Of a stretch of DNA of 64,000 nucleotides, positions 1 through 64,000 are shown in pieces. A program made the position numbers and the translations under genes. Source of the DNA: Deltaproteobacteria bacterium (lineage in GTDB: Bacteria; Myxococcota_A; UBA796; UBA9615); the NCBI GenBank assembly GCA_023954745.1, contig JAGSHC010000005.1, forward strand, positions 4,550 through 68,549. The letters are read 5' to 3'. Numbering within the stretch: the stretch's first letter is position 1; the number at the start of each line of letters is the position of its first letter. Below the pieces are notes generated by a model. That model worked only from the letters and a program-made list of their open reading frames with translations, did no database searches and was not told the origin of the DNA.

Positions 1-642
1 CGCACGATCCCGGTGCTGAACGAGGCGGTCGCGACCATCGAGGCCGGGGAGGTCGTGGCGGTCGTCGGCAAGTCCGGCTCGGGCAAGAGCACCCTGCTCC
101 AGCTCCTCGGGTTGCTCGACCAACCCACCGGGGGTCGCATCCTCTACGACGGGCGCGACCTTCGCTCCCAGCGGCCTGATGTGATAGAGGACTTCCGCAA
201 CCGGTACGTGGGTTTCGTGTTTCAGTTCCACCACCTGCTGCCGGAGTTCACTGCCACGGAGAATGTGATGATGCCCGCGCTGATTGCGGGCTGGTCGATG
301 GGGGACGCCCGCACGAGGGCCATCTCCCTGTTGGAGCGGGTCGGACTGGGTCCGCGCCTCGACCACGCGCCGGGCGAGTTGTCCGGCGGGGAGCAGCAGC
401 GGGTCGCGCTCGCGCGCGCGTTGTCTCTATCCCCATCCCTCGTCCTCGCTGACGAACCGACCGGAAACCTCGACCCACGAACCGCAAGCGACATCCACGA
501 GCTCCTCATCGAGCTCAACCAGGAGATCGGGACCACGCTGCTCGTCGCCACCCACAACATGGCCCTCGCCCGCATGCTGCCGCGCACGTTGACGCTGCAG
601 GACGGTGGGCTCGTGCCGTGGACCGAGGAGGAAGGAGCATGA
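1..642 (+). CDS. ABC transporter ATP-binding protein, LolD/FtsE-like; 5'-truncated by the window edge
   Basis: Walker [13 protein letters not shown] signature LSGGEQQRV, Walker [13 protein letters not shown] and H-loop ATHN are present. The reading frame is open back to position 1. The stop TGA overlaps the bamA ATG. Confidence 0.8.
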
Positions 643-3041
643 GCCGGCTTCTCGTCGTGTGCGCCCTGATGCTCGCGGTGCTCTCGCCGTCGCTGGCCTC
701 GGCCTGGGACTGGGAGGACCGCATCGGTGAGATTCGGGTCGGAGGCAACGAGAAGGTCGAGTCCGAGGCGATCCTCGAGATCATCCGGCTCCGCACGGGC
801 GACATCCTGCGCAAGGAGGCCATCGCCCAGTCCATCCGCGACACCTATCGCCTGAGGTACTTCAAAGACGTGCGCGTGGAGGTAGAGGACGGAGTCGACG
901 GCCCCATCGTCCTCATCGTCGTTGCTGAGAAGCCGTCCATCCGTGACGTCGTCATCAACGGCAACAAGAAGGTCACCACCGAAGACATCAAGGAGGTCAT
1001 GAACCTCCGACCGTTCTCGATTCTCTCCGAGGCCAAGGTGCGCAGCAATGCGCGGAAGGTGGAGGACCTGTATCTCGAGAAGGGCTTCTTCCTCGCCGAG
1101 GTCGACACGACCATCACCGACGAGGGCAGCAACGAGGTCACGATCACCTTCGACATTGCCGAGAACAAGAAGGTTCTCGTCAAGGAGGTCAACCTCGTCG
1201 GCTGCGAGAACGTCAAGGCGTCGTACATCAAGGCGCGTCTCCAGACGAAGCCAGCTGGGATTCTCCCCGGGCTGGGCCAGGGCGGCACCTACCGCCGCGA
1301 CACGCTGGACACCGACACCGAGATCATCCAGTACCTGTATTCCTCCTTCGGCTACGTCGATGCGCAGGTGAGCAAGCCCGAGGTCTTCCTCAGCCCCGAC
1401 AAGCGTTGGGTCTACGTCACGATGCACGTCGAAGAGGGAGAGAAGTACCGGGTCGGCACCGTCGACATCGAAGGGGACATGATCTTCCCCAAGGAGGACC
1501 TTCAGAAGCTCCTCCGGACGAAGACCGGTGAGGTCTACAACCGAGTGCAAGTCGCCGAGGACGTCCAGCGGGTCGTCGACAAGTACAGCGCCGAGGGCTT
1601 CGCCTTCGCCAACGTCATCCCGCTCCCTCGGCAGGACCGCGAGCGCAAGGTCATCGACCTGGTGTTCGATGTCGCCAAGGGCAACGAGATTCACCTCGAA
1701 GACGTCGTGATCACCGGCAACCTGTCCACCTGGGACAAGGTCATTCGCCGCGAGGTGCCGATGGTCGAGGGGCAGCTGTTCCGCGGCAATGACATCGAGC
1801 GCACTCGTCGCCGCCTGGAGCGCCTCGGCTACTTCGAAGAGGTGAAGATCACCACCCCCCGAGGGAGCGACCCGGACACCCTCGATCTCGCCATCGACGT
1901 GACCGAGAAGCCCACCGGGACCTTCTCGCTGGGCGCTGGGTTCAGCACCACCGAGTCGTTCGTGTTCACGGCCAACATCAGCCGGGCCAACTTCCTGGGC
2001 CTCGGCTACACGATGAGCCTGAACGCCAACCTCAGCCTGGGGCGCAACCTGGTCGAGCGCGGGTTCTTCAACGGCGAGAACAGCCAGCAGCAGATCAGCT
2101 TCTCGATCTTCGACCCGTACTTCCTCGACACCCGTTGGACTGCGTCACTGTCGATCTTCTCGGTGAACCGCACCTATCAGGTCAGCGAGTTCAGCCGGGG
2201 GCTCAACGTGAGCTTCGGTCACTACATCGGCAAGAACGACGATGCCCAGGCGTCGCTCCGCTACTCGCTCGAAACGGTGGGTCTGACGTCGTTGCGGGAG
2301 ACGCAGAAGCGCCAGTACGGCGGGCAGCTCTATCGGTCAGGCACCAAGAGCTCGCTCACCGCGTCCCTCATCTGGGACAAGCGCGACAACCGGATCACGC
2401 CCACGAAGGGCTTTTACCTGACCGGCTCTGCGGAACTCGCCGGTGGGTTCGGGACGAGGGCGAACGAAGAGACGGGGGAGGCCGCGAAGGTGGTCAACCT
2501 CCTCGGCGGCGACTTCCGGTTCCTGCGACTGCAGGCGAACTGGCGCTTCTTCTACCCACTGGGCACGCCCTTGCTGGTGTTCCGCTGGAACCTCTCCGTG
2601 GGCTACGTGAAGTCGCTCGACGGCACCCTGGTGCCCTTCACGGAGCGGTACCGCTCCGGTGGCATCAACTCGATTCGCGGCTTCCAGCCGCTGTCCCTCG
2701 GTCCGCAGGTCCGGTACCTGGTGAACAGCGACCCGGTGCACAGCAGCCGGTCGATCCCCATCGGCGGCACCGCCAGCCTGGTGAACAACCTCGAGATCGA
2801 GTTCCCAATCATTCCGCCGGCCCAGGTGCGCGGCGTCGTGTTCTTCGACAGCGGGAACGCGTTCGGTGGCCTCTACGGCACCGAGCCCTTCAACCCCGCC
2901 AATATTCGCCTGTCCGCCGGGTTCGGAGTCCGGTGGCGTTCGCCCATGGGTCCACTGCGTTTCGAGTGGGGCTTCCCCATCAATCGCAAGCCCGGGGAGC
3001 AAGGCCAGGTCTTCGAGTTCACCATTGGATCGTTCTTCTAG
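639..3041 (+). CDS. bamA: Outer membrane protein assembly factor BamA (Omp85)
   Basis: Signal peptide [22 protein letters not shown], then POTRA-like repeats and a C-terminal beta-barrel ending ...FTIGSFF. It is followed by skp as in the conserved bamA-skp cluster. I chose the ATG at 639, which overlaps the upstream stop. Confidence 0.9.
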
Positions 3042-3140
3042 GGCTGCCTAGAGAACCTCGCCGCGCGGGACCCGCGCGCCCGGCCGATCCGGTCGGTACC
3101 AGGGGGGCGGCCCTTTGCACCCGCCCCAAGGAGAGAGCCC

Positions 3141-3650
3141 ATGCGCCGTACGTTGCTTCTGATCACGCTGACCCTGTCCCTCCTCGCGCTGCCCTCCATG
3201 GCGAGCGCCCAGACGATGAAGCTCGGCGTCGTCGACTTCCAGGCTGCCCTCAACGATGTCGAAGAGGGCAAGAAGGCCCGCAAGGTCCTCGAGACCCGCT
3301 TCGAAGAGAAGCGCATGGGGCTCGAAGCTCGACGGACCGAGCTGGAGACGATGCGGGAGAACCTCGAGGCCCAGAAGGCCCTGCTCAGCGAAGACGCGCT
3401 GCGCGGCAAGGAGGCTGAGTTCAACACCCTCGCGGTGGAGTTCCAGCAGGATATGGTCGAGGCCCAGCAGGAGATGGCGCTGATGGAGCAGGAGCTCACC
3501 GGCGGCATCCTCGAGAAGCTGCTCAACGTGGCTCAGGCCATCGGCAAGGAGCAGGGCTACACGCTCATCGTCGAGGCGCAGGCCGTGGTCTTCGCCGACG
3601 ACAGCCTGGACATCACGAGCCAGGTCATCGCGCGCTTCAACACGAAGTAG
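3141..3650 (+). CDS. skp: Periplasmic chaperone Skp/OmpH
   Basis: 169 aa. Signal peptide ...LPSMASAQ, a coiled-coil-rich E/K/Q sequence of the OmpH family, and a position immediately 3' of bamA. Confidence 0.8.
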   Translation: MRRTLLLITLTLSLLALPSMASAQTMKLGVVDFQAALNDVEEGKKARKVLETRFEEKRMGLEARRTELETMRENLEAQKALLSEDALRGKEAEFNTLAVEFQQDMVEAQQEMALMEQELTGGILEKLLNVAQAIGKEQGYTLIVEAQAVVFADDSLDITSQVIARFNTK

Positions 3651-3674
3651 CCACCGACTCGCTCGGAGGGGCAC

Positions 3675-4145
3675 GTGACCGAACACTCGACTCCCGCAGT
3701 GGATCCCCGAGGGGTCCTCGCACTGCTACCGCACCGGTATCCCTTCCTGCTCGTCGACCGCGTCGAGACCTGGGAGAAGGACGCCAAGATCGTCGCCACG
3801 AAGAACGTCACCTGGAACGAGCCCTACTTCACGGGCCACTTCCCCGGTGACCCCGTGATGCCGGGCGTCCTTCAGGTCGAGGCCCTCGCCCAGGCGGCGG
3901 CCCTGCTCGGCATGCTGAGCAAGCCGGAGCTGACCGAGAAGGGTGGCGGCGTGCTGCTGATGGGCCTCGACAAGGTGCGCTTTCGGCGCAAGGTCGTACC
4001 GGGCGACGTGCTCACCCTCACCGTCGAGGTGACTCGTCAGCGTGGCGACATCTGGCGGGTCAAGGGCGCAGCGACCGTGAGCGGCGAGCGGGCGGCCGAG
4101 GCCGACATCATGGCGACGTTCGTCGGTCCCGAAGCGATCGGCTGA
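3675..4145 (+). CDS. fabZ: 3-hydroxyacyl-ACP dehydratase FabZ
   Basis: Hot-dog fold motifs LLPHRYPFLLVDRV and HFPGDPVMPGVL; 156 aa. Confidence 0.9.
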   Translation: MTEHSTPAVDPRGVLALLPHRYPFLLVDRVETWEKDAKIVATKNVTWNEPYFTGHFPGDPVMPGVLQVEALAQAAALLGMLSKPELTEKGGGVLLMGLDKVRFRRKVVPGDVLTLTVEVTRQRGDIWRVKGAATVSGERAAEADIMATFVGPEAIG

Positions 4146-4151
4146 GCCCCC

Positions 4152-5234
4152 GTGAGCACGCTGTTGCTCAGCGCCGGCGAGCGCAGTGGCGACCTGCTCG
4201 GCGGGGCCGTGCTCCGCTCGCTCCTTCAGCTCCAGCCTGACCTCAGCGTCACCGGCGTCGCTGGGCCGGCGATGCGGGCGGCTGGTCGCGACAGGCTGCA
4301 ACCCTTCGCCGACATCGATCAACTCTCAGGGGCTGGGCTCGTCGAGTTGGTCCCACGCCTTCCTTCCATCCTGGGGGTGCGGACGCTTCTGCGCGAGGCC
4401 ATCGAGCTTGGGCAGCCTCGGGCGGCGGTCCTCATCGACGCTCCCGATCTGCACCTCCCTCTGCTTGCGCGGGCGCGGCAGGCGGGCGTCCGAGCCATTC
4501 AGCTGGTGGCACCGCAGTTCTGGGCATGGAGGCCGGGGCGGGCTCGACGTCTCGCCGAGGGAGCCGACTGCGTTCTGTGCCTCTTCCGCTTCGAAACCCA
4601 GCGCCTCGAAGAGGTGGGGGCACGCGCCGTCTGGGTGGGACACCCCGTGGTCGAGCGGGCGGCTGATGCCCGCGCGGGGCGCAGGCAGGGGCGACGGCGC
4701 CTGGTGCTCTTGCCGGGGTCCCGGGCCCACGAACAGGCGCGACACGCCGAGGCGTTCGTCGAGGCGGCAAAGGAAGCGACCCGAGGACTGGACGTGCAAG
4801 TCGTGCTCTCATGGCCCTCGAAGCGTCCGTCTCCACCCGGGGTCGAGACGAGTGACGAAGAAGGAATCGCCCTGCTCGCCGGAGCAGACGCTGCCCTCGT
4901 CGCACCCGGTACCGCCACCCTGGAGGCCGCGATGGTGGATTGCCCGACGGTCGTTGCCGGTGCCCTGCATCCGGCGAGTGCCTTCGTCGCCCGCCGGCTC
5001 CTGCAGGTGGACCATGTGGCGCTGCCCAATCTCTTGCTCGGCACGCGTCGGGTGCCCGAAGTCCTCCAGGACCTCAGCGCACATCGCCTCGCTCCCGTGT
5101 TGAGGCGTGCCTTGGACCCGGAGGCGAGGCTCCAAGCCCGCGGGCTCCGAGAGGAACTGGCTGAGGTTCTCGGCCCCCCGGGGTTCGGCGATCGAGCGGC
5201 GCGGGCGATTCTCGAGAACTTGGAGATGGCGTGA
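4152..5234 (+). CDS. lpxB: Lipid-A-disaccharide synthase LpxB
   Basis: N-terminal SAGERSGDLLGGAVL motif of the GT19 LpxB family; ~360 aa; position after fabZ. Confidence 0.85.
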   Translation: MSTLLLSAGERSGDLLGGAVLRSLLQLQPDLSVTGVAGPAMRAAGRDRLQPFADIDQLSGAGLVELVPRLPSILGVRTLLREAIELGQPRAAVLIDAPDLHLPLLARARQAGVRAIQLVAPQFWAWRPGRARRLAEGADCVLCLFRFETQRLEEVGARAVWVGHPVVERAADARAGRRQGRRRLVLLPGSRAHEQARHAEAFVEAAKEATRGLDVQVVLSWPSKRPSPPGVETSDEEGIALLAGADAALVAPGTATLEAAMVDCPTVVAGALHPASAFVARRLLQVDHVALPNLLLGTRRVPEVLQDLSAHRLAPVLRRALDPEARLQARGLREELAEVLGPPGFGDRAARAILENLEMA

Positions 5235-6898
5235 CGTCCTGGCGGCGCACGGCGGCCCTGGTCCGTCCCTACGCGGGGCCGCTGGTGGCGGCGTCGGTCC
5301 TCGCCGCGGTCGTGGCTGGCTGCCGCGGGCTGCTCGTGTGGCTCGTGCGGGACGTGCTCAACGGACTCCTCGTGGACTCGGATGCTCGGCTCGCGCTGCT
5401 GATCCCGCTGGGCATCGTGCTGCTCTTCGCAGTGCAGGGGGCCGCCCGCGCCGGTCGTACCTGGCTCACCCGGCGCTCAGCGATTCAGGCCGAGGCTGCA
5501 CTGCGCCAGAGGCTCTTTGAGCACCTCCTAGGTCGTTCACCGGCGCGCCTCTCCGAAGACGGCGTCGGGGACCGCCTGAGTCGCTTGAGCCACGACGCGG
5601 GCAAGGTGCGCACGGCGATGGGCGCCGCGGTGACTGTGGTTCAGCGTCCACTGTCCGCGTTGGCGTTGCTGGCGGCGGCGGCGGTGATGGCGCCTTCGCT
5701 CTTCGTCTGGAGCCTGGTCGCCCTCCCGGCGGTCGCCGGGGTCATCGCGTGGAGCGGCCGGCGCACACGTAGCTCTTCGCTGGCTCACGCACGCTCTCTT
5801 GGGCGCCTCGAGACCCTCGCGCGGGACGCCTTGCGCGGCTTGCGGAGCATCCAGGCCCACAGCGCAGAGGACGCGGTGGCTCGGCAATTCGCGACCGACA
5901 ACGAGCAGCAGGTCCGCTCCGCGCTGCGCACCACCGGCTACCGCGTCGTAGGGCCGCCTCTCGTCGAGCTCTCCGGGGCCGTCGGCGTGGCAGCGGTCAT
6001 CGGGCTCGGCTCGGTTCAGGTCGCCCGTGGCGAACTGACGCCGGGAGCCCTCGTCGCGTTCCTGGTGGCTCTGGGGATGCTGAACGAACCGCTGAAGGGC
6101 TTCGCAGTGGCCCACGGACTCTGGTCGGACGCGCGAGGGGCGCTGGAGCGCGTGTTCGCGGAACTCGACACCTCCGATGCCCCCGTCGAGGGCGGCGTGC
6201 AGTTCGACTCCGACCGGGTGTGTCTGACCCTCGAGGCCATCTCGGTGGACCGCGGCAGGGGACCGGTGCTCGCAGGCGTCGATCTGGCCCTGGTCCCGGG
6301 AGAGATCGTGGTTCTCCACGGCGCCAACGGGGCGGGCAAGAGCACGCTCCTCGATGTGATCGCTGGGTTCTGCCCAGCGGATGGCGTCGTCCGTTGGAAT
6401 GGTGTGCCCGCGTCGGGGCTGAGCTTGCGCAGTCGCCGGAGTCACCTCGCCCTGGTGGACCAGCACACCTGGCTCGGGGTGGGGACGCTCCTCGACGCAG
6501 TACTGCTGGGGCGTCCCAGCGCGTCGCGAGAAGAGGCCCTCTCGGCTCTCCACGCGGTCGGCTTCGCCCCAGGAGAAGGACTGCTCGGTGAGCTTCCACA
6601 CGGGGTGGACACCCCGGTGGGGGACGCAGGCGCCGCTCTGTCAGGAGGAGAGCGGCAGCGCATCGCCCTCGCACGGGCACTCCTCCGAGATGCGCCCGTG
6701 CTGCTCCTGGACGAGCCCACCGCGCACCTCGACCCCGAGCATGGGGTCGACCTCCTCGACGTCCTTCGTCAGCTCGCGCCGGGGCGCACGGTGCTCATTG
6801 TCAGTCACTCCGAGCAACCGGATCTCATCGCAGATCGGGTCTTCGCGTTGCGGGACGGACGCGTCCGAGAGAGCTCTCGGCGGGCGGCGGCTTCGTGA
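5231..6898 (+). CDS. msbA: ABC exporter, fused permease-ATPase, MsbA-like lipid A flippase candidate
   Basis: N-terminal ~6 TM helices, then a C-terminal NBD ([38 protein letters not shown]). It has a GTGA start/stop overlap with lpxB and sits upstream of lpxK as in msbA-lpxK operons. Confidence 0.65.
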
Positions 6899-7521
6899 AC
6901 CGCCGGCGAATCGGACGAGGACTGCTGCTGTTGATCGCACCGTGGCTCGCCTCGCTCCGCATGAAGGTGGTCGGCCGCCGGCGGGTCGAGGAGCTGAGAG
7001 CCCATGGGGCGCCCTACCTCTACGCTCTGTGGCACTCGGACCAGTTGTTGGTCCTCCCGACCCACCGTCGAGACGACTGCACGGTGCTCGTCTCCCAGAG
7101 CGAAGACGGCGCGTTGCTCACGGGGGCCCTCGAAGGCTTGGGATACGAGGTCGTGCGCGGGTCGAGCTCCCGGGGCGGTGTGGCAGGCTGGCTGGGTCTT
7201 CGCCGGGCCATGAAGCGGGGGCGCACCCCGACGTTCGCCGTGGACGGGCCCCGGGGTCCTGCGCGTTCTGTCGCGGCGGGGGTCTTGGCATTGGCGCGGG
7301 CATCGGGCGCTCCCATCGTTCCGATCACGGCGTCGGCCCGGCGCGAGACCCGCACCCGAGGATGGGACCGGACCCGCGTGCCGTGGCCCGGGTCACGGGC
7401 GGTGGTGGTCTACGGCCGGCCGATCCGAGTCGCTCGGGAGGAAGAACTCTCGGACGCGGCGGCCCGCCTCGAAGCCTCTCTCCGCCATGCGAGCGACCGC
7501 GCCGAGAGACTCACGCGGTGA
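6895..7521 (+). CDS. DUF374 / lysophospholipid-acyltransferase-like protein
   Basis: ~208 aa with the YALWHSDQL motif typical of DUF374 proteins that usually accompany kdtA/lpxK. Its GTG start overlaps the upstream stop. Confidence 0.55.
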   Translation: MNRRRIGRGLLLLIAPWLASLRMKVVGRRRVEELRAHGAPYLYALWHSDQLLVLPTHRRDDCTVLVSQSEDGALLTGALEGLGYEVVRGSSSRGGVAGWLGLRRAMKRGRTPTFAVDGPRGPARSVAAGVLALARASGAPIVPITASARRETRTRGWDRTRVPWPGSRAVVVYGRPIRVAREEELSDAAARLEASLRHASDRAERLTR

Positions 7522-8462
7522 GTCGGTGGGCTCACGCGGCGACGGCGCCCCTCCGGCTGGTCACGCGCTTGCGTCGGGCCCGCGAAGAATCCTGGCCGGG
7601 ACTCCCGAGACCGTCGGTGTGTGTCGGAAACATCGCCCTGGGGGGGAGGGCGAAGACGCCGCTCACGGCCGGCCTCGTGGCTGCCTTGAAGGAGCGGGGC
7701 TTCAGGCCGGGGATCCTCGCCCGGGGCTACCCCCGCGTGAGTCGGTCGAGTCAGCCCGTCGTGATCACGCGTGAGGGTCCCGTCGAGCCACCTTGGCTCC
7801 AACAGCTGGTCGTGGGCGGTTCACAGAGCACCGCTCACGCTGCGGCAGGCGTCCTGGGGGAAGAGGCGCCGTGGCTGGCAGCCGTCGCCGGCGCACCCGT
7901 CGCCGTCCATCCGGTGAGGACTCACGCGGCTCACGCGCTCATCGGGAGTCACCCGCATGTCGACGTGCTCGTTCTGGACGACGGGTATCAGTCCGCGGTG
8001 CGGTGTGATGTGGACGTGGTGGTAGTGGATCCGGAGGTGGATCTGCGAGGGAGAGGGGCTCTGCGTGAGTCGCCAGACCTGCCCGACGGGTGCCTGATCG
8101 TCTCCCTTCGGGGCTCGCTGGTGAAGAAGCCGGGTGGGCTGCGAGACCTCCGCACAGGTGTCCCGATGGCTCGCCCGACCCACCCCCTTACGCTGTGCGC
8201 GGCCGTCGGCGACCCCATGTCGGTGGAGCGCACCGCGCTCGATGCTGGGGTCACGCTCGCTGGGTCGCTCCGGCTGCGCGACCACCACGGACCCTCCGCG
8301 AGACGTCTGCGCGACGTCTCGGGTCCGATCCTCGTCACCGAGAAGGACGCTGTCGGCTGGGCCTTCGCGTCGGGTCGCGACGGCGTGGTGCTCGGGCTCG
8401 AGCTCGAAGGCGTCGAGGCGATCGCCGGGGCCGTGGCACGACAGCTTGAGGCTGGCTCGTGA
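7518..8462 (+). CDS. lpxK: Tetraacyldisaccharide 4'-kinase LpxK
   Basis: P-loop-like VCVGNIALGGRAKTP, comparable to LpxK VGNLTVGGTGKTP. I chose an internal GTG start at 7518 overlapping the upstream TGA. The longer upstream ORF in this frame overlaps the DUF374 gene and was rejected. Confidence 0.75.
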   Translation: MSRWAHAATAPLRLVTRLRRAREESWPGLPRPSVCVGNIALGGRAKTPLTAGLVAALKERGFRPGILARGYPRVSRSSQPVVITREGPVEPPWLQQLVVGGSQSTAHAAAGVLGEEAPWLAAVAGAPVAVHPVRTHAAHALIGSHPHVDVLVLDDGYQSAVRCDVDVVVVDPEVDLRGRGALRESPDLPDGCLIVSLRGSLVKKPGGLRDLRTGVPMARPTHPLTLCAAVGDPMSVERTALDAGVTLAGSLRLRDHHGPSARRLRDVSGPILVTEKDAVGWAFASGRDGVVLGLELEGVEAIAGAVARQLEAGS

Positions 8463-9469
8463 GGCGCGTCCTGCATGTGGACCTGTCCCCCCGCTACCGA
8501 GGGGGACAGCGACAGCTCAGGCTCCTCGCCGTCGCTCAGCAACAGCAGGGGACCGATGCGCCGACCGTGGTGACGGCCTCGGAGCTCCTGCGAGAGCAGC
8601 TCCGGTCCGAGGGGGTCCCCGCCATTCGAGTCAGCGCTAACCCGGTGCTCGCGCTCCCGAGGATCCGGAGGCTCGTCGCCCAGTCCGAGATCCTCCATGC
8701 CCATGAAGCGCGCGCCCACGGGCTCTTGCGGGCTGCCCGGGGGAAGGGGTTGGTGGTGCACCGTCGCATCGACGACCCGCCATCCCCGCGCAGGACCACC
8801 CGCTGGAAGTACGCGGCCGGAACCGTGCTCTGCGTCTCTGAAGCGGTCCGGTCCGCCATGCGAACGTTTGGGGTGCCAGAGGAGCGGCTCCGTGTCGTCT
8901 ACAGCGCCGCGCCCTCCTCGGAGTCCCTGGAGCACGTCGCAGAGGCTGGCCCGCTGCGGGTGCTGGCCCTCGGCGCCCTCGTCGAGCACAAGGGCCACCT
9001 CGATCTCGTGCAGGCGGTGCGCCACCTCGACGTGCCCGTGGTCGTGGATGTCGTCGGGGGGGGGCCTCTCCGTCGCTCCCTGGAGCAGGACGCGCGCCCG
9101 CTGCCGATTCGGTTTCTAGGAGACCCTCGAGGGGTCATGCCCAGGTTCGAGACCTACGACCTTCTGGTCCACCCCTCGCGCACCGAAGGCCTCGGGACCG
9201 CCACCTTGGATGCCCAGGTGGCGGGCCTCCCCGTACTCGCGACGACAGCCGGGGGCCTGCCTGAGGCCGTGGCCCCCTCCGGGTGGCTCGTTGCGCCGCA
9301 GAGTCCAAGGGCGCTGGCCGCCCAACTCGCGGCGATTGCCGCCCTGCCCCGACAGGAACTCCGGGCGCGGGGCGCTGCTGCGCGGCAGTGGGCGTCGCGC
9401 CGATTCTCGGTGGCGCGGATGCGGGACGAGGTAGCCGCCGTCTATGCGGATGTAGACTCGCTGAAGTGA
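8459..9469 (+). CDS. Glycosyltransferase family 4 (likely LPS core or lipid glycosylation)
   Basis: GT4 C-terminal motif HPSRTEGLGTATLDAQVAGLPVLAT with E-x7-E. The GTG start overlaps the lpxK stop (GTGA). Confidence 0.7.
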   Translation: MRRVLHVDLSPRYRGGQRQLRLLAVAQQQQGTDAPTVVTASELLREQLRSEGVPAIRVSANPVLALPRIRRLVAQSEILHAHEARAHGLLRAARGKGLVVHRRIDDPPSPRRTTRWKYAAGTVLCVSEAVRSAMRTFGVPEERLRVVYSAAPSSESLEHVAEAGPLRVLALGALVEHKGHLDLVQAVRHLDVPVVVDVVGGGPLRRSLEQDARPLPIRFLGDPRGVMPRFETYDLLVHPSRTEGLGTATLDAQVAGLPVLATTAGGLPEAVAPSGWLVAPQSPRALAAQLAAIAALPRQELRARGAAARQWASRRFSVARMRDEVAAVYADVDSLK

Positions 9470-10710
9470 CCGAATACAAGACCGACTGTCGTCTCTTTAC
9501 CGGCTTCTCCCCCTGTCAGTTCCGCCGCTCGTGTGCGGACTGTCCGCACTACGCCCCGGTGGGAGAGCGGGTCCTCCTGATTCAGCTCGACGCCCTGGGG
9601 GACGTCCTGCGGATGACCGCGCTGCTGCCCGCGATCCGTCGTGCCTACCGTGATGCCCACATCACGTGGCTCACGCGTGGCGAGTCGGCTCCCCTCCTCG
9701 CCAACAATCCGCTGGTCGATCGGGTCTTGCTCCTTGGGGACGCGACAGTGGCGACCCTGGAGGCCCTCAGCTTCGACCGCGTGCTCTGTCCCGAGAAGAG
9801 CGTTCCGGCGTGCGCGCTTCTCGATGTGGCCCGCGCGCCAGTGAAGAAGGGGTTCGGCCTCGACGCGGGGGGAGCCATCGTGCCCCTCGACGAGGACGCC
9901 GAGCCCCTCTACCGACTCGGACTGGACAACCACGCGAAGTTCTTCGAGAACGAGAGCTCCGCCCAGGAACTCGCGGCGCGCGCCGTGGGGCTGCCCTGGC
10001 ACGGGGAGCGCTACGTGGTCGTGCTCGACGACGAGGAGCGCGCGGTCGCTCGCGCCGACCGGGAGGCTGCCCGGGTGCGTGACGACGAGGTGCTCATCGG
10101 TTGGAACAACGGCTGTGGGCCCCGCTACCCCTACAAGCGGCTGCTCGTCGACGACCAGGTGATGCTCATGAAGGCGACCTGGGAGCGCCTCACGGCGAAG
10201 GAGCGCACCGGCTTCGCGCTGCTAGGTGGTGGCACGGGGGACGGAGAGCGCAACCGGGAAGTGGCGCGCCGGCTCGCTCACGAAGGCATCGCCGTCACGG
10301 AGACGCCGACGACTGCGGGCCTACGCCGGGGGCTCGCTTCGGTGGCGGGGTGCGACATGGTCTTCTCTGGCGACACTCTCGGGCTGCACATGGCGATCGG
10401 GCTGCGCAAGCCGGTGGTCGCCTGGTTTGGGATCACCTGCCACCAGGAGATCGAGGTCTTCGGGCGCGGCGTGAAGGTTCTCGCGGACGTCCCCTGCCGC
10501 CCCTGCTGGCTCCAGTCGTGCGATCTGGAGACGAAGTGCTATCGCTCGCTTCCCTGGGATGACGTGGCCAGCGCAGTCGCCGAGATGGCCGGCGGGCTGC
10601 TTCGGGACGGGTCCTGGGAAGGGGAGTTGCTCATTGGGGAGCTGCTTCGCGAGGACCGGGTGCCGCCTCCACTGGGGAACTCTCCGGGGCCCATCCTCCA
10701 CGTCCTCTAG
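9466..10710 (+). CDS. Glycosyltransferase family 9 (ADP-heptose:LPS heptosyltransferase-like) with a Cys4 N-terminal extension
   Basis: GT9 N-terminal motif VLLIQLDALGDVLRMTALLPAIRRAYRDAHITWL and a C-terminal GDTLGLHMAIGLRKPVVAWFG. The GTG start at 9466 overlaps the upstream TGA. A ~35-aa leader carries C-x8-C-x6-C-x2-C. Confidence 0.7.
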   Translation: MTEYKTDCRLFTGFSPCQFRRSCADCPHYAPVGERVLLIQLDALGDVLRMTALLPAIRRAYRDAHITWLTRGESAPLLANNPLVDRVLLLGDATVATLEALSFDRVLCPEKSVPACALLDVARAPVKKGFGLDAGGAIVPLDEDAEPLYRLGLDNHAKFFENESSAQELAARAVGLPWHGERYVVVLDDEERAVARADREAARVRDDEVLIGWNNGCGPRYPYKRLLVDDQVMLMKATWERLTAKERTGFALLGGGTGDGERNREVARRLAHEGIAVTETPTTAGLRRGLASVAGCDMVFSGDTLGLHMAIGLRKPVVAWFGITCHQEIEVFGRGVKVLADVPCRPCWLQSCDLETKCYRSLPWDDVASAVAEMAGGLLRDGSWEGELLIGELLREDRVPPPLGNSPGPILHVL

Positions 10711-10812
10711 CGGCCCGCTCGGCCGTCTTTTTCCTCCTTCTCTCGAATGCCCACGGGAGCCGCTCCGTCCTAGGGACAGATGCGGCGATGTGCCGCTGAT
10801 TGGAGAGAAGCA

Positions 10813-11976
10813 ATGCTAAACAACCGAGTCTTTGTACCCGTTGTCTTGATCTTGTCCCTCTTGATGCCGACGGCTGCGTTCGCTGGCAGGAAGGGGCACT
10901 CCCGAGACCGGGACTACGCCCACGGGCGGAACCACCGAGCCCCTGTCGAGCAGGGGTACATCACAGTCCGTAACGACAACGATGCCGCCCTCGAAGTCCT
11001 TGTTCGCGGCAAGGTGCAGGGCGAGGTCGACGCCATGAGCACCGCGCGCTTTGGACCATTCCCCGAGGGGAACCACAAGGTGCGAGTACGCTTCAACCGC
11101 CGAGGACTTCGGTTCCCGGTCACCGTGCAAAAGGTGTACGTCGGACACGGCCCCGCCCGCGTCTTTGCCGCCCAGGCAGACGTCGGCCTCCTCAAGGTAC
11201 GCAACGACTGGGTCGAGCCCATGACCGTGGTGCTCAACGGCCGCTCGGTCGGGACCATCGGTGCGAACCAGAAGCAGCTGTTCAAGCTCAGAGACGCCTA
11301 CGGGCGGGTGGAGCTCCGCACTCCGCGGGGCACGACGGCGCTGACCAAGCACGTGAGCCTCCAGGGGCTGCAGCGAGACAGGGTCGCCATCGTTCCTCCG
11401 CGGGAGGGCACGGTGACCATCACCAACCCCAGCCGCCAGCACGCACTGGACATCCTCTGCGCGCGGGGCAGCGTGGTGGCGACCCTGCCTCCGAGCGCTC
11501 GACGCACGGTGATCCAGCCGGCGGGTGATGTGACGCTGACCGCCGCCTACCGCGGCCAGGCCATCCAGCGGACGACCGTCTTGAGCTCGCCGTACGACCG
11601 GTCGGCCTGGACTGTGGCCCTGCCGACCCGTTCGACGCTGGGGGTGCGGAACCCGAACCGGTTCTCGGTGGACGTCTTCGTCGGGGGCCAGTTCTTCGCG
11701 ACGGTGGCTGGCAACGACAAGCTGATGCTGGACAACGTGCCGGTGGGCCACATTCAGGTGGAACTCGTCGGTCAAGGCCGCCGCGGTGGCATCTCGCAGG
11801 TGGTCAGCACTCGGGTGGACGCCCTCAGTGGCGGCTTCCTCCCCATCCCGCAGGTGCGGGTGGCGGACGGGCGCGGCGGGTCGTCGAGCAGCTGCGACAG
11901 TGGATACGCCGAGGTCCCGCCCCGGGACACGAGCCGTCGAGGTCGGGGGCGGAGCCGGAGCTACGCCCGGAACTAG
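10813..11976 (+). CDS. Secreted hypothetical protein built from four ~75-aa internal repeats
   Basis: Signal peptide MLNNRVFVPVVLILSLLMPTAAFA with a GGAGAG RBS 6 nt upstream. Repeated modules begin ITVRNDN, LKVRNDW, VTITNPS and LGVRNPN. Confidence 0.55.
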   Translation: MLNNRVFVPVVLILSLLMPTAAFAGRKGHSRDRDYAHGRNHRAPVEQGYITVRNDNDAALEVLVRGKVQGEVDAMSTARFGPFPEGNHKVRVRFNRRGLRFPVTVQKVYVGHGPARVFAAQADVGLLKVRNDWVEPMTVVLNGRSVGTIGANQKQLFKLRDAYGRVELRTPRGTTALTKHVSLQGLQRDRVAIVPPREGTVTITNPSRQHALDILCARGSVVATLPPSARRTVIQPAGDVTLTAAYRGQAIQRTTVLSSPYDRSAWTVALPTRSTLGVRNPNRFSVDVFVGGQFFATVAGNDKLMLDNVPVGHIQVELVGQGRRGGISQVVSTRVDALSGGFLPIPQVRVADGRGGSSSSCDSGYAEVPPRDTSRRGRGRSRSYARN

Positions 11977-12000
11977 CTCTCCAGAGCAGCGCTGAGCAGG

Positions 12001-12032
12001 CGAGCCCGCTCCGATTCGTCGGGGCGGGCTCG
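12001..12032. terminator. GC-rich hairpin (9-bp perfect stem CGAGCCCGC/GCGGGCTCG, 14-nt loop) between convergent genes
   Basis: The inverted repeat is read directly from the sequence. It lies 25 nt after the plus-strand stop and 5 nt after the minus-strand stop. There is no T-tract, which is common in high-GC genomes. Confidence 0.35.
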
Positions 12033-12037
12033 TCGCT

Positions 12038-12538
12038 TCATGGGTCCGAGCGCCGCCAGGCCCACCACGCAAGGGGGACCAGGATCGGCCACGCGAAGAA
12101 GCCCACGTCGGAGTCGAACCAGCCGAGCTCGAGGGGCCGCATCGAGAAAGGGAACAGGTACCGGTAGGAGGGCCGGACATGCCACTGCATCACGTCGAGG
12201 AGGAGATGCGCTACGCCTCCCCCGAGCAGGAGGGCCGCGAGCCGTCGCCTGGGAACTCCATCGAGGAGGAACCTGGGGAGGCCGGCCGCGAGGGCGGTCA
12301 CCACGAACAGTAAACCCAGGGGCAGGTGCAACGCTCCAAACCCGGTCACGACCCAGTCCAGATCGACGCCTTGGGACACGGCGATGGGCTGGATGGTGCG
12401 GGAAATCGAGATGGCCGGGACCCGACTGACGATGTCGGGGAGCACTCCTCCGAAGACGAAGACCAGGAGTTCACGGCGTCGGAGACGGCCGGCCGGCAGC
12501 GCGACGTTGAGCAGCGTGTGGGTGAGCAGGTCAGGCAT
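12038..12538 (-). CDS. Membrane-bound metal-dependent hydrolase, YdjM/DUF457-like
   Basis: Starts MPDLLTHTLLNVAL, matching the MDxLTHxLLG signature of YdjM-like proteins. It has several TM helices. The start overlaps the upstream stop (ATGCCTGA). Confidence 0.5.
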   Translation of the reverse strand: MPDLLTHTLLNVALPAGRLRRRELLVFVFGGVLPDIVSRVPAISISRTIQPIAVSQGVDLDWVVTGFGALHLPLGLLFVVTALAAGLPRFLLDGVPRRRLAALLLGGGVAHLLLDVMQWHVRPSYRYLFPFSMRPLELGWFDSDVGFFAWPILVPLAWWAWRRSDP

Positions 12539-12971
12539 GGGAGGGCCGATGGCGCCACCGGCGCAGAACCCAGAACCCCAGAGCCAGGAGCCATGCCCCG
12601 AGCATCGCGATTCCCGTGACCTCCTTGAACCGGCGGTAGGGGTGTTCCTTGACCAGCTCTGGCACGACGACGAGGCCGCCGCCGTGGTAGCCGACAACCG
12701 AGATGATCGTGCCAGGGGAGGGGAGTGGCTCGTCGGGGAGCCAGGGGGTGACCTGCACGGGCCCCATCCAGCTTCGAAGGGACACGGTGTCGCCCTCTGC
12801 GGCGACGACCCTGGTGAACCCGAGATAGAGCTCGCGACCCTCGCAGGAGGCCGGGCGCGCCGCGCACTCGGCCAGGGACACCGATCGCGCGTCGATGGCC
12901 CGACCAAACAGACCGACGAACAGGAGGGCGCAAAGGACCGAGACGAGGGCGAGTCCGTGGCGCGGGGTCAT
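12531..12971 (-). CDS. Two-TM membrane protein, DUF3592-like
   Basis: An N-terminal TM (LALVSVLCALLFVGLF), a ~90-aa middle domain and a C-terminal TM (GIAMLGAWLLALGFWVL). It sits 2 nt downstream of the rhomboid gene. Confidence 0.4.
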   Translation of the reverse strand: MTPRHGLALVSVLCALLFVGLFGRAIDARSVSLAECAARPASCEGRELYLGFTRVVAAEGDTVSLRSWMGPVQVTPWLPDEPLPSPGTIISVVGYHGGGLVVVPELVKEHPYRRFKEVTGIAMLGAWLLALGFWVLRRWRHRPSHA

Positions 12972-12972
12972 G

Positions 12973-13716
12973 TCAGTGGTAGATCGGCCCGTCGTCGCCG
13001 ACGACCCGAAGGTGCGACGGCCGCTTCGGTTTCGGGTCCCGCCGCACGAGCGGCCGGCTCCCGTCGTCTCCGAACAACCTCAAGATCACCCACCCGAGCA
13101 GCAGCCCGATGAGGTGCGCCTCGTGGCTGACTCCGGGGCTCGGGAACCCAAGCTCCAGTCCCACTGCCATCGGGATCAGCCAGATGGCGTCGAACTCAAA
13201 GGGGATGAAGAGCAGGTTGATCGGCCGCTTGGGAAAGGTCAGCGCGAACACCGCCATGACGGTGTAGACCGCGCCCGATGCACCAAGGGACCGGGACCCC
13301 CAGACGAGAAAGGGAAGGTCCCAGCCGGTCAGGTGGAGGATGCCCTCGAGCGCTACTTGAACCAAGCCGCCGGCCACGCCAGAGCCCATATACAGCCAGA
13401 GGAAACGCTTGTACCCCCAGCGCTGCGCGATGGTCGACCCAAACATCCAGAGGATGAAGAGGTTCCCAGCCAGATGCCCAAACTCCGAGTGGAGGAACAG
13501 GCGCGTCAGAGGTTGCCAGAGCATTCCTCGGAAGAACTGCGTGCTCTGAAGCGCCCCGTACTCCTCGATGAAGGTCGTCCCGCCTCCGATGCCGATCACT
13601 CGCTGGAGCACAAAGACGGCAGCAGTGGCGATGAGCAGATGCTTGATCACCTGGGGGGTGGCGGTGGGCCCAAACCGGAATTGGGCACCGCCTTGCTGGC
13701 CACCGGAGCGACTCAT
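12973..13716 (-). CDS. Rhomboid family intramembrane serine protease (active)
   Basis: TM2 WQPLTRLFLHSEFGHLAGNLF, catalytic GASGAVY (GxSG) and HEAHLIGLLLG (catalytic His). The C-terminal tail is ...DDGPIYH. Confidence 0.8.
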   Translation of the reverse strand: MSRSGGQQGGAQFRFGPTATPQVIKHLLIATAAVFVLQRVIGIGGGTTFIEEYGALQSTQFFRGMLWQPLTRLFLHSEFGHLAGNLFILWMFGSTIAQRWGYKRFLWLYMGSGVAGGLVQVALEGILHLTGWDLPFLVWGSRSLGASGAVYTVMAVFALTFPKRPINLLFIPFEFDAIWLIPMAVGLELGFPSPGVSHEAHLIGLLLGWVILRLFGDDGSRPLVRRDPKPKRPSHLRVVGDDGPIYH

Positions 13717-13743
13717 GAACCACCTCCAGTGAGTGGCGCCAAC

Positions 13744-14580
13744 TCAGTGATAGATCGGGCCATCTGACCCTCCCTTCACGGTGTCCTCGACGGCGCGAAG
13801 AAGGCGGTCACCCTTCGCTCGGCGGGCGCGCCTCCGGGGGTCGAGTCGGTCGCGATAGCGCCAGAAGAGCCAGCCGCCAGCCATGCCTCCCAGCTCGTAG
13901 CCGCCGACTCCCGGTGCTGCTCCGAAGGGGACGAACATGCCCAGCGTGCGGCCGACGACGAGGAACGCCACTCCCACGGCGATCCACTTGAGCTTGACGG
14001 GCAAGACCATGAAGAAGCTCACGAATGCATCGGGCGTAAGCGAGCAATTCACAACAATGATCGCGAGCACGACTGCGCCGAAGCCGTAGTGGTATCCGGG
14101 GGGCTGCTGGATGAAGCCAAAGAGGGCCGCGCCCACGAGGGAGCCCACCGTCGCGGCCACCCACAGCTCCAGGAACCGCCTTCGCCCCAGGAACCGTTCG
14201 ACGGTGTGGCCGAAGAAGCCGAGCCCAAAGAACCCCAGGACGTACCCCCCGAGCCCCCAGGGGGGGTAGAGCAGCGGCCCCGTGACGAGCTGCCACCAGC
14301 GGAAGCCGACGCCCATGGGGGGGCCGCCTCCCCCAGGCGCGCTCAGGGCGAGCAGGTTGGCCAGCGGGACCCGGGTGCCGGCGATGCTGGGAGCGAACAG
14401 CGGTGCGGCGTCCGTGGGAATCAGCGAGATCACCCAGCCGATGGCCCAGAGCGCGCCATAGAACAACAGGATGCTCCGCCCCAGATCCGTGAACTGGAGT
14501 CGAAAGCTGCCACTACGGGGAAGCGCTGCGGGGGTTGCCGCCATCGTCTTGACCATGACCTCGAAGACTCCCCTTGACAA
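13744..14580 (-). CDS. Rhomboid-like membrane protein, probably a catalytically inactive pseudo-rhomboid paralog
   Basis: A polytopic membrane protein related to the adjacent rhomboid. The GxSG serine is replaced (GFGAVVL) and no TM6 His is recognisable. It has the same C-terminal ...SDGPIYH tail. Confidence 0.55.
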   Translation of the reverse strand: MSRGVFEVMVKTMAATPAALPRSGSFRLQFTDLGRSILLFYGALWAIGWVISLIPTDAAPLFAPSIAGTRVPLANLLALSAPGGGGPPMGVGFRWWQLVTGPLLYPPWGLGGYVLGFFGLGFFGHTVERFLGRRRFLELWVAATVGSLVGAALFGFIQQPPGYHYGFGAVVLAIIVVNCSLTPDAFVSFFMVLPVKLKWIAVGVAFLVVGRTLGMFVPFGAAPGVGGYELGGMAGGWLFWRYRDRLDPRRRARRAKGDRLLRAVEDTVKGGSDGPIYH

Positions 14581-14583
14581 TAC

Positions 14584-14607
14584 CTGTACATCCGTTCATT
14601 ACTGAAC
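14584..14607. promoter_or_regulatory. Putative LexA operator (SOS box) in the divergent lexA / rhomboid-operon promoter region
   Basis: CTGTACATCCGTTCATT matches the Myxococcus-type LexA box CTRHAMRYBYGTTCAGS (recalled from memory) at 15 of 17 positions. It overlaps a perfect inverted repeat GTTCA-N4-TGAAC (14594-14607). It lies ~55 nt upstream of the lexA start. Confidence 0.5.
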
Positions 14608-14656
14608 AAACGTGTAGACCCAGCGACGCCCGCTGGGATCGCGGAAGGAGCACCCC

Positions 14657-15334
14657 ATGAAGGGCTTGTCGTCGAGGCAGAGAGAGATCCTGGAGTACAT
14701 GCACGAGCGGCTGGTCGAGGATCAGGTGCTCCCGTCGTACCGCGAGATTGGTGACGCCATGGGCATCAAGTCCACAAATGGTGTGTCCGACCACGTCAAG
14801 GCCCTGGAACGAAAGGGGTATGTCTCGCGCCGTGGAGGCGGGGGCAGGGGAGCGCTTGCTCGGGCGCTGACCCTGACGGAGCAGGCACTCCTCGAACTCG
14901 GCATCACGGCAAACGAGCCCGACCCGATCCTCACGGGGGACGTGGTCCAGATCGGGGTGTACGGCCAGGTGGCGGCTGGGCAGCCCGTCCTCGCGGTGGA
15001 GAACCGTGAAGAGACTCTGTTCGTCGACTCGTGCATGGTGCCCGGCGGTGGTCAGGTCTTCGCGCTCCGCGTCTCCGGAGAGTCGATGATCAACGCGGGC
15101 ATCCTCCCGGGCGACTATCTCTTCATCCGCAAGCAGCGCACAGTCCGCAACGGGGAGATCGCGGTGGTCGTGATCGACGGGGACGCCACCGTGAAGACCT
15201 TCTTCCGAGAGGGAGACCGGATCCGCCTGCAGCCCGAGAACGACACGATGGAGCCGATCTACGTGGCGGCGTCCGAGTTCCGGGATGTGCAGGTCATGGG
15301 GGTTGTGTGCGGCGTCTATCGGAAGATGCACTGA
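14657..15334 (+). CDS. lexA: LexA repressor
   Basis: An N-terminal winged HTH, the AG cleavage site (VAAGQP), and an S24 peptidase domain with GESM (Ser) and VVVIDGDATVKTF (Lys). Confidence 0.9.
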   Translation: MKGLSSRQREILEYMHERLVEDQVLPSYREIGDAMGIKSTNGVSDHVKALERKGYVSRRGGGGRGALARALTLTEQALLELGITANEPDPILTGDVVQIGVYGQVAAGQPVLAVENREETLFVDSCMVPGGGQVFALRVSGESMINAGILPGDYLFIRKQRTVRNGEIAVVVIDGDATVKTFFREGDRIRLQPENDTMEPIYVAASEFRDVQVMGVVCGVYRKMH

Positions 15335-15407
15335 GCTTCGATTGACGGAGGCCGTCCAGAGTTCTATAGATCGCGCCGCTCCGAGAGGAGCCCACGAATC
15401 TCTTCGT

Positions 15408-15483
15408 GGGGGATTAGCTCAGCTGGGAGAGCGCAGCGTTCGCAACGCTGAGGTCAGGGGTTCGATCCCCCTATCCTCCACCA
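15408..15483 (+). tRNA. tRNA-Ala (anticodon CGC)
   Basis: I folded the cloverleaf by hand. The acceptor stem GGGGGAT/ATCCTCC has a G3:U70 pair, which is the alanine identity element. The D-arm is GCTC/GAGC, the anticodon loop is TTCGCAA, the T-loop is TTCGATC, and the 3' CCA is encoded. Confidence 0.9.
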
Positions 15484-15541
15484 ATCTCGACGAGGCCCTG
15501 GGGTAATGACACCCCGGGGCTTCGTTCCTTGGAGGCGTCGT

Positions 15542-16288
15542 ATGTCAGCTGCTCGTTGGCTCGCGCTCGCTGTCGTGTCGCTCGGGGGAGCGTGCAGCCC
15601 CGGCTGCGGCCCCGAGAAGGTCTCGCCCACTCCGTCCCTGGCCCAGGCTCCCGACGTCGCCCAGGAGCCCTCTGTGGGCTCTCCCGAGCCCACTCCAGTC
15701 CCTGAGTCTGCCGAGCCGGTCCCCAGCGCCGAGGTCGAGTCTGAGCCTGCGACACCGCCATCCACCCTCGAGGCGCGTCGTGCGGTGATGCGCGAGATCC
15801 TCGGACCGCAGGACCTCGGCACCTACGAAGTAGGCAGTGCCTACGACCTCGGAGCCATCAAGATGGCGAGCCTGGAGCGGAGCGGCGACGCGCAGCCGAT
15901 TACGGCGCTGTCCGTGGCGGCCCAGAATGCGGGCTTTTCGACGGGGCTGCTCCAGCGCGCCTTCACGACCGGTGAGGGCGACGGTGGTCAGACGCACCCG
16001 CTCGAGGTGCTCGGGTACGACCTGGTTCAACCGCGGGGCGTGGGCGCACTGACTCTCGGGTCGCGCAGCATGCCGAGACTCGACTACGCCTGGCTGCGGG
16101 TCGATGAGGACTCGGGCGTGCGAGAGAACGGCTCGGGGTCCGCGGTCTGGCTGCACTGCTCCGACGACTCTCCGGGGCCGGTGGGAGACCGGTTCGTTCT
16201 CGTCAGCTCGGAGATGCCGTCGGACCGATACAAGGGAGAGCGTCTCGAGGCGTTCCTCGCATCCCTCAACTGGTGTGCGGGTCCCTAA
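15542..16288 (+). CDS. Hypothetical lipoprotein with a Pro/Glu-rich linker
   Basis: Signal and lipobox MSAARWLALAVVSLGGAC, then a low-complexity P/E/S linker, then a globular C-terminal domain. Confidence 0.5.
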   Translation: MSAARWLALAVVSLGGACSPGCGPEKVSPTPSLAQAPDVAQEPSVGSPEPTPVPESAEPVPSAEVESEPATPPSTLEARRAVMREILGPQDLGTYEVGSAYDLGAIKMASLERSGDAQPITALSVAAQNAGFSTGLLQRAFTTGEGDGGQTHPLEVLGYDLVQPRGVGALTLGSRSMPRLDYAWLRVDEDSGVRENGSGSAVWLHCSDDSPGPVGDRFVLVSSEMPSDRYKGERLEAFLASLNWCAGP

Positions 16289-16300
16289 ATGGGCTTCTCT

Positions 16301-16385
16301 GTGCTCCAGGGCACCCCGATGTGCTCCAGGACACTCCCATGCACAACGTCCGATAATCAATATTATGTAAACTAATGAATTCGAA
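16301..16385. repeat. Tandem 20-bp direct repeat (GTGCTCCAGGgCACcCCgAT x2, 17/20 identical) followed by a ~35-bp AT-rich tract (~25% GC)
   Basis: Read directly from the sequence. It sits in a convergent intergenic region between the lipoprotein gene and bamB-like, and is very atypical for a 70% GC genome. Confidence 0.6.
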
Positions 16386-16474
16386 CCAGAGGGACGAGAG
16401 GCCTCAGGTTCAACGTGAGCATTGCGGTGCGAACCGCGGCGTCGTGGGCGCGAACCGGGCGGAACTGCCGCGGA

Positions 16475-17872
16475 CTACCAGCCCAGTGGGCGGTCCGCTC
16501 TCCAGCCGGGCTCTTCACTTCGGTCCGAGACGAGCCCACTCTCCGCGATGAGCGAGACGAGCAGTCCACCGCTGGTGGGAAACACAATCTGGCGCCCGTC
16601 CACGGCGATGGTGCTGGCGATGCCCGCGATGCGCGTCCCGTCCGATGGCCGCCACCGCCACTGGAGCTTGCCCTCGTAGCGGTCGAGCGCGTACAGGGAG
16701 CCGTCCACGTCGGCGACGAGGATGCTCCCGCCGGCCCGGGTCGGCGGCCCAAAGAGCCGGCCCTTCTTCTCCCAGGTCCACTCCACCTCGCCGGTCTCAG
16801 CGACGATGGACTGCACGCGGCCCTTGCTGTCTGACGTGTACACGGAGCCGCCAGCTTCGACCATCGAACTGACAGCGCCCGCGTCCTCGACGGTCCACAG
16901 GACGCGGCGCGTCTTGGGGTCGATGCCCATGACGGGCCCGTCGAACGCTCCGGCAACGAGGACTCCGTCCACCAGCAGCGGCTCCGCCTCGATGTCCGGG
17001 AACTGCCCCGAGCCCACGCGGGCCTCCCAGCGCAGACGACCCGACGCGGGGTCGAGCCCCACGACGACTCCGTCGGAGAACCCAGCCAGGACGACGCCCT
17101 CGGCCACCGTCGGCGCGGGCGAGCCGAGAATCGCGAGCTCCATGGAGGTCCGCGCGACTTCGCGCTTGTAGCTCCAGACCCACTTGCCCGTCGCGAGGTC
17201 GATCGCGGTGACCTGATCCCGCGCAGTGCTCACGAGGACCTGGTCTCCATTGACCACGGGGGTGCGGTACACGGCTCCCCCTGCGTCGTAGGGCGACTCC
17301 CACGCGGACTCGAAGGTCGCGTCCAGCCGCTGGATCTGCCCAAAGGTGTCGGCGACGATCCATCCACCGAGCACGGTGACGGACTCGCTCCTGGTCATGA
17401 ACTCGTCGGTCCCGGCAATGGGCACCTGGACTTCGCGGGACTCCTCGGCGAACAGCGGCAGGGGGGCCGCTTGCACGGGCCCCGAGGTGCTCAGTACGCG
17501 ACGGAGCAGGCCGTCGGCCCGGTCCATGACCAGCAGGCCGGCCTTGCGGGAGCTGCCCACCAGGAGCAGGTCCCCGTGGAGGGCCGGCACGCCGAGCTCC
17601 ATCCGGTCGAGAGCCCAGCGGCCCTCATCCGGCAACTCGTAGGTCCAGTCGTCCGAGAGCGGCAGCCGAAAGCCGCCGTCGTACTTCCGCTCGGCGCGCG
17701 TCTGCTCGCCAGCACCAGCGAAGAAGCCGTCGCCCGCCCATGCGTCGAGACGCACGGGGTTGGTGAGCTGCGGCTCGCTGGGCCCAGCCATCGACGCCGA
17801 GCGCCGACAGCCGGTCTGCGCCGCGACCGCAAGTGCGAGGCTCAGCGTGAGTGTGAGCTGTGCGGCTCTCAC
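16475..17872 (-). CDS. bamB: PQQ-repeat beta-propeller lipoprotein, BamB-like
   Basis: Lipoprotein signal LALAVAAQTGC and repeated PQQ-like blades (GxVYxxxxDGxLxAxDxxTGxxxW). It is linked to yfgM-like and der as in E. coli yfgM-bamB-der. Confidence 0.55.
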   Translation of the reverse strand: MRAAQLTLTLSLALAVAAQTGCRRSASMAGPSEPQLTNPVRLDAWAGDGFFAGAGEQTRAERKYDGGFRLPLSDDWTYELPDEGRWALDRMELGVPALHGDLLLVGSSRKAGLLVMDRADGLLRRVLSTSGPVQAAPLPLFAEESREVQVPIAGTDEFMTRSESVTVLGGWIVADTFGQIQRLDATFESAWESPYDAGGAVYRTPVVNGDQVLVSTARDQVTAIDLATGKWVWSYKREVARTSMELAILGSPAPTVAEGVVLAGFSDGVVVGLDPASGRLRWEARVGSGQFPDIEAEPLLVDGVLVAGAFDGPVMGIDPKTRRVLWTVEDAGAVSSMVEAGGSVYTSDSKGRVQSIVAETGEVEWTWEKKGRLFGPPTRAGGSILVADVDGSLYALDRYEGKLQWRWRPSDGTRIAGIASTIAVDGRQIVFPTSGGLLVSLIAESGLVSDRSEEPGWRADRPLGW

Positions 17873-17875
17873 GTG

Positions 17876-18673
17876 CTACTGCAGCGACGCCAGGCGGGCC
17901 TGCGCATCCGGGAGCAAGAGGCTGTCGGGGAACTCCTCCTCGAAGGTGGCGAGGAGGCCCTTTGCCTTGTCCTTGTCGCCGCTGGCGGCATGCACTCGAG
18001 CGAGATCGAGGGTGGCCTGCGCCTTCATGTCCCCCTTCGTCGCGCCGCGAAGGCTCTCGAGGATGCTTCCGGCTCCGGTGAAGTCGCCCTTTGCCTCGAG
18101 CACGTAGGCCTTGCCTACTTGTGCGCTGAGCCCCGTGAGGCTCTTGCCCGAAGCGACCGGCTCGTAGAAGCCGAGAGCCTCATCGTGCTTGCCGAGGCGG
18201 TATGCGATGCCGCCGGCGTCCACGCGGGCCTGATCGGCCTGCGGTGTCCCGTCGTACTCGTCGATGACGCCGGAGAGCGCGGTCAGGGCCTTGCCCAGAG
18301 CCTCGGTGTCCTCGGCGCCCACGTCGCTGGGAGGAGCGTTCAGCGCGGGAAGATCACGCCGCGCCTTGAACAGCGCCTCGGAGGCTTCCTGGGCCTTGTT
18401 GGCGGACATCGTGCCCATCAAGCCCCACACGAAGAGGAGCACGATGACGGCACCGACGGCCATCCCCAGCTCCTTGACGTGATCGAGCACCCAATCGATG
18501 AAAGGGCGACCCTGCTGCTGGAACTGGTCCGGCTGCTGGATCTCCTCGACGACTTCCTTGTGCTTCGTTCGTCGCTTGATGACCGCGTTTGCCCGCCGCT
18601 CCTTGCGGTTCATGGGGGCGTCGGGCGTAGGCCCTGCGGGGATTTCGTTGGGGTCAGGCTGCTCAGCGGCCAC
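17876..18673 (-). CDS. YfgM-like membrane-anchored TPR protein
   Basis: A basic cytoplasmic N-terminus, a single TM (GMAVGAVIVLLFVWGLMG) and a periplasmic TPR-like helical domain. It is adjacent to der and bamB. Confidence 0.5.
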   Translation of the reverse strand: MAAEQPDPNEIPAGPTPDAPMNRKERRANAVIKRRTKHKEVVEEIQQPDQFQQQGRPFIDWVLDHVKELGMAVGAVIVLLFVWGLMGTMSANKAQEASEALFKARRDLPALNAPPSDVGAEDTEALGKALTALSGVIDEYDGTPQADQARVDAGGIAYRLGKHDEALGFYEPVASGKSLTGLSAQVGKAYVLEAKGDFTGAGSILESLRGATKGDMKAQATLDLARVHAASGDKDKAKGLLATFEEEFPDSLLLPDAQARLASLQ

Positions 18674-18745
18674 TGGTCACTCTCCGAAGGGCTCCGGGGG
18701 CCTCCCCGGAGCGACGCGCACAAATACGCGAACGAGGCGCCTTGG

Positions 18746-20446
18746 TCAAGACCCGGAGCGGTCCTTGAACACAAGTCGCACCGGCGTTCCCGACAGGTCG
18801 AACGCCGCGCGCAGCTGGTTGTTCAAGAACCGCCGGTACGAGACCGGGAGCGCTTTGGGTTGGTTGCAGAAGAACGTGAAGGTCGGTGGGCGTATTCCCG
18901 TCTGGGTCACGTAGTAGAAGCGAACGGGCCGGTGCTTGTGCATCGGCGGGGGCGTGCGGCCCCAGATCTCGCGGCCCCAGCGGTTCAGTTGCCCGGTGGA
19001 GATCGTGTAGCGATGGGCGAGGTTCGCCCGGTCGATGGCCGCCCAAATCTTGTGCACGCCGCGCCCCGTGAGGGCCGACAGGAACATCACGTCGGCCCAG
19101 GCGATGTGGGGGAAGCGTCGCCGAAGCTGGAAGAGGAACTCGCGTCGCGGTCCCTCGCCCTTCGGCTTCAGATCCCACTTGTTCACCACGACGATGACCG
19201 CCCTCCCCTGCTCCGAGGCAACCGCCGCGAGGCGGGCCTCCTGCTCGGTGACGCCCTCTTCGCCGTCCACCAGGAGCATGACGACGTGGGCCGCCTCGAT
19301 GGTGCGTAGCGAGCGTCCGACGGTGAGCTTCTCGAGGCGGTCGTCGATGCGCCGGCGCTTGCGCACCCCGGCGGTGTCGATGAGCACGAACTTGTTCCCC
19401 TCGTGCTCGAAGTACACATCGACGGAGTCGCGGGTGGTCCCGGCCATGGGGGACGTGATCGAGCGCTGGTAGCCCAGCAGACGATTGAGGAGCGTGCTCT
19501 TTCCGACGTTGGGGCGCCCCAGCAGCGCAATGCGCGGGATGAAATCCTCCCGCTCTTCGGGCTCGAAGTCCGCGAGGTCCTCGGGATCGACGTCCTCGGC
19601 GTCAAAGGGCACGTCTTCGTCGTACAGCGGGCCCTCCCAGATGACCTCGACGCCGTCCTCGTCCATCACGACGCCGGGCTCGATGACCACGGGGTCCCCT
19701 TCCCCCTCGTCGGCCCAATCGGGCTCGGGGTCCGGCGCCTCGTCCTCGTCCCCGTCCCACGGCTCGGAGCCAGGGCCGCGGGCGGTCGTCGGCTCCATGG
19801 GCATGGCGTCGCCCAGCCGCATGAGTCGGCCGCCCTTCTCTGCCGTGCCCCTCTTCTCGCGACCGCGTCGCCGGCTGGGCTTCTCTCGCGCGCCCACGCC
19901 GTCCCAGGGGTCTTCGACGACACCGCGGGACTCCTCGTCTTCGGGCAGGACCGCAGCGATCGCGTCCTCGAGCTCTTCGAAGTTCAGCCCGTGCTCGGCG
20001 GAGACGTTGAAGAAGCCGTCTACGCCGAGGCGATAGAAGTCGGCCGTCATCACATCCGTCTTGGGGTGGTCCGCCTTGTTCAGGACGTAGAACACTGGCT
20101 GGGAGATTCCGCGCAGACGCTGGGCGATCTCCTCGTCGGTGGCGGTGAGGCCCGCCCGGATGTCCATGACGAACACGATGACGTCGGACTCCTCGATGGC
20201 GACGAGCGCCTGCTGCCGAATGAGGCGGGCCATGCGCTCGGTGGCGATCCCTTCTCGCTCCTCGAACCCCCCCGTGTCGCACAGAAGCACCGTGCGCTCG
20301 CCGATCTCGGCGAGAGCGTAGTTCCGGTCACGCGTGACCCCCGGGGTGTCCTGGACCAGGGCTTTCCGCCGCCCGAGGATGCGGTTGAAGATGGAGCTCT
20401 TTCCCACATTGGGGCGGCCCACGATGGCGACGACGGGCCGACTCAT
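18746..20446 (-). CDS. der: GTPase Der (EngA) with a ~130-aa acidic insertion between the two GTPase domains
   Basis: Two G-domains with GRPNVGKSS and GRPNVGKST P-loops, DTGG/DTAG and NKAD/NKWD motifs, and a KH-like C-terminus. An extra D/E/P-rich segment spans residues ~168-302. Confidence 0.9.
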   Translation of the reverse strand: MSRPVVAIVGRPNVGKSSIFNRILGRRKALVQDTPGVTRDRNYALAEIGERTVLLCDTGGFEEREGIATERMARLIRQQALVAIEESDVIVFVMDIRAGLTATDEEIAQRLRGISQPVFYVLNKADHPKTDVMTADFYRLGVDGFFNVSAEHGLNFEELEDAIAAVLPEDEESRGVVEDPWDGVGAREKPSRRRGREKRGTAEKGGRLMRLGDAMPMEPTTARGPGSEPWDGDEDEAPDPEPDWADEGEGDPVVIEPGVVMDEDGVEVIWEGPLYDEDVPFDAEDVDPEDLADFEPEEREDFIPRIALLGRPNVGKSTLLNRLLGYQRSITSPMAGTTRDSVDVYFEHEGNKFVLIDTAGVRKRRRIDDRLEKLTVGRSLRTIEAAHVVMLLVDGEEGVTEQEARLAAVASEQGRAVIVVVNKWDLKPKGEGPRREFLFQLRRRFPHIAWADVMFLSALTGRGVHKIWAAIDRANLAHRYTISTGQLNRWGREIWGRTPPPMHKHRPVRFYYVTQTGIRPPTFTFFCNQPKALPVSYRRFLNNQLRAAFDLSGTPVRLVFKDRSGS

Positions 20447-21369
20447 TCTCCCGCCCCCCCTCGGAAGTTCCCCAGGCGCTGCAGGAGGCTCCGATCATGC
20501 GTCCACTTGGACTTCGTTCCGACGGTCAACTGCAGGTACACCCGGCATCCGAGCAGGCGCTCGATGTCGAGTCGCGCCGCCGTGCCGATTTCCTTCAGCT
20601 TGCGCCCTCCTCGCCCGATCACCATGGCCTTCTGGGTGTCTCGCTCGACCCAGATGCGGGCCATGATCCGTACGAGGTCCTTGCCTTCCACCTCCTCGAA
20701 CTCCTCGACCTCCACCGCAGTGGCGTAGGGAATCTCCTGGCCGGTGAGGCGAAAGACCTTCTCACGGACGAGCTCGCTGACGATAAAGCGCTCGCTGACG
20801 TCGGTGAGCTGATCCTTCGGGAAGAAGGGTGGCGACTCGGGCAGACGACCGACGATCTCTCGAAGCAGGTCCCCTACCCCATCACCCTTCTCCGCGGACA
20901 CCGGAACGATGGCCTCCCAGGTTCCGGCCTGGTCCCAGGCCGCGAGGAGCGGGAGCAGGTCGGGGCGCTTTACGCGGTCGATCTTGTTGAGCACGGCCAC
21001 CACTGGGAGGTCGCGCTTCTCCAGCGCGTCCAGCACCAGTCGGTTCCGCTCGGGCAACGCGGCGCTGCCGGCGACGTCGATCATGAAGATGACGAGGTCC
21101 ACCTCGGACAACGCGTCCACGGCGGCGTCGACCATGCGCCGGTTGATGGGCGACTGGGCCTCGTGAATCCCCGGTGTATCCAGAAAGACGACTTGGGCGT
21201 CATCCCGGTTGTACAGACCGAGGATGCGGTTGCGGGTCGTTTGGGGCTTGCGGCTGACAATGCTGATCTTCTGCCCGAGCACACGATTTAGGAGCGTGCT
21301 CTTGCCCACATTGGGGCGGCCGATGATCGCTACGTAGCCGCAGCGGTGCTCGTTTGTTTCTTCGGACAT
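20443..21369 (-). CDS. era: GTPase Era
   Basis: GRPNVGKSTLLN, DTPG, NKID and a C-terminal KH domain (VIGRGGRKLKEIG). It has an ATGA overlap with der. Confidence 0.9.
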   Translation of the reverse strand: MSEETNEHRCGYVAIIGRPNVGKSTLLNRVLGQKISIVSRKPQTTRNRILGLYNRDDAQVVFLDTPGIHEAQSPINRRMVDAAVDALSEVDLVIFMIDVAGSAALPERNRLVLDALEKRDLPVVAVLNKIDRVKRPDLLPLLAAWDQAGTWEAIVPVSAEKGDGVGDLLREIVGRLPESPPFFPKDQLTDVSERFIVSELVREKVFRLTGQEIPYATAVEVEEFEEVEGKDLVRIMARIWVERDTQKAMVIGRGGRKLKEIGTAARLDIERLLGCRVYLQLTVGTKSKWTHDRSLLQRLGNFRGGAGE

Positions 21370-21396
21370 GACGGGTTCGCCTGGAACGGGGGGAGG

Positions 21397-22479
21397 TCAG
21401 GAAGCCTTGCGCGCTCCTCGGAGCGGTGGGACCTCGTCGCGCTCAACCAACCCCGCGATCGCGCGGATACGTCCTCTCGGCTGCTCACTCAGGGCGAGCA
21501 CGCGGATGGTGTCGAGGCGGAATCGCTCCTGAAAACCTCGAAGGGTGCTGTTCTCGTGACCGCGTAGCCAAGACTCTTCACGCGGGTGCACTACGAACGT
21601 CACGGCGCGTGTACCGAAGCTCCAGGCCGAAGTCAACGCGGCGCTGGCGGCTCCGCGAAGTAGTTCCGTCTCGACGCGGGTCCTCAAAGAGGGGTCGAAG
21701 GGCCCCGACAAGACCGGTGGTGCCTCCCACAAGTCCTGATCCGGCTGGAGCCCGACCCGAAGGACCGGGACCCCGGCGCTGCGCAGAGCACGGACCATCT
21801 CGCGGCAGGTCGTGATCGCTTCGCGGACCTCCATGGGGATCCAGCGACCGCGCCGATGGTGGGCGCCCAGGCGCGTCCCCCCCAACGCGAGGGCGGGGAG
21901 AATCCTGACACCGTCTGGCCGCGCACGAAGCACAGCGTCGACGGTCGTCATGGCCGACCGGTGCGAGCTCATGGGGAGACCGGGGGTCAGGACCGCGATG
22001 GCGCGGAGCCGGGCGCGATGCAGGCGCCCCAGAGCGTCGAGGCCAGCGCGGGCGGGTCGCGTGATCCCCAGAGCCCGAAGGGACTCCGGGTGCACCGTCA
22101 GCACATGCACCTCGACGGCCACCACCCCCCGGGCCCTGAACTCTCCGAGCGGCGCGCGCAGGACCGACTTCGGCCCCAGCGAGAGCCGAATGCCGCAGGC
22201 ACGACGACGACGCACTTCCGTCTCCGCCGCGTCGAGCAGCGCGGTGCGCGGAGCTCGGGGAAGAGCCCACAGGTCCCCGCCATAGAAGGCGATCTCGACC
22301 GGAGTGCCCCCCGACTTGAGGAGGGCCCGCTCCACGGCCTGGTGCACCGCCTCCGGTCTGGGGCTCGGGGCGGCGTGGCGGCGCGCATCCGGGCCAGTGG
22401 ACGGAGGACACAGCGGGCATCCGGGCTCGCAGTCAGTGTGGGGGAGCACGACCGGCGCGATGGTGTTCCGCCCCTTCAT
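21397..22479 (-). CDS. Radical SAM domain protein
   Basis: An N-terminal CEPGCPLC (Cx3Cx2C) motif followed by a TIM-barrel-like region (EIAFYGGD). It is wedged between rnc and era, with a 4-nt overlap with rnc. Confidence 0.45.
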   Translation of the reverse strand: MKGRNTIAPVVLPHTDCEPGCPLCPPSTGPDARRHAAPSPRPEAVHQAVERALLKSGGTPVEIAFYGGDLWALPRAPRTALLDAAETEVRRRRACGIRLSLGPKSVLRAPLGEFRARGVVAVEVHVLTVHPESLRALGITRPARAGLDALGRLHRARLRAIAVLTPGLPMSSHRSAMTTVDAVLRARPDGVRILPALALGGTRLGAHHRRGRWIPMEVREAITTCREMVRALRSAGVPVLRVGLQPDQDLWEAPPVLSGPFDPSLRTRVETELLRGAASAALTSAWSFGTRAVTFVVHPREESWLRGHENSTLRGFQERFRLDTIRVLALSEQPRGRIRAIAGLVERDEVPPLRGARKAS

Positions 22480-23186
22480 GTCCCCTTCCCGATCACCGCA
22501 TCCAGGGCAGCCTTCGCCGCCGCTTCGTAGGCCTCTCTCTTGCTGCTGCCGGCCCCCTGACCCAGCTCTGTATCACCGATGAGGACGGCCGAGAGGAACT
22601 CCGGGGAGTGGTCGGGCCCCGACCGCGAAAGAACCTCGTAGCGCGGGGTGCCGCGCCTCTGTTGCTGCAGCCGCTCCTGCAGCTCTGTACGTGGGTTTCG
22701 GGGGGACCAGGGGCCGCCGTCACGGTCCCGTCGAGCGAGGGAGTCGGCCATCAGCCGCGTGACGAACGCGCGGGCTGGATCGAAGCCACCGTCCCTGTAG
22801 ATGGCCCCGATGACCGCCTCGAGGGCGTCGCTGAGGATCGAGTCCTTCTCTCGGCCACCCTGGTCGGCCTCGCCTCGGCCCAACCGCAGATACTCCCCGA
22901 GCTCCAAGGTGCGCGCGTGGCGGCTGAGGCTCTCCGCTCGGACCAACATGGCCCGCGCCCGGGTAAGGCGCCCTTCGTCTACGTCGGGGAACTCGCGGAC
23001 GAGGTACTCGGCGATCACCAGGCCCAGCACGGCATCGCCGAGGAACTCGAGCCGCTCGTTGTCCACCGCGGCGGGGGTCTGATCGTGAGCCCATGAGCGA
23101 TGCACGAGGGCGCGGTCCAAGAGCTCGGGCCGAGCGAAGGAGTATCGGAGAGCGCCTTGGAGCGCTTGGAGGGCACCGGTGTTCAC
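22476..23186 (-). CDS. rnc: Ribonuclease III
   Basis: The RNase III signature ERLEFLGDAVLGLVIAEYL and a C-terminal dsRBD. Confidence 0.9.
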   Translation of the reverse strand: MNTGALQALQGALRYSFARPELLDRALVHRSWAHDQTPAAVDNERLEFLGDAVLGLVIAEYLVREFPDVDEGRLTRARAMLVRAESLSRHARTLELGEYLRLGRGEADQGGREKDSILSDALEAVIGAIYRDGGFDPARAFVTRLMADSLARRDRDGGPWSPRNPRTELQERLQQQRRGTPRYEVLSRSGPDHSPEFLSAVLIGDTELGQGAGSSKREAYEAAAKAALDAVIGKGT

Positions 23187-23198
23187 CGGCGGATCATG

Positions 23199-24674
23199 TC
23201 ACGGCGAGACGACCAGCGGGTCAGGCACGCCCGGAGCACCAGCAACCGCGGTGAAGCTGCTCGACGGGCCCACGACCCAGAACTGCCTCTCGGGGGACGC
23301 AATGGCGAGCTCCCGGTCCACACCGAGGCCCTGGGGGTCCCACAACAGCGCCAGGCGCACCCGGGGCTCGCCTGGAATCACCCGCACCACGCCATCGCCG
23401 GAGCCAGGCATCGTGCTGACGGAGAGGATGGGAAGCGGGGCGGCGAACTGCCCTCCCCCCGTTCCTCGGAGCATGTAGACCCGACCGTCGTCGTCGGCGC
23501 GCAGTCCCAGGAACAGGTCCGCGACGCCATCCCCGGTGCCATCCCCGAGGTCGATGGAGTCGTAGGCCATGGGCAGCACCGCGCGCACCACTCCGCCGCT
23601 CAGGCCACCGTTGCCATCGCCGATCCACAAGCGGCACTGCGCGGCCACGGCCTCTTCGGCGCAGATCAGGAGGTCCGAAGCCCCATCGAGGTTCACATCG
23701 ATCAGTCGGGGCGCGACGGCCCATCGCTCGCCTGCGGCCACCGCATCGATGGTGATGCTCGTAGTGCGTAGCTGGTACTCCCCGTCGCCTTCGCCGAGGT
23801 GCACGAAGATCGATCCCGCGCCTACGCTGTCGAGGAGCACGCTGACGAGATCCCCCGAACCATCGCCGTCCAGGTCTCCACCGGCGACGACCAGACTTCG
23901 ACTTCCCAAGGAGACCACCTCGTTGATGGGCCCGGTCCAGTCGCCCTCGCACGTCCGGGAGATGGACGCGACGTCGTCCGCATCGGGATCCGAGGGGTCC
24001 ACCTGCTGCCGCATCCATTCCGTCGCTCCGTCGCCGTCGAGGTCCACTGCGATGGCTGAGCCCACCACTCCGGAGGGGACCGGAGCCCCGAGGCCCTGAG
24101 GGTCACCCAGAGCCTCTCCGTCGACCGCCCAGACCCGCAGATCGCCTCCGGGGCCCGCGACGCCCACCCTCGGGGCGAGGTCGGCGGGGACCGGCTCGTC
24201 GGTGAGACCATCGCAGTCGTTGTCGACCCCATCGCACTCCTCGGCCAACTCCGGGGACACGTCGGCGCTCTCGTCGTCGCAGTCCCCTTCGCAGGGCCTC
24301 AGTCCATCGGTGTCGGAGTCGGACTCATCGTCTGGGACAAGCGCGTCGCAGTCGTTGTCGAGGCCATCGCAAAGCTCCGGGGCGCCGTCGAAGATCGTGG
24401 CGTCCTCGTCGTCGCAGTCAACGCAGTCGTGGGCCCCGTCCCCGTCGTCGTCGGCGAGCTCGCTGTCGTCGCCATCGACGAGGCCGTCGCAGTCGTTGTC
24501 CACCCCGTCGCAGACTTCGGGGAGACCGGGCGCGACCGCCGCGCTCGTGTCGTCGCAGTCTCCATCTGTCGGGAGCACGCCGTCCTGGTCACCGTCGATC
24601 GCCTCATCGGGATAGAACGCGTTCGGGGCACATCCCCCCAGAAGCGCGGAGAGCAGAAGGAGGACTCTGATCAT
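23199..24674 (-). CDS. Lipoprotein with MopE-like Cys-rich putative metal-binding repeats (CDGVDNDCDGxxDE) and C-terminal FG-GAP/VCBS-like repeats
   Basis: Lipobox LLSALLGGC. It has five or more copies of DxDxDGxxxxxDCDD...CDGxDNDCDG and several DLDGDGxxD Ca-binding-like repeats. It is translationally coupled (4-nt overlap) to the upstream paralog gene. Confidence 0.6.
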   Translation of the reverse strand: MIRVLLLLSALLGGCAPNAFYPDEAIDGDQDGVLPTDGDCDDTSAAVAPGLPEVCDGVDNDCDGLVDGDDSELADDDGDGAHDCVDCDDEDATIFDGAPELCDGLDNDCDALVPDDESDSDTDGLRPCEGDCDDESADVSPELAEECDGVDNDCDGLTDEPVPADLAPRVGVAGPGGDLRVWAVDGEALGDPQGLGAPVPSGVVGSAIAVDLDGDGATEWMRQQVDPSDPDADDVASISRTCEGDWTGPINEVVSLGSRSLVVAGGDLDGDGSGDLVSVLLDSVGAGSIFVHLGEGDGEYQLRTTSITIDAVAAGERWAVAPRLIDVNLDGASDLLICAEEAVAAQCRLWIGDGNGGLSGGVVRAVLPMAYDSIDLGDGTGDGVADLFLGLRADDDGRVYMLRGTGGGQFAAPLPILSVSTMPGSGDGVVRVIPGEPRVRLALLWDPQGLGVDRELAIASPERQFWVVGPSSSFTAVAGAPGVPDPLVVSP

Positions 24675-25912
24675 CGGACCCGGACCCCTACGTCGAACCC
24701 GCCGCCGGCCGTGAGATGCGGCTTCGCGTCACCGGCGCTGCGGGCACCCACCGGGGAGCTCTCCGACGCAAACGCGTACAGCGCGAGCACCGGTTGCACC
24801 GCCGCCCCGGGCTTCGCCCCCGCGATGCGAACGCCCAGCTCAGGCCCCTGCACAAGGTAGGCGGCCGGGCCGGCGTAGCCGTCGGGAAGCAAAGCAGCTG
24901 CAGCCCCGGCGCCCGCGAAGGACCACGCAAGGAGCGGTCCCAGAGCGATGGGGCCCGCAGGGAATGCAGCGGCGATCTCCAGCCGAACTCCAACCTGTCC
25001 TGCCGGAGGCGCACCTGACGCTCCCCGGAGTCGCTCGCCGCGAGTCACGCCCAACAGGAGCGCCGCGTCGAGGAGAAGCCGCTCGTTGGCGACTCCGAGC
25101 TGTGCCCCCACGAGAAACCTCGCGGAGGCCCCCGCGTTGCCCTGCTGCGCGAACCCCGCGCCTCCTGTCTGGATCATCAGCCCACCAGAGGGTGGCGGCG
25201 GCGCCACGACAGGCGAGGCCTTCTTGGGGGCGGGACTCCGAGCGGGGCGTCGCGTGCGGGCCTTGTCCTCCGACTTGCGCTCGCCATACACCCCCGAGCC
25301 CGACGATTCGACCGAGGGCCGAAGGTCCATCCGCGTCACGCCCTTGGCGACGACCTCGACGATGTGGGCGCCGACCCGATAGCTCCCCACGGGGAGGTAG
25401 ATGGAGGTGGATCCGTCCTCGAGCTCGCTCATTCTCTGGCGCGCGGCTTCGAACGCGCGCTTCAGCTCGGGGTCGAGGAGCGGGGTCGCCGGGGCCGGGC
25501 GAGTTGCCCCCGCCGCCGTGCCCCCGATGATGAGCACCTTGCCGAAACGGCTGGTGAGGAAGTCATGAAACTCCGCGAACTCGGGGTCGAGGCGCGGAGA
25601 GAGAGCCGCCGCCGTCTTGGCCGCCTCGACGGCCCCCGCCAGCTCGCCCAGCGAGTAGCGAGTGCGCGCGATCTGTTCGTGGAGCTCCGCCGCAGCCTGG
25701 CCCTCTGGCAGGAGAGCCGCGGCCTCGAACTCCGCGAGGGCCTGTCGCGCCTGACCCGACTGCAAAAAGAAGCGTCCCTGCGCCATGCGGTGGCCGAAGC
25801 TGCTCGCAGGGGTCGTCGTAGGCTCCTCCTCCTCGGCATGAGCCGAGCCTGGAACGAGCCCGAGGCACAGGGCGGCCAGCGCGAGGCTAGAAGCGGAGCG
25901 CGAGACCCACAT
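24671..25912 (-). CDS. Secreted protein: TPR-like helical N-domain plus Gly/Ala-rich C-domain (paralog 1)
   Basis: Signal peptide MWVSRSASSLALAALCLGLVPGSAHA. It shares the motifs FLQSGQARQALAEFEAA and LPVGSYRVGAHIVEV with the next gene. The start was chosen at the internal ATG, because the longer ORF has a junk-like S/R-rich N-terminus. Confidence 0.5.
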   Translation of the reverse strand: MWVSRSASSLALAALCLGLVPGSAHAEEEEPTTTPASSFGHRMAQGRFFLQSGQARQALAEFEAAALLPEGQAAAELHEQIARTRYSLGELAGAVEAAKTAAALSPRLDPEFAEFHDFLTSRFGKVLIIGGTAAGATRPAPATPLLDPELKRAFEAARQRMSELEDGSTSIYLPVGSYRVGAHIVEVVAKGVTRMDLRPSVESSGSGVYGERKSEDKARTRRPARSPAPKKASPVVAPPPPSGGLMIQTGGAGFAQQGNAGASARFLVGAQLGVANERLLLDAALLLGVTRGERLRGASGAPPAGQVGVRLEIAAAFPAGPIALGPLLAWSFAGAGAAAALLPDGYAGPAAYLVQGPELGVRIAGAKPGAAVQPVLALYAFASESSPVGARSAGDAKPHLTAGGGFDVGVRVR

Positions 25913-27152
25913 CGAGGCCACCTCCGATCCGCAGGAACTGCCGGGTGTCGAGGCCCACGAGCTCCGTGCCGAGTCCGGCGAGGAGGACTCCCTCGGCTCC
26001 AATGAAGCTGCCGCCGACCGCCTCGACCGACGCTCCGATACGAATCCCGACCCGCCGCGGGTCGCCGGCTGGGAGGATGAGCAGGTCGAGCCCGAGCAGT
26101 CCGCCGGCTCCCCCCGTGCCAAGGGCACACTCGCCCAGCCAGCCGTGCCCGGTGGCGGTCTGCAAGGTCTCGCAGCCGACCACCGCGGGGCCGAGGAGCC
26201 CGCCCAGGAACCCCAGGTGGGGGGTCAGCCATGCTCCTCCGCCCAGGCGCACGTCGAGACCCACGTCGAGAATGCCGACAATCTCTGCGCCCACCGACTG
26301 CCGGCCCGGGTTCGTGGGGGAGGTTGGGCTCACCGCGCGGGAGCCGGCCACGCGGGCGCGTCCCTGCACCCGCGCGGGACCCACGTGAACTCCGATGCCG
26401 AAGACCCCGCCCAGTCGCAAGGGAGAGGTGCCGACCGTGCCGCCGGGGATCCCGGTCAGCCCGACGTGGGCGCCCACGAAGAACTCTCGGGGCCCGCCCA
26501 AGGCGACGAAGCCCGCGTCGTCACCGCGCAATGCGCCGGTCTGGAACGGGACGTCCTCAGCGTCGAGCACCAGCGCGAAGGCTTCGCCCGCGGTCACCTC
26601 GAACTCGTGCGAGCCCAGCGAGTAGGTGCCGAAGGGCAGCCACACGGTGGGCTCGGTGAGTCCCTTCCGCCCAGTGCGTTCCACGAGGGCTGCGAGGGTC
26701 TCCTTCTGCTTCGGGTCGATGAGGAAGCCCGTGTGGGCGAGGTCCAGCGGGCGCGTTGGCAGCTCGCGGCCCTCCGGCGCGTACAACAGCAGGCGGCCGT
26801 AGGAGGAATAGAGACGATCCAGTTCAGCCTTTGCCTCACGCTGGGCTTCGTCGCCCAGTACCGAGGCCAGCTCCCACGCGTGGATTGCCAGGCCTACCCG
26901 GCCGGCCTTCTCAGCGGCATTGGCGAGCTTGCTGTGGCAAGGCCGTGAGACCTTGCCCTCCGCGGTGTCGCAGGCCTCCTCGAGGGAATCGGCCGCTTCG
27001 TCGAACTTCCCGAACTGGAACAGCAGGTCGGCCTGCCGACTGAGGAACTCGAAGGACTTCGGTTCCTCTTCCGTGGTCGATTGGGCGGTCGCTCCGTAGG
27101 GGGCCAGAGCCCACGCCAGGAAGCACACCGCGCTCAGGGCACGCAGGGTCAC
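25887..27152 (-). CDS. Secreted protein: TPR-like helical N-domain plus Gly-rich C-domain ending in Phe (paralog 2)
   Basis: A signal peptide, LLFQFGKFDEAADSLEEA, LPFGTYSLGSHEFEV, and a Gly-rich C-terminal half ending ...GLALRF (a C-terminal aromatic as in OM barrels). It lies 6 nt downstream of the short CpaF gene. Confidence 0.5.
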   Translation of the reverse strand: MTLRALSAVCFLAWALAPYGATAQSTTEEEPKSFEFLSRQADLLFQFGKFDEAADSLEEACDTAEGKVSRPCHSKLANAAEKAGRVGLAIHAWELASVLGDEAQREAKAELDRLYSSYGRLLLYAPEGRELPTRPLDLAHTGFLIDPKQKETLAALVERTGRKGLTEPTVWLPFGTYSLGSHEFEVTAGEAFALVLDAEDVPFQTGALRGDDAGFVALGGPREFFVGAHVGLTGIPGGTVGTSPLRLGGVFGIGVHVGPARVQGRARVAGSRAVSPTSPTNPGRQSVGAEIVGILDVGLDVRLGGGAWLTPHLGFLGGLLGPAVVGCETLQTATGHGWLGECALGTGGAGGLLGLDLLILPAGDPRRVGIRIGASVEAVGGSFIGAEGVLLAGLGTELVGLDTRQFLRIGGGLDVGLALRF

Positions 27153-27158
27153 CCGGAC

Positions 27159-28319
27159 TCAGGCCTCTTCGCTGGTCTTCGAGGCGCGCCGGCGATCCCG
27201 CTCGGCACGACGCGCGCGGGCCGCATCGAGCATCTCCTTGGGGAAGCGCAGCCCCGCGAGCTTGATCTGCTCGGCGAAGGACGGCAGACGGCCCGTCGGC
27301 TCCAGGCGTCCCAGGATCTTGCCGTCCTCGTCCTTGCCCTCGGCCTTGAACGTGAAGAGGTCTCGCACCTGGTACTGACCGTCCGCGAGCTCCAAAACCT
27401 CGGTGATGTGGGTGATCTTCCGGCTGCCGTCGTGGAAGCGGGCCTGCTGCACGACCACGTCGAGAGCCATGGCGATCTGACTTCGCAGCGCCCACAGGGG
27501 CAACTCCACGTCGCCCATGAGGCACAGCGTCTCGAGCCGGGACAGCGTCTCCATGGGCGTCGACGCGTGAGTCGTGGACATGGACCCCTTGTGGCCCGAG
27601 ACCATGGCCTGGATCATGTCCAGCGCCTCGCCGGAGCGGACCTCGCCGATGACCACCCGGTCGGGGCGCATCCGCATCGCTGAGCGGAAGAGGTTGCGAA
27701 TCGTGACGGCCCCCCTGCCCTGGCGGTCCGGCGGCCGAGACTCGTAGTAGAGGAGGTGCGGCTTCTGGAGCTGGAGCTCCGTGCTGTCCTCGATGACGAT
27801 GATTCGCTGGTCGTCGGGGATGAACGAGCTCATCACGTTCAGAAGGGAGGTCTTCCCCGAGCCTGTTCCTCCCGCGATGACGATGTTGCACTCGATCTTC
27901 ACGGCGGCGTCGAGGAACTCGGCCGCGGCGGGGGTCATGGACCCGAAGCCCAGCAGCTTCTCTACCGTCAGTGCTTCCCGGAAGAACTTGCGGATGGCGA
28001 TGCAGATGCCCTTGCGGGCGACGGGCGGCATCGTGATGTGCACGCGGCTGCCGTTGGGCAGGCGGGCGTCCAGCAAGGGGCTCTCCCAATCGATCACCCG
28101 CCCGACGTACTGGGCGATGTTCTTCGCGAGAGCAAACACGTGGTCCTCGTGGGCGAACTTCGCGTCCGTCAACTCGAGCTTCCCGCCCCGCTCCACAAAG
28201 ACCTCTTCGGGACCGTTGATGAGGATCTCAGAGACGGAGTTGTCGTCGAGGTGGTGCTGGATGGGCACGAGGTACAGCGCGAGAGTCTGCTCGAAGACGC
28301 TCTCGAGAGTGGCGGTCAT
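27159..28319 (-). CDS. CpaF/TadA-family secretion ATPase, minimal form without an N-terminal regulatory domain
   Basis: Walker A GGTGSGKTS, Asp box, Walker B RIIVIEDSTEL, and a His box GHKGSMSTTHA of the VirB11/CpaF family. Confidence 0.85.
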   Translation of the reverse strand: MTATLESVFEQTLALYLVPIQHHLDDNSVSEILINGPEEVFVERGGKLELTDAKFAHEDHVFALAKNIAQYVGRVIDWESPLLDARLPNGSRVHITMPPVARKGICIAIRKFFREALTVEKLLGFGSMTPAAAEFLDAAVKIECNIVIAGGTGSGKTSLLNVMSSFIPDDQRIIVIEDSTELQLQKPHLLYYESRPPDRQGRGAVTIRNLFRSAMRMRPDRVVIGEVRSGEALDMIQAMVSGHKGSMSTTHASTPMETLSRLETLCLMGDVELPLWALRSQIAMALDVVVQQARFHDGSRKITHITEVLELADGQYQVRDLFTFKAEGKDEDGKILGRLEPTGRLPSFAEQIKLAGLRFPKEMLDAARARRAERDRRRASKTSEEA

Positions 28320-28352
28320 GGTGCTCCTGGAGGTCGGGGGCGCAGCTCGGCG

Positions 28353-29792
28353 TCAGTTGCCGAAGACAGAGCCGCCCTTTTTGCCCCGCATCAACTTGTC
28401 GAGGACCTTCTTCTGCTTGCGACCGAACTGATAACGCTCGTCTTCCTTGTCCGGGAAGATGCGCTGCAGCCGCTCCATCTCTTCGAGGGCTCGGTCGTAG
28501 TTTCCTGCGGACTTCTCCCGCACGTAGGCCAGCTTGAGACGGCGGAACTCCTGGTCGAGCAGACCCTCAGCCTCGGCGATCTTCCGGTCCATCTCGCTGG
28601 CGAAGGCCGGCCAGTTTTCCGGGGGCACGAGCCCGAGCTGGCCCTTGGAGCGCTTCATGAACTCCACAGAGGTCCACAGGTTCTCGTCCGCGATCTGGTA
28701 CTCGCGGAGGTACGTGGAGCCGATGCCAAAGAGCCGCTGGGCCTCGGCGATGATCTCCTGGTCCGTCCGGTCGTTGCGGGGCGGGAGGATGATCTCCTCG
28801 GGCGTCGGGGTCGTCGTGCCCGGGCCCGGCGCCACGGGCGCGGTGCTTGGCTGGGTCAGCGCATAGGCGAACGACAGCAAGATGACGACGGCGGCGCCAA
28901 CCAGCACGACGTTGCGGATGAGGGGGAGGTTCGGCGGAGCCTTCTTGCCCTTCCCCTTTCCGCGGCCCTTCTTCTTCCGCTTCTTCGCGGTGATCACACC
29001 GGAGGAAGACCTGCGCGGGCCGGGAGCGCCCGGGCCCGGGGCCCGGCCTGGCGTCCCCGGCATCCCTGCGGACGAGGGCATCCCGGGAGCGGGAGGCATC
29101 CCCATGGACGAGCGACCCATGTTGGGGGGCATCCCCATCTGGGAGGGCGGACCCTGGGGCGGAACCCCCGGCGGCAGGCCGAACTGCGAGGGCGGGCCCT
29201 GGGGGGGGCCGCCGCGCGGTGGCGGTGGCGGCGCACCGAGGTGCGCGGGGTGCTGGCCGGAGAGGTGCCCGTAGGTGCCGGTCCCGATTCCTCCTGGAGG
29301 GGGCCCGGGAGGAGGCCCGGGGGGCAGTCCTCCGAGGGGGCCGGGAGGGTGCGTGTCCTGGCCACCGTGGGTGGGGCCTTGCTTGACGACGGTCGCCTCA
29401 GCCCCCGGCTTGGGGAGGGGCGCGCCCGCGCGCGAGTCCATCGAGCTCCCGGCGAACGCCACCGTCGCTTCGGGGTCCTGCTTCGCCGCTCCCTCCCGAG
29501 GGATACGCACCCGCAGCGCGATATCGCAGAACGTGATCAAGTCCCCGTCCTGCACGTAGACCCGCTCGATGGGACGGTCATTGAGGTACGTGTGGTTGAC
29601 GGTGCCGAGGTTCTCGAGGACGAGCTGGTCGCCTTGCCAACTCATCTCACACTGCTGGCGGCTCACATGCGGAGAGGACACCTGGAGTTGGCACTGGGAA
29701 CCCCTGCCGACAAGGATCGTGTCCTCGCGGAGGGAATAGGTCTCGCCGACATCTGGGCCGGCGAGGATTTCGACCTGGATCAGTCGCGCCAA
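28353..29792 (-). CDS. FHA domain - PG-rich linker - polyLys - TM - periplasmic domain protein (YscD/PrgH-like topology)
   Basis: An FHA signature (ILVGRGSQCQLQVSSPHVSRQQCEM...LENLGTVNHTYLND), ~150 aa of P/G-rich low complexity, KKRKKKGRGKGKGKK, a TM LIRNVVLVGAAVVILLSFAYAL, and a ~160-aa C-terminal domain. The start is uncertain. I chose an in-frame TTG (L49 of the track ORF), because the upstream 48 codons look non-coding (S/R-rich) and this choice leaves a 73-nt gap to tadC. Confidence 0.6.
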   Translation of the reverse strand: MARLIQVEILAGPDVGETYSLREDTILVGRGSQCQLQVSSPHVSRQQCEMSWQGDQLVLENLGTVNHTYLNDRPIERVYVQDGDLITFCDIALRVRIPREGAAKQDPEATVAFAGSSMDSRAGAPLPKPGAEATVVKQGPTHGGQDTHPPGPLGGLPPGPPPGPPPGGIGTGTYGHLSGQHPAHLGAPPPPPRGGPPQGPPSQFGLPPGVPPQGPPSQMGMPPNMGRSSMGMPPAPGMPSSAGMPGTPGRAPGPGAPGPRRSSSGVITAKKRKKKGRGKGKGKKAPPNLPLIRNVVLVGAAVVILLSFAYALTQPSTAPVAPGPGTTTPTPEEIILPPRNDRTDQEIIAEAQRLFGIGSTYLREYQIADENLWTSVEFMKRSKGQLGLVPPENWPAFASEMDRKIAEAEGLLDQEFRRLKLAYVREKSAGNYDRALEEMERLQRIFPDKEDERYQFGRKQKKVLDKLMRGKKGGSVFGN

Positions 29793-29865
29793 ACTCGTTC
29801 TCGTTGCCTTCGAAGAGTACCAGTGTTCACGCGACCGACGGAAAGCCCGCCGGTGCGCGATCGAG

Positions 29866-30780
29866 CTAGAAGAGCTCGCCCTTCGCGGCTCGTACGATGA
29901 TGCCGCCGAACAGCGTGAGCAAGACCGCACCGACAATGAAGAGCAGCGGCATGATCATCTTGACCGGTGCCTCGCCCGCGAGCTTCTCGGCGCGCTGGCT
30001 CCGCTTGAGGCGGATCGCCTGGGCCTGAATCCGCAGGATGTTCGTCAGAGGAGTACCCATCTGCTCAGCCTGGACCACGGAACTCACCAGGCCTGAGACG
30101 TAGTCCGATGGGATGCGGTCCTTGAGATTGATCAGGGCCTCACGCCGGGTGGTGCCCATCTTCACTTCCTGAAGCACGTACCGCATCTCCTCCACGAGGG
30201 GGCTGTCCGTGGAGTCCTTGTTGACGATGCGCTCGAGCGAACTGTTGAAGTCGAGACCTGCGCCGACGGACAGCGCGAGCACGTCGAGCATGTACGGCAG
30301 GTCCTTGTTGATGGACGTGATCCGCGTCATCACCTGCTCGTCGAGGTACATCACGGGGAAGTAGGCGCCGAACATCGCCGCGACCATGCACAGCGGGATG
30401 CGGGGGCTGCCGGTGACGCTGGTGTTGAAGAAGAACGCCAGTCCAAAGAAGCTCAAGGCGCTCAGGACGCCGAAGGCGAGGTACTCGTCGGGGGTGAAGC
30501 CCCCCATGTAGCCCGCCCGGGCCAGCCGATCCCGCAGGCCGTTGCGCAGATTCGTGATGGGGAGCAGCTCGCCCCAGAACGTGAAGATCTTCAGCGTGCT
30601 GATGAGGATGCGGTAGATGGGCGACTGCGCCATCAACTGCCGGCGCTTGTTCATCAGGTACCCGCGCTCGGGCACCGTGCCCCGATACTCCTCGTCCGGG
30701 AAGAACCCGAGACCGAAGAGGAACACCGCACCAATGGCCAGGAGGCCAGCGACGATGCTCAGCAGGGTGCTTGTGGCCAT
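29866..30780 (-). CDS. TadC-like inner-membrane platform protein (T2SS F family)
   Basis: ~304 aa polytopic membrane protein with a GspF-like cytoplasmic domain, positioned next to tadB. Confidence 0.7.
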   Translation of the reverse strand: MATSTLLSIVAGLLAIGAVFLFGLGFFPDEEYRGTVPERGYLMNKRRQLMAQSPIYRILISTLKIFTFWGELLPITNLRNGLRDRLARAGYMGGFTPDEYLAFGVLSALSFFGLAFFFNTSVTGSPRIPLCMVAAMFGAYFPVMYLDEQVMTRITSINKDLPYMLDVLALSVGAGLDFNSSLERIVNKDSTDSPLVEEMRYVLQEVKMGTTRREALINLKDRIPSDYVSGLVSSVVQAEQMGTPLTNILRIQAQAIRLKRSQRAEKLAGEAPVKMIMPLLFIVGAVLLTLFGGIIVRAAKGELF

Positions 30781-30793
30781 CGACCTGGCTCTC

Positions 30794-31651
30794 CTAGACG
30801 TCCACCGAGACGATCTTGCGAATCATGAAGATCCCGACAATCTCGAAGAGGGCGATGAAGAAGAGGATGATCCAGCCGATGGGGTCCTCCCAGAGGGGCG
30901 AGACCATGAGCGGGTCGACCTTGTAGATGAGCACCGCCATGCCGACGGGCAGCGACCCGAGGACCCAGGCCTGCATGCGGCCCTGAGCGGTCATCGTCTC
31001 GATCTTGTCCTCGAGGCGGCGGATGTCCCGAATCGCCTCGGCGGTGTCCTCGAACACCTGGGGCAAGTTGCCACCGGCGACACGCGCGACCTGCACCGAC
31101 GTGATCACGAGGTCGAGGTTCTTGCTGCGGACCCGCTCGCCCATGTTGTTCATGGCTTCATCGAGCGTCAGGCCCAGCTTGTGCTCCTTGAGCATCAAGC
31201 CGAACTCCTGGGCGATGGGCGGCGCGGTGTTGTCCACGAGGATGCCGATGGCCTGCGGCAGGGTGAGGCCGGCGCGCAGAGAGTTCGACATGGAGATGAG
31301 CGCGTCGGGGATCTGATCTTCGAGCCGCTCCAGGCGCTGTCGCTTCGCCCGGGCGAGGCCGAGCCACGGGAACAGCCCCACCAGAATCGAGACGAGCACG
31401 CCGTTGGCCGGCCCGAGCAGGTAGCTCACGAAGATGAACAAGACCGTCGTGATCGCGATGTGCGTGTAGAAGTACTTCTTCGGGTCGGTGCGCGAGTAGA
31501 TCGCATCCAGCGCCCGGTGCAGCCGCTCCAGATAGGAGCGCTCGAAGCGCTTCCAGCCCGTGATCAGCTCGGGGCCGTTGAGCCAGGCGAGCAGAAACAC
31601 AATCCCGCCAATGGCGAGCCCGATGACGGTGACGATGAGGGACGCGTCCAT
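30794..31651 (-). CDS. TadB-like inner-membrane platform protein
   Basis: ~285 aa with an N-terminal TM, a cytoplasmic GspF-like domain and C-terminal TMs. It has a TAATG overlap with the upstream ATPase gene. Confidence 0.7.
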   Translation of the reverse strand: MDASLIVTVIGLAIGGIVFLLAWLNGPELITGWKRFERSYLERLHRALDAIYSRTDPKKYFYTHIAITTVLFIFVSYLLGPANGVLVSILVGLFPWLGLARAKRQRLERLEDQIPDALISMSNSLRAGLTLPQAIGILVDNTAPPIAQEFGLMLKEHKLGLTLDEAMNNMGERVRSKNLDLVITSVQVARVAGGNLPQVFEDTAEAIRDIRRLEDKIETMTAQGRMQAWVLGSLPVGMAVLIYKVDPLMVSPLWEDPIGWIILFFIALFEIVGIFMIRKIVSVDV

Positions 31652-33528
31652 TAGATGAAGCTCCCGTCGGCGATGATGCCGGAGTTGATGAGGTCCGGGA
31701 TGAAGCTCGGGATGTACCCGGTGAGCACCATTTCCCCGACGATCTTCCCGTTGTCATCGATGCCGCGCTGCTGGAACTTGAAGATGTCCTCGAGCCGAAG
31801 CCGCCCGTCGTCATCGAGGCCCACGCACTCGGTGACATGGGTCACCCGGCGGGTGCCGTCCGAGAAGCGCGACTGCTGCACCACCACATGAATGGCGGCG
31901 GCGATCTGCTCGCGGATTGCCTTTACCGGCAGGTCCATTCCCGCCATGAGCACCATGGTCTCGAGGCGGCTCATCATGTCGGTGGGGGTGTTCGCGTGGC
32001 CCGTAGTGAGGGAGCCGTCGTGACCGGTGTTCATGGCCTGGAGCATGTCCAGGGCCTCTCCCCCGCGGCACTCACCCACGACGATGCGGTCGGGGCGCAT
32101 GCGCAAGGAGTTCTTCACGAGGTCGCGGATCTCGTAGGCCCCCTTCCCTTCGAGGTTGGCGGGTCGGGTCTCGAGGCTGACCACATGGTCCTGAGGCAGT
32201 CGCAGCTCCGCGGCGTCCTCGATGGTGACGATGCGCTCCTTGTTGGGAATGAAGCTGCTCAGGCAGTTGAGCAGTGTCGTCTTCCCGGAGCCGGTGCCGC
32301 CAGAGATGATGATGTTCTTGTGTCCGAGTACGCACTTCTCGAGGAAGCTCGCAATCTGCTGGGTCACCGAGCCGAACCCCACCAAGTCCTGCATGGTGAG
32401 GGACTTCTTGCCGAACTTCCGGATCGTGATGCAGGGGCCCTTGATGGCCAGGGGCGGGATGATCGCGTTGACGCGCGAGCCGTCCTTGAGGCGGGCGTCC
32501 ACTAGCGGTGAACTCTCGTCGATGCGGCGCCCCAGGGGCGTGATGATGCGCTCGATGACCGCCAGGACCGCTTCGTGGCTCGTGAAGGTCTTCCCGGTGA
32601 ACTCGATGTTCCCCGCGCGCTCCACGTAGATCTGGTCCTTGTTGACGACCATGATCTCCGTGATGGAGTCGTCGTCGAGGAAGTCCTCGAGGGGGCCGAG
32701 GCCGAGGGCCTCGTTGAGGACCTCTTTGATGAGCAGCTCGCGGTCGAGGTCGGGCTCAATGTCCGCTTCGAGCTCGGCGATGATGTCGAAGAGGAGGTTC
32801 CGCGCACGCTCGCGAAGGTCCTCTTCGGCCACCTTGTCCATGTCGAGAGTCTTGAGGTCCAGGTACTGGAGCAGGCGGCGGTGGACGCGCCGCTTCAGGT
32901 CGACGGGAGCGGAACGAGCTCCCATCCAGTGGCCCGCGATCTGAGGGCCGTCTGCGTGGGGCTGGTGTCCAGCTGCGACCGGCGCCTGGCCCTGATGCAG
33001 GACGAGGGCCCCGTCGGCGTGGGCCTGCTGCTCGTAGTACTCGGCGGGATACTGCTGTTGCTGCTGGGCGTAGGCCTGGTCGTAGCCCTGCTGCTGCACC
33101 GTCGCCTGGTGGGCGGCCGCTCCGGAGTCGGCGGGAACCTGGCCGTGGGCCTGCTGCTGATAGTACTCCGCCGGATACTCGCCCTGGCCGGCCGCCGCCT
33201 GGGCCCGGTTGTACTCGTCCCATGCCTGGTGAAGCTGCGCTTCGGTGTAGACCGAGAGCACGACGTTGCCGATGCCCACGCGGTCACCCACGTTGAGGAT
33301 CTGCTTGCCGAACACCCGCTCGCCGTTGACGAACGTTCCGTTGGTGGACCGGTCTGTGAGGGTCACGGACTCACCGTTCACGAGGAACTCGGCGTGGTAA
33401 CGCGAGACCTCCATGTAGGGGAGGACGAGTTCGTTGCCGCCCTCACGCCCCGCGCGGATGTGGTCCGTGTCGAAGTCCGACTGGACCTCCCGCTGGCTCT
33501 CCGGATCCCGGTAGACGATGCGGATCAA
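31651..33528 (-). CDS. FHA domain :: CpaF/TadA ATPase fusion with a Gln/Tyr-rich linker
   Basis: An N-terminal FHA (NELVLPYMEVSRYHAEFLVNGESVTLTDRSTNGTFVNGERV), ~90 aa of Q/Y/A low complexity, then a full CpaF core (GGTGSGKTT, IVTIEDAAEL, GHDGSLTTGHA). Confidence 0.85.
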   Translation of the reverse strand: MIRIVYRDPESQREVQSDFDTDHIRAGREGGNELVLPYMEVSRYHAEFLVNGESVTLTDRSTNGTFVNGERVFGKQILNVGDRVGIGNVVLSVYTEAQLHQAWDEYNRAQAAAGQGEYPAEYYQQQAHGQVPADSGAAAHQATVQQQGYDQAYAQQQQQYPAEYYEQQAHADGALVLHQGQAPVAAGHQPHADGPQIAGHWMGARSAPVDLKRRVHRRLLQYLDLKTLDMDKVAEEDLRERARNLLFDIIAELEADIEPDLDRELLIKEVLNEALGLGPLEDFLDDDSITEIMVVNKDQIYVERAGNIEFTGKTFTSHEAVLAVIERIITPLGRRIDESSPLVDARLKDGSRVNAIIPPLAIKGPCITIRKFGKKSLTMQDLVGFGSVTQQIASFLEKCVLGHKNIIISGGTGSGKTTLLNCLSSFIPNKERIVTIEDAAELRLPQDHVVSLETRPANLEGKGAYEIRDLVKNSLRMRPDRIVVGECRGGEALDMLQAMNTGHDGSLTTGHANTPTDMMSRLETMVLMAGMDLPVKAIREQIAAAIHVVVQQSRFSDGTRRVTHVTECVGLDDDGRLRLEDIFKFQQRGIDDNGKIVGEMVLTGYIPSFIPDLINSGIIADGSFI

Positions 33529-33535
33529 GCGTCAC

Positions 33536-34789
33536 CTACCACTTCGTCTCCGCCGCATCGTAGATGTCGAGCGTCTCGCGGATCTGCTTGCGCATCTGGC
33601 GACGGTCGGCGTCCAGGAGGACCGGGGTAAGTACGATGATCCCGTCGGTGTCGCCCTTCTGCCAGGAACGGCTGCCGAAGAGCACGCCGATGCCGGGAAT
33701 CTGGGAGAGGCCGGGGAGGCCGGTGATCTGACGCCCGTTGTCGCGTCGGAGGAAGCCGCTGAGCGCGAAGCTCTCGCCCTCGCGGAGCTGCACGTGCGCC
33801 GTGTGGTTCTGGCGGTTGATGGAGGGCACCACGCCGCCGAGCTCGAGCTCGCCGACCGTGCTGAACTCCACCGTGATCTTGAGGTCGATGTCCCCGTCGT
33901 CGTCGATGATGGGGAGCGCCTTCACGAGCAGACCCACGTCCCGCTCGAGGAACGTGCCCACGCCGGTGCCCTGAGCCACCGTCGAGAAGATCAGGGTCTT
34001 GCCGCGCTGGAAGGTCACCTCTTCGCCCGACACCGTCGTGAAGAAGTCCTTGTCGAGCACCCGGCGCACATCCGTGGTGGCGGTGAAGTCGTAGAGGTCG
34101 TCCGGGCGACGGAGGACGTTGCCGGCCTGATCGGTGATGTTTCCGATGCCGAACTGCACGTAGCTCAGGGTGTCCAGAACCAGCGAGATGGGCCCGTTGC
34201 CTGACCAGTCGATGCCGATGTCGTGGTCGCGGTTGCGGTTCACCTCGAGCACCTGGAAGTGCAGCTGGATCTGGGCCTTCCTGACGATGTCCCGCTCGTC
34301 GAGGATCACGAGGCTGTACACGTCCTTGTTGTTGGACGCGACGATCTCCTGCACCCGGGCGAAGTCGTCCCTCCGCTTGACCAGACCGTCGATGACCACC
34401 CTCTCGCCCGAGGTGAGGACCTCGACGCCCGGAATCTCCAGAAGGAGGGTCTCCACGTCGCGGCGCAGCCGCTCCACGTCGCCCAGGACGGTGATGTCGT
34501 AGTCGGTCTCGCCGACCTGCAGGCTGGAGTAGCCGGGACGCAGGGCGAAGATGACGATCTTGTCGCCGTCCTCGTGGCGCTTGGCCTCGATCACCTGGGG
34601 GTTGCCGACGCTGACGGTCTTGATGCGGCCGAGGAAGATCGTGATCGACTCGCCGACCCGCAAGACCTTCTCGATGCCAGCGTGCGCCTCCCCAGGCGTC
34701 GCCAACTGCACCGTCAGTGCCATCAACACGGCGATGAGCACCAGCCCGAGCCGCCGCGCTCCTCCTCCGAACTCGTTGTTCGCCTTCAA
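33536..34789 (-). CDS. Secretin CpaC/RcpA
   Basis: A signal peptide, N-domains and a C-terminal secretin domain (GLPGLSQIPGIGVLFGS...GIIVLTPVLLD). Confidence 0.8.
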   Translation of the reverse strand: MKANNEFGGGARRLGLVLIAVLMALTVQLATPGEAHAGIEKVLRVGESITIFLGRIKTVSVGNPQVIEAKRHEDGDKIVIFALRPGYSSLQVGETDYDITVLGDVERLRRDVETLLLEIPGVEVLTSGERVVIDGLVKRRDDFARVQEIVASNNKDVYSLVILDERDIVRKAQIQLHFQVLEVNRNRDHDIGIDWSGNGPISLVLDTLSYVQFGIGNITDQAGNVLRRPDDLYDFTATTDVRRVLDKDFFTTVSGEEVTFQRGKTLIFSTVAQGTGVGTFLERDVGLLVKALPIIDDDGDIDLKITVEFSTVGELELGGVVPSINRQNHTAHVQLREGESFALSGFLRRDNGRQITGLPGLSQIPGIGVLFGSRSWQKGDTDGIIVLTPVLLDADRRQMRKQIRETLDIYDAAETKW

Positions 34790-34818
34790 CTGCTGCTCCG
34801 CTCCCCGTGCACCCGCGC

Positions 34819-35679
34819 TCAGCGCCGGCGGCCTCCGGGCGTCAGGATGGTGATTCCCTCGTCGCGCTTCTTCTGGATTCTACGACGTTCCTTCGGCTGG
34901 AAGATGTCCGCGAAGTTCTTGCCACTGAGTTCCATCTCAGTGTTCACGTCTTCCTCGTTCCGCATGGTGATCGAAAGCTCGCCCCGGTCCTGGGCAAACA
35001 CGAGGAGTTCAGCCTCCTCCGGGGTGACGAGCACCGTCACGGTGTCGATCCTCACCCTACCCCCGCGGGCGTTTCCGCCCCCGGTGTCCGCGATGGCGCG
35101 GCCGGTGCCGAGCTGGGCGCCGACGGCGAGTACGGTCACGTTCTGAAGGAGGGTGACCGTCTCCACGTCCCCTTCCCCGGGCTTCTGGAAGGTGCCGAGA
35201 ATGTCGACGTGGTCCTTCGGCCGAAGCAGCCCACCGAAGCTGGTGACGCGGTCCACCGGCAGAGCCAGCGCACGCATCTTCTCCGAGATCACCCGGGAGA
35301 GCTTCGCCTCGCTCTGGGTCGAGGCGAGGTCGGTTGTGAGGATGGGGTCTCCCCGCTTGACGCTGTACGAGGTGGTCTGGCCGATGACGTCATCCGCCAG
35401 GCCCTTCTGCAGGTGGCGCGGCGGTAGGTAGTTCTGCGGGTACTCACGGGTCATGAGCATCGAGCGCTCCAGGACCGTGAAGGCAGGGACATCCTCCTTG
35501 GCGACCAGGATCGGCACCCGCTTGCCGGCGACACCGAGCTCTTCCTTGAGGTTCGCCTTGTAGAGCTGCATCAGCACGACTGCGAGCAGCGCGAGGATTC
35601 CGGAGAACAGCAGGACGATCTTACGATTCACGGTTGCCCTTCCGAGCGGGGGGAGCTGCCCCGCCTCGTCTCGCCGCAT
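34819..35679 (-). CDS. CpaB/RcpC Flp pilus assembly protein (SAF domain)
   Basis: An N-terminal TM, a SAF-like region and a C-terminal CpaB-type domain. It is adjacent to the secretin. Confidence 0.65.
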   Translation of the reverse strand: MRRDEAGQLPPLGRATVNRKIVLLFSGILALLAVVLMQLYKANLKEELGVAGKRVPILVAKEDVPAFTVLERSMLMTREYPQNYLPPRHLQKGLADDVIGQTTSYSVKRGDPILTTDLASTQSEAKLSRVISEKMRALALPVDRVTSFGGLLRPKDHVDILGTFQKPGEGDVETVTLLQNVTVLAVGAQLGTGRAIADTGGGNARGGRVRIDTVTVLVTPEEAELLVFAQDRGELSITMRNEEDVNTEMELSGKNFADIFQPKERRRIQKKRDEGITILTPGGRRR

Positions 35680-35844
35680 TGAAGAAAACCGGGGCTACCG
35701 GGCTTCCTCAATGCGTGGGCGAGTCTACAACAAAGCCTACCCAGGGGTGGCCGCGGGACCGGACACAGGGTTGGCACGTTGTGAGGAAGGAGCCGCTGTA
35801 CGCGCTGTGCGCGGGTTCGTGCCCTGGTTGCAGGGCCTACCAAA

Positions 35845-36858
35845 TCAGGTGCGGTGGTAGACGACGACCGTGCTCGTGACGCTGTTCTCAGCGGACTCTT
35901 CGAGGGAGATGTACGCCTCGCGCCCGTCCTTGAGGAACAGGAACGTGTTTGGCGAGTCCATCTGCTCTTCCATCTTCTCGCGGCCGGCCATGAAGTTCTG
36001 GGAGAGGCCCCAGCCCTCGAGCTCCATCGCCTGCAGGAAGTGATTCTCGGCCTGGTCGATGGACGAAGCGCCCCGGTAGATGTGGATGGAGTAGTCGGCG
36101 TCGCCCAACTCCTGCCCGAACGTGATCAGCCGGAAGCTTCCGCGAGGGCGCGGAATGTCCTCGATGTCGTAGCCGACCCCATCCTGACGCCGCTTCGGCC
36201 GCATGTTCTTGCGGTTGAAGTTTTCGTCGGGCCACACGTTCATGTACTGAGTGCCGCCGTTGGCGTCGTCGGCGAAGGCCACCACGATCTTCGCGTCGCC
36301 CAGGGCAGAGACCTCACCAGTCTTGTCGAAGTTCTCGAAGCGGGTCTTCATGTCGGCAGACCACTCGGCCTCGCCTTCCTTGCCCGTGACGATGGTCGCG
36401 AAGGCGCCCCACTTCTCGCCATCCAGGCGCACGTAGCGCTGGTTGATGAGCTTCTCGGTCTCTTCGATGCGGCGGGCGTGCTCGGCCCGGTCCTTGGCGT
36501 TCTTGACCGTCTTCAGCAGCCGGTCCTTGGTGGCCTGGTCAGCCACCTCGCGGACGTCACCCTTGTACATGTTCTCGTAGTAGTCGAGCAGTGTGTCGAT
36601 GGGCTTGCTGGACCGGTACTGCGTGTAATAGAGGGTGTTGCCGTTGAGGTACACCTCGTTGACGTCCCCGTCCTTCACGCGGGTCTTCATGTAGGCCGGA
36701 ACGCCCTCGAGGGCGCGTCCCAGGTCCATGTACACCTCGGCGGCGGCGGTGGGCGGGCGCGGGGTCATGAAGTGGCCGAAGCCGAACACGCCCACGACGA
36801 GCACGCAGATGAGGACGACGCGGAAGCCGCGAGCGGACAGAGTGCGGAAGACGTTCAT
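35845..36858 (-). CDS. Hypothetical membrane-anchored periplasmic protein with K/E/D/N/Y-rich composition
   Basis: An N-terminal TM (VVLICVLVVGVFGFGHF) and a ~300-aa soluble domain with amino-acid usage unlike the neighbouring genes. I recognise no family. Confidence 0.4.
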   Translation of the reverse strand: MNVFRTLSARGFRVVLICVLVVGVFGFGHFMTPRPPTAAAEVYMDLGRALEGVPAYMKTRVKDGDVNEVYLNGNTLYYTQYRSSKPIDTLLDYYENMYKGDVREVADQATKDRLLKTVKNAKDRAEHARRIEETEKLINQRYVRLDGEKWGAFATIVTGKEGEAEWSADMKTRFENFDKTGEVSALGDAKIVVAFADDANGGTQYMNVWPDENFNRKNMRPKRRQDGVGYDIEDIPRPRGSFRLITFGQELGDADYSIHIYRGASSIDQAENHFLQAMELEGWGLSQNFMAGREKMEEQMDSPNTFLFLKDGREAYISLEESAENSVTSTVVVYHRT

Positions 36859-36871
36859 CTCTGGACTCCTC

Positions 36872-37468
36872 TCAGTACGAAGAGAGCGCGACGGCGGACC
36901 ACGCCATCAACGCGCCCTTGACGGCCATGATCTGGAGGTCGCCATAGGTCTGCTTCTTGTGCCACGTGCCACCCGACACGAAGTGCCGACTCCTCACGTG
37001 GGTGCCGCCAGGCAGCGTGTTGTCGAGGATGGAGTTGGGGGCATAGGTCGCGCCCACCTCGAAACCTCTCGTCTGGCTGGCGAACGAGAGCATGTTGCTC
37101 AGCGACGAGGCCATGTTCAGCGGGCCCGAGCTGGGGAAGCTCGAGTTCGCGGAGCTGGGGTTGGCCGCGGGGTCGAAGGGCGCCAACTCGACGTAGGTCG
37201 GGTTGTGGTCCGTCATCGGGTAGTACGCCTGGGCCCGGCTCATGATCTGGCTGTCTTCGAGGTCCGTCTCGGCGACGCTGGCGGTGGCGGTGGCCATGTA
37301 GCGCGCGGCCATGTGGCAAGTGAGCTTGAGCTCGTATGCCTTACCGAACCACAGGATGCCCTCGATCATCGCGAGCAGGACGAAGACCCAGATGACGAAC
37401 TCCGCCATCGCCTGTCCTCGCTGGCCCTTGCCATCCCGTGCGTCTCGGATTCGTTGAATGGAAAGCAT
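36872..37468 (-). CDS. TadE-like pseudopilin
   Basis: An N-terminal GQAMAEFVIWVFVLLAMIEG TadE motif (G-x4-EF). Confidence 0.6.
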   Translation of the reverse strand: MLSIQRIRDARDGKGQRGQAMAEFVIWVFVLLAMIEGILWFGKAYELKLTCHMAARYMATATASVAETDLEDSQIMSRAQAYYPMTDHNPTYVELAPFDPAANPSSANSSFPSSGPLNMASSLSNMLSFASQTRGFEVGATYAPNSILDNTLPGGTHVRSRHFVSGGTWHKKQTYGDLQIMAVKGALMAWSAVALSSY

Positions 37469-37477
37469 GTCCGTCTC

Positions 37478-38965
37478 CTAGTGCGCGATGACTGCGTCGA
37501 CGCCCGAGCCCGAGAGCGCGGTGAGGGAACCAACCAGGCCGCCCACGCCGCCGGGGGCGCCCTCGCTGGTGCTGCCGGCGCCCGGAATCCAGCCAGCGGC
37601 TGCGCTCGCGGTGTCCGAGCCCATGGTCACGGGGGCGAGGTGCGTGCGCCAGTGGGGGCTGAAGAGTCCGCCGTCACTGTGCGGGCTGTAGATCTGGGCC
37701 TGGGCGACAGTGATCATCCCGACCGTGTCGCCGTAGGTGTTCTGGAACACATCGGGGATGAACTTCGCGGCGATGTCGTCCGGCGTCTTGTAGGCGAATC
37801 CGTAGTAGTCACGCCGCTCTTCCCAGTCCTCCGCGAGGATGAACGGTTGGACGTTGGGGTTGCCCGAGTCCAGGAAGGCGAAGAAGGCTCCGAGGTAATA
37901 GAACGGGTTCGGGATGGAGAAGTTCTCGTCGTCGCACCAGAGGCACCACCCGGGGGCGTCCACCTCGAAGTTGACGGAGCTGGGCCCGAAGCTGCCGCCG
38001 CACATCACCGCGTACCTCGCCCACACCGCCATGATGAACATGACGTTGGTGAAGTGATACGGCGCCTTGCTGGCCCAGAATGCGTGATACGGAATCTGCA
38101 TCTCGCCCCAGAGCGGACCGCCCAGGCCCACCGCGGCGAGGATGTCCGACGCGATGTCCCGGAAGTCCCCCGCGTAGGAGAAGCCACTGATCTCGTCGAC
38201 AGCGGCTGCGAGCGACCCTCCCAGGCTGTACTGGATCTCGTTGTAGCCGCCAGCGTTCTCGCCGCTCAGCGTGCAGGAGCAGAGGTCTTCGAGCTCGCCC
38301 TGCTCTTCGGGGATCGAGGGCGGATACATGATCCCGAAGGCCGCGCCGTTCTTCATGGCGAGGCGTGCGCTCTCGATCTCGGCGATCCAGGGGAAGAGGT
38401 TGTCGACGTTCTCTTCGACGTCCGACAGGGTCTCCATGATGTCCCAGATGAAGTCCTCGTCGTCCTCTGTCTCCATGAGCACGCCCGGCAGCTGCAGGGT
38501 GTCGATGAAGGCGTCCACGGGAATCTGGAACTGGCCGGTCATGGCGGCGACTGCGGCCCAGAAGGCCTCGATGGCCGGGCTGAGGAGCAGCGCCGTCAAG
38601 GCAGTCCAGAACACGGCCTTGAGGTAGATCTCCTGGGCGAGGAGCATCGCCATGAAGATGTTCATCATGGAGTTGAGGTTCATCGCCCGGGCGATCCAGG
38701 TGCTCCCGGAGAGCACGGCTGCATCCGCCGCGGACTGCGCCTGCATCTTGTCGTGCAGCAGCGCCCCGCTGTTGATCACCATGAAGGTGAAGCAAGCGAG
38801 CAGGAACAGGATCAGCGCGATGTAGACGATGGACTGGCCGCCCTCGTCCCGGTGCACGTCGCTCAGTCGCGTGCGGGCACGCTCGAGCAGGCTGTGAAGT
38901 GATCGGGTCACGTCCATCTCCCTACATGTCCCAGAAGCCGCTGATCGGCGGGTCGCCGGTCTCAC
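37478..38965 (-). CDS. TadG-like protein (Tad_N pilus-assembly N-terminal domain)
   Basis: GGQSIVYIALILFLLACFTFMVINSGALLHDKMQAQSAADAAVLSGSTW resembles the TadG-like N-domain, followed by a large ~400-aa C-terminal domain. The start may be the internal ATG (MDVTRS) at ~38917. Confidence 0.5.
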   Translation of the reverse strand: MRPATRRSAASGTCREMDVTRSLHSLLERARTRLSDVHRDEGGQSIVYIALILFLLACFTFMVINSGALLHDKMQAQSAADAAVLSGSTWIARAMNLNSMMNIFMAMLLAQEIYLKAVFWTALTALLLSPAIEAFWAAVAAMTGQFQIPVDAFIDTLQLPGVLMETEDDEDFIWDIMETLSDVEENVDNLFPWIAEIESARLAMKNGAAFGIMYPPSIPEEQGELEDLCSCTLSGENAGGYNEIQYSLGGSLAAAVDEISGFSYAGDFRDIASDILAAVGLGGPLWGEMQIPYHAFWASKAPYHFTNVMFIMAVWARYAVMCGGSFGPSSVNFEVDAPGWCLWCDDENFSIPNPFYYLGAFFAFLDSGNPNVQPFILAEDWEERRDYYGFAYKTPDDIAAKFIPDVFQNTYGDTVGMITVAQAQIYSPHSDGGLFSPHWRTHLAPVTMGSDTASAAAGWIPGAGSTSEGAPGGVGGLVGSLTALSGSGVDAVIAH

Positions 38966-39929
38966 CCTCGAGGGGCAGGACGGCGTGGGCTCTAATCTCG
39001 GTGTACTGACCGGGAAGGTTCAAGCTGAAGAACGGCGGCAGCGACAGGAGTGACCAGTCGTCGCCGATGAAGCGGTTGACGAGCGGAATCGCCAGGTAGA
39101 AGCGGTGGCTCACGATGACGCCCACGTCGCTCTCCGTGGGCCAATCCCAGGTGGCGGTGCCGGAGACCTCGGTGCCCCCGCTCTCATCCGCCTTGTAGAG
39201 GGCGGCGCTCGTGGCGAAGGTGGAGTAGGCGTAGCGCTGCAGTGCGCTGTCTACGTACTCACCGGCGATGCCGAGGCCGCTCATCATCTGGCTGAAGGTC
39301 GAGAAGGCCGAGCTGATGATGTCGCCCACGAAGGGCAGGCCGTCGAGCACCACGCTCGCTCGGGGCGAGATGGGCACGCAGGCCATGGCGGCGGCCTGGT
39401 TCACCTTGTCGTACTTGTCACCGCCGTCGACGTTGATGCTGTGCTTCGGCTCTCCGCCCACTTCGCTGGGGATGTAGACGATGGCGGCGCGCGCGGCGGA
39501 GAAGGCGGCGTAGGTGACGACGTTCTTCGCCTGGTACATGAGCGCGAGCTGCATGAGGATGAGCGTCGTGATGAGCACGATGGGGAAGCTGATGGCGAAC
39601 TCGGTCATCGCCTGACCGCGGGTCCCCAGGGAGAGGCTGCGCCGTGCCCGGGCGCTCAGGAAGAAGCCCGCCGTCGCCTTCGCGAGGACCCAGGCCATCT
39701 TCCCGCCTGCGACGAGCGCGGCGGCGGCCATGAGGCCGAAGAGCATGATGTCGGCGTTGTAGAGGGGCTGCACCAGAGGCGTCGCGGCGTCGTAGGCTGT
39801 GGCCATGCCGCTCCCGAGGAGCGCGACGCTCTCCCGGCCCCAGGTGGTGCCGCCGGACCAGCTCGCGAGACCCAAGGAGAGGGCGGCGAAGCCAGTGGCC
39901 GACAGGGCGATGCGTGTGTGAGGAGTCAT
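38922..39929 (-). CDS. TadE/TadF-like pseudopilin with an N-terminal extension
   Basis: GQAMTEFAISFPIVLITTLILMQ motif. The start is ambiguous: ATG at 39929 (MTPHTRI, with two extra TMs) or ATG at 39698 (MAWVLAK, the canonical length). Confidence 0.5.
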   Translation of the reverse strand: MTPHTRIALSATGFAALSLGLASWSGGTTWGRESVALLGSGMATAYDAATPLVQPLYNADIMLFGLMAAAALVAGGKMAWVLAKATAGFFLSARARRSLSLGTRGQAMTEFAISFPIVLITTLILMQLALMYQAKNVVTYAAFSAARAAIVYIPSEVGGEPKHSINVDGGDKYDKVNQAAAMACVPISPRASVVLDGLPFVGDIISSAFSTFSQMMSGLGIAGEYVDSALQRYAYSTFATSAALYKADESGGTEVSGTATWDWPTESDVGVIVSHRFYLAIPLVNRFIGDDWSLLSLPPFFSLNLPGQYTEIRAHAVLPLEGETGDPPISGFWDM

Positions 39930-39943
39930 CTCTGCGCTCCGTC

Positions 39944-40495
39944 TCAGAAGTCCAGCCCGAGGAACGAACCGACGCCGAGCTGGATCTCGACGAGGGCCCA
40001 CGCCCAGCCGCCCACGATGGCGACTCCAAGCGGGAAGGCATCACTGTTCTGCTCGTCGAGCTCTTCGGGCTCGAGGAACGGAACCAGCGACGTGAAGATG
40101 TATCGCCACATGTTCTTGAGGGACCGCAGCAGCTTGCCCTTCCAGATCATGATTCCGAGGGCCATGACGCCCGAGAGCAGCCCCATGTAGAGGAGCCCCA
40201 GGATGGTGGCGTGCAGTCCGGTGAGGGCACCGAGCCCGGCGGCGAGCTTGACGTCCCCTCCCCCGATGCCGCCGAACATCATTCCCAGGAAGAGGATGAG
40301 GAATCCGAGGCCGAAGCCCTGGAGCGAGGAGACGAAGCCGCCGAGTCCGCCGGTGGCGAACCCGAGAGCGAGACCGAGCAGGATGGCGGGGTACGTGAGC
40401 GCGTTGGGGATGCGGCCTTGCTTCACGTCGGAGTACAAGGCTCCGGCCATGACGGCTGCACTCGCGGTCATCGTCACCATCTGCATCGTCTCCAT
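39944..40495 (-). CDS. Prepilin peptidase CpaA/TadV (A24 family)
   Basis: A polytopic protein with GGGDVKL and a second catalytic Asp region, positioned next to the pilin genes. Confidence 0.8.
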   Translation of the reverse strand: METMQMVTMTASAAVMAGALYSDVKQGRIPNALTYPAILLGLALGFATGGLGGFVSSLQGFGLGFLILFLGMMFGGIGGGDVKLAAGLGALTGLHATILGLLYMGLLSGVMALGIMIWKGKLLRSLKNMWRYIFTSLVPFLEPEELDEQNSDAFPLGVAIVGGWAWALVEIQLGVGSFLGLDF

Positions 40496-40627
40496 GGTTG
40501 AGGGTGGTTCCTGTCGAGCGTCGGGTCAGGCCTGGAGCGGTGACCCGCGTTCCTGCGGAGGAGAGGCGTCAGCCTCAAGAGGGGGAATCGGTTTCCTGGC
40601 GGGCGAGGTCAAGGAGCCGCAAGGGAC

Positions 40628-40643
40628 GCGTATTTCAATACGC
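40628..40643. promoter_or_regulatory. 16-bp palindrome GCGTATTtcAATACGC, 3' of the flp1 pilin gene and 5' of the prepilin peptidase gene
   Basis: A perfect inverted repeat read from the sequence. It is AT-rich for this genome and looks like a candidate operator. Confidence 0.3.
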
Positions 40644-40684
40644 AACCGAGCGAGCGACGCCGACATCGCCCGCCAGGGAGCCGA

Positions 40685-40903
40685 TTACAGGTTGGAGTCG
40701 ACGTTGTCGATCTCTCCGTCGGCCGTCTCGAACAGGCCCTTGATCTTGCCGCCGAAGGACACGGCGATGGCGATGCAGACCACGGCGATGGCGACGAGGA
40801 TGATGACGTACTCGGTCATGCCCTGGCCGCGCTCGTCGCTGTGGAGGCGGGCGAAGGCGTTCTTGGCGGAGTCGGCGACGATGGCGAGGTTGCGAGCGAT
40901 CAT
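40685..40903 (-). CDS. Flp-family type IVb pilin
   Basis: Leader ...HSDERGQG followed by MTEYVIILVAIAVVCIAIAV (the Flp motif, G then xxxxEY, and a hydrophobic helix); 72 aa. Confidence 0.75.
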   Translation of the reverse strand: MIARNLAIVADSAKNAFARLHSDERGQGMTEYVIILVAIAVVCIAIAVSFGGKIKGLFETADGEIDNVDSNL

Positions 40904-40973
40904 TTGGGTGTCTCCTTGAGGTCGGTGGCGTTCATGTAGGGAGCGCGGCTCCCCCGGTTGTTGGTTTCGAGGA

Positions 40974-41159
40974 CTAGGGAATGGGGAGGCTGATCCACGT
41001 GGCGGCGAACGCGTAGTAACGCTCGAAGGCCTCCTGCAGCGCGCCCATCACGGGGATGAGGCCGATGAAGACGGCCACGACGAGCACGATGTACTCGGTC
41101 ATTGCCTGTCCTCGCATGGAGGAGGTGCGGGTCGTTGAGGGAGCGCGAAGCAGCTGCAT
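40974..41159 (-). CDS. Flp-family type IVb pilin (second copy)
   Basis: ...SSMRGQA followed by MTEYIVLVVAVFIGLIPVMG. The start was chosen at the ATG MQLLRAP. A longer in-frame start at 41216 is possible. Confidence 0.7.
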   Translation of the reverse strand: MQLLRAPSTTRTSSMRGQAMTEYIVLVVAVFIGLIPVMGALQEAFERYYAFAATWISLPIP

Positions 41160-41216
41160 GGTCGAGGCTTCTCCCGCTCGATGCCTCGCGTTCAATCGTC
41201 GCGGCGGTCCGAGCAA

Positions 41217-41307
41217 GGGAAAGCTACCGGGGGGTTCGCGAGGGCGTCAACAAAATCACGCGAAACCCTTTGCATTTCGTTGACAAGTCGTTTGACAACA
41301 GAGGTAT
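41217..41307. promoter_or_regulatory. AT-rich putative promoter/leader region upstream of the flp2 pilin gene
   Basis: ~45% GC versus ~70% in the flanks. On the opposite strand it contains tandem TTGACA hexamers (TTGACAagtcgTTTGACA). I found no convincing sigma54 -24/-12 element. Confidence 0.3.
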
Positions 41308-41742
41308 CTAGCTGAAAAACCACAACAAAATTGCAAACACCAGCGAGGTAACAAGAAAGGCCCAAGGGAGAAGACTGCTTCCGGCGCCGCCCGACGGGAC
41401 GGTTCCGAGGTCGAGTTGGTCCCCCGGCTCGGTCTGGCTCTGTGCGATTACTCCCACGGGCAACTCAATCGCCCGCTGAGCCCGCAAGTAGAGGCGGGTG
41501 AAGCCCAGGGGCTTGAGGTTCGTGATGGCCCGAAGGACGAGCCCGTCCCGGTCGACGAAGATCACGTCCAGCGCGAAGCGCATCCCGAACATGTGCACGG
41601 AGTTGCACGGCGAGATGATGAGGGCCTCGCCGGGCTCCAGCCCGTCCGAGTCGAGCAAGCCCCGCGCGCGGTCGGCGCCCGTCACCGCCCAGCGTTCCCG
41701 GTCGGCCAGCACCGTCCCGCGCGTGACGTTGCGGATGCTCAC
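41308..41742 (-). CDS. DUF192 (COG1430) domain protein with a C-terminal TM
   Basis: The core GEALIISPCNSVHMFGMRFALDVIFVDRDGLVL is typical of DUF192, which often accompanies Tad loci. I chose a GTG start at 41742. The longer ORF has a junk-like N-terminus. Confidence 0.5.
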   Translation of the reverse strand: MSIRNVTRGTVLADRERWAVTGADRARGLLDSDGLEPGEALIISPCNSVHMFGMRFALDVIFVDRDGLVLRAITNLKPLGFTRLYLRAQRAIELPVGVIAQSQTEPGDQLDLGTVPSGGAGSSLLPWAFLVTSLVFAILLWFFS

Positions 41743-41746
41743 TGGA

Positions 41747-42853
41747 TCAGGAGGGGGGGAGCGTAAACAGCCACACCCGACGCCAGGCTTGAGCCTCCGA
41801 GCCCCGCATGCCCTGGGACACAAACGCGACGGTGACTCGCCCCTCGCCGTCCTTGCCGACGTTGGGCTCGGAGTTGTTGACTGTGCCGGTCTGCAACGCG
41901 CGGGAGAGCTTGCTCGCAACGTCCACGATCATCAGGGGGTCCCCCGCGTTCGGGTCGTCCTTGACGGTGACGATGGAGCGCGAGTCCGGCGTCCACGCCG
42001 GACCGCGGCGCTCGTTGGGGATGACGTCCTCGAGGAGCTTCTGGGGGATTCCATCACCACTGGCGGCCGCCACGTAGAGGTCGAAGTGGGTGCGGTCCTC
42101 CTTGTGGTGATTGCTGTAGAAGGCGATCCGGCGGCCGTCGGGAGACCAGGACGGCTTAAGCTGCGTGGCCTTCCAGGCCGTGAGGGCCCGTGCCGTGGGC
42201 GACGCTGCGCTCACGTCATCGATGACGTGGATGTTGGCCCCATCCTCGTTGAGCGAGGAGTACGCCAGCGCGCTGCGGTTGGGCGCGAAGTCGGCGTAGA
42301 ACTCCAGGCCAGGGTCTGCCGTGAGGCGCCTCGGCGGCGCTTCGAGCTCGAAGATGTCGATGAGGTAGAGGTCCCCTTCCCCGGTGCGGGCCGAACTGAA
42401 CGCGAGGTAGCGCGAGTCGGAGGAAAAGACGGCGCCGCCCTCCTTCTCTTCGCTGCCGATGGGGGTGGTGACCCCCTTGATGTACAGGTCGAACTCGTCG
42501 TCGGCCCCGGAGCTGGCGAAGGCGTAGAGCCCACCTCGACTCGCCCACGAGAACTCGTGGTTTACCTGCTTGCGCTCCAGGAAACGGCCTCCGAGACCCG
42601 AGCTCCCTGACGGCGGGAGGACCTCCTCTTCCCGACCCGTGCGCGCCTCCACCATGAACAGCGACGTGACCTTCTCCCGGGGAAAGGTCACCTCATAGGC
42701 CACCTGGGCACCGTCGGGGGACCAGCGGGGATTGAGCGCGTTGCCCTCACGATCCGGAGAGAGCGGTGTCGCGGTCTGGCCTGCCACCGCGCCGGGGACG
42801 GGCAGCAGCAGCAGCGCAGAGAGCGACATCCAACCAAACAGCTTGCTCATCAT
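41747..42853 (-). CDS. Periplasmic TolB-like (PD40/WD40-like) beta-propeller protein
   Basis: Signal peptide MMSKLFGWMSLSALLLLPVPGAVAG and repeated WSPDG..(I/V)A(F/Y) blades. The start overlaps the stop of the upstream ABC ATPase gene. Confidence 0.6.
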   Translation of the reverse strand: MMSKLFGWMSLSALLLLPVPGAVAGQTATPLSPDREGNALNPRWSPDGAQVAYEVTFPREKVTSLFMVEARTGREEEVLPPSGSSGLGGRFLERKQVNHEFSWASRGGLYAFASSGADDEFDLYIKGVTTPIGSEEKEGGAVFSSDSRYLAFSSARTGEGDLYLIDIFELEAPPRRLTADPGLEFYADFAPNRSALAYSSLNEDGANIHVIDDVSAASPTARALTAWKATQLKPSWSPDGRRIAFYSNHHKEDRTHFDLYVAAASGDGIPQKLLEDVIPNERRGPAWTPDSRSIVTVKDDPNAGDPLMIVDVASKLSRALQTGTVNNSEPNVGKDGEGRVTVAFVSQGMRGSEAQAWRRVWLFTLPPS

Positions 42854-43821
42854 TCCTCCGAGGACACCGCGGTCCGTGCCCAGCACGCCACCCGATGCCC
42901 CACTCCGATGGGGGTCAGCTCCGGCTCGGTGGTCCGGCACCGCTCCCAGAGCGCATGGCCGGGCTCCACCTCGTGGCAGGAGCCGCGGTAGCGGCAACCT
43001 TCCGCTTCGTCGGTCCGGTCCGGAACCATGATCGCACGACTTCCGGGCGCAAGCGACGTGGAGAGGAGGCGCTCCGTGTACGGATGCCTCTTCCCGGGGT
43101 GCACGCTCGTATCCAGCTGCCTCGAGGGCATCTCTTCCACCACCTTGCCGCGATTCATCACCAACACACGGTCAGACACATATCGGACGACATCCAGCTC
43201 ATGGGAGATGAAGATCCACGCCTGTCCGGGCCGCCGAGCCTCCAGCATCACCTTGAGAACGTCAGCCTTCACGGACGCGTCGAGGCCCGCCGTCGGCTCG
43301 TCTGCGATGACGATGCGCGGCTCGGGAAGCAAGCACCGGGCAACGCCCACCCGCCGTCGCTCTCCGCCAGACAGCTCCCTCGGTCGCCGGTCCGCCCGGC
43401 CTTCGAGCCGGAAGCGAGCGAGAGTCTCGGCGATGATCGTGTCTTCGTTCCCCTTCTGGTCGGGGCGGTGGAGTCGCAAGGTCTCCCGGAGGTGTTCGCT
43501 GACGGTCATGCCGGGGTTCAGGGCGGCAGCCGCCGACTGGTAGATCATCTGGGCGCGGGTGCGGGCAAGGCGGAGCTGGCGCGCGTCCAGGGCGCCAAAG
43601 TCCTCGCCGAGGAACTCGATGGCCCCACCGTCGGGCTCGATGATGCGAAGCAGCAGCTTCCCGAGGGTGGTCTTGCCGGAGCCGGACTCCCCCACCAGCC
43701 CGAGGACCTCGCCCGAATGAAGCGTGAGGTCCACCCCATCGACCGCGCGAAGCCCTGGCGCGCCGTCGCTTCCAGCGAAGGTCTTGTGCAGACCGGTGGC
43801 GCAGAGCGCGATCTCTCTCAT
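42850..43821 (-). CDS. Oligo/dipeptide ABC transporter ATP-binding protein (DppF/OppF-like)
   Basis: GESGSGKTT, LSGGERRRV and a C-terminal oligopeptide-transporter extension with Cys residues. Confidence 0.8.
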   Translation of the reverse strand: MREIALCATGLHKTFAGSDGAPGLRAVDGVDLTLHSGEVLGLVGESGSGKTTLGKLLLRIIEPDGGAIEFLGEDFGALDARQLRLARTRAQMIYQSAAAALNPGMTVSEHLRETLRLHRPDQKGNEDTIIAETLARFRLEGRADRRPRELSGGERRRVGVARCLLPEPRIVIADEPTAGLDASVKADVLKVMLEARRPGQAWIFISHELDVVRYVSDRVLVMNRGKVVEEMPSRQLDTSVHPGKRHPYTERLLSTSLAPGSRAIMVPDRTDEAEGCRYRGSCHEVEPGHALWERCRTTEPELTPIGVGHRVACWARTAVSSEE

Positions 43822-44834
43822 CGGCGACTCAGGAAGCAGGCGACGCGATGTCCATCACCAAAGGGCACGAGCGGCGGGACCTCGCTGTAGCAGCGCTCCT
43901 GGTCGTGTTCGCGACCCACGGCCATGCGAGCGCAGCGCTTTACGTAAGGGCACGACGCGCCTGCGGGCCCGCTCGGGGCACGAAGAGAGGGAGGGGGCGG
44001 ACGCCCCTCCTCCAGCGCGAGGACCCGTGCCTGCAGCTCCCGCGAGTAGGGGTGCTCGCCCGGGCCTGGCTCGAAGAACGCGCTGCGGGGCCCGTCCTCC
44101 ACGAGCCGACCCTGATAGAGAACCAGGACCCGGTCCGCCATGTGTCGGACGACGGCGAAGTCGTGGGTGATCAGGAGGAGAGTGAGGCCCTGTTCGTCCT
44201 GGAGGCGAGCCAGCAGGTCCAGCACTTCGCGGCGGACGGACCAGTCGAGTCCAGTAGTTGGTTCGTCCGCCACCAGGAAGCGCGGTTCCGTCGCGAGGGC
44301 GACCGCCACGGCGACCCGTTGGGCCATGCCCCCCGACAGCTCGTGTGGATGAAGCTCGGCGACGGCGCGGGGGTTGGGCAGGGCCACCTGGGCAAGCCAG
44401 TGCTCGGCGCGCTCCCGGCGCTCTGCCGTGCTGGCCCGCGGCCGGGCGACCCGCACCGAGTCAGCGACCTGGCGCCCCACGGTTTGGTACGGGTCGAGTG
44501 CCTCGAGAGGGTGCTGGAAGACGTAGCCGGCCCAGCCCGGGCGTACGGTTGTCAGCGAGCGCCGGCGTCCCGGACGTCGGGGCGCCAAGGCTGCCTCCCC
44601 CTCCTCGGTCCACGCCGTGGCGCGCCCTTGCATCACACCTGGCTTCGCTGAGGTGATGCCCAGCAGCGAGCGCATGAGCACGGTCTTTCCGCTCCCCGAC
44701 TCCCCCACCAGCGCGACGACCTCGCCTCGGCCGAGGGAAAACGACACGTCATCGACGACCACGACCTCCTGGCCGTCGAGAGGATCGGTCACCCCGACGC
44801 TGAGGTTCTCGACGCGGAGTAGAGGGGTGCTCAT
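43818..44834 (-). CDS. Oligo/dipeptide ABC transporter ATP-binding protein (DppD/OppD-like)
   Basis: GESGSGKTV, LSGGMAQRV, ADEPTTGLD. The start was set at the ATG MSTPLL, which gives an ATGA overlap with the permease gene. Confidence 0.8.
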   Translation of the reverse strand: MSTPLLRVENLSVGVTDPLDGQEVVVVDDVSFSLGRGEVVALVGESGSGKTVLMRSLLGITSAKPGVMQGRATAWTEEGEAALAPRRPGRRRSLTTVRPGWAGYVFQHPLEALDPYQTVGRQVADSVRVARPRASTAERRERAEHWLAQVALPNPRAVAELHPHELSGGMAQRVAVAVALATEPRFLVADEPTTGLDWSVRREVLDLLARLQDEQGLTLLLITHDFAVVRHMADRVLVLYQGRLVEDGPRSAFFEPGPGEHPYSRELQARVLALEEGRPPPPSLRAPSGPAGASCPYVKRCARMAVGREHDQERCYSEVPPLVPFGDGHRVACFLSRR

Positions 44835-45742
44835 CCTCGGGTCTCCGCGAAGTGGCGTGCCAAGGCCAGGAGCCCACCGATCGATACGACGATGGCGAGG
44901 GTGGGGGCGAGGAGCGCCAGGGCGGCGCCCTCGTTGATGGCCCGCTCCAGCCCAAGAGCGATGTCCCACGGGGCCCAGCTGTCGGGCCGGGCCAGAGACC
45001 GCACGTGAATCACCTGGCTGCGCACATCGGAGAGGATGTTCCCCCACGAGGGACGCGGCGGCGGCACACCGTAGTCGCCGAGGTAGGAGAGGGACGTCTC
45101 CACGAGGAGGAACGAGGCGAAGAGCAGGCAGCACTGGCGAAGGACGAGTTCACGGCAGTTGGCCCACAGGATATGCACGAAGAGAATCCGGTGGTCGGGC
45201 AGCCCATGGGCTCGCGCTGCCTCGACGAACTGTGCGCGCTGAAAGGTGAGGACCCGCTCCGAGAGCTCCTGGGCGAGTTGGGGCACAAAGGAGATCGCCA
45301 CCAACAGCGCCAGCACGTACAGCCTCAGGCCGGCCCACTCGGCAGGGTCGGAGACCGACACCATGAAGATCGCGACGACCACCACGACCAAGACCAGCCG
45401 GGGCCACGCCCCGACGATCGTGAGACCCAGGCGTGCCACGGCCGTGGCCTTGGCCCGAGGCCAGAATCCGATGGCAGCTCCGAGGGGGACCCCTACCAGG
45501 AGGGCCACGAGCACGGCGAACAGCCCCGGAACGGCAAAGGCTTCAGTGGATTCGATCATGCGCACCAACAGGTCTCGCCCGAGCTGATCGGTGCCGAGAA
45601 GGTGGGCTGAGGACGGGCCCAATAGCGGTGCGTCGGTCGGCTCGGCGGGGTCCACGTGCACGAAGAGCGCGAGCAGGCGCACCCCGACCAGGATGGACAC
45701 GACGATGGCGCCCAGGACTGCGCTCAGGGAGCGAAGCCTCAT
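44831..45742 (-). CDS. ABC peptide transporter permease (DppC/OppC-like)
   Basis: A six-TM BPD_transp_1-type permease. It overlaps its neighbours by 4 nt. Confidence 0.75.
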   Translation of the reverse strand: MRLRSLSAVLGAIVVSILVGVRLLALFVHVDPAEPTDAPLLGPSSAHLLGTDQLGRDLLVRMIESTEAFAVPGLFAVLVALLVGVPLGAAIGFWPRAKATAVARLGLTIVGAWPRLVLVVVVVAIFMVSVSDPAEWAGLRLYVLALLVAISFVPQLAQELSERVLTFQRAQFVEAARAHGLPDHRILFVHILWANCRELVLRQCCLLFASFLLVETSLSYLGDYGVPPPRPSWGNILSDVRSQVIHVRSLARPDSWAPWDIALGLERAINEGAALALLAPTLAIVVSIGGLLALARHFAETRG

Positions 45743-46608
45743 GCAACGCCCCGAGAGAGGTCCCGCCGGTCCTTGCGTACCCGAGGGTCGACCAGCACGC
45801 GCAGCACATCGACGCCCAGCGACGCCCCGGCGACGAGGGCGGTCACGAACACTGTGATCGCGACGAGTAGCGGCAAGTCCGCGGTGTCCGCCGCCCGGTA
45901 CCCGATGAGACCCAGCCCCTGGATCCCCAGGACCATCTCCAGCACGAGCACGCCTCCGATGAGCCAGGCGGTCCGCGAGGCCGCGATCTGGGCCACCGGG
46001 AGCGCCATGTGAGCGAGCACGTGCTTCCAGACCGACGTGCCCCGGAGCCGCGCTGACTGGATGAAGTCGCGCTCACGCAGCCGCCGGTACTCGGAGTCCA
46101 GTCCAAGGAGCACGTCCGACAGCATGCCGTCTCCCATGGCGAGGATGACCACAGCGGCGAAGCTCTGGCGTGGTCCCTCGGGCGGCACGGCAAAGAGCAC
46201 CAGGGCGAGATAGCCGAGCAGGAACACGGGACAAAGGGAGAGGGCGTGGAGCGCCCCTCGGAGCACCCGGCCAAGACGACCGAGCCGGTCACCGATGGCA
46301 AGGACGAGCACCGCGCCGCTGCCCAGAGACAAGATCAGGGCCATGGCGATGAGGGGCAAGGATCGCAGCGCCCCCCGCCAGACCATCTCGTGCACCGGGA
46401 CTCCCCGATACGAGCGTCCGAGGTCCCCGGTGAACACGCCGCGCCAGAAGGACACAAGCCAGTCGAGGAACGAGGCGTTGCCGGTTTCGGCGGCCTTCTC
46501 GGCTGCTCCGGGCACCGTCCAGAGCAGCCCGCCGAACACGACAGAGCTGACGAACACCACGAGGGCGAAGGAGAGCGCTCGACGACCGAGGAGTCGGAGC
46601 GCGGGCAT
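45739..46608 (-). CDS. ABC peptide transporter permease (DppB/OppB-like)
   Basis: Permease with a C-terminal ...VLVDPRVR. The start was set at the ATG MPALRLLGRR. The longer ORF has a junk-like R/G-rich N-terminus. Confidence 0.65.
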   Translation of the reverse strand: MPALRLLGRRALSFALVVFVSSVVFGGLLWTVPGAAEKAAETGNASFLDWLVSFWRGVFTGDLGRSYRGVPVHEMVWRGALRSLPLIAMALILSLGSGAVLVLAIGDRLGRLGRVLRGALHALSLCPVFLLGYLALVLFAVPPEGPRQSFAAVVILAMGDGMLSDVLLGLDSEYRRLRERDFIQSARLRGTSVWKHVLAHMALPVAQIAASRTAWLIGGVLVLEMVLGIQGLGLIGYRAADTADLPLLVAITVFVTALVAGASLGVDVLRVLVDPRVRKDRRDLSRGVA

Positions 46609-46628
46609 CGAACTGCCCAAGGCCGTGG

Positions 46629-48185
46629 CTACCGGCCTCCGACGGCCGTCATCGTCCAGTCCGGGAACTGGGAGAAGTAATAGAACGGCTGGATGAAGAC
46701 CGATTCCACTTCGCGGCGCAGCGCGGTGTAGGAGCGAAGGCTCCAGAGGAAGACGTAGGGCGACTCCTGGGCCAGCTGCCGATGCACTTCCTGCATGTAG
46801 ACGACCTTCGCGGCGGGGTCCGTCTCGGCGATGGCCTTCTCGAGGAGAGAGTCCACCTCCTTGTTCGCGAAGCCCACGAAGTTCTGGGTGCCGTCGCTGT
46901 GGAAGAGGTCGTAGATGTTCTCGTTCTTGTCGAAGGACCAGCTGTCGAGCACCAGGTCGAAGTCGCGCTCGCTGAAGACCTTCTCGTTCCACACCGCCTT
47001 GTCCATGGCGACGGGGTCGGACGCGTCCAGACCGAAGCGGCGGAGCTGCGCCTGCAGGTTGAGCGCCACCGTCTGGCCCTGATCGCCCATGCCGGCGCGG
47101 TAGAAGATGCGCAGCTTCAGAGCCTCGCCCTTCATCTTCCACTGGGACTCGCCCTCGCGCTCGTAGCCCGCCGTCTCCATCAGCTGGGTGGCCTCGGCGA
47201 CGTCGTGATCGACGAGCTTCACCGACTCGGCGTGGTTGTAGTACTTGCTGGACGGAACGAACGGACCCGAGATGCGGTAGCCCTCGCCGATCAGCGCCAG
47301 CGAGGCGTCGAAGTCCACGGCCCGCGCGATGGCAGCCCGCACGGGGTCCTCCTTCAGGGCCGAGTTCTTGAAGTTCATGCCGAGGTACCACCACGACTTG
47401 CTCTGGTAGGGGATCAAGTCCGCGTTTCGACTGCGCTCGACCTCGGCGAGGTACTGCGAGGGCACATTCACCATCGCCTGGATGTAGCCGTACCCCAGCG
47501 AACTGACCTGCTGGTTCTTGTCCGGCATCTCGCGGACCTTGACCTCAGAGACGGCCGGCTTGCGCATGGCCTCGTTGTTCGCCTGGAGCGACCAGGTCCC
47601 GAGGTCCTGGGCCTTGAGGGTGTACGGACCGGAGGTGGTGGGCTTGAACCAGAAGGGGTGGGTGCGCGGCACCGCCGGAGTCTCGAAGCGATGGGCCGGG
47701 AGGATCTTGAAGTAGAACTTCTCCAGGGGCTCGAACTCGGGATCGTGGAACGTCAGCTTGACCGTGGTCTTCGCAGTGGCTTCGGCCTTCTTGATGAAGG
47801 CGAGGCGCGAGCGGTCGGGGCTGTCGGTCTTCGGGTTCTGGTAGGCCTTGATGCTGAAGACGACGTCTTCGGCAGTGATCGGCAGTCCATCCGACCAGCG
47901 CAGGCCCTCCTTGATGAAGACCTGCATCTCCATCTTGTCCTGCGAGAGGTCGTAGGCGTCGGCAAGGCGCGGCTCGGGGTAGCCGTCGTAGCCCGGGCCC
48001 CAGAGCGACTCGAAGAGCAGCTCGTTCAAGCGCGTCTCCGCCATCGACAGCTCATGGAGCGGATTCAGCGAATACGCGAGCTCGTCCTCGGCGAACTCAA
48101 AGCCTTCCGCACCGGCGTGCCCGGACGCAGAGAGCATGAGCCCCGCGAGAGCGAGGACGGTGGCTGAACGAAACGTGATGCTCAT
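46629..48185 (-). CDS. ABC transporter substrate-binding protein, family 5 (peptide/nickel)
   Basis: Signal peptide MSITFRSATVLALAGLMLSASGHAGA and the SBP_bac_5 architecture (~518 aa). Confidence 0.75.
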   Translation of the reverse strand: MSITFRSATVLALAGLMLSASGHAGAEGFEFAEDELAYSLNPLHELSMAETRLNELLFESLWGPGYDGYPEPRLADAYDLSQDKMEMQVFIKEGLRWSDGLPITAEDVVFSIKAYQNPKTDSPDRSRLAFIKKAEATAKTTVKLTFHDPEFEPLEKFYFKILPAHRFETPAVPRTHPFWFKPTTSGPYTLKAQDLGTWSLQANNEAMRKPAVSEVKVREMPDKNQQVSSLGYGYIQAMVNVPSQYLAEVERSRNADLIPYQSKSWWYLGMNFKNSALKEDPVRAAIARAVDFDASLALIGEGYRISGPFVPSSKYYNHAESVKLVDHDVAEATQLMETAGYEREGESQWKMKGEALKLRIFYRAGMGDQGQTVALNLQAQLRRFGLDASDPVAMDKAVWNEKVFSERDFDLVLDSWSFDKNENIYDLFHSDGTQNFVGFANKEVDSLLEKAIAETDPAAKVVYMQEVHRQLAQESPYVFLWSLRSYTALRREVESVFIQPFYYFSQFPDWTMTAVGGR

Positions 48186-48267
48186 CCTCGTCAAATTCCC
48201 CGACCCAATGGTACGCAAAGTCGCTTCTCCGTGCTCGCGCGGCGCTGATTCTGCCAGTGCGCGACGT

Positions 48268-49797
48268 CTACTGCTGACTGGTCTTCCCCTGGACGCCAAT
48301 CCCGCTGGCCGCGTCCAGTTGGCCCAACTGGTAGGCGGCACCCGCAAGACCTGGGAACCGCTCGACCAGTGGATGGAGGTATTCCCGGCCCACGCCGGGG
48401 CGTCGTCCCGCGCTGTGCACGCCCCCCAGACGCACCAGAAACCCTGCGTCGTTTCGATGGGAGATTCGCGTCATGTCGTCCCCTGCCCCACTCGACGCCA
48501 CGTCGAGACTTCGTTCCCCCAGCCTCAAGGCCACGACGGGGGCGCCTGCGTCGGAGACCTCGATCATGCGTCGCCTGAGGAGTTGGTCAGCGAACCTTCG
48601 AGACAGCTCGAGGTCGCGTACGAGGCTCTTTCCGTCAGGCGAGCTGGCGAGCCCCTCGAGGCTCTGGCCCAGGCTTTGGTCGAGGCGAGCCTCGAAGCGC
48701 AGGACACGGTCGACGTCCGCGGGCGTGAGTCCCTCCGTGAGGCGCTCCGCGGGAACTGCCGCCGCAACGCGGGCGAGCAGCGAGGACCCCCCGGGGAGCC
48801 CCCAGCTCGCTCGGAGATCCGCGCCGTCGAGCCAGGCCCCCCCGAACCAGGTGAGGGCGGGTTCGACCGTTCCCTTCGCCGGGGTTGGTGGGGCGAGGGT
48901 CGGCGCGGCCTCACCCCAGGCATCGTGGGCGATGGAGACGAGCTCTTGCCCAGCTTCGCCAGCGGCCCCGGCATGGGTCAGGACGCTGAGGAGCTCCGCG
49001 CGCAGGCGGGCCCTCGAGACCTCCGGATCCCACCAGGAGATCGTGAACTCCAGCCCCGCTGCGGCGTCCTCGCCTAGAGGATCGACGTAATCGGGGCTGG
49101 CGGTGTCGAGGGTGCTGGAGGCCGGCTGTTCGCCAGCAGCGAGCGTCGCGCCGGCCGCCAGCCGTTCGGCCAGGGGGCTGGGAAGACCAGCCGGTGGGGC
49201 GGTCCCCGAGGAGCGGGCCTCGAGCAGCGCAAGGAGCGCCGTCCCCGGAGCTGGGTCGACTCCTTCCCCAGGCGTCCAGGCGCGGGCTCGTTTCAGCGAG
49301 GCTGAAGTCCCCTCCCCGTTGGGGGCAAGGGCTTGCAAGGACAGCGCTGCGAGGAGGGGCTCGTAGGCACCCACTCGAATGCGGTCCGCGCGCAAGGCGC
49401 GGTACTCGACCCCCTCGGGGACGATGCGCTCCTGCAGGTCCCGGGCGGCGACCAGGACGTCCGCGCGGGCGAGGGCGACGCGAGCCAGGCCGAGCTGCAC
49501 TGCGGGGTGGGTGGAGTCCGGGGACGCGAGGAACGCAGCCTCTGCCTGGGAGAGCTCGCCGCGGAACAGGGCCAGCCACCCTTCGCCGCCCGGTCCGTCA
49601 ATGAGGCCTGCGACTGCGTCGGGCTGGGATGGCACGGCGGCGTACCAGGTGCCTGCCACGACAGATGCGAGGGCGTCCCGGTCTTCGCTGGCCACGGCGG
49701 GCGGGGCGCCCTCGTCGGAGGGGCCACAGCCGGCGGTGACGAGACCGAGAGTAGCGAGGAGGAGTGCCGGTCCGCGCCTTGCGCGGAGCCGCGTCAA
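48268..49797 (-). CDS. Ala-rich hypothetical lipoprotein
   Basis: Lipobox LLLATLGLVTAGC. A ~500-aa A/L/G-rich helical protein with a 4-nt overlap with the kinase gene upstream. Confidence 0.45.
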   Translation of the reverse strand: MTRLRARRGPALLLATLGLVTAGCGPSDEGAPPAVASEDRDALASVVAGTWYAAVPSQPDAVAGLIDGPGGEGWLALFRGELSQAEAAFLASPDSTHPAVQLGLARVALARADVLVAARDLQERIVPEGVEYRALRADRIRVGAYEPLLAALSLQALAPNGEGTSASLKRARAWTPGEGVDPAPGTALLALLEARSSGTAPPAGLPSPLAERLAAGATLAAGEQPASSTLDTASPDYVDPLGEDAAAGLEFTISWWDPEVSRARLRAELLSVLTHAGAAGEAGQELVSIAHDAWGEAAPTLAPPTPAKGTVEPALTWFGGAWLDGADLRASWGLPGGSSLLARVAAAVPAERLTEGLTPADVDRVLRFEARLDQSLGQSLEGLASSPDGKSLVRDLELSRRFADQLLRRRMIEVSDAGAPVVALRLGERSLDVASSGAGDDMTRISHRNDAGFLVRLGGVHSAGRRPGVGREYLHPLVERFPGLAGAAYQLGQLDAASGIGVQGKTSQQ

Positions 49798-52700
49798 AGG
49801 GCTCCCTCGGACAGATCCTGGAGTGCAGCGATGGCGTCCTCGGCTCGGGTCGCCTCACGGGGCCGGTACGTGTTGTTGGCCATGTGGCGGTAGCGCTTCC
49901 ACACCGCGATCGCGTCGGACAGGTAGTCCAGGTTCTCGGTGCCCTGGTACAGGCCCTTGTAGGACTTGGCCTGGATCTCCCAGATCTTGAGCTGTCGGTC
50001 GGTCCGTGATCGCGCGGGGATGTCCTGCGCATGGAGTTCCGCGACCCGAGAGGTCTCCAGGGCGTCTTCGTAGCGCCCCTGGCGGAGGTGGCACTTGCTC
50101 ATCTCCAGGTTCCACTGCGGGTCTGCGTAGTTCCCGGGCTGTCCGAGCACCTCGCCGGCGAGGTCGCAGTGCTTTGCGCCATCGCCGGTCGCTTCGAACT
50201 GCGCGAGGAGCACGGCGCGGCTGTTCTCGTAGGAAGACGCCGAGGGGGCAATGGCTTCGAGCTGCTCGATGGCGTCTGCCTCGAGGCGGCCACGGCGCGC
50301 GGCGTCGCTGTAGTCGTCGATCACCTGCTGTGCGCTCGGCGCGTCGACCATGGCGACGGCGTCGTCGGAGGTCGCGCTGTCGCTCGATCCGGAGTCCTCG
50401 TCGCCGTAGGGGGAGCGCACGTCGCTCGAGGCAGTGTCCCAGTCATCGCTGGACGACGAGCCTGAGTCGCTGCTCGATGAGGCGGTGGCGTCGCTGCGGG
50501 GCGAGGAGCCACTGGAACGCGACGAACCCGACGAACCGCTAGACCCGGACGAACTCGACGAGCCACCGGTGTATCGAGGCTCTGCGGCGCGGGACGAGGA
50601 ACCAGAGTCCGAGCTCGCCGATCGGCTACTGCTCGATCCCGTGTCGCGCGAAGACGAACGCGACGTGGTGTCCCGGGCGGACGAACTCGAGCTTCGGGAG
50701 TCGGAGGCCCTTGCCGAGGAACTCGAACTGCGCGCGCTCGCCCCCCCTGTGTTCGACGTCGAAGACCGGCTGCTCGAGGCCGAGGCGCGCGAGTCCGAGG
50801 AGCGGCTGCCGGAGCTGCTCCGGTCGCTGGTGTTGGACCGCGACGACGCCACGGCCGCGGGGGTCGGGTCGGGGTCTCGCTCCGGCGTGGGCGCTGCGGC
50901 CTCGGCGTCAGAGCCGGCGTCGGCCACCGCGTCTCCGCTGTCGCCTGATGCCTCGGACTCCGAGGCGCCCTCGGCGCTGGCGGAGTCCTGGGCCTTTGCG
51001 TCGGCCTCTTCCGTGGATGCAGCATCCTGACCAGCGAGAGGCTCCGCGCCCGTCTCGAGATCACCCGTCGCGATGGCATCCCCACCCGGGTCACTGCCCG
51101 GGAGCATCAGCCACACGACCGCGCCGAGCAGCAAGACCACGACGGCCACGGCTACGTACACGGCCATGTTGCTGCCGCCCTCGTCCCAGTCGTCGTACCC
51201 GTCGTCGTACCCGTCGTCCGCTCCGTCCACGTCCATCATCACCGGTTCGGGCGAGCTGTTGGCGGCTCTAGCCACCGGAGCAGCCTGGACCGGTGCTGGC
51301 TTCGGCGGAGGCGGCGCAGCGGCAACGGGCGGCGGTGGCGGTGCCGCCACCGGCTTCGGCTTGATGGGAGGAGTCGGGACGCCCGCGGGAGGAATGGTGG
51401 GCTTGCTGGCGGCCATCGACGCGGTTGCGGCCACGTTCGCCCCAGCCGCCCCAGCCGCCCCAGCCGCCGCCGCAGCTGCGGCCTTCGCCTTGTCCCTCTT
51501 CTTCTGGCGACGTGATCGCTTGCCCTTCGGAGCCGGTGCCCCGGGATTCGTGGCCCGCGCAGCGGGGGACTGAGAGGCAGCTGCGAGCTCGGCCCGGGCC
51601 TGAAGTCCCGTCGCCGAGGGGGGGGCTGCCACGTCGTCGGAGACCGTCTTCGCCTGGGTCGGGGTGCGGGGAAGAGGCGGCTGAGGGGGAGCCGTGGGCG
51701 CGTTCCCCGGCTCCGTCTTCGCCATGTTGGTGAGAGAGACGGGTGGCGGCGGCGCTGCCTTCAGGTTCTTCTTGGACTCGGTGTCCTTGAGCACCAGGGC
51801 CTTCAGAGCCGCGACGGACTCCGCAAACGCGACCTCCTGTGCGGGCGTCTCCTCCACAGTGCTCGCCGGCTCGGGGGGCGCGGCGTCGGGAAGGTCAACA
51901 GGCTCGTCGGGCTCGTCGACGTTGGCCGTCGCGAGGTTTGTTCCCTCGGAGAGGCGCCCGGCGGCGTCCCGGGCGAGCTGCGTGATCTTCGCCATGTACT
52001 CGCGGAGGTGCGACGGCGAGAGGTCGACCTTCATCTGTTCCGCGACGAAGCGCAGGTCCTTGAGGACGAGGCCCATGCTCTGGTACCGAAGCTCGCGCTT
52101 CCGAGCGAGCATCCGCAGCAGAATCATCCGAAGTCCGGGCTCGATGCCCTTCTTGGTGATGTCCTTGAGCCCGACGTTGAGGTCCTTGATGGAGTTGATG
52201 ACCGTCAGGTAGTTGGTGCCATCGACCAGCTTCTCGAGCGTCAACATCTCCCAGAAGACGGCGCCGAGGCTGAAGATGTCGCTCGCGGGCGTGAGGTTCT
52301 GCTCTCCGCTCGCCTGCTCGGGCGACATGTAGTTGGCGGTGCCCTTGACCACCGAGCCGGTGTTGCTGGTGTCGCCCACGCGCGCAATACCGAAGTCCGT
52401 CAGCTTGACGATCCCGCGATTGCTGATGAGCACGTTGCTCGGCTTGATGTCCCGGTGGATGAGCCGGATCGGCTTGCCGTCCATGTCCGTCGCCGAGTGG
52501 GCGAAGTCCAGGGCTTCACAAAGAGACAGGGCGATGTGGAAGAAGATCGACAGCGGGAATCGGAGGTCGTGGTCCCGGTGCACCTGGATCGCCTGTGCAA
52601 CATCGATCCCGTCGATGTACTCCATGACGATGTAGTAGTCGTCGTCGATCCGGCGAAGGTCGTTTACTCGCACGATGTTGGTGTGCTGGAGCTGCCCGAG

Positions 52701-52898
52701 CAGCTTCGCCTCTTGGACCAACTGACGAATGAAGTACTGGTCGAGGGCGAAGCCGCCGTGAAGCCGCTTCAGGGCCACGAGGGTCTTGAAGTCCTCGTCG
52801 CCTTCACGCTCGGCGAGGAAGACTTCGGCCATCCCGCCCTCGCCGATCTTTCTCAGCAGGGTGAACTCGCCGCGCTTCTGAGGGAACGTCAACATCAC
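49794..52898 (-). CDS. Membrane Ser/Thr protein kinase with a P/A-rich linker, TM, long Ser-rich and TPR-like extracytoplasmic region (1034 aa)
   Basis: Hanks kinase motifs GEGGMAEVF, VALKRL, HRDIKPSNVL, DFGIA and SPEQ. The TM is MAVYVAVAVVVLLLGAVVWLMLPG. It has a >150-aa stretch of S/R/D/T simple sequence and a C-terminal helical repeat domain. Confidence 0.8.
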   Translation of the reverse strand: MMLTFPQKRGEFTLLRKIGEGGMAEVFLAEREGDEDFKTLVALKRLHGGFALDQYFIRQLVQEAKLLGQLQHTNIVRVNDLRRIDDDYYIVMEYIDGIDVAQAIQVHRDHDLRFPLSIFFHIALSLCEALDFAHSATDMDGKPIRLIHRDIKPSNVLISNRGIVKLTDFGIARVGDTSNTGSVVKGTANYMSPEQASGEQNLTPASDIFSLGAVFWEMLTLEKLVDGTNYLTVINSIKDLNVGLKDITKKGIEPGLRMILLRMLARKRELRYQSMGLVLKDLRFVAEQMKVDLSPSHLREYMAKITQLARDAAGRLSEGTNLATANVDEPDEPVDLPDAAPPEPASTVEETPAQEVAFAESVAALKALVLKDTESKKNLKAAPPPPVSLTNMAKTEPGNAPTAPPQPPLPRTPTQAKTVSDDVAAPPSATGLQARAELAAASQSPAARATNPGAPAPKGKRSRRQKKRDKAKAAAAAAAGAAGAAGANVAATASMAASKPTIPPAGVPTPPIKPKPVAAPPPPPVAAAPPPPKPAPVQAAPVARAANSSPEPVMMDVDGADDGYDDGYDDWDEGGSNMAVYVAVAVVVLLLGAVVWLMLPGSDPGGDAIATGDLETGAEPLAGQDAASTEEADAKAQDSASAEGASESEASGDSGDAVADAGSDAEAAAPTPERDPDPTPAAVASSRSNTSDRSSSGSRSSDSRASASSSRSSTSNTGGASARSSSSSARASDSRSSSSSARDTTSRSSSRDTGSSSSRSASSDSGSSSRAAEPRYTGGSSSSSGSSGSSGSSRSSGSSPRSDATASSSSDSGSSSSDDWDTASSDVRSPYGDEDSGSSDSATSDDAVAMVDAPSAQQVIDDYSDAARRGRLEADAIEQLEAIAPSASSYENSRAVLLAQFEATGDGAKHCDLAGEVLGQPGNYADPQWNLEMSKCHLRQGRYEDALETSRVAELHAQDIPARSRTDRQLKIWEIQAKSYKGLYQGTENLDYLSDAIAVWKRYRHMANNTYRPREATRAEDAIAALQDLSEGAL

Positions 52899-55108
52899 AG
52901 CACCTCATCCGACGGGGCCGCATGACCCCGAGGAAGTGTATCGGAGCGCACGTACTCGCTGCCCGCCAACCCCTGGATCGACGCCACCTGGGTCGTGGAG
53001 TTCCCAAAAAGCGCGGCGCTGGGGCCGTACTTCTTGACCAAGAGCAGCGCGAGGATCGCGAGCAGAAGGACAATCACGATGATCAGTGCCCCGATGACAT
53101 TCGGTGGCACGCCCTTGCGGCGTCGCTTGGGCGTCGTCCTACGCTTCCCGCCCCGCCCCTTCGTCTTGCGCCGCTTCGTCGGGCGCTTTCGCGCCCTCTT
53201 GGGACGCCGCTTCGGCTTCCTTGGAGCCGCTGGTGGGGCCTGCCAGGAGCCGGAGGCGCGCGCGACCGCCGCTGCTTCGGGCCCCATCGTCGGCTCCGGA
53301 ACCGCCTCGAGCGCGTTCGCGGTTTGGGTCGGCGGCGGGGGGCCGGCGTAGAAACGGGTGGGGTCGTCGAGATCGGTGCGCGGTGCGCTCGTGCGGGCTG
53401 CGCTGTGCGGGACCGCTGGCGCGGGCCCACTCGGACGAGACTGGGGAGGAGCCGACACGCCCGCGATCTGCGGCATGGGGCCTCCGGGGAGCGGACGTGT
53501 CCTGTCCTCATCGCCTCCCGTGACCGCACGCATCTCTCCCGTGCCGTACACCCCGGATTGAGCCGGGGTGGGGCCTGCGTAGACCCGTGTGCGATCAATG
53601 TCGTCCCAGTCGCTCGCCGGGGCAGGTCGAGCAATGGAGGCGTGGCTTGCCGCCTGTGGCCGCGCCGGCGGGGGCGTGGGGGCGTCGGCCGCGAGCGCCG
53701 CCGGGTTCGGGACAGGCGTGCCGCCGACGGGGGTTCCGCTGATGAACTGCGAACTCATTGGAGGCGGAGGCGCGGCGAGGGTCGCGGCGTCCAGGGGGTC
53801 GCGCGAGCCGGGGCGCTGCGGGCGGGGGGCGGGGGCCTCCTTGGGCGGGAGGGCGACCAGCCCTTGCGCCGTCGCGGTAGGAAGTTGCTGCACCTCGCCC
53901 GTCGACTCCAATGCCGCGATGGCGATGTAGGAGTCGAGCAGGTCCTTCCGAACCGCCTGGGTCACCGGGCCGCTGCGTTCCAGGCGCTGCTGGGGCACGG
54001 GGGTCGGCGGTGTCGCAGGGCCCACTGCTCCCAGTGGCTGCGATGTGGGCGGAGGAGGAGGAGGAGGAGGAGGAGCCACTGGCTCCGGCGGGGCCGGGGT
54101 GGGGCCGAGTTGCCGGGCGGCGCCCTCGTTGGGGAGTGCGGTCAGCCCGACGTTGCTCAGAGTCACACGACCCGGGGCGCGGCCCAGGATGCCCATGAGG
54201 CGGCCGACGTACGCTCGGATTCGGTGCCAGGAGAGGTCCACCTTGAGGCGGTCCGCCACGAACTGCAGGTCGTTCCGGACGTTGTCCATCTCGGAGTACC
54301 GCGACGCGGCGTCCGAGGAGAGCATCTTCGCGATGACGACACGCAGGCCGGGCTCTACCCCGAGCTGGGCGAGTTCTTCGACGGAGACGCGGCGCTCGCG
54401 CACCTGGTGGATCGCCTTGAGGTAGTTGTCCCCGTCGATGAGGGGGCGGCCCGTCAACATCTCGTAGAAGACGGAGCCCAAGGAGTACACGTCCGAGGCT
54501 CCAGTGAGCCGCTCCTCTCCGAAGGCCTGCTCTGGGGACATGTAGTTGGCGGTCCCCTGGACGAGGCCCCCGGTCACTGAGCCGTCCCCCACGTGGGCGA
54601 TGCCGAAGTCCGTCAGCTTCACGATGCCACGTCGGCTGAGCATCACGTTGCTGGGCTTGATGTCGCGGTGGATCAGAGGCGTCGGATTGCCGGACGGGTC
54701 CACGGCGTTGTGGGCGTAGGCGAGCGCCTCCGTGAGGCTCAGGGCGACGTGGAAGAAGAAGGGGCGGGGAATCCGGGTCTTGCGGGTGCGGTGGACCTTG
54801 ATGACGGCGGCGAGATCGATGCCGTCCACGAACTCCATGACCACGTAGTACTCGTCGCCGATGCGGCGCAGGTCGAAGACCTTGACGATGTTGTTGTGCT
54901 CGAGCTGTCCGAGCAGCCGCGCTTCCCGGACCAACTGGCGGATGAAGTAGCTGTCCATGGCGAGGCCACGGTGCAGTCGCTTGAGCGCCACGCGCGTGCG
55001 GAAGCCGTCGTCCCCCAGGCGCTCTGCCAGGAAGACGTCTGCCATTCCCCCTTCACCGATCTTGTGAAGGAGGCGGAATTCACCCCGCGTTCCGAGCGCT
55101 TCGGTCAT
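52895..55108 (-). CDS. Membrane Ser/Thr protein kinase, paralog of the downstream kinase, with a Pro-rich region and a C-terminal TM (737 aa)
   Basis: The kinase domain is highly similar to the neighbour (GEGGMADVF, HRDIKPSNVM, DFGIA). It has a poly-Pro tract, the basic cluster RKPKRRPKRARKRPTKRRKTKGRGGKRR, and then a TM VIGALIIVIVLLLAILALLLV. Confidence 0.8.
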   Translation of the reverse strand: MTEALGTRGEFRLLHKIGEGGMADVFLAERLGDDGFRTRVALKRLHRGLAMDSYFIRQLVREARLLGQLEHNNIVKVFDLRRIGDEYYVVMEFVDGIDLAAVIKVHRTRKTRIPRPFFFHVALSLTEALAYAHNAVDPSGNPTPLIHRDIKPSNVMLSRRGIVKLTDFGIAHVGDGSVTGGLVQGTANYMSPEQAFGEERLTGASDVYSLGSVFYEMLTGRPLIDGDNYLKAIHQVRERRVSVEELAQLGVEPGLRVVIAKMLSSDAASRYSEMDNVRNDLQFVADRLKVDLSWHRIRAYVGRLMGILGRAPGRVTLSNVGLTALPNEGAARQLGPTPAPPEPVAPPPPPPPPPTSQPLGAVGPATPPTPVPQQRLERSGPVTQAVRKDLLDSYIAIAALESTGEVQQLPTATAQGLVALPPKEAPAPRPQRPGSRDPLDAATLAAPPPPMSSQFISGTPVGGTPVPNPAALAADAPTPPPARPQAASHASIARPAPASDWDDIDRTRVYAGPTPAQSGVYGTGEMRAVTGGDEDRTRPLPGGPMPQIAGVSAPPQSRPSGPAPAVPHSAARTSAPRTDLDDPTRFYAGPPPPTQTANALEAVPEPTMGPEAAAVARASGSWQAPPAAPRKPKRRPKRARKRPTKRRKTKGRGGKRRTTPKRRRKGVPPNVIGALIIVIVLLLAILALLLVKKYGPSAALFGNSTTQVASIQGLAGSEYVRSDTLPRGHAAPSDEVL

Positions 55109-55132
55109 CCATTCCCGCCAGCGGCGCTGGCT

Positions 55133-55642
55133 TTACTCGCCCTGGCGCAGAACGCCGGTCCCAGTGTTGGTCTCGCCCAGGCTCGTATCGACGAGATTGC
55201 CGACGTCCTCGACATCAATGGTGTCTGGGTAGAGCGTGGTGTCCACTTGGAGCGTCCCCCGGTCGTACAGGACCGCGTCCCGCCAGATGTGGTAGCCCGG
55301 CTTGTAGATGGTGACTTCGTAGTAGTACCCCGGCGGCATCCCCAGGTCGGTGCCCGCTTCATCAGACACGTGGTCGACGACCCAGCGGCCGCCCTCGGTG
55401 GTCACTGCGAGCCCCCGGGTGCCGTCAGGCAGGGTCTCCGTCGTGCCACGCCCGCGCTCCATACTTTCGTCTGGTGCTTGAGGAAGGATCGATATCTTCG
55501 CGAAAGGAATGGGCTTTCCCTCGGCGTCGAGCACGAGGCCGGACAGCATGTCTGGCTCCTTGCCCTTGCCCTTGCCGCCGCCCGTCGTCACACAGCCAGC
55601 GAGAAGCAACGCCGCCGCCACTGTGACGATGAGGGAGGACAT
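55133..55642 (-). CDS. Small lipoprotein with a carboxypeptidase-regulatory-like beta domain
   Basis: Lipobox AAALLLAGC, then GLVLDAEGKPIPFAKISI... The start was set at the internal ATG MSSLIV. Confidence 0.4.
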   Translation of the reverse strand: MSSLIVTVAAALLLAGCVTTGGGKGKGKEPDMLSGLVLDAEGKPIPFAKISILPQAPDESMERGRGTTETLPDGTRGLAVTTEGGRWVVDHVSDEAGTDLGMPPGYYYEVTIYKPGYHIWRDAVLYDRGTLQVDTTLYPDTIDVEDVGNLVDTSLGETNTGTGVLRQGE

Positions 55643-55748
55643 CGCTGCTTTGCGTCTGGTCACGTGGGTCTCCTTGCGCTGACGTCGATATAGCAAAGCC
55701 CGGGGGAGCGGTCGCTCCTACCCGGGCCGTGCGCACCGCGAGGGTGAA

Positions 55749-56123
55749 TCACTGAGGACGTGGAAGCACGCCGTTGTCGTCCTCGGTCGGGTCCAGGGAT
55801 GCACCGTTGGGTGCGTAGTCGCTGCACCCAGCGGCCGTCGTCAGCTGACTGAGGTTGTCGGCGCACTGCAGGCGCACGGTGCGCTGGTCTTCCACCGGCT
55901 GGATTCCGATCGTCGCAGTGACGCGGGCCTGGCACGTGGTGATGTAGTCGTTGGCGTCGTCGTAGCCAAAGTCGGCCCACAGGGCCTCCCAGTGCTCCAG
56001 ACACGAGTCGACGTAGCGGGCGTTCTCCACGCAGAGCGTCTGGCAGACCGGCTGACAGCCGGAGAACAGCGCAGCACCGCCGATGGCGGCAAGCGTGACT
56101 AGGAACCGGGACAGAACGCGCAT
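55749..56123 (-). CDS. Small Cys-rich lipoprotein
   Basis: MRVLSRFLVTLAAIGGAALFSGC, then eight more Cys in ~100 aa. The start was set at the internal ATG. Confidence 0.4.
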   Translation of the reverse strand: MRVLSRFLVTLAAIGGAALFSGCQPVCQTLCVENARYVDSCLEHWEALWADFGYDDANDYITTCQARVTATIGIQPVEDQRTVRLQCADNLSQLTTAAGCSDYAPNGASLDPTEDDNGVLPRPQ

Positions 56124-56225
56124 CGAGCCCTCCTGCTCAGCAACGTTGGACATTCGCGCGGGCGAAGCCCGAGGCCTGAATTCTGGCACGTTGGCTCAGC
56201 GCAGTACACCGAGACCGCGACCATA

Positions 56226-57362
56226 TTACCGGGGGGCAGTCGCCTGTCTGGTCACGAGAGAGGAACGGCTGGCCCTTGCGCGCGCCACTGTGCCCCCACC
56301 CAGGACCTCGGAACCCGCCCCATAAAGCACCGCCGCCTGGCCCGGCGCGAGCGATCGAACCGGCCGCCGGAGCACCGCCTCGACCTCAGTCCCCACTTCC
56401 GTCCAGGAGTCCACGGGTGCGGAGCCGCCCCGGTAGCGGACCTTGAGGGACGTGGGCTCGTCCGCCGCCGGTCGACGGAGCCAGCTCCACTCCTCGATGG
56501 AGACCTCGGTGGCGCCGAGTCTCTCGGCACTGGCGACAACCAGTCGCCCGCGTCCGGCGTCGATCTCCCGCACATACAGAGGCTCCGCCGATGCGATGCC
56601 GAGGCCTTTGCGCTGTCCGACGGTGAACGAGTGCACTCCCTGATGGGTTCCGAGCACCCTCCCCTCCTCATCGACGATGGCCCCGGGATCCCCTGCCCCA
56701 CCGTGACGCGACACGAATCCGGCGACGTCCCCGTCCGGGATGAAGCAGATGTCCTGCGAGTCCGGCTTGTTTCTTGTCCGCACCTCGAGCCGCTCCGCCT
56801 CCGCGCGGACCTCCGCCTTGGTCATGCCCCCCAGCGGCATGCAGAGGCGGTCGAGGGCTGGTCGGGTGGTTCCTCCGAGGAAGTAGCTCTGGTCCTTCCC
56901 GGGATCGACGCCCGCGAGCAGCCTCGCGCGGCCGGTGTCGTCGAGGACCACCTGTGCGTAGTGGCCCGTGGCCACCCAGTGGGCATCGAGCTCCGCCGCC
57001 CGGTCCATCAGGCGGTCAAACTTGAGGTGGTTGTTGCAGCGCACGCAAGGGTTGGGAGTGAGGCCCTGTTGATAGGCCTTCACGAACGGCTCGATCACCT
57101 GGGCCGCAAACGGGGCTCGGTAGTTCAACAGGTAGTGCGGAACGCCGAGATCGCGGCACACCCGCCGGGCGTCGAGGATGTCGTCCGGTGTGCAGCAGCC
57201 TCCGTCGGGGCCATTGGGGTCCGGGTCCTCCCACAAGGAGAGGGTGATGCCGACGACGTCGCACCCGGCCTCCGCGAGCATCGCGGCGGCGACGGAGCTG
57301 TCCACGCCACCGCTCATCGCGACGACAACCCGTTCTCCGGGTCGCGGCGCGGCGGTTCTCAC
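56226..57362 (-). CDS. mnmA: tRNA-specific 2-thiouridylase MnmA
   Basis: PP-loop RVVVAMSGGVDSSV and the catalytic Cys region NPCVRCN. The GTG start overlaps the upstream TGA (GTGA). Confidence 0.85.
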   Translation of the reverse strand: MRTAAPRPGERVVVAMSGGVDSSVAAAMLAEAGCDVVGITLSLWEDPDPNGPDGGCCTPDDILDARRVCRDLGVPHYLLNYRAPFAAQVIEPFVKAYQQGLTPNPCVRCNNHLKFDRLMDRAAELDAHWVATGHYAQVVLDDTGRARLLAGVDPGKDQSYFLGGTTRPALDRLCMPLGGMTKAEVRAEAERLEVRTRNKPDSQDICFIPDGDVAGFVSRHGGAGDPGAIVDEEGRVLGTHQGVHSFTVGQRKGLGIASAEPLYVREIDAGRGRLVVASAERLGATEVSIEEWSWLRRPAADEPTSLKVRYRGGSAPVDSWTEVGTEVEAVLRRPVRSLAPGQAAVLYGAGSEVLGGGTVARARASRSSLVTRQATAPR

Positions 57363-58516
57363 GCGGTGGCCTGCAGCGCGCGAAGCTTGGCGACCTCGGC
57401 GACGACAGCGTCGATGACCTCGTCCACCTGCGCCTCGTCGTTCCCGGTCCCCAAGGAGAAGCGGATCGCCGCCGCCAGCCACTCGTCCCCCTGCTCGAGG
57501 GCCACGAGCACATGACTCGGATCCAAGGAGCCCGACGTGCAGGCGGACCCGGTACTGATGGCGATTCCGCGCAGGTCGAGGTTGAGGACGTGCGCTGCCC
57601 CGGCGACCCCCGAGAAGGAGAGGTTGGTGGTGTTCGGGAGGCGACCGTCGGGGTCGCCGTTGACCCGCACCCGCTCGACACGACTGACAATCCCTTCTTC
57701 GAGGCGGTCACGCAGCCTCGATACGTCCTGCTCCCAGCCCGAGGCGAGGCGCTCTCCTGCGAGGGCGGCGGCCTTGCCGAATCCGACGATCCCCGCCGCG
57801 TTGTAGGTGCCGCAGCGTCGGCCGCGCTCCTGCCCCCCGCCTCGGATGTAGGGCTCGAACGGCGTCTTCCGCTTCACCCAGAGGGCACCACACCCCTTCG
57901 GGCCGCAGATCTTGTGCGCCGAGATTGAGAGCAGATCGACCCCGAGGGAGCCCACGTCGATGGGCACCTTTCCAAGGGCGTTGACGGCGTCGCAGTGCAC
58001 CAGGGCGCCGTGCTCGTGGGCGATCTCAGAGATGGCCGTGATGTCGTTGATGTTCCCGATCTCGTTGTTCGCGAGCATCAGCGACACCAGGGTGGTGTCG
58101 TCGGCAATGGCCTCCCGCACCTCGTCCAGGTCGTGCCGCCCTCGTCCGTCGACCCCGAGCAGGGTGACGCGGACGTCGTGGGCGGTCTCCAGCCACTTGG
58201 CCATGTCGAGGATGGCCTTGTGCTCGATGGACGAGGTCACGAGGTGGCGCCCCCGAGGTCGCGCAGCGAGCACGCCCATCAGCGCGGTGTTGTCCGACTC
58301 GGTTCCTCCGCTCGTGAAGAACAGGTCTCTGGCGCGGGCTCCGATGAGATCGGCCACCTGGTCCCGGGCGTCGTCGATGAGGCCCGCGGGCTCGCGTCCA
58401 GCCCAGTGAATGGATGACGGGTTCCCCCAGTGCTCGCTGTAGAGCGGCCACATCGCATCCAGCACGGGCTTGGCCACGGGGGTCGTCGCGTTGTGGTCCA
58501 TGTAGATGCGGCTCAT
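57359..58516 (-). CDS. Cysteine desulfurase (IscS/NifS family)
   Basis: IYMDHNATTP, the PLP-Lys region SISAHKICGPKG, and the active-site loop SACTSGS. The start was set at the ATG MSRIYMDH. Confidence 0.85.
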   Translation of the reverse strand: MSRIYMDHNATTPVAKPVLDAMWPLYSEHWGNPSSIHWAGREPAGLIDDARDQVADLIGARARDLFFTSGGTESDNTALMGVLAARPRGRHLVTSSIEHKAILDMAKWLETAHDVRVTLLGVDGRGRHDLDEVREAIADDTTLVSLMLANNEIGNINDITAISEIAHEHGALVHCDAVNALGKVPIDVGSLGVDLLSISAHKICGPKGCGALWVKRKTPFEPYIRGGGQERGRRCGTYNAAGIVGFGKAAALAGERLASGWEQDVSRLRDRLEEGIVSRVERVRVNGDPDGRLPNTTNLSFSGVAGAAHVLNLDLRGIAISTGSACTSGSLDPSHVLVALEQGDEWLAAAIRFSLGTGNDEAQVDEVIDAVVAEVAKLRALQATA

Positions 58517-58896
58517 CGAGGCTCCTCGTCTGGCCCCCCCACGGCGCGCTCTGCGCTCGGGAATCGGATGCGGGGGGTCAACAGCGCGGCCATCTTGATT
58601 CCGATTCCGGGCACCTGCAACAAGTCCGAGGGGCTGCGCAAGGCCCCGTCGGCAGCGGCGCGACTGAGGACGGCGGCTCGCGACGGCCCCACTGCTGGGA
58701 GAGCCTCCCAGGCGAGTGGGTCCGCACAGGTGGCAGGGATCTGCCAACCGATGGCGACGGCGTCCGCGATGGAGTCGGGTTGGTCCGGTGGCTCGAAGCC
58801 TGCTGTGACGCGCTCGGAGGGGAGCAGGATCCCCACGGCCAGAATCAGTCCGAGGACCGTGGCTCCCACGGCATGGCTGCGTTGCTGATCATCCAC
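58513..58896 (-). CDS. Small membrane protein with a helix-hairpin-helix motif (ComEA-like)
   Basis: TM GATVLGLILAVGILL and a C-terminal LLQVPGIGIKMAALL HhH. A GTG start at 58896 has a GGGGGAG RBS, but it would overlap the tsaE 3' end by ~50 nt, so the call is tentative. Confidence 0.35.
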   Translation of the reverse strand: MDDQQRSHAVGATVLGLILAVGILLPSERVTAGFEPPDQPDSIADAVAIGWQIPATCADPLAWEALPAVGPSRAAVLSRAAADGALRSPSDLLQVPGIGIKMAALLTPRIRFPSAERAVGGPDEEPR

Positions 58897-59378
58897 GGTC
58901 GTGCTCCCCCTGGTGGACTGCGCTCCTGCAGCCACCGCAACTCGCCGCCGTCGCCTTCGGCAACCGTCACGCGGCGCTGTCCCTCTTCGTGTTCGAGGCG
59001 GATCCACAACGCATTGGGGGGGATGAGCTCGGGCAGGCGTCCGGCCCACTCGACGACTCCGATGCCGTCGCCGTCACAGAGACGGTCGACTAGACCGATG
59101 TCTTCGGCTTCGCTGATGTCCCCGAGTCGGTACAGGTCTACGTGCAGCAGGGGCACGCGCGTGGGGTACTCGTTGCAGACAGTGAACGTCGGGCTTTGTA
59201 CCGGAACGCCCGCCGGTAGGTCCAGAGCTTCCGCGAGCCCCTGCACGAGAGTCGTCTTACCTGAGCCGAGGGGGCCCACCAAGGCGAGAACATCGCCGGG
59301 GAACAGCGCCTCGCCGAGCAGAAGCCCCAGCGCTCTGGTGGCTGCGGCGTCGGGCAGGAGCGTCGTGATGGCGCTCAC
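58845..59378 (-). CDS. tsaE: tRNA t6A biosynthesis ATPase TsaE (YjeE)
   Basis: GPLGSGKTTLVQGL, SPTFTVCNEY, HVDLYRL. Confidence 0.75.
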   Translation of the reverse strand: MSAITTLLPDAAATRALGLLLGEALFPGDVLALVGPLGSGKTTLVQGLAEALDLPAGVPVQSPTFTVCNEYPTRVPLLHVDLYRLGDISEAEDIGLVDRLCDGDGIGVVEWAGRLPELIPPNALWIRLEHEEGQRRVTVAEGDGGELRWLQERSPPGGARPWMISNAAMPWEPRSSD

Positions 59379-60946
59379 CAGGCCCTCCAGCCGGAAGGGA
59401 GCGCGAGAAAGGGCGGTGGCGTGTGCTCGGCAGCAGCCAGGGCCGCACCGAGGGCTTCCGCGATGTCGGACGCCAACACGGAAGGCTCCCCGAGCTGCTC
59501 GGCGGCTCGGTCCCCTGCGAGGCCGTGCCAGAAGACCCCGGCGGGAGCAGCCTCCTCTGGGGAGAGGCCTCGGGCCAGGAGGGCTCCGATCACGCCGGTC
59601 AGGACGTCGCCAGACCCAGCGGTGCCCATGCCGGGGTTTCCGGTGGGGTTGAGCAGGGTGTCTTCGACGCGCCCCACGAGGGTCCCTGCACCCTTGAGCA
59701 CGGCCACGGAGTGAGTCAGGATCTGGAGCGCCCGGACGCTCCCAAGTCGGTCCGACTGGACCTCACCGCTCGAGCTCCCGAGCAACCGCGAAGCCTCCCC
59801 GGGGTGGGGGGTGACCACTCGCGCACCCGTGGCCGGCCAAGGCGAACCCACCATGACGTTCAGCCCGTCGGCGTCGACCACGGACGGGATCTGGAGAGCG
59901 CGGAGCAAGGCAGTGATGAAGGTCCGCGCGCCGTCGCTGGTCCCCACGCCGGGGCCGACCGCGACGGCGTCTCGGGTCGCCGCGAGGGCCAGGATCGGGT
60001 CGAGGGAGCTCTCATCGAAGCCCCCCTCCCCTGCGGCGATGCGCTCGACCATCACTTCGGGGCGGAGGTTGGCGAGGGAGTCGACGGGAACTCCCCGGGG
60101 CAGCGCGAGGGTCACGAGCCCTGCCCCTGCCCGAAGCGCTGCTTCGCAGCAGAGCCGTGCAGCCCCGACCTTCCCGGGGCCCCCGGCGACGACGAGGAGG
60201 TGCCCAAAGGTGCCCTTGTGCGCTGCGGCTTCTCGGGGCGCCAGGGATGCGAGGACCGAAGCATCGATGAGTCGGGGGGCGTCTTCGACGACATCTGGCC
60301 ACCGAGCGATGGGGATGCCGATGTCGGCGACGACGAGCTCGCCTCGCTGAGAGGCTCCCGGCTCGGTGAAGTGTCCGATCTTCGGGGCGCCGAACGTGAC
60401 GGTCACGTCCGCGCGGCACGCCCTTCCGAGGACCCTCCCCGTGCGCCCGTCGACCCCCGACGGAATGTCCACCGCGAGGAGCGGAAGGCCCGCGTCGTTG
60501 GCGGCGCGGATGTACGCCCCGGCCACGCCGGTCACCTCCCGATCCAGTCCAGTCCCAAAGAGGGCATCCACCACCACGCCAAATGCGTCGAAGGGCAAGT
60601 CCGCATCGGGGGCGTGCACCGGGACATCGACCGCCTGGGCGAGCTCCAGCTGCCTGCGCGCGTCTCCATCCAGCTGGTCCGGAGCGCGGGTGAGCAGCGC
60701 TTCAGCCTCAATCCCAAGGCAGGCGAGCCGGCGAGCGATGGCCAAGCCATCTCCGCCGTTGTTCCCAGGTCCGCAGAGCACGAGAACCCCCCGCTGTGCA
60801 GCTTGCTCGCTCCAGCGCTCAAGCACGGCCTGCACGCAGGCGGTTGCCGCCGTCTCCATGAGAACGAGCCCAGGAACCCCGAGTTCGTCGATGGTCCGGC
60901 GGTCCATCTCCGCCATCTGGCGGGGGGTCAATAGCGGCACGGACAC
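59375..60946 (-). CDS. nnr: Bifunctional NAD(P)H-hydrate repair enzyme Nnr (YjeF-N epimerase plus carbohydrate-kinase-like dehydratase)
   Basis: N-terminal LVLCGPGNNGGDGLAIARRL and a C-terminal dehydratase domain (HKGTFGHLLVVAGGPGKVGAARL ... GSGDVLTGVIGALLA). Confidence 0.8.
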   Translation of the reverse strand: MSVPLLTPRQMAEMDRRTIDELGVPGLVLMETAATACVQAVLERWSEQAAQRGVLVLCGPGNNGGDGLAIARRLACLGIEAEALLTRAPDQLDGDARRQLELAQAVDVPVHAPDADLPFDAFGVVVDALFGTGLDREVTGVAGAYIRAANDAGLPLLAVDIPSGVDGRTGRVLGRACRADVTVTFGAPKIGHFTEPGASQRGELVVADIGIPIARWPDVVEDAPRLIDASVLASLAPREAAAHKGTFGHLLVVAGGPGKVGAARLCCEAALRAGAGLVTLALPRGVPVDSLANLRPEVMVERIAAGEGGFDESSLDPILALAATRDAVAVGPGVGTSDGARTFITALLRALQIPSVVDADGLNVMVGSPWPATGARVVTPHPGEASRLLGSSSGEVQSDRLGSVRALQILTHSVAVLKGAGTLVGRVEDTLLNPTGNPGMGTAGSGDVLTGVIGALLARGLSPEEAAPAGVFWHGLAGDRAAEQLGEPSVLASDIAEALGAALAAAEHTPPPFLALPSGWRAW

Positions 60947-60949
60947 CGG

Positions 60950-62290
60950 CTACGCCTCGGGAGGGATGCACTCGCGAGCACATGCCTCGATGCGGTCGGC
61001 CCAGGTGTCCACGAGCCCCCTCGCGGGACCCTCTACCTGGATGCGCAGGACGGGCTCGGTCCCCGAGTACCGCAGAAGTCGACGGGCGCCGCCGGCGTGC
61101 AAGGCGGCATCTGCTTCCTCGAGGAGCGCCACGAGGGGCGGCAAGGAGTCCAGGGCCGGGCGGGCCCCGACGCGGACTGAGCGCTTGCTGGACGGGTCGC
61201 GGGGGATGGCGCCCAGGAGGGCGCTCAAGGGCTCGTCGGCAAGCCGTGCCTGGCGGAGGACCTCCAGCGCCACCCGAATACCGTCCCCGGTGGGGCACAG
61301 GTGAGGCGTCAGGACGTGGCCGGAACTCTCCCCTCCAATGACTGCTCCGCTGGTCTCCATCAGCGCAGCGACGTTGCGGTCCCCCACGGCGGAGCGGAGC
61401 AGACTCACTCCTCGATCGGCGAGGTAGCGCTCGAGCCCCGAGTTGGTGGTGACGGTGCCCACGACGACGTCTCCGGCCAGCTGGCCGGCGCGAAGGAGTC
61501 CGTCGGCGAGGAATCCGAGGATCGGGTCGCCGTCGTGGACCACGCCGCGCTCGTCGACGAGGGTCACGCGGTCGCCGTCGCCGTCGACGGACACTCCCGC
61601 CCAGGCTCCGTGCTTCACGACGGCCGCCGCCAGCTCTTCGGGGTGGACTGCTCCGCAGCCGTCGTTGATGTTCCGGCCCGTGGGCGGCGGGCTCGACCGG
61701 CGCACCTCGGCCCCTGCCGCTGAGAGCGAGAGAGGAAGGGCCTCAAAGGCCGCTCCCGCCGCGCTGTCAGCGACGACGAGTCGACCATCGAGTCGACCTC
61801 CTCCAGCGAAGGCGCCCGCGAGTGACTCGAGGTAGTCCGGAAGAACCTTGGCGCCCTTCACGGCTCCAAATCGGTCGGTCTCGCGGACCTCGCCCAGGCG
61901 GGCTTCAGCTGCTCGCTGTACGGCGTCGGGCGTCTTGCTGCCGTCGGCGGCGAAGAGCTTCAACCCGTTGTCGAACCACGGGTTGTGGCTCGCGGTGATC
62001 ATCACTCCGCCGAGGAGCCCGTCCGTTCGCGCCATCCACCAGCTGAGAGCTGGGGTGGGCACGACCCCGAGATCGATCACGTCGCAACCCGCGGACGTGA
62101 GGCCAGCGGCCACCACCGAGGCGAGCATCGGGCCGGACTCCCGCGTGTCTCGGGCGATCGCCACCGCGCCGTCCCCCAGCATCGAGCGGACGGTCACGCC
62201 GAAGGCGGTGGCGAGGGCCAGAGCTCCCTCGGGGGACAGCGGGCCCACTCCGGCCTTGCCTCGTACTCCATCGGTCCCAAACAGGCTCAC
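60950..62290 (-). CDS. glmM: Phosphoglucosamine mutase GlmM
   Basis: MSLFGTDGVRGKAG and the active-site TASHNP. Confidence 0.85.
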   Translation of the reverse strand: MSLFGTDGVRGKAGVGPLSPEGALALATAFGVTVRSMLGDGAVAIARDTRESGPMLASVVAAGLTSAGCDVIDLGVVPTPALSWWMARTDGLLGGVMITASHNPWFDNGLKLFAADGSKTPDAVQRAAEARLGEVRETDRFGAVKGAKVLPDYLESLAGAFAGGGRLDGRLVVADSAAGAAFEALPLSLSAAGAEVRRSSPPPTGRNINDGCGAVHPEELAAAVVKHGAWAGVSVDGDGDRVTLVDERGVVHDGDPILGFLADGLLRAGQLAGDVVVGTVTTNSGLERYLADRGVSLLRSAVGDRNVAALMETSGAVIGGESSGHVLTPHLCPTGDGIRVALEVLRQARLADEPLSALLGAIPRDPSSKRSVRVGARPALDSLPPLVALLEEADAALHAGGARRLLRYSGTEPVLRIQVEGPARGLVDTWADRIEACARECIPPEA

Positions 62291-63351
62291 GGTTCCTCCT
62301 CCGGTTCATCGGGGGTTGCGCCCTCTTCTGGGATGGCGGAATCGGGGGTCTCGACCAGCTCGCTGCGGAGGACGATGGCCGAGGGAGAGACCGCAACCAC
62401 CTCGATTCTCTCCCCTCGCGGGTGGTCGATGCGCAGGGTCAGCCCCAGCTCGCCTTCGGCGCGCGCACCGGGTGCCCAGCCCACGCTCGATTCTTCCCCC
62501 ACCGCGGGCAGCTTCCCAACGGGCCCACCAAGCTCCAGGGTGAGGTTCTCCGTACGCAGCAGATCGAGCACGGGGACGGGGCCCTTGAGCGTGACCAGGG
62601 CCGCGGTGGGTTCGAGGAGTAGCCCGAGTCGAGCGGAGAGTCCGCGGGAGAGCGACACCCGCACCGCGCCGTATTCTCGTTCTGCCATCACCTCTTCCAC
62701 CACCAACTTCACGCTGACGCTCGAGGCACTCTCCGGAAGGAGGTGGAGGCCGGTGGTGTCGAGCGCGAGGTCGCCGTCGAAGCCCTGGGCGTAGCGATCG
62801 AGCCGAAGCGGAGTGGTTTGGATCGACGTGAGCTCCGCCAGCTCCGACTTCGCGCCAGCGAGAGCGACCTCCGCGGGCACCACTGAGCGCTCCGTCTCCA
62901 CGAATCCAGCCGGAAGGCTGCCGCGCACGCGAATCTGCACCGGGACCAGTCTCCGGTCCTGTTCATCGAAGGAGAACCGGATCATCGCCGGCGACACCGT
63001 GGAGATGCGTAGGCGCTCGGGAAAGCTCGAGGGGGGCTGTCGGAAGCTGTATTCGGTCGTCCCGGAGTTCGCCTCCTCGAGGTCGACGACATACCGAAGG
63101 TCCAGGTCCTGGGTCCGACTGAGGGCGGTGCGTGTGCCCGAGGCGACGATCACGACCTGCTCAGGCAGCGGGTCGTCATTCATCAACACGAGATCGGCGG
63201 GGAAGAGGTATTCCACGGGGACGCGGAAGGTGGCCTCCTCGTTCTCCTCCCCGTGCGAGTAGAGGAACGACAGCACCGCGAGGACCAGGGCGAGCACCTT
63301 CAGGCCCAGGTTCTGCGTAAGCATCAAGCGGATTCGGCTGAGCACCTTCAC
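62287..63351 (-). CDS. cdaR: YbbR-domain protein, CdaR-like regulator of diadenylate cyclase
   Basis: An N-terminal TM (LKVLALVLAVLSFLY) and repeated YbbR-like beta domains. It sits between the DAC gene and glmM in the canonical cdaA-cdaR-glmM order. Confidence 0.65.
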   Translation of the reverse strand: MKVLSRIRLMLTQNLGLKVLALVLAVLSFLYSHGEENEEATFRVPVEYLFPADLVLMNDDPLPEQVVIVASGTRTALSRTQDLDLRYVVDLEEANSGTTEYSFRQPPSSFPERLRISTVSPAMIRFSFDEQDRRLVPVQIRVRGSLPAGFVETERSVVPAEVALAGAKSELAELTSIQTTPLRLDRYAQGFDGDLALDTTGLHLLPESASSVSVKLVVEEVMAEREYGAVRVSLSRGLSARLGLLLEPTAALVTLKGPVPVLDLLRTENLTLELGGPVGKLPAVGEESSVGWAPGARAEGELGLTLRIDHPRGERIEVVAVSPSAIVLRSELVETPDSAIPEEGATPDEPEEEP

Positions 63352-64000
63352 GCGTGGCCATCCTTGTCGGCGATGGTCTCCGTCGAGCCACTGCTCGCAG
63401 CGCCATTGCGCTTCACCGGTCGGCTCGTCCCGGTGAGGGTCAGGCCCCGAGACTCCTCAGCCTCCTCCGCTTCGAGCTGAAGGAGGCGCTGGACTTCGAG
63501 GCGGAGCTCATCGGGGGTGTCCACGATGTGCAGGTCGCCCTTGAAGGCGATGCTGACGCGGCGCCGCTCCTCCGAGACGCAGAAGATGAGGGAGTCCGTC
63601 TCCTCGGTCAGCCCCATGGCCGCGCGGTGCCTCGTCCCCAGAGAGCGGTCGATGTCGGTGCGCCGGGTGAGCGGAAGGAATGCGCCGGCCACCCAGATGC
63701 CGCCCTCGCGCACCACCACCGCCCCATCGTGGATGGGGCTGGTGGGCTGGAAGATCGCGACGAGCAGCTCCTCGCTCAAGGACGCATTGAGCACCGTGGC
63801 GTCGTCCTCGAGCTCGTCGAGGTTGGCGGCGCGCTCCACCACGATGAGGGCTCCCTTGCCCTGGTCGGCGAGCCGGAAGCAGGCGCGCGCGACCTGTTGG
63901 TAGAGGCCCTCGCGGCTGTCGCTGGGTGCCCGGCCGAGCCACGGCCCTCCCACGCGGGCCAGGCCGCGGCGAATGTCCTCCTGGAAGAGGATGATCACGG
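63348..64000 (-). CDS. cdaA: Diadenylate cyclase CdaA (DAC domain), 5' end beyond the window
   Basis: DAC motifs GALIVVER, HDGAVVV and GTRHRAAMGLTEETD. The ORF is open to the window edge, and the expected N-terminal TM segments are not yet visible. Confidence 0.7.
   Translation of the reverse strand, partial: VIILFQEDIRRGLARVGGPWLGRAPSDSREGLYQQVARACFRLADQGKGALIVVERAANLDELEDDATVLNASLSEELLVAIFQPTSPIHDGAVVVREGGIWVAGAFLPLTRRTDIDRSLGTRHRAAMGLTEETDSLIFCVSEERRRVSIAFKGDLHIVDTPDELRLEVQRLLQLEAEEAEESRGLTLTGTSRPVKRNGAASSGSTETIADKDGHA

Follow-up and report, generated by a model that had tools for sequence, protein, structure and literature searches.

Among the closest described systems, the LexA box of Myxococcus xanthus is the asymmetric motif CTRHAMRYBYGTTCAGS, which has been validated by EMSA on lexA and recA2 (PMC9705874); for the box and for the autoregulation of lexA, that paper cites Campoy et al. 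2003. Tandem LexA sites are common at lexA promoters and are found in E. coli, in Alpha- and Betaproteobacteria, in Firmicutes and in Actinobacteria (PMC4951493). The genes that diverge from lexA in B. subtilis (yneA) and S. aureus (sosA) are LexA-controlled and encode small single-pass division inhibitors, part of a type of checkpoint in which membrane proteases later clear the inhibitor. In addition, ydjM of E. coli and a YdjM-UDPGP-HlyIII operon of S. aureus are LexA regulon members.

The locus described here lies in a 64-kb window (the whole stretch of 64,000 nucleotides that was analysed) from an uncultured Myxococcota lineage. A first-pass annotation of the window had placed a LexA site in a divergent region next to lexA, and the elements of this region do lie where it put them. 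From lexA toward the divergent operon they are as follows:

14657-15334, plus strand: lexA, encoding the 225-aa self-cleaving SOS repressor (TIGR00498, Pfam, alignment to E. coli LexA)

14645-14650, plus strand: lexA Shine-Dalgarno sequence AAGGAG, read from the sequence

14601-14617, minus strand: predicted LexA box 2, CTACACGTTTGTTCAGT, with one mismatch to CTRHAMRYBYGTTCAGS; abuts box 1

about 14597-14603, plus strand: putative lexA -10 element, the non-canonical CATTACT

14584-14600, plus strand: predicted LexA box 1, CTGTACATCCGTTCATT, with two mismatches to the same consensus; inside the lexA promoter spacer

14574-14579, plus strand: lexA promoter -35 hexamer TTGACA (6/6), read from the sequence; invariant in alignment A7 and also present in L002

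14575-14580, minus strand: putative operon -35 hexamer TTGTCA (5/6); lies opposite the lexA -35, with which it overlaps

14552-14557, minus strand: putative operon -10 hexamer CATGGT, separated by 17 nt from the -35 and followed after 7 nt by ATG 14544

The lexA product scores 192.8 bits against the TIGR00498 equivalog model (cut-off 110.95) and contains the Pfam domains LexA_DNA_bind and Peptidase_S24. When aligned to E. coli LexA structures, it retains VAAG/QP as the cleavage site, together with the catalytic residues Ser (in SGESM) and Lys (in TVKTF), and so it has the winged-helix N-terminal domain, S24 domain, Ala-Gly cleavage site and Ser/Lys dyad of a LexA repressor. Outside its own MAG clade, the best protein matches are Firmicutes LexA at ~40% identity. 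Besides lexA, neither recA, uvrA, recN, dnaE2 nor any other canonical SOS gene is found within the 64-kb window.

The site first proposed was a single box of the Myxococcus type, the 17-mer at 14584-14600. This match stands, but a second and better box abuts it on the opposite strand, and together the two span 34 bp (14584-14617) between the -35 hexamer TTGACA and the lexA Shine-Dalgarno sequence, an interval that also holds the putative -10 and transcription start. A perfect GTTCA-N4-TGAAC palindrome had been noted as well; it is indeed present at 14594-14607, where GTTCATTACTGAAC occurs once in the window versus 0.00 times expected in shuffles, but it is merely the junction between box 1 and box 2.

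When the M. xanthus consensus is allowed up to two mismatches, exactly two matches are found in the 64-kb window, and they are the two that abut one another. Because about 1.4 such matches are expected by chance in a window of this size, the count alone is no proof, and this expectation is what an explanation by chance, or by the target of some other regulator, can draw on. The short core GAAC-N4-GTTC points the same way, as with one mismatch it is no commoner than chance (24 matches versus 22.5 expected in the window) and is uninformative. The evidence for LexA boxes therefore comes from their co-location in the lexA promoter and from an independent test, using a matrix trained solely on the lexA promoters of distant relatives. 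This matrix places sites of the region at ranks 1 to 3 of the 127,968 window positions, with 21.9, 17.5 and 13.6 bits; box 2 is the top site (21.9 bits) and box 1, read on the minus strand, scores 17.5 bits. The best score across 40 shuffles was 17.4 bits, and no site elsewhere in the window exceeds ~12 bits. Against a chance match or a different regulator stand the abutment of both matches within the lexA promoter, the first ranks in the independent matrix, a strong phylogenetic footprint, and the recurrence of the 17-mer unit, in rearranged orientation, upstream of lexA in every relative examined; we consider such an origin very improbable. These comparisons identify the 17-mer at 14584-14600 as a true LexA box, one of the Myxococcus / Gram-positive type.

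The relatives bear on both the footprint and the binding unit. The block CTTGACAACACCTG[TC]ACATCCGTTCATTACTGAACA..CGT.TAG is kept in 10 loci with pseudo-rhomboid proteins of 47-80% identity, and its flanks diverge, among them the sequence toward the lexA Shine-Dalgarno. One or two boxes lie upstream of lexA in L001-L008, L081-L090, L092 and L093, and L094 has one weak site there (12.9 bits). The orientation of the box pair changes by clade: it is tail to tail here, head to head in L004, L005 and L008, and direct in L006 and L093. Because the boxes upstream of lexA vary in this way, the 17-mer itself would be the unit that is bound.

A strict sigma-70 scan called no promoter on either strand of the lexA/operon intergenic region, so the promoter assignments rest on conservation and the lexA -10 is offered as a tentative one. 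An Rfam search of the intergenic region matched no family, and a hairpin in the 5'-UTR of lexA, compared across relatives, shows no better folding than shuffled controls.

On the operon side, the pseudo-rhomboid gene starts at ATG 14544, in agreement with a comparison of protein N-terminal lengths and with the NCBI 266-aa gene call. The intergenic region is therefore 112 bp long and not 76 bp, the length first given with TTG 14580 as the start; that codon, which falls within the conserved -35 hexamer, was rejected. The arrangement TTGTCA-17-CATGGT-7-ATG occurs once in the window versus 0.17 times expected by chance. In the alignments, its spacer is variable in sequence and invariant in length at 17 nt, the gap to the ATG is 6-7 nt, and the -10 hexamer is conserved even though it lies out of frame in L081 and has the form CATCGT in L085. 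This pattern implies that the operon mRNA would be leaderless, starting at 14544. The boxes would then fall at about -40 to -73 of the operon promoter, adjacent to its core with no overlap; box 1 lies 3 bp from the putative -35 and has its centre near -48. We also considered the argument that any operon promoter must overlap the boxes, since box 1 and the start codon are a mere 27-39 bp apart; this was dropped, because the conserved TTGTCA-17-CATGGT-7-ATG of alignment A7 fits that space if the mRNA is leaderless.

From this geometry, we propose that 14584-14617 is an autoregulatory lexA operator made of two tail-to-tail 17-bp boxes of the CTNNAC-N4-GTTCAGT type and that any effect on the operon is secondary, a reading to which we give a probability of about 0.5. 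One LexA dimer would sit on each box. Because the boxes fill the lexA promoter spacer, the -10 region and the start (box 2 extends over the last part of the -10 region and the putative start site), bound LexA would keep RNA polymerase out; DNA damage would lift this block at the lexA promoter, as LexA would then cleave itself under stimulation by RecA. The operon would be served by its own back-to-back promoter, giving the leaderless mRNA. Since the boxes sit just upstream of that promoter, LexA would have, if anything, a secondary and modulatory effect on it, one that may simply have followed when this clade lost the gene between lexA and the operon, with no dedicated SOS design behind it. 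A separate consideration runs against a view of autoregulation only: bound LexA could hinder the contacts of sigma region 4 or of the alpha-CTD and in this way repress the operon.

The operon itself comprises four genes for membrane proteins, listed here in the order of transcription:

13744-14544, minus strand: pseudo-rhomboid, 266 aa; rhomboid fold in which the catalytic Ser and His and the TM2 motif H..N are missing; tail ..SDGPIYH

12973-13716, minus strand: predicted active rhomboid intramembrane serine protease, 247 aa; motifs H..GN, GASG and AHL; tail ..GDDGPIYH

12531-12971, minus strand: membrane protein of 146 aa, a TM helix, an OB-fold beta-barrel and a second TM helix; third gene of the operon

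12038-12538, minus strand: YdjM-family-like membrane protein of 166 aa; 8-nt overlap at its start with the gene before it

The naming of the first two as pseudo-rhomboid and rhomboid in the first-pass annotation is borne out by PF01694, by motif alignments and by the fold. The active rhomboid matches PF01694 (E=1.2e-25), its GHLAGN, GASG and AHL motifs are invariant in an alignment of 12 orthologues, and in a profile match to H. influenzae GlpG (2nr9) the motif columns are aligned. Throughout the pseudo-rhomboid family, the Ser column of the alignment holds G, A or P and the His column E or W; because the Ser-His dyad is missing while the fold remains that of a rhomboid, we classify this protein as a pseudoprotease. 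The family is lineage-restricted (~34 proteins among 5.8 billion) and carries a distinctive C-terminal DDGPxYH tail, and a metagenome scan with a distant pseudo-rhomboid alignment returned only one irrelevant low-GC locus (L091).

Labels for the other two products fared less well. The 146-aa protein belongs to no Pfam family, and the DUF3592 once suggested for it is rejected at the sequence level: 12 members of the protein's family gave no Pfam match at E<=10, and 20 further homologues carry no precomputed Pfam domain. The OB domain of the 146-aa protein is probably periplasmic. The YdjM-like label holds in part: the window's 166-aa protein reaches 26 bits against PF04307 (E=7.5e-6), below the gathering score of 29, but the orthologue in L004 passes with 31.8 bits and that in L093 has a precomputed PF04307 match. 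On the minus strand at 12001-12032, between convergent genes and 6 nt past the last stop codon of the operon, there is a GC-rich hairpin (centroid -26.1 kcal/mol, z = -2.0) that is terminator-like and has no U-run.

Whether this membrane operon shares in the SOS response depends on what the operator does on its far side. Two LexA dimers could repress lexA and the operon together, which would make the membrane module damage-inducible. In support of such a bidirectional operator, the boxes lie 3 bp from the operon -35 over a relatively AT-rich stretch suited to the alpha-CTD, a proximity that matters given the weak operon -10, CATGGT, and the spacing between boxes and operon promoter is strictly constant in the 10 closest loci. 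Precedent also favours it: in Gram-positive bacteria, SOS control is typical of genes transcribed divergently from lexA, the examples of yneA, sosA and their like show that such SOS genes can encode membrane proteins, and YdjM homologues belong to LexA regulons in two distant phyla, represented by E. coli, as the first-pass annotation had stated and the literature agrees, and by S. aureus. However, the boxes do not overlap the putative core promoter of the operon, and the arrangement is not kept in relatives. In the L002/L003 subclade, about 80-95 bp separate box and operon start codon, and a different candidate operon promoter lies ~45 bp from the boxes. In six sister-lineage loci (L004-6, L008, L092 and L094), a gene that we call X sits between lexA and the orthologous operon, and none of these six has a LexA box at the operon's 5' end. 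A LexA tree groups the fused lexA/operon architecture in a single derived clade, and the arrangement with gene X between appears to be the ancestral one. Outside this lineage, the text and supplement on the LexA/UV regulon of M. xanthus mention neither rhomboid nor ydjM, and a literature search for rhomboids together with LexA or SOS gave only incidental co-occurrences, leaving the link absent from the literature searched. Because the boxes lie off the core promoter and the operons of sister lineages have no box, SOS induction of the rhomboid module is neither forced by the geometry nor conserved; we regard it, and the bidirectional operator behind it, as possible but somewhat doubtful. LexA control of the rhomboid operon is a testable prediction and not a finding.

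The back-to-back promoters allow the opposite outcome to be imagined, in which LexA silences the stronger lexA promoter and so frees the operon, with the SOS response raising lexA and lowering the operon. What speaks for such competition is positional only: TTGACA (14574-79, plus strand) and TTGTCA (14575-80, minus strand) have 5 bp in common, and the polymerase footprints at the two putative promoters would overlap by ~45 bp. Because the -35 hexamers overlap on opposite strands, two polymerases could not bind simultaneously. On the other hand, for LexA at about -40 to -73, hindrance of the operon promoter is no less probable than help, both start sites are putative, and no precedent was found in the literature searched. 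We therefore think promoter competition quite unlikely, and an autoregulatory lexA operator with a secondary effect on the operon remains our preferred reading.

A further feature of the locus concerns gene order. The pseudo-rhomboid gene adjoins lexA in every locus examined (~20), and this persists even in L092, where both outer flanks differ. Because of this adjacency, the pseudo-rhomboid with its conserved acidic DDGPxYH tail might, in this uncultured lineage of Myxococcota, work specifically with the LexA circuit. It would then be central to a module anchored in the membrane, to which the periplasmic OB protein, the YdjM-like hydrolase and perhaps the active rhomboid belong, and through which the response to DNA damage is tied to the envelope or to cell division, or LexA itself is modulated; we put this forward as an unlikely, speculative reading. 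The adjacency holds with or without a shared operator.

These results have implications at two levels. The operator proposed here would be a lexA autoregulatory operator of the textbook type in an uncultured lineage, it would widen the range of the LexA motif of the Myxococcus / Gram-positive type to include a deep clade of Myxococcota MAGs, and the reshuffling of its 17-bp unit between clades bears on models of LexA motif evolution. If the operon were LexA-controlled, intramembrane proteolysis, with an active and a dead rhomboid, would join the SOS repertoire; LexA control of a YdjM-family protein would gain a third, independent example, and taken together these would suggest that the DNA-damage response has a conserved but unexplained branch in the membrane.

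Comparison with the known systems places the locus among familiar designs and sets it apart from each. Like the ydjM systems of E. coli and S. aureus, it associates a PF04307-type membrane protein genetically with LexA, but there the LexA boxes lie in the gene's own promoter, whereas here the YdjM-like gene is the fourth of an operon and its product has a sub-threshold Pfam score. Compared with iRhom1/2, the Derlins and GlpG, the pseudo-rhomboid of this locus is bacterial, lineage-restricted and furnished with the DDGPxYH tail. As with yneA and sosA, a membrane-protein gene diverges from lexA across a common intergenic region; in contrast to those genes, the first gene here does not encode a small single-pass protein but a polytopic pseudo-rhomboid of 266 aa (the 146-aa TM-OB-TM protein comes from the third gene), and the boxes lie upstream of the putative promoter of that first gene. 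With the M. xanthus box, the sites share an asymmetric 17-bp motif in the lexA promoter, one half of which, GTTCAG, is conserved and the other, CTNNAC, degenerate; they differ in being two abutting inverted predicted boxes, and the LexA of this lineage is not especially close to that of cultured myxobacteria. Finally, as at other tandem-site lexA promoters, the lexA core promoter is covered by two close LexA sites, an arrangement that presumably makes autorepression tight or cooperative, but in this lineage the orientation of the units varies between sister clades.

The LexA protein encoded in the window scores 192.8 bits against the TIGR00498 equivalog (cut-off 111) and contains LexA_DNA_bind and S24 domains. 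Its Ala-Gly cleavage site, Ser and Lys match E. coli LexA structures in alignment, and the protein is a bona fide LexA. Upstream of its gene, the first-pass annotation had flagged a 17-mer resembling a Myxococcus-type LexA box; the consensus for that box is the published M. xanthus SOS box, CTRHAMRYBYGTTCAGS, bound by LexA at lexA and recA2 in EMSA (PMC9705874). Allowing ≤2 mismatches, the consensus has exactly two matches in the 64-kb window, adjoining each other: box 1, the flagged site, is CTGTACATCCGTTCATT at 14584–14600 (+), with two mismatches, and box 2 is CTACACGTTTGTTCAGT at 14601–14617 (−), with one. Because ~1.4 such matches per 64 kb are expected by chance, we built a matrix solely from the lexA-upstream boxes of distant relatives (L004–L008), with none from the window's clade. 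Its three best hits among 127,968 window positions are 14601–17 (21.9 bits), 14583–99 (17.5) and 14584–600 (13.6); the highest score among 40 shuffles was 17.4 bits, and no further site in the window exceeded ~12 bits. The position of both hits in the lexA promoter and the matrix ranking confirm the flagged 17-mer as a predicted LexA box. It had been read as a single site overlapping a GTTCA-N4-TGAAC palindrome; the palindrome is there (14594–14607; one match in the window versus 0.00 expected), but it is the junction of the conserved GTTCA half-sites of a double operator.

The boxes lie between lexA and a divergent operon, in a window of 68% G+C:

12001–12032: strong GC-rich hairpin of 13 bp (centroid −26 kcal/mol, z = −2.0), separating the YdjM-like gene from the convergent 398-aa gene upstream
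12038–12538 (−): gene 4, 166-aa protein, overlapping the preceding gene by 8 nt
12531–12971 (−): gene 3, 146-aa protein, beginning 1 nt past the preceding stop
12973–13716 (−): gene 2, rhomboid, after a 27-nt gap with GGAGG ahead of the gene
13744–14544 (−): gene 1, rhomboid-like protein (pseudo-rhomboid)
14657–15334 (+): lexA
15408–15483 (+): tRNA-Ala(CGC)

The four minus-strand genes are closely packed from 14544 to 12038, and the hairpin beyond them, which has no U-run, is likely a bidirectional terminator. Since the tRNA gene begins 74 nt past the lexA stop codon, lexA appears monocistronic. Elsewhere in the window (~29800–40500 and 49794–55132), ORF translations look like a Tad/Cpa-type pilus-like cluster and two large Ser/Thr-kinase-like genes.

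Gene 2 matches PF01694 (E=1e-25) and has invariant GHLAGN, GASG and AHL motifs that align to H. influenzae GlpG, which upholds its annotation as a rhomboid and makes it an active one; gene 4 appears YdjM-like at the family level. The assignment of gene 3 to DUF3592 is unsupported by sequence, with no Pfam match in 32 members of its family; a structure model (pLDDT 92) instead gives a TM helix, an OB fold and a TM helix, and the OB domain is probably periplasmic because of the basic C-terminus and paired Cys. The two rhomboid paralogues share a C-terminus, ...DDGP[ILVTM][YF]H, with the single copy of the sister lineages (13744–13764 and 12973–12993 in the window; the same in L001–L006, L081–L090, L093 and L094). 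This acidic tail follows hLRVV or FTVIEGG in active and dead rhomboids alike, was found in no other ORF of these loci, and may act in docking or mark the protein for degradation.

A LexA-based scan with one genome per species yielded eight related MAG loci (L001–L008; LexA identity 45–81%), the next-best matches being Firmicutes LexA at ~40%. Contigs of L001, L004, L005 and L006 are titled 'uncultured Rickettsiales bacterium' despite 68–70% G+C and a Myxococcota-type locus, and this label is probably wrong. Among 5.8 billion proteins, the pseudo-rhomboid family numbers just 12 + 22, from sources labelled 'Deltaproteobacteria bacterium' or 'Myxococcota bacterium'; we retrieved genomic contexts for twelve members. 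One box or two lie directly upstream of lexA in all relatives, but their arrangement varies:

Tail-to-tail: the window
Head-to-head: L004, L005, L008, with GTTCAGT adjoining a TAnnnT −10
Direct: L006, L093
Single: L007, L092

This variation argues that the 17-mer, rather than the palindrome, is the predicted binding unit. In L004, short tandem repeats rich in purines (GGTGGAAGTGGAGGTGGAAG...) occupy 4812–4879, just ahead of the boxes; in L092, CCAAGTCCACGGCC recurs between the box and lexA (3950–4010).

Aligning the ten closest loci across the intergenic region revealed an invariant block, CTTGACAACACCTG[TC]ACATCCGTTCATTACTGAACA..CGT.TAG; the ~40 nt from box 2 to the lexA Shine-Dalgarno are unconserved. 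A perfect TTGACA (14574–79, +) ends 4 bp ahead of box 1. Given a 17–18 nt spacer, a non-canonical −10, CATTACT, would fall where the boxes meet, with box 2 over the lexA transcription start, the classical arrangement for autorepression. The TTGACA-N17 geometry is also kept in L002, though the divergent gene there begins 80 nt further off. A strict promoter consensus scan of both strands called no promoter; we infer both start sites, of lexA and of the operon.

An early argument, that 27–39 bp is too short to hold an independent operon promoter, is contradicted by the same alignment. Here GTCATGGTC is kept at the DNA level despite its out-of-frame position in L081 (L085 has the variant GTCATCGTC), exactly 17 unconserved nt from TTGTCA (the lexA −35 region read on the other strand) and 7 nt (6 in L081) from a conserved ATGGCG. 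This pattern is the signature of a leaderless sigma-70-type promoter, with a putative −35 matching at 5/6 positions, a 17-nt spacer and CATGGT (A2, T6), and would place the mRNA 5′ end at 14544. No Shine-Dalgarno precedes that ATG; starting there, the N-terminal length agrees with L002, L003 and L004 (the NCBI gene call is 266 aa). Across the window, TTGTCA-17-CATGGT-ATG is found a single time, against 0.17 expected. The heptamer TTGACAA (14574–14580) offers a −35-like hexamer on each strand (TTGACA/TTGTCA), so the two −35 elements would overlap in a back-to-back promoter pair, and polymerase probably cannot occupy both promoters at once. Relative to the putative operon start, box 1 occupies about −40 to −56 and box 2 about −57 to −73; they adjoin the core promoter without overlap, 3 bp away from the −35.

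In six sister-lineage loci (L004–L006, L008, L092, L094), the homologous operon (pseudo-rhomboid, usually then OB protein and YdjM) diverges not from lexA but from another gene, gene X, which always lies between pseudo-rhomboid and lexA and is missing from the window's clade:

L004 4010–4777 (+)
L005 ~4130–4890
L006 3196–3978
L008 ~3076–3600
L092 4098–4889 (−)
L094 2569–3615 (−)

Its product is conserved and secreted: it begins with a signal peptide, carries an HPF..Y.HR motif and ends in a TM anchor followed by a basic tail. Such type-I membrane topology is classic for rhomboid substrates. Neither Pfam nor NCBIfam has a family that it matches. In these six loci all LexA boxes fall in the gene X–lexA interval, and none was found in the operon 5′ region. 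In the LexA tree, the fused architecture (operon directly divergent from lexA, active rhomboid present) forms a single derived clade, with gene-X lineages around it. Within it, L002 and L003 have ~80–95 bp from box to start codon and a common TGnTAnnnT element that precedes the ATG by ~28 nt and is ~45 bp away from box 1. By these patterns, LexA control does not belong to the conserved features of the operon; its juxtaposition with the operator arose once, through loss of gene X.

The dead rhomboid adjoins lexA in every retrieved context (~20 loci; gene X intervenes in sister lineages), independently of whether active rhomboid, OB protein, YdjM or gene X is present, and even in L092, whose outer flanks are both different (a HAMP kinase and an acetyltransferase). 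Because conservation around the locus extends to the lpxK, glycosyltransferase, bamB-like, yfgM-like, der and era genes, much of this proximity may be inherited synteny; a functional tie to the LexA circuit is possible. A second, independent adjacency, with a rhomboid convergent just downstream of lexA, occurs in three Firmicutes-type MAG loci (uncultured Bacilli/'Tenericutes'/Ca. Pelethosoma) and may be coincidence:

L044 6640–7083 (−)
L070 5761–6189 (−)
L071 2155–2565 (−)

The first-pass interpretation is partly supported. The DNA-damage-inducible rhomboid module that it proposed is a reasonable but unproven prediction, and both promoter geometry and comparative genomics weaken it: the boxes sit beside rather than over the putative core promoter, and sister-lineage operons have no box. 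Three points favour it. LexA regulates YdjM-family genes in E. coli, through tandem boxes, and in S. aureus; in Gram-positive bacteria, lexA-divergent genes encode SOS-controlled membrane checkpoint proteins that membrane proteases later clear; and LexA centred near −48 could plausibly impede polymerase. We rate induction of the operon by the SOS response somewhat below an even chance. The element at 14584–14617 itself is best read as the autoregulatory operator of lexA, ordinary in kind: its motif type is known, and the lineage is new. Tandem LexA sites are known to be widespread at lexA promoters (PMC4951493).

Follow-up and report, generated by a model that had tools for sequence, protein, structure and literature searches.

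The 64-kb window, the whole stretch of 64,000 nucleotides that was analysed, contains two neighbouring rhomboid-like genes in a predicted operon divergent from lexA. The upstream gene encodes a rhomboid without catalytic residues (hereafter the dead rhomboid), the downstream gene a predicted active protease (the live rhomboid). The tandem of a predicted active rhomboid and a pseudoprotease paralogue with a common conserved tail, proposed in the original prediction, was borne out. The locus comprises the following features:

14657 to 15334, plus strand: lexA, divergent from the operon, with LexA_DNA_bind and Peptidase_S24 domain matches
14584 to 14617, both strands: composite operator of two abutting inverted SOS boxes of the Myxococcus type, CTGTACATCCGTTCATT on the plus strand and CTACACGTTTGTTCAGT on the minus strand, found by consensus match
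13744 to 14556, minus strand: coding sequence of the dead rhomboid (pseudoprotease), MCO4768746.1, labelled 'hypothetical protein' by NCBI
14077 to 14079, minus strand: Gly168, codon GGC, at the site of the catalytic serine (GlpG S201, live rhomboid S147) in the profile alignment
13894 to 13896, minus strand: Glu229, codon GAG, at the site of the catalytic histidine (GlpG H254, live rhomboid H201) in the profile alignment
13744 to 13764, minus strand: tail DGPIYH of the dead rhomboid with its TGA stop, read from the sequence
13717 to 13743, minus strand: spacer of 27 nt between the two rhomboid genes, with GGAGGTG five nt ahead of the ATG of the live gene and no terminator-like site
12973 to 13716, minus strand: coding sequence of the predicted active rhomboid protease, 247 aa, MCO4768745.1, from the Pfam Rhomboid match and the GlpG alignment
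13000 to 13026, minus strand: segment KRPSHLRVV (residues 231-239) just ahead of the live tail, conserved in the close live family
12973 to 12993, minus strand: tail DGPIYH of the live rhomboid with its TGA stop, read from the sequence
12531 to 12971, minus strand: third gene of the operon, 146 aa, beginning 1 nt past the stop of the live rhomboid
12038 to 12538, minus strand: fourth gene of the operon, a YdjM-like inner-membrane protein of 166 aa, sharing 8 nt with the 3' end of the third gene

The live rhomboid is predicted to be an active protease. The full rhomboid catalytic apparatus that had been read from its sequence was recovered: it matched Pfam Rhomboid (PF01694) with an E-value of 1.2e-25 and its motifs aligned to those of GlpG (profile E-value 1e-9). 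WQPLT (67-71), H76/H81/N85, G145-A-S147-G and A200-H201-LIG correspond to WR, H150/N154, GLSG (S201) and AHISG of GlpG. S147 is the nucleophile, H201 the general-base histidine, and H81 and N85 form the HxxxN of TM2. B. subtilis YdcA has every rhomboid hallmark, yet no detectable activity (PMC7231995). Scores were below the NCBIfam cut-offs for rhombosortase (TIGR03902, 23 vs. 84 bits) and the GlpG equivalog (TIGR04239, 31 vs. 250 bits), and the dead rhomboid matched neither model; both memberships were rejected. In the structure model, the C-terminus of the live protein (residues 216-247) is disordered and cytosolic. It includes KRPSHLRVV, of which [HK]L[RK]VV is kept throughout the close live family. 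This segment resembles the ClpX-tethering (XB) peptide of SspB, RGGRPALRVVK, with five to seven residues alike, a lead and nothing firmer.

The longest open reading frame of the dead rhomboid (13744-14580) has 278 aa from a TTG start. The true start is probably ATG 14556 or ATG 14544 (the NCBI call, 266 aa), because the TTG overlaps a TTGACA -35-like element beside the lexA operator. Direct sequence searches were too weak to establish homology of the pair, which was therefore addressed by profile-profile comparison and structure prediction. BLASTP of the dead against the live protein gave only an E-value of 0.061, PDB sequences yielded no match to the dead family, either by single sequence or by profile, and Pfam Rhomboid was matched just under the cut-off (E-value 3.6e-4, 21.2 vs. 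22.6 bits). The profiles of the dead and live families aligned with a probability of 98.9% (hhalign, E-value 1.1e-17). The AlphaFold2 model (pLDDT 79.7, pTM 0.74) has six TM helices. Foldseek with this model retrieved GlpG first (probability 1.0, TM score 0.59-0.66), then Derlin-1 and iRhom2. These comparisons and the model assign the dead rhomboid to the rhomboid fold superfamily (the Pfam clan of PF01694). The six-helix fold, the W-Q motif of L1, the TM2-TM3 scaffold VERxLGRRRF, the TM6 GxxxG and the cytosolic tail are retained. In the 278-aa numbering, the cytosolic N-terminus comprises about 30 residues, and a cytosolic Arg-rich helix (residues 248-270) precedes the disordered tail. L1 has about 55 residues and no Cys-rich module.

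The catalytic residues are lost on this scaffold, as had been predicted from a glycine in place of the catalytic serine (GFGAVVL) and the absence of a TM6 histidine. The alignment placed G166-F-G168-A (GFGAVV) at the serine site and GGYELGG at the histidine site. All four catalytic and oxyanion residues are substituted: serine by G168, histidine by E229, and the TM2 histidine and asparagine by G112 and G116. None of the features of MEROPS family S54 (GxSG serine, TM6 histidine, TM2 HxxxN) was found, and a serine at the nucleophile column was absent from every member of the dead family. An enzyme with another catalytic set, for example Cys179 or Thr182 with Glu229, is a very improbable explanation. 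It would fit the invariance of C179, T182 and P183 in 15 close orthologues, 14 of which share Glu229 (the exception, P0010, has His). In the wider dead family, however, Cys179 is replaced by Gly or Ala, and position 229 is E, Q, V, S, L, H, Y or W. Both TM2 oxyanion positions are glycine, and we know of no rhomboid that uses a catalytic set of this type.

The dead gene is not decaying. Purifying selection acts equally on the dead and the live copy, with dN/dS values of 0.16-0.28 for both genes. Identities of dead and live orthologues to the pair run parallel (73/74, 59/65, 48/56 and 43/45%), and dead orthologues were found down to about 40% identity. A Pfam score just under the Rhomboid threshold and the NCBI label as hypothetical protein could point to a pseudogene. 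This reading is refuted by the intact frame at every locus, at least 16 representative clusters of the dead family scoring below 1e-30 and the dN/dS values, and the confident AlphaFold2 fold also speaks against it. The related suspicion that the tail is a frame artefact of a mis-called stop did not hold either, since all orthologues stop after the same motif. We consider both variants practically eliminated. All organisms compared are uncultured and represented by metagenome-assembled genomes. The profile search of genome contigs with alignment A1 yielded 2 loci, and the taxonomic breadth of the families is thinly sampled.

The operon order is dead rhomboid, live rhomboid, 146-aa membrane protein and YdjM-like protein. 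It is kept in the window and in the loci L001/2, L004/5, L006/7, L009, L010 and L042, with identities as low as about 43%. The gap between the dead and the live gene is 9-39 nt across loci. Co-transcription of the two is consistent with the strong ribosome binding site and the lack of a terminator-like site in the 27-nt spacer, and we infer one transcript for all four genes. The 146-aa protein has the layout of a type-I-like membrane protein: the N-terminus resembles a signal peptide, a domain of about 95 aa contains the invariant C36 and C43, and the C-terminal part has a single TM helix and a basic tail. The protein had no match in Pfam, NCBIfam or PDB. The 166-aa protein matched the YdjM family PF04307 below the cut-off (E-value 7.5e-6, 26 vs. 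29 bits). None of the four proteins matched a PADLOC defence model, and membership of a defence system was rejected.

lexA lies divergently upstream in every locus whose DNA extends there; the contig of L008 ends after lexA and the dead copy. The spacer of about 100 bp that separates lexA from the rhomboid operon contains the composite operator, 28-61 nt ahead of the probable ATG of the dead gene. A search with the M. xanthus SOS box CTRHAMRYBYGTTCAGS, a consensus confirmed in PMC9705874, allowing up to 2 mismatches, gave only two matches in the 64-kb window. Both lie within 14584-14617, with 1 and 2 mismatches. The boxes were present in every related locus that covers the spacer, and the 34-bp composite operator is kept in 8 loci while the flanking spacer varies. 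A predicted operator in the promoter region, the property by which genes are assigned to a LexA regulon, was found here, and presumably LexA represses the operon and DNA damage induces it. A consensus sigma-70 scan of 11900-14800 found no promoter for the operon, so promoter positions were read by eye. The operator could serve lexA autoregulation alone, because a perfect TTGACA at 14574-14579 points towards lexA. In the literature searched, which left most subscription journals outside, no report linking a rhomboid to LexA or SOS was found.

The division inhibitor genes yneA, sosA, chiZ and divS of Gram-positive bacteria are SOS genes divergent from lexA. The locus resembles them and E. coli ydjM in the back-to-back arrangement of lexA and a membrane-protein operon with a common operator. 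It also has a ydjM-family gene and a small membrane protein of single-pass type. Unlike in these systems, the small 146-aa protein matches no known family, rhomboids are present and the regulation is predicted from the DNA. In E. coli, ydjM belongs to the SOS genes and has LexA sites in tandem (PMC4951493).

The complete tails of the rhomboid pair are GDDGPIYH and GSDGPIYH. The ending had been given as D(D/G)GPIYH; the common DGPIYH stands, and the exact D(D/G) form is slightly off for the upstream protein. The tail codons differ within the pair (GAC GAC GGG CCG ATC TAC CAC vs. TCA GAT GGC CCG ATC TAT CAC). This rules out recent gene conversion as the source of the identical tails and places their conservation at the protein level. 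The same motif followed by a stop ends every orthologue of both genes, and the conserved C-terminal pattern is '...hL(R/K)(V/A)V...DDGPxYH-COOH'. An aromatic/aliphatic-His C-terminus occurred in 33 live and 40 dead representatives. In both models, the tail has a pLDDT below 50 and is disordered and cytosolic.

Other proteins with this ending were sought, as the original prediction had recommended, and in long reading frames only rhomboids carry it. In six frames of the 64-kb window, GP[IV]YH before a stop ends only the two rhomboids. A metagenome-wide DNA scan for DGPIYH-stop gave 31 matches, 2 of them in long reading frames, both rhomboids; the other 29 are chance frames of at most 78 aa. Of the 1,495 open frames in the retrieved DNA that reach 100 aa or more, 31 end in the relaxed tail motif, and all 31 are rhomboid-like. 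No tail on a non-rhomboid protein was found in the window, the metagenome-wide scan or the retrieved frames. The suggested general sorting or recognition signal was rejected, as the tail is confined to rhomboids. Judged from the sequences, the tail is an inherited mark of a broad rhomboid clade, which includes live as well as dead forms and some solitary members. Two more distant dead relatives, P0224 (with 132 member sequences in its cluster) and P0229, have this tail and are encoded alone and away from lexA, as is the tail-bearing live relative P0043. A live neighbour is therefore not a general requirement of the dead form, and the tail is not specific to the pair. Heterodimerisation, which had also been proposed for the tail, is unlikely as its primary role because solitary genes without a neighbouring paralogue carry it. 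The best reading of the tail is a shared interaction with one cytosolic partner.

The solitary relatives also bear on the function of the dead rhomboid. It could act alone as a Derlin-like chaperone or dislocation factor for membrane proteins, and its position beside the live gene would merely record the founding duplication. We regard this as a somewhat doubtful explanation. In its favour, P0224 and P0229 have the tail without an adjacent rhomboid or lexA, and P0229 weakly matched Pfam DER1 (E-value 1.2e-4, 22.6 bits vs. a cut-off of 26.6). Derlin-1 and iRhom2 follow GlpG in the Foldseek ranking. A review states that active rhomboids do not dimerise significantly in membranes (PMC12615303), which supports a solo role and weighs against a dead-live partnership. 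Against it stands the persistence of the pair: in this lineage, down to about 43% identity, the two genes remain neighbours in unchanged order, 9-39 nt apart. Adjacency and the matched rates of divergence are more than duplication inertia predicts.

Our preferred reading, with a probability of about 0.45, is an SOS-linked membrane-proteolysis module in which the dead copy would serve the live rhomboid as a non-catalytic partner, by binding clients or by regulation, and the disordered tails would dock a common cytosolic factor. The four genes would be transcribed together under repression by LexA, with DNA damage as the inducer. The dead rhomboid would hold, present or shield membrane-protein clients for the live rhomboid, and these may include the 146-aa membrane protein of the operon, which the live rhomboid would then cut. 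The C-terminal peptide would be a clade-specific short linear motif by which live and dead members dock the same factor. By analogy to the SHP box and to YqgP-FtsH, this would most plausibly be an AAA+ unfoldase or protease; there are precedents for the recruitment of AAA+ proteins by the cytosolic tails of live and dead rhomboids (PMC12615303, PMC7231995).

Instead of an adaptor, the dead copy may be an inhibitor or decoy that competes for substrates or for the tail-binding factor until conditions change, in the manner of iRhoms. Small residues persist in the former active-site cavity and a conserved Glu229 has been added, which fits binding without cleavage. Both proteins have the same tail and share a predicted transcript, and iRhoms are said to have been described originally as inhibitors of rhomboid signalling. 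If one operon produced both enzyme and inhibitor in a fixed ratio, however, there would be little regulatory leverage, and nothing separates this role from that of an adaptor. We consider it unlikely.

More far-reaching, and less probable still, is a self-contained intramembrane-proteolysis machine induced by DNA damage, a bacterial analogue of ERAD. On release from LexA the four proteins would be made: the dead copy would capture clients and the live copy clip them, with YdjM as a further component. The role of dedicated substrate or effector would fall to the 146-aa protein, for instance as an SOS checkpoint factor of division or the envelope, like the lexA-divergent yneA and sosA of Gram-positives. 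The SspB-XB-like RPxHLRVV in the tails would tether ClpX (or FtsH) for extraction and destruction of the fragments.

Among known systems, iRhom1/2 are similar as dead rhomboid paralogues alongside active ones with a supposed regulatory function, and iRhom2 was a weak structural match. They differ in an iRhom homology domain between TM1 and TM2, a long N-terminal cytosolic domain, a seventh helix and an ADAM17-type client. The comparison with iRhoms made at the outset does not extend to membership: the dead rhomboid lacks the homology domain and the long N-terminal domain, and iRhom membership was rejected by its short N-terminus, L1 of about 55 residues and six TM helices. Derlin-1/Dfm1, rhomboid pseudoproteases of the ER, are compared here together with the active rhomboids Rbd2 of yeast and RHBDL4. 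Like the dead rhomboid, Derlin-1/Dfm1 have the fold without the Ser/His dyad and keep the L1 Trp motif and the TM6 GxxxG. Derlin-1/Dfm1 and Rbd2 also resemble the pair in a short cytosolic C-terminal motif common to dead and live members. The eukaryotic SHP box/VBM of dead and live rhomboids recruits the AAA+ ATPase Cdc48/p97 (PMC12615303). The pair described here is bacterial and lacks an SHP box/VBM and ubiquitin machinery. The sequence of its DDGPxYH-COOH has no relation to these motifs, and one predicted operon encodes both the dead and the live copy. The dead rhomboid of the window did not match PF04511 (DER1) and its tail is not an SHP box; Derlin membership was rejected.

B. subtilis YqgP (GluP) acts with the AAA+ protease FtsH in membrane-protein turnover, and a protease-independent 'pseudoprotease' adaptor role was demonstrated (PMC7231995). 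YqgP is a bacterial rhomboid like ours, and the pairing with an AAA+ protease is only conjectured here. YqgP unites both roles in one polypeptide with an N-terminal metal-sensing domain, whereas here the roles are apparently split over two genes and a C-terminal peptide is conserved. GlpG of E. coli and H. influenzae aligns with the live copy at the catalytic motifs, and both proteins of the pair model as GlpG-like six-helix bundles. In contrast to GlpG, the pair lacks the N-terminal cytoplasmic domain and has the extra tail motif, L1 of the live copy has WQ instead of WR, and the equivalog score was far below the cut-off (31 vs. 250 bits).

In eukaryotes, rhomboid pseudoproteases such as iRhoms and Derlins have central roles in signalling and in ER quality control. 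The literature searched treats them as eukaryotic, in agreement with the original remark that they are rarely documented in bacteria. It excluded most subscription journals and contained no description of a sequence-dead bacterial rhomboid; an earlier description may exist. YqgP was cited as a mere hint of the origin of pseudoproteases (PMC7231995). The gene pair provides a naturally occurring bacterial equivalent of dead rhomboids, whose study, judged by this literature, has so far been confined to eukaryotes. The locus bears on how dead rhomboids arose from live ones and on the roles of bacterial rhomboids. It is a naturally split bacterial system of live and dead paralogues under equal selection, with a common putative docking peptide, a candidate substrate and apparent SOS wiring. 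With its four-gene cassette, the locus allows direct tests of how protease and pseudoprotease divide their work. In databases, the dead members are annotated as 'hypothetical' or, wrongly, as 'rhomboid family serine protease'.

The original prediction of an active and a dead rhomboid in tandem, sharing a C-terminal tail, was confirmed apart from two details: the tail of the upstream protein reads S-D-G-P-I-Y-H, and its TTG start at 14580 is likely wrong. The window has a G+C content of 68%. Both genes belong to a four-gene operon divergent from lexA:

13744-14580, minus strand: upstream rhomboid-fold paralogue (dead copy), longest ORF, 278 aa from the TTG start
12973-13716, minus strand: downstream predicted active rhomboid (live copy), 247 aa
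12531-12971, minus strand: 146-aa membrane protein, 1 nt past the live-copy stop
12038-12538, minus strand: YdjM-like inner-membrane protein, fourth operon gene, 166 aa (PF04307, E 7.5e-6, sub-threshold)
14657-15334, plus strand: lexA, upstream of the operon

The rhomboid ORFs are spaced by 27 nt, and the last two operon ORFs overlap by 8 nt. The true start of the dead copy is probably the ATG at 14556 or 14544; residues are given in the 278-aa numbering. Metagenome contig OWNT01003711 (locus L012, ~7.3-8.9 kb) also carries a dead and a live copy in tandem. It was found solely via the tail DNA pattern and is an independent confirmation of the pair architecture. The dead copy of the window is labelled 'hypothetical protein' by NCBI. 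JGI labels P0004, P0014 and the P0224 cluster, all sequence-dead, as 'membrane associated rhomboid family serine protease'. Neither database notes that the catalytic residues are missing. Some relatives carry the public annotation 'rhomboid family serine protease'.

Both proteins belong to the rhomboid fold superfamily. The live copy matches Pfam PF01694 with an E-value of 1.2e-25. Its sequence and the profile of its family (25 members) align to the GlpG of H. influenzae and E. coli over all catalytic motifs, which bears out the full apparatus claimed for the downstream gene. The counterpart of WQPLT in GlpG is the L1 WR motif; H81/N85 pairs with H150/N154, GAS147G with GLS201G and AH201LIG with AH254IAG. 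AF2 models six bundled helices with confidence (pLDDT 83.7) and leaves residues 216-247 disordered. Only the live copy is predicted to be an active S54 peptidase, and neither rhomboid classifies as a GlpG equivalog or a rhombosortase equivalog.

The dead copy scored 21.2 bits against Pfam Rhomboid, just below the cut-off of 22.6, and sequence and profile searches gave no direct match to PDB sequences. Its homology to rhomboids is clear despite these results. The profile of 15 orthologues matched the live-family profile with 98.9% probability (E 1.1e-17). AF2 (pLDDT 79.7, pTM 0.74) places a cytosolic helix (248-270) and a disordered tail after six TM helices; the best Foldseek matches of this model were GlpG structures (prob 1.0, TM 0.59-0.66), followed by Derlin-1 and iRhom2. 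In the profile alignment, Gly168 occupies the position of the nucleophilic Ser, Glu229 that of the general-base His, and Gly112/Gly116 those of the TM2 His/Asn. This comparison with the live family verified the predicted absence of Ser and His from the upstream protein.

Word-indexed and exhaustive searches yielded the 15 close orthologues (40-80% identity), and a representative library held 16 dead-family clusters below 1e-30 and 128 below 1e-10. The nucleophile column contains no Ser in any dead-family member, and the wider family shows various residues at the TM6 position (E, Q, V, S, L, H, Y, W). An alternative catalytic set in the dead copy is very improbable, because C179 and E229 vary in the wider family. 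Some dead members keep the TM6 His without Ser and TM2 His/Asn (the orthologue P0010 and the distant relatives P0089/P0224, P0090 and P0229), which suggests that the active site was lost in steps. P0229 in addition matches Pfam DER1 (Derlin) weakly.

Dead and live genes are under equal purifying selection, with indistinguishable dN/dS values of 0.16-0.28. Their identities across genome pairs move in step (dead/live 73/74, 59/65, 48/56 and 43/45%). Both observations exclude a pseudogene or a frame artefact such as a mis-called stop, and the chance that the dead copy is an artefact is negligible.

Both window rhomboids terminate in DGPIYH-TGA, and no other frame in the window does. The tail codons differ between the two genes; conservation is at the protein level. 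Live-copy homologues all follow '[HK]L[RK]VV...DDGP[IV][YF]H', which shades into 'KLRAV...NDRTYH' and, among relatives at greater distance, 'NRRTFY'. Distant dead relatives have 'F.VI[DE]GG...(D/E)xP[TV][YF]H'. An alignment of 238 retrieved proteins to the live profile showed the motif at the C-terminus of 33 live and 40 dead sequences; most tail-less live proteins have a DUF6576-type C-terminus instead. The search for further proteins with this ending was extended to a metagenome collection, where DNA encoding DGPIYH-TGA matched 31 times. Two matches lie in long ORFs, each encoding a rhomboid of this family; the remaining 29 fall in open frames of at most 78 aa, as expected by chance. In ~396 kb of fetched DNA, 31 of the 1,495 open frames that reach 100 aa or more end in the relaxed motif, and all 31 are rhomboid-like. 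The tail thus appears restricted to rhomboids; it is a disordered cytosolic peptide, inherited and specific to a clade. On this evidence, it does not act as a general sorting signal. Heterodimerisation, another suggested role, is unlikely to be its primary function, because solitary genes carry the tail too.

Directly before the live-copy tail lies a second short element:

13000-13026, minus strand: 'KRPSHLRVV', live-copy residues 231-239

[HK]L[RK]VV is kept throughout the live family; in tail-less relatives, for example P0073, it stands ahead of DUF6576. The XB peptide of SspB tethers this protein to the N-domain of ClpX. Its sequence is RGGRPALRVVK (PMC3983244); the resemblance of 'KRPSHLRVV' is a short match and may serve as a lead.

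The dead copy had been called iRhom-like. Unlike iRhoms, it has neither the iRhom homology domain nor a long N-terminus, and this membership was not upheld. Unlike Derlins, it lacks both a DER1 profile match and an SHP box. By sequence, it is a rhomboid pseudoprotease type in neither family. We propose that the dead copy would partner the live protease in a non-catalytic role, either client-binding or regulatory, and that both may dock one common cytosolic factor via the tail. Direct precedents are the C-terminal SHP box, common to the dead Derlin-1/Dfm1 and the live Rbd2 of eukaryotes, which recruits the AAA+ ATPase Cdc48/p97 (PMC12615303), and the B. subtilis rhomboid YqgP, whose adaptor role for the AAA+ protease FtsH is protease-independent (PMC7231995). 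Solitary dead relatives favour an independent, Derlin-like function of the dead copy, a possible but doubtful alternative to the partner role. A decoy or inhibitor role of the dead copy is unlikely.

In the literature searched, with subscription literature thinly covered, rhomboid pseudoproteases are treated as eukaryotic, and no rhomboid was linked to LexA. An earlier bioinformatic mention of dead bacterial rhomboids may exist. The dead-rhomboid family is bacterial, conserved and marked by a clade-specific cytosolic tail; in this lineage, its member and a live paralogue are encoded together in a membrane operon with an apparent SOS link. As a sequence-level result this is solid and useful to specialists; the host organisms are uncultured and the function is predicted only.

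The SOS box consensus of M. xanthus is CTRHAMRYBYGTTCAGS (PMC9705874). Both matches of the whole window sit in the ~100 bp spacer between lexA and the operon:

14584-14617: composite operator, 34 bp, two abutting inverted Myxococcus-type SOS boxes
14574-14579: perfect TTGACA beside the operator, pointing towards lexA

The composite 'CT-N8-GTTCAGTA-N-TGAAC-N8-CAG' is kept in eight diverged loci with varying flanks. It certainly fits lexA autoregulation, because the adjoining TTGACA points towards lexA. The boxes lie 28-61 nt upstream of the operon start codon, so that bound LexA would either cover any operon promoter or lie downstream of it. In E. coli, ydjM belongs to the SOS genes and has tandem LexA sites (PMC4951493). 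On this sequence evidence, the operon is probably under SOS control. The order of lexA and the divergent dead, live, small and YdjM-like genes repeats in L001/2, L004/5, L007, L009, L010 and L042, down to ~43% identity. The L006 contig covers lexA only in part, and that of L008 stops right after the dead copy.

Classical rhomboid substrates share the topology of the conserved 146-aa protein: the N-terminus resembles a signal peptide, a ~95-aa domain contains the invariant cysteines C36 and C43, and the C-terminal part comprises one TM helix and a basic tail. Searches of Pfam, NCBIfam and PDB gave no match; the protein is a candidate for a substrate of the rhomboid or for an SOS effector. In L042, a gene was called on the wrong strand over this ORF. 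None of the four operon proteins matched defence-protein models. A tRNA-Ala(CGC) lies directly downstream of lexA (15408-15483, plus strand). Convergent with the operon, 10780-11976 (plus strand) and its equivalents in L001, L004, L007, L009 and L010 encode a conserved secreted protein (385-430 aa) with repeated 'V(R/T)NxxxxxxxV' beta-like units and faint BiPBP_C matches. The wider neighbourhood is devoted to envelope biogenesis, with heptosyltransferase, LpxK, MsbA-like, LpxB and BamB-like proteins and the era/der GTPases.

What the first reader, a model, noticed from the sequence alone, without database searches (positions are those of the whole stretch)
23199..41216. Single-locus Tad/Flp-type (Kil-like) envelope machine with non-canonical additions
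About 18 kb of co-directional, mostly translationally coupled genes encode a complete Tad-like apparatus. It has two Flp pilins, a prepilin peptidase, TadE-like and TadG-like pseudopilins, CpaB, a secretin and TadB/TadC. It also has features not in the canonical Caulobacter/Aggregatibacter blueprint: two CpaF ATPases (one fused to FHA), a YscD-topology FHA-TM protein, an uncharacterised K/E/Y-rich periplasmic protein, no TadZ/CpaE ParA-like gene, and an operon tail encoding two paralogous secreted TPR/Gly-rich proteins and a MopE-like Cys-rich FG-GAP lipoprotein. Myxococcus has a Tad-like Kil system for contact-dependent prey killing, split over two clusters. This locus looks like a compact, possibly distinct version with FHA and Ser/Thr-kinase signalling attached. 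From my recollection of that work I cannot say whether this exact architecture has been described.
Basis: partly seen in the sequence, partly recalled or inferred. Interest (0 to 1): 0.8.

Follow-up and report, generated by a model that had tools for sequence, protein, structure and literature searches.

The report
Kil-like Tad pilus locus, two motors
This is a complete one-operon Tad/Flp pilus machine of the FHA-regulated type that Myxococcus uses to kill prey, from an uncultured marine Myxococcota-like bacterium; its main new feature is a second, stripped-down motor ATPase, and whether it kills prey cannot be told from sequence.

Summary
Window 23199-41216 (minus strand) carries 18 co-directional, tightly packed genes, and profile searches support every Tad assignment except Flp1, which rests on its motif alone. 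The genes are two Flp pilins, an A24 peptidase, a TadE/TadG/TadE pseudopilin trio, CpaB, a short secretin, FHA-CpaF, TadB, TadC, an FHA-TM protein and a second CpaF. There is no TadZ.

Corrections:
- The two "secreted TPR/Gly-rich" tail proteins are predicted outer-membrane beta-barrels with periplasmic TPR domains.
- The "K/E/Y-rich" protein is a bitopic inner-membrane protein of an unnamed family that sits upstream of cpaB in other Tad loci.
- A DUF192 gene (41308-41742), which lies next to Tad genes across many phyla, probably belongs to the locus.
- The Ser/Thr kinases lie 8.6 kb upstream, beyond an ABC-transporter operon.

The locus has most Kil hallmarks. However, FHA-CpaF is a published architecture (class III) found mostly in non-predatory betaproteobacteria, and my tree does not resolve a link to Myxococcaceae KilF.

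The most distinctive part is CpaF2. It has only the NTD and ATPase domains and lacks the three-helix bundle called the minimum CpaF architecture. It forms a deep separate clade (100% bootstrap) that recurs in other Myxococcota MAGs and sits next to a kinase in Bradymonadales-like genomes.

Verdict: a new variant of a known kind, of moderate interest.

The parts
41308..41742 (-). DUF192 protein with a C-terminal hydrophobic segment.
   Evidence: Pfam DUF192, 57.5 bits. Its start is 4 nt after the PD40 stop. DUF192 homologues lie within CpaF-centred loci in 37 of 80 genomes from many phyla, mostly just after tadC. It is conserved just upstream of Flp in L001, L004, L005, L007, L093, L095 and L097.
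40974..41159 (-). Flp1, a 61-aa Flp-type prepilin. It is the Flp copy conserved across the clade.
   Evidence: No Pfam or NCBIfam hit. It carries the class-III signal motif RGQ/AMTEY followed by a hydrophobic helix. It is 76-87% identical in L001, L004, L005, L093, L095 and L097.
40685..40903 (-). Flp2, a 72-aa Flp prepilin.
   Evidence: Pfam Flp_Fap, E 4.6e-6, 26.8 bits, below the gathering score. Motif RGQ/GMTEY, with an AGGAG ribosome-binding site. Present in L001, L093, L095 and L007, absent from L004, L005 and L097.
39944..40495 (-). TadV/CpaA-type prepilin peptidase, 183 aa, with no methyltransferase domain.
   Evidence: Pfam Peptidase_A24, 61.9 bits. Both Asp motifs are visible: YSDVKQGRIPN and GGGDVKL.
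38922..39929 (-). TadE-like pseudopilin, 335 aa, in the KilL-like position. It has an unusually long (~105 aa) N-terminal extension before the GQ/AMTEF motif.
   Evidence: Pfam TadE, 38.5 bits, at residues 129-171 of the long ORF. Start refined to 39929, which matches the 335-aa genes called in L001 and L002. The N-terminal extension aligns from residue 1 in L004 and L005.
37478..38917 (-). TadG-like large pseudopilin, ~479 aa, in the KilN-like position.
   Evidence: Pfam Tad (TadE/G-like N-terminus), 29.5 bits. N-terminal hydrophobic helix. 92% identical in L001 and 28% in L007.
36872..37468 (-). Small TadE/TadF-like pseudopilin, 198 aa, in the KilM-like position.
   Evidence: Pfam TadE, 24.4 bits. 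Motif RGQ/AMAEF.
35845..36858 (-). Bitopic inner-membrane protein of an unnamed family: one N-terminal TM helix and two periplasmic alpha/beta domains.
34819..35631 (-). CpaB/RcpC periplasmic ring protein. The longest ORF starts at 35679, but GTG 35631 matches the 270-aa homologues.
   Evidence: Pfam RcpC 82.5 bits + SAF; start refinement.
33536..34789 (-). Short secretin, 417 aa, with a signal peptide and no N0/Secretin_N or BON domain detected.
   Evidence: Pfam Secretin 90 bits and a weak T2SS-T3SS_pil_N hit only. The Cystobacter KilC homologue is 482 aa with pil_N + BON + Secretin.
31651..33528 (-). FHA-CpaF, the primary motor ATPase, with class III architecture: FHA, a Q/Y/A-rich linker, then 3HB-NTD-CAD.
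   Evidence: Pfam FHA 57.8 + T2SSE 203 bits. Aligns to C. crescentus CpaF residues 94-475. 49-52% full-length identity to Myxococcaceae proteins, and the Cystobacter homologue lies in Kil cluster-1 context.
30794..31651 (-). TadB/CpaG-type platform protein. Its start overlaps the FHA-CpaF stop.
   Evidence: Pfam T2SSF, 62.7 bits; TAATG overlap.
29866..30780 (-). TadC/CpaH-type platform protein.
   Evidence: Pfam T2SSF, 64.3 bits.
28353..29792 (-). FHA-TM protein with YscD/PrgH topology: a cytoplasmic FHA domain, a Pro/Gly-rich linker, one TM segment and a ~165-aa periplasmic domain.
   Evidence: Pfam FHA 55.3 and Yop-YscD_cpl 46.6 bits, both above threshold. One TM segment. Start refined to TTG 29792. 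The periplasmic domain is 30% identical in L007.
27159..28319 (-). CpaF2, a second, minimal CpaF-family ATPase with NTD + CAD only. It has no FHA, no IDR and no three-helix bundle.
   Evidence: Pfam T2SSE, 176 bits. Aligns to C. crescentus CpaF residues 150-500 only. Walker A, Asp box, Walker B/Glu, His box and the RMRPxR arginine finger are all present. The stop-to-stop ORF allows at most 397 aa. Homologues are 355-391 aa, with one 643-aa exception. It forms a separate clade with 100% bootstrap and is 47% identical to primary CpaFs, which are 64% identical among themselves.
25887..27152 (-). Tail1, a predicted outer-membrane protein: signal peptide, TPR domain, small beta domain and a C-terminal small beta-barrel ending in ...GLALRF.
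24671..25912 (-). Tail2, a distant paralogue of Tail1 (25% identity). It overlaps the Tail1 stop by 26 nt.
   Evidence: Alignment A2. The Tail HMM hits it at E 1.5e-103, and both copies are present in L001, L004 and L005. Start at ATG 25912 with a GGAGG ribosome-binding site.
23199..24674 (-). Cys-rich MopE-repeat / FG-GAP putative lipoprotein. Its start overlaps the Tail2 stop (ATGA).
   Evidence: Pfam Cu-binding_MopE 92 bits (3 repeats) + FG-GAP_3 38 bits. N-terminus MIRVLLLLSALLGGC. Conserved in this position in L001, L002 and L004, but displaced in L005.
49794..55132 (-). Two tandem paralogous bitopic Ser/Thr kinases. They are candidate upstream regulators only, and a link to the locus is not shown.
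   Evidence: Pfam Pkinase, 139.9 and 137.5 bits. They are separated from Flp1 by unk528, an Opp-type ABC operon, PD40 and DUF192. The block is syntenic in L093, L094 and L097, with kinase domains 88-90% identical.

Best explanation
The locus encodes an envelope-spanning Tad (type IVc) pilus machine of the FHA-regulated kind, that is class III CpaF, the class to which the Myxococcus Kil system's ATPase belongs.

Shown by homology:
- Two Flp prepilins and three pseudopilins (TadE-like, TadG-like, TadE/F-like) share one class-III signal motif, RGQ[AG]M[TA]E[YF]. A dedicated A24 peptidase is encoded with them.
- TadB and TadC form the inner-membrane platform.
- FHA-CpaF is the motor.
- CpaB and a short secretin form the periplasmic and outer-membrane conduit.

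Inferred:
- The three pseudopilins form a priming or tip complex like KilL/M/N.
- The FHA domain on the motor and the YscD/PrgH-like FHA-TM protein recruit or gate assembly in response to Thr phosphorylation by Ser/Thr kinases. This would replace the ParA-like TadZ as the positioning or activation device.
- The bitopic periplasmic protein upstream of cpaB is a structural accessory of the CpaB/secretin conduit.
- The two TPR + beta-barrel outer-membrane proteins act as clade-specific pilotin/anchor substitutes for TadD/RcpB, which have no sequence homologue here.
- CpaF2 is a second motor. It keeps all catalytic motifs but lacks the N-terminal modules (IDR, 3HB) through which CpaF is thought to contact and regulate the platform. 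It may act on the same platform as a dedicated retraction or alternative-mode motor, by analogy with PilT versus PilB.

The biological role is contact-dependent interaction with other cells or surfaces. Prey killing as in Myxococcus is plausible but not shown.
For: - Domain assignments.
- Shared prepilin motif.
- Tight operon spacing.
- Gene-for-gene conservation of the whole locus in relatives with 70-89% identical FHA-CpaF. The core order through CpaF2 is also kept in a Myxococcota MAG at 24-66% identity (L007).
- A rearranged single locus with CpaF2 and extra FHA proteins exists in another Myxococcales MAG (L088).
- Named nearest relatives of FHA-CpaF are Myxococcaceae proteins. For Cystobacter the context is peptidase-secretin-FHA-ATPase-double-FHA protein, which is Kil cluster 1.
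- Literature definitions of Kil and Tip.
- CpaF2 is catalytically intact and lacks the IDR and 3HB. It forms a robust separate clade. It sits next to a Ser/Thr kinase in two Bradymonadales-like genomes whose kinases are only 50% identical.
- The CpaF N-terminus modulates retraction, and the 3HB is predicted to contact the platform.
- Tail1 fold.
- TadZ absent.
Against: - No functional data exist for any protein of this clade, and the organism is uncultured (seawater metagenomes).
- FHA-CpaF occurs mostly in non-predatory betaproteobacteria, and in Acidithiobacillus and Lentisphaeria loci here. The class therefore does not imply killing.
- Grouping with Myxococcaceae KilF has 21% bootstrap.
- No KilD-like protein, toxin or T3SS* genes were seen in the window ORFs I scanned.
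- The kinases are not in the operon, and none lies within 10 kb of the L088 locus.
- The retraction role for CpaF2 is pure analogy. In Bdellovibrio the extra tadA2 paralogue was dispensable, and deleting the 3HB from Caulobacter CpaF abolished expression.
- The pilotin role for Tail1/2 rests on fold and position only. These genes are confined to the marine clade.
Confidence: 0.6

Rival explanations
1. It is an ordinary adhesive Tad/Flp pilus for attachment or aggregation, for example on marine particles. It happens to be of the FHA-CpaF class and has no role in killing other cells. FHA/kinase control simply times adhesion.
For: - Class III FHA-CpaF is mostly betaproteobacterial and not tied to predation.
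- FHA-CpaF loci occur in Acidithiobacillus, Thauera, Quisquiliibacterium and Lentisphaeria.
- No toxin, lytic enzyme or T3SS* gene was found in the window ORFs scanned.
- The Kil phylogenetic link is unresolved.
- The last gene of the operon is an FG-GAP/MopE lipoprotein, a domain type compatible with adhesion.
Against: - The locus combines several Kil-type traits: an FHA-TM PrgH-like protein next to the platform genes, a short secretin, no TadZ and a TadE/G/E trio.
- The host lineage is Myxococcota-like, and its nearest named relatives carry bona fide Kil cluster 1.
- Kil toxins are also unknown and unlinked in Myxococcus, so their absence here is uninformative.
Confidence: 0.3
2. The machine is a pseudopilus-type secretion device (T2SS-like) rather than a surface pilus. 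It exports or surface-exposes cargo such as the MopE/FG-GAP lipoprotein, with CpaF2 and the TPR/beta-barrel proteins forming the export-specific module.
For: - Seef et al. raised a T2SS-like function for Kil.
- The operon tail (CpaF2, Tail1, Tail2, MopE/FG-GAP) is translationally coupled and co-conserved in L001, L002 and L004.
Against: - Kil has since been shown to polymerise a real pilus (KilP).
- The MopE/FG-GAP gene is displaced in L005 and absent from L007 and L088, while CpaF2 is kept.
- CpaF2 occurs without any tail genes in Bradymonadales-like genomes.
Confidence: 0.07
3. CpaF2 is not a working motor of this pilus. It is either a regulatory or decoy hexamer-forming paralogue, or it serves a different, unlinked type IV filament system. 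Its place in the operon reflects co-regulation only.
For: - It lacks the 3HB reported as part of the minimum CpaF architecture and predicted to contact the platform.
- It is found as an orphan next to a kinase and cytochrome-c maturation genes in L087 and L091.
- Bdellovibrio tadA2 is dispensable.
Against: - All catalytic motifs and the arginine finger are conserved.
- The family is conserved at 57-59% identity across Myxococcota and Bradymonadales-like lineages.
- It is embedded in Tad operons in at least three divergent locus types: the window clade, L007 and L088. L018 also has a copy about 8 kb downstream of its FHA-CpaF.
Confidence: 0.2

Closest known systems
Myxococcus xanthus Kil system (kil clusters I MXAN_3102-3108 and II MXAN_4648-4661; Seef et al. 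2021, Herrou et al. 2025)
   Same: - FHA-fused CpaF-type ATPase.
- Secretin without N0.
- CpaB, two platform proteins, an A24 peptidase and small Flp pilins.
- A TadE/TadG/TadE-like minor-pilin trio.
- A PrgH/YscD-like FHA protein next to the platform genes.
- No TadZ.
- A Myxococcota-type host.

   Different: - Everything is in one operon instead of two clusters plus separate tip clusters.
- A second minimal ATPase is present, where Kil is described as single-ATPase.
- No KilD-like double-FHA/TPR protein.
- The secretin is shorter, with no BON domain detected.
- Extra TPR + beta-barrel OM proteins, a MopE/FG-GAP lipoprotein and DUF192.
- Phylogenetic sisterhood with KilF is not resolved.
- Function is untested.
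Class III CpaF (FHA-IDR-3HB-NTD-CAD; Yen et al. 2025, e.g. Achromobacter xylosoxidans E3HIW0)
   Same: The primary ATPase has exactly this architecture.
   Different: The class is reported mostly from betaproteobacteria, whereas this one is in a Myxococcota-like lineage. CpaF2 fits none of the three published classes because it lacks the 3HB.
Bdellovibrio bacteriovorus Tad system (Bd0110-0119; TadZA fusion; tadA2/tadA3 paralogues)
   Same: - The core gene order is the same: flp - peptidase/pseudopilin - cpaB - secretin - ATPase - tadB.
- It has more than one TadA-family ATPase.
- It is a predator-associated Tad system.
   Different: - The Bdellovibrio motor is fused to TadZ, not to FHA.
- Its extra ATPases lie in other loci, one of them paired with a second secretin.
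- Its CpaFs fall outside the clade of the window's ATPases.
Canonical Tad/Cpa loci (Aggregatibacter flp-tadV-rcpCAB-tadZABCDEFG; Caulobacter cpaA-F)
   Same: Flp, prepilin peptidase, RcpC/CpaB, secretin, TadA/CpaF, TadB, TadC and TadE/F/G homologues in one operon.
   Different: - No TadZ/CpaE.
- No sequence homologue of TadD or RcpB.
- FHA domains on the motor and on a bitopic partner.
- A second ATPase, whereas the Tad pilus is described as working with a single bifunctional motor.
Type IVa pilus PilB/PilT two-motor arrangement
   Same: One ATPase has extra N-terminal domains and one is minimal (NTD + ATPase), encoded for the same filament system. This is an architectural analogy only.
   Different: CpaF2 is a CpaF derivative: its best PDB match is CpaF at 334 bits, against 149 bits for VirB11. 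It is not a PilT homologue, and no evidence for retraction exists.

Membership tests
Tad/Flp (type IVc) pilus system | Small Flp-type prepilin with the G/XXXXEY class-III signal | tested here: met
   Flp2: Flp_Fap E 4.6e-6, but 26.8 bits against a cut-off of 32.2. Flp1 and Flp2 both carry G/Q[AG]MTEY followed by a hydrophobic helix. Flp1 has no profile support.
Tad/Flp (type IVc) pilus system | TadV/CpaA-type A24 prepilin peptidase | tested here: met
   Peptidase_A24, 61.9 bits; 183 aa.
Tad/Flp (type IVc) pilus system | CpaF/TadA ATPase with TadB and TadC platform proteins | tested here: met
   T2SSE 203 bits. The best PDB match is C. crescentus CpaF at E 5e-117. Two T2SSF proteins.
Tad/Flp (type IVc) pilus system | RcpC/CpaB and RcpA/CpaC secretin | tested here: met
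   RcpC 82.5 bits; Secretin 90 bits.
Tad/Flp (type IVc) pilus system | TadE/TadF/TadG pseudopilins | tested here: met
   TadE 38.5 and 24.4 bits; Tad (TadG N-terminus) 29.5 bits. All are above their cut-offs.
Tad/Flp (type IVc) pilus system | TadZ/CpaE ParA-like localisation ATPase | tested here: not met
   No ParA-type domain in any locus ORF. tblastn with two TadZ sequences gives a best E of 0.06 in the whole window.
Tad/Flp (type IVc) pilus system | TadD pilotin / RcpB outer-membrane partner | tested here: inconclusive
   No sequence homologue. Tail1 and Tail2 are predicted TPR + OM beta-barrel proteins that could be analogues. The PilW-type TPR hit is insignificant at E 0.16.
Kil system (Myxococcus-type predatory Tad) | Motor ATPase fused to an N-terminal FHA domain | tested here: met
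   FHA 57.8 bits at residues 25-87 of the 625-aa ATPase. This feature is not exclusive to Kil.
Kil system (Myxococcus-type predatory Tad) | Short secretin lacking the N0 domain | tested here: met
   417 aa, with only a weak pil_N hit and Secretin detected, and no Secretin_N. This was tested at Pfam sensitivity only.
Kil system (Myxococcus-type predatory Tad) | Associated FHA-domain accessory proteins (PrgH-like MXAN_4649; KilD MXAN_3108) | tested here: inconclusive
   An FHA/Yop-YscD_cpl + TM protein lies directly after tadC, matching the architecture and position of MXAN_4649. No KilD-like double-FHA/TPR protein is in the window, though one is present in L007. Orthology to the M. xanthus proteins could not be tested because no cluster II sequence was retrievable.
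Kil system (Myxococcus-type predatory Tad) | Single ATPase | tested here: not met
   Two CpaF-family genes in the operon.
Kil system (Myxococcus-type predatory Tad) | Core proteins cluster phylogenetically with those of Myxococcales, Bradymonadales and Bdellovibrionales | tested here: inconclusive
   In an NJ tree of the ATPase core, the window clade groups with other Myxococcota single-locus systems (88%). The union with Myxococcaceae KilF has only 21% bootstrap, and Bdellovibrio sequences fall elsewhere. Only one protein was used, with no ML analysis and no Bradymonas sequence.
Kil system (Myxococcus-type predatory Tad) | KilL/KilN/KilM-type minor-pilin 'Tip' trio | tested here: inconclusive
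   TadE-like (335 aa), TadG-like (479 aa) and TadE-like (198 aa) genes lie in that order, with shared prepilin motifs. The heterotrimer was not modelled, and published tip HMMs found Tip1-4 restricted to Myxococcota genomes, almost exclusively Myxococcales.
Kil system (Myxococcus-type predatory Tad) | Assembly at prey contacts and requirement for contact-dependent killing | not testable with these tools
   The organism is uncultured, so this needs genetics and microscopy.
CpaF class III (Yen et al. 2025) | FHA - disordered linker - 3HB - NTD - CAD | tested here: met
   FHA at 25-87. Q/Y/A-rich low-complexity segment at ~100-205. Residues 225-605 align to CpaF 94-475, including the 3HB region.
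CpaF 'minimum architecture' (3HB-NTD-CAD), applied to CpaF2 | Presence of the three-helix bundle N-terminal to the NTD | tested here: not met
   CpaF2 residues 19-369 align to CpaF 150-500, leaving only 18 residues upstream. The stop-to-stop ORF allows at most 397 aa. Homologues are 355-391 aa, with one 643-aa exception.

The most novel reading that the evidence does not exclude
CpaF2 defines a previously unclassified, ancient family of minimal CpaF-derived ATPases (NTD + CAD, no three-helix bundle) in Myxococcota and Bradymonadales-like bacteria. It would act as a dedicated second motor of FHA-regulated, Kil-type Tad pili, for example for retraction or a switch of mode. It would be controlled by Ser/Thr kinases, as suggested by its conserved adjacency to a kinase in Bradymonadales-like genomes. 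That would mean a PilB/PilT-like division of labour evolved independently inside the Tad lineage, which is currently viewed as a single-motor system.
Probability: 0.2. Interest if true: 0.75.

Novelty: new variant of a known kind. Interest (0 to 1): 0.45.

Why it matters
Tad pili are currently explained by a single bifunctional motor, and how one ATPase both extends and retracts the pilus is an open question. A conserved, catalytically intact CpaF paralogue without the regulatory N-terminal modules sits inside FHA-regulated Tad operons of several Myxococcota lineages. This gives a concrete test of whether some Tad systems split these tasks.

The locus also offers a compact, one-operon version of a Kil-type machine. 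It could be moved as a unit for heterologous reconstitution, which is harder for the dispersed Myxococcus genes. It points to three uncharacterised accessory families as candidates for parts of Tad assembly that are still unassigned: the bitopic protein upstream of cpaB, DUF192, and the TPR + beta-barrel OM proteins.

It does not by itself show that this marine lineage is predatory.

Tried and rejected
- **Genome scan.** It returned mostly generic CpaF loci from many phyla and missed the window's own clade, Myxococcus and Bradymonas. I therefore could not retrieve M. xanthus cluster II or the B. sediminis locus for direct comparison. The loci were still useful as an outgroup panel.
- **Taxonomy from cluster names.** This gave nothing useful. 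The only names are 'Deltaproteobacteria bacterium' for the window's own CpaF2, 'Rickettsiales bacterium' (probably mis-binned) and 'Myxococcota bacterium' for L007.
- **Context look-ups.** Look-ups for P0267 and P0130 returned only 1.3-kb and 2.5-kb contigs.
- **AFDB Foldseek.** The library was not available, so I could not ask whether Myxococcus has a structural homologue of the bitopic protein.
- **Promoters, terminators and RNAs.** The promoter scan found none and the terminator-like hits were below the chance expectation. Rfam found only a tRNA at 15408-15480.
- **Palindrome after Flp2.** The sequence at 40628-40643 is not conserved in relatives, so I dropped it.
- **First bootstrap attempt.** It timed out. 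I redid it with a fast distance routine.
- **CpaF2 as a recent duplicate of FHA-CpaF.** Rejected: the two are 49% identical, and CpaF2 sits in a separate clade with 100% bootstrap.
- **Tail proteins as soluble secreted Gly-rich proteins.** Rejected on the predicted beta-barrel fold and the conserved C-terminal ...LRF.
- **Kinases as part of the operon.** Rejected on gene order.

Full report
**1. What is there**

The window is about 68% G+C. GC3 framing and ORF calls show an uninterrupted run of minus-strand genes across the flagged interval.

- Flp_Fap for Flp2 (E 4.6e-6, below the gathering score).
- Peptidase_A24.
- TadE, twice.
- The TadE/G-like 'Tad' N-terminal domain on a ~479-aa protein.
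- RcpC/CpaB + SAF.
- Secretin, plus a weak pil_N hit.
- FHA + T2SSE on a 625-aa ATPase.
- Two T2SSF platform proteins.
- An FHA/Yop-YscD_cpl protein with a single TM segment.
- A second T2SSE ATPase of 386 aa.
- Weak TPR hits in the first tail protein.
- Three MopE repeats plus FG-GAP repeats in the last gene.

Flp1 has no profile support in Pfam or NCBIfam. I accept it on its 61-aa size, its hydrophobic helix and the motif RGQ/AMTEY. Near-identical versions of that motif occur in Flp2 (RGQ/GMTEY), TadE1 (RGQ/AMTEF) and TadE2 (RGQ/AMAEF). All four are therefore plausible substrates of the one peptidase.

After start-codon refinement, the genes are separated by at most 33 nt or overlap (TAATG, ATGA). 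The exceptions are the Flp region, a 213-nt gap before cpaB and a 73-nt gap before the FHA-TM gene.

There is no TadZ/CpaE. No ORF in the locus has a ParA-type domain, and tblastn with two TadZ sequences taken from other loci finds nothing in the 64 kb.

**2. Corrections to the description**

*DUF192.* A DUF192 gene lies immediately upstream of Flp1 (41308-41742), outside the stated coordinates. In the panel of CpaF-centred loci, DUF192 homologues lie within the locus in 37 of 80 genomes from many phyla, mostly directly after tadC. I count it as a probable part of the system.

*The kinases.* The two Ser/Thr kinases are real (Pkinase about 140 bits each). They lie at 49794-55132, separated from Flp1 by an unknown gene, an Opp-type ABC transporter operon, a PD40 protein and DUF192.

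**3. Relatives and conservation**

The window's CpaF2 is 100% identical to an NCBI MAG protein labelled 'Deltaproteobacteria bacterium'.

Contigs whose FHA-CpaF is 70-89% identical come from NCBI MAGs, JGI and ENA. A further set, retrieved through the ABC-transporter binding protein, includes seawater-metagenome assemblies. They all carry the same order: DUF192, Flp, peptidase, TadE, TadG-like, TadE, unknown, CpaB, secretin, FHA-CpaF, TadB, TadC, FHA-TM, CpaF2, Tail1, Tail2, (MopE/FG-GAP), rnc.

A more distant 'Myxococcota bacterium' MAG (L007) keeps the order through CpaF2. Its core ATPase is 66% identical and its other proteins 24-47%. It adds a KilD-like double-FHA protein and lacks the tail. 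A 'Myxococcales bacterium' MAG (L088) has a rearranged single locus with CpaF2 and additional FHA proteins.

By contrast, Cystobacter fuscus and a related contig show the split Myxococcus-type cluster I: peptidase, secretin, FHA-ATPase, double-FHA protein.

**4. The second ATPase**

CpaF2 aligns to C. crescentus CpaF residues 150-500 only. Walker A, the Asp box, Walker B/Glu, the His box and the RMRPxR arginine finger are all intact. The primary FHA-CpaF aligns from residue 94 and so includes the three-helix bundle.

The CpaF2 reading frame cannot be extended beyond 397 aa. The listed homologues are 355-391 aa, apart from partial sequences and one 643-aa protein.

Yen et al. classify CpaF into three architectures and describe 3HB-NTD-CAD as the minimum (PMC12019362). 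CpaF2 falls below that minimum.

In an NJ tree of the ATPase core, CpaF2 sequences from the window clade, L007, L018, L087 and L088 form a clade with 100% bootstrap, outside all primary CpaFs sampled from many phyla. They are on average 47% identical to primary CpaFs, which are 64% identical to each other. CpaF2 is therefore an old, divergent paralogue and not a recent duplicate.

In two Bradymonadales-like genomes the CpaF2 orthologue is an orphan gene. One is named Persicimonas; the other I assign from its 85% identical CpaF2 and shared gene context. In both, the orphan gene lies immediately upstream of a homologous gene, Pfam-confirmed as a Ser/Thr kinase only in L087; the two products are only 50% identical. 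This is independent, if modest, support for a kinase link.

I found no paper describing this family. Extra TadA paralogues in separate loci are reported for Bdellovibrio, where tadA2 was dispensable.

**5. Is it a Kil system?**

It works like one on paper. It has an FHA-fused motor, a short secretin without a detectable N0, a PrgH/YscD-like FHA-TM protein after the platform genes (architecture and position of MXAN_4649), no TadZ, and a TadE/TadG/TadE trio in the KilL/N/M arrangement.

Membership is not established:
- The FHA-CpaF fusion is the published class III, found mostly in betaproteobacteria. I see it in Acidithiobacillus, Thauera, Quisquiliibacterium and Lentisphaeria loci.
- The window clade groups with other Myxococcota single-locus systems (88%), but its union with Myxococcaceae KilF has only 21% bootstrap.
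- There is no KilD.
- There are two ATPases.
- I could not retrieve M. xanthus cluster II or Bradymonas sequences for direct tests.
- Prey killing cannot be inferred from sequence.

**6. Kinase linkage**

The block K2-K1-unknown-SBP-permeases-ATPases-PD40-DUF192-Flp is syntenic in three further contigs (L093, L094, L097). The kinase domains are 88-90% identical even where neighbouring genes are 50-70% identical.

However, the whole region, including housekeeping genes on both sides, is collinear in this clade. The L088 locus has no kinase within 10 kb. The kinases are candidates, not demonstrated parts.

**7. Mechanism proposed**

*Shown by homology.* The locus encodes a Tad-type pilus assembly line: prepilins and pseudopilins, peptidase, TadB/C platform, CpaF motor, CpaB ring and secretin.

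*Inferred.*
- FHA domains on the motor and on the bitopic YscD-like partner couple assembly to Thr phosphorylation, in place of TadZ-based positioning.
- The pseudopilin trio primes or caps the filament.
- The bitopic protein and the TPR/beta-barrel proteins are envelope accessories. The latter may substitute for TadD/RcpB.
- CpaF2 is a second motor for the same platform. The PilT analogy (a minimal ATPase next to a domain-rich one) and the reported role of the CpaF N-terminus in retraction make a retraction or mode-switch role the most attractive guess. It remains a guess.

**8. Verdict**

This is a real, well-conserved, complete Tad locus of the FHA-regulated (Kil-like) kind in an uncultured marine Myxococcota-like lineage. 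The CpaF2 family is the part that merits follow-up. I rate it a new variant of a known kind, with interest 0.45.

Noticed in passing
window 41308-41742 (-); loci L007-L086: DUF192 (COG1430) homologues lie inside CpaF-centred Tad loci in 37 of 80 genomes. These span Chloroflexota, Bacillota, Gammaproteobacteria, Lentisphaerota and others, and the gene usually sits directly after tadC. A full-text search found no paper linking DUF192 to Tad pili in its title or abstract.
   Followed up: partly
L087 10001-13271; L091 1326-4310: In two Bradymonadales-like genomes (one named Persicimonas sp.) the CpaF2-family ATPase is an orphan gene between cytochrome-c maturation genes and a homologous downstream gene, which carries a Pkinase domain in L087 (no Pfam record for the truncated L091 copy). 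The ATPases are 85% identical and the downstream proteins 50%, so the adjacency is conserved across species.
   Followed up: partly
window 38922-39929 (-): The TadE-like pseudopilin has about 105 residues, including hydrophobic segments, upstream of its GQ/AMTEF prepilin motif. That is far longer than usual Tad leader peptides. The extension aligns from residue 1 in relatives L004 and L005, so it appears to be coding.
   Followed up: partly
window 35632-35844 (-), motif at ~35733: The only large intergenic gap inside the operon (213 nt, before cpaB) contains the motif TTTGTTGTAGACT. It is identical in L001 and similar in L005 (TTTCATGTAGACT), which suggests an internal promoter or operator. 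Two TTGTCAA direct repeats lie upstream of Flp1 (41286, 41298), and single copies lie at the same place in L001 and L093.
   Followed up: partly
window 49794-52904 and 52895-55132 (-): Two tandem paralogous bitopic Ser/Thr kinases have long low-complexity linkers. Their kinase domains are 88-90% identical in a relative (L097) whose neighbouring genes are only 48-71% identical, so they seem to be under unusually strong constraint.
   Followed up: partly
window 41747-42850 (-): A PD40/TolB-like beta-propeller protein overlaps the stop of the upstream ABC ATPase (ATGA) and ends 4 nt before DUF192. By spacing, DUF192 therefore belongs to the ABC-transporter operon, although elsewhere it travels with Tad genes. 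PD40 and DUF192 are adjacent in all clade relatives.
   Followed up: no
L025 9536-11281; L017, L027, L026, L078: FHA-fused CpaF genes occur in Acidithiobacillus ferrianus, Thauera, Quisquiliibacterium and Lentisphaeria loci without an obvious TadZ. This fits the published class III and shows that the fusion is not a predator marker.
   Followed up: partly
L042 9182-11419: In Bdellovibrio sp. HCB288 a ParA/TadZ-like N-terminal region and CpaF lie in one open reading frame. This matches the TadZA fusion reported in a 2026 preprint.
   Followed up: no
window 40628-40643 (-): A perfect 7+7 palindrome, GCGTATTGAAATACGC, lies 42 nt after the Flp2 stop. It was not found in any relative checked, so it is probably not functional.
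   Followed up: yes
window 22476-23186 (-) and downstream: rnc (RNase III) starts 12 nt after the MopE/FG-GAP gene, and a radical-SAM gene, era and der follow on the same strand. The pilus operon therefore runs directly into a housekeeping gene string with no detectable terminator.
   Followed up: no
window 453-6898 (+), 15408-15480 (+): The left part of the window is core envelope housekeeping (BamA, Skp, FabZ, LpxB, an MsbA-like ABC exporter), and there is one tRNA. This indicates a chromosomal rather than a mobile context.
   Followed up: no
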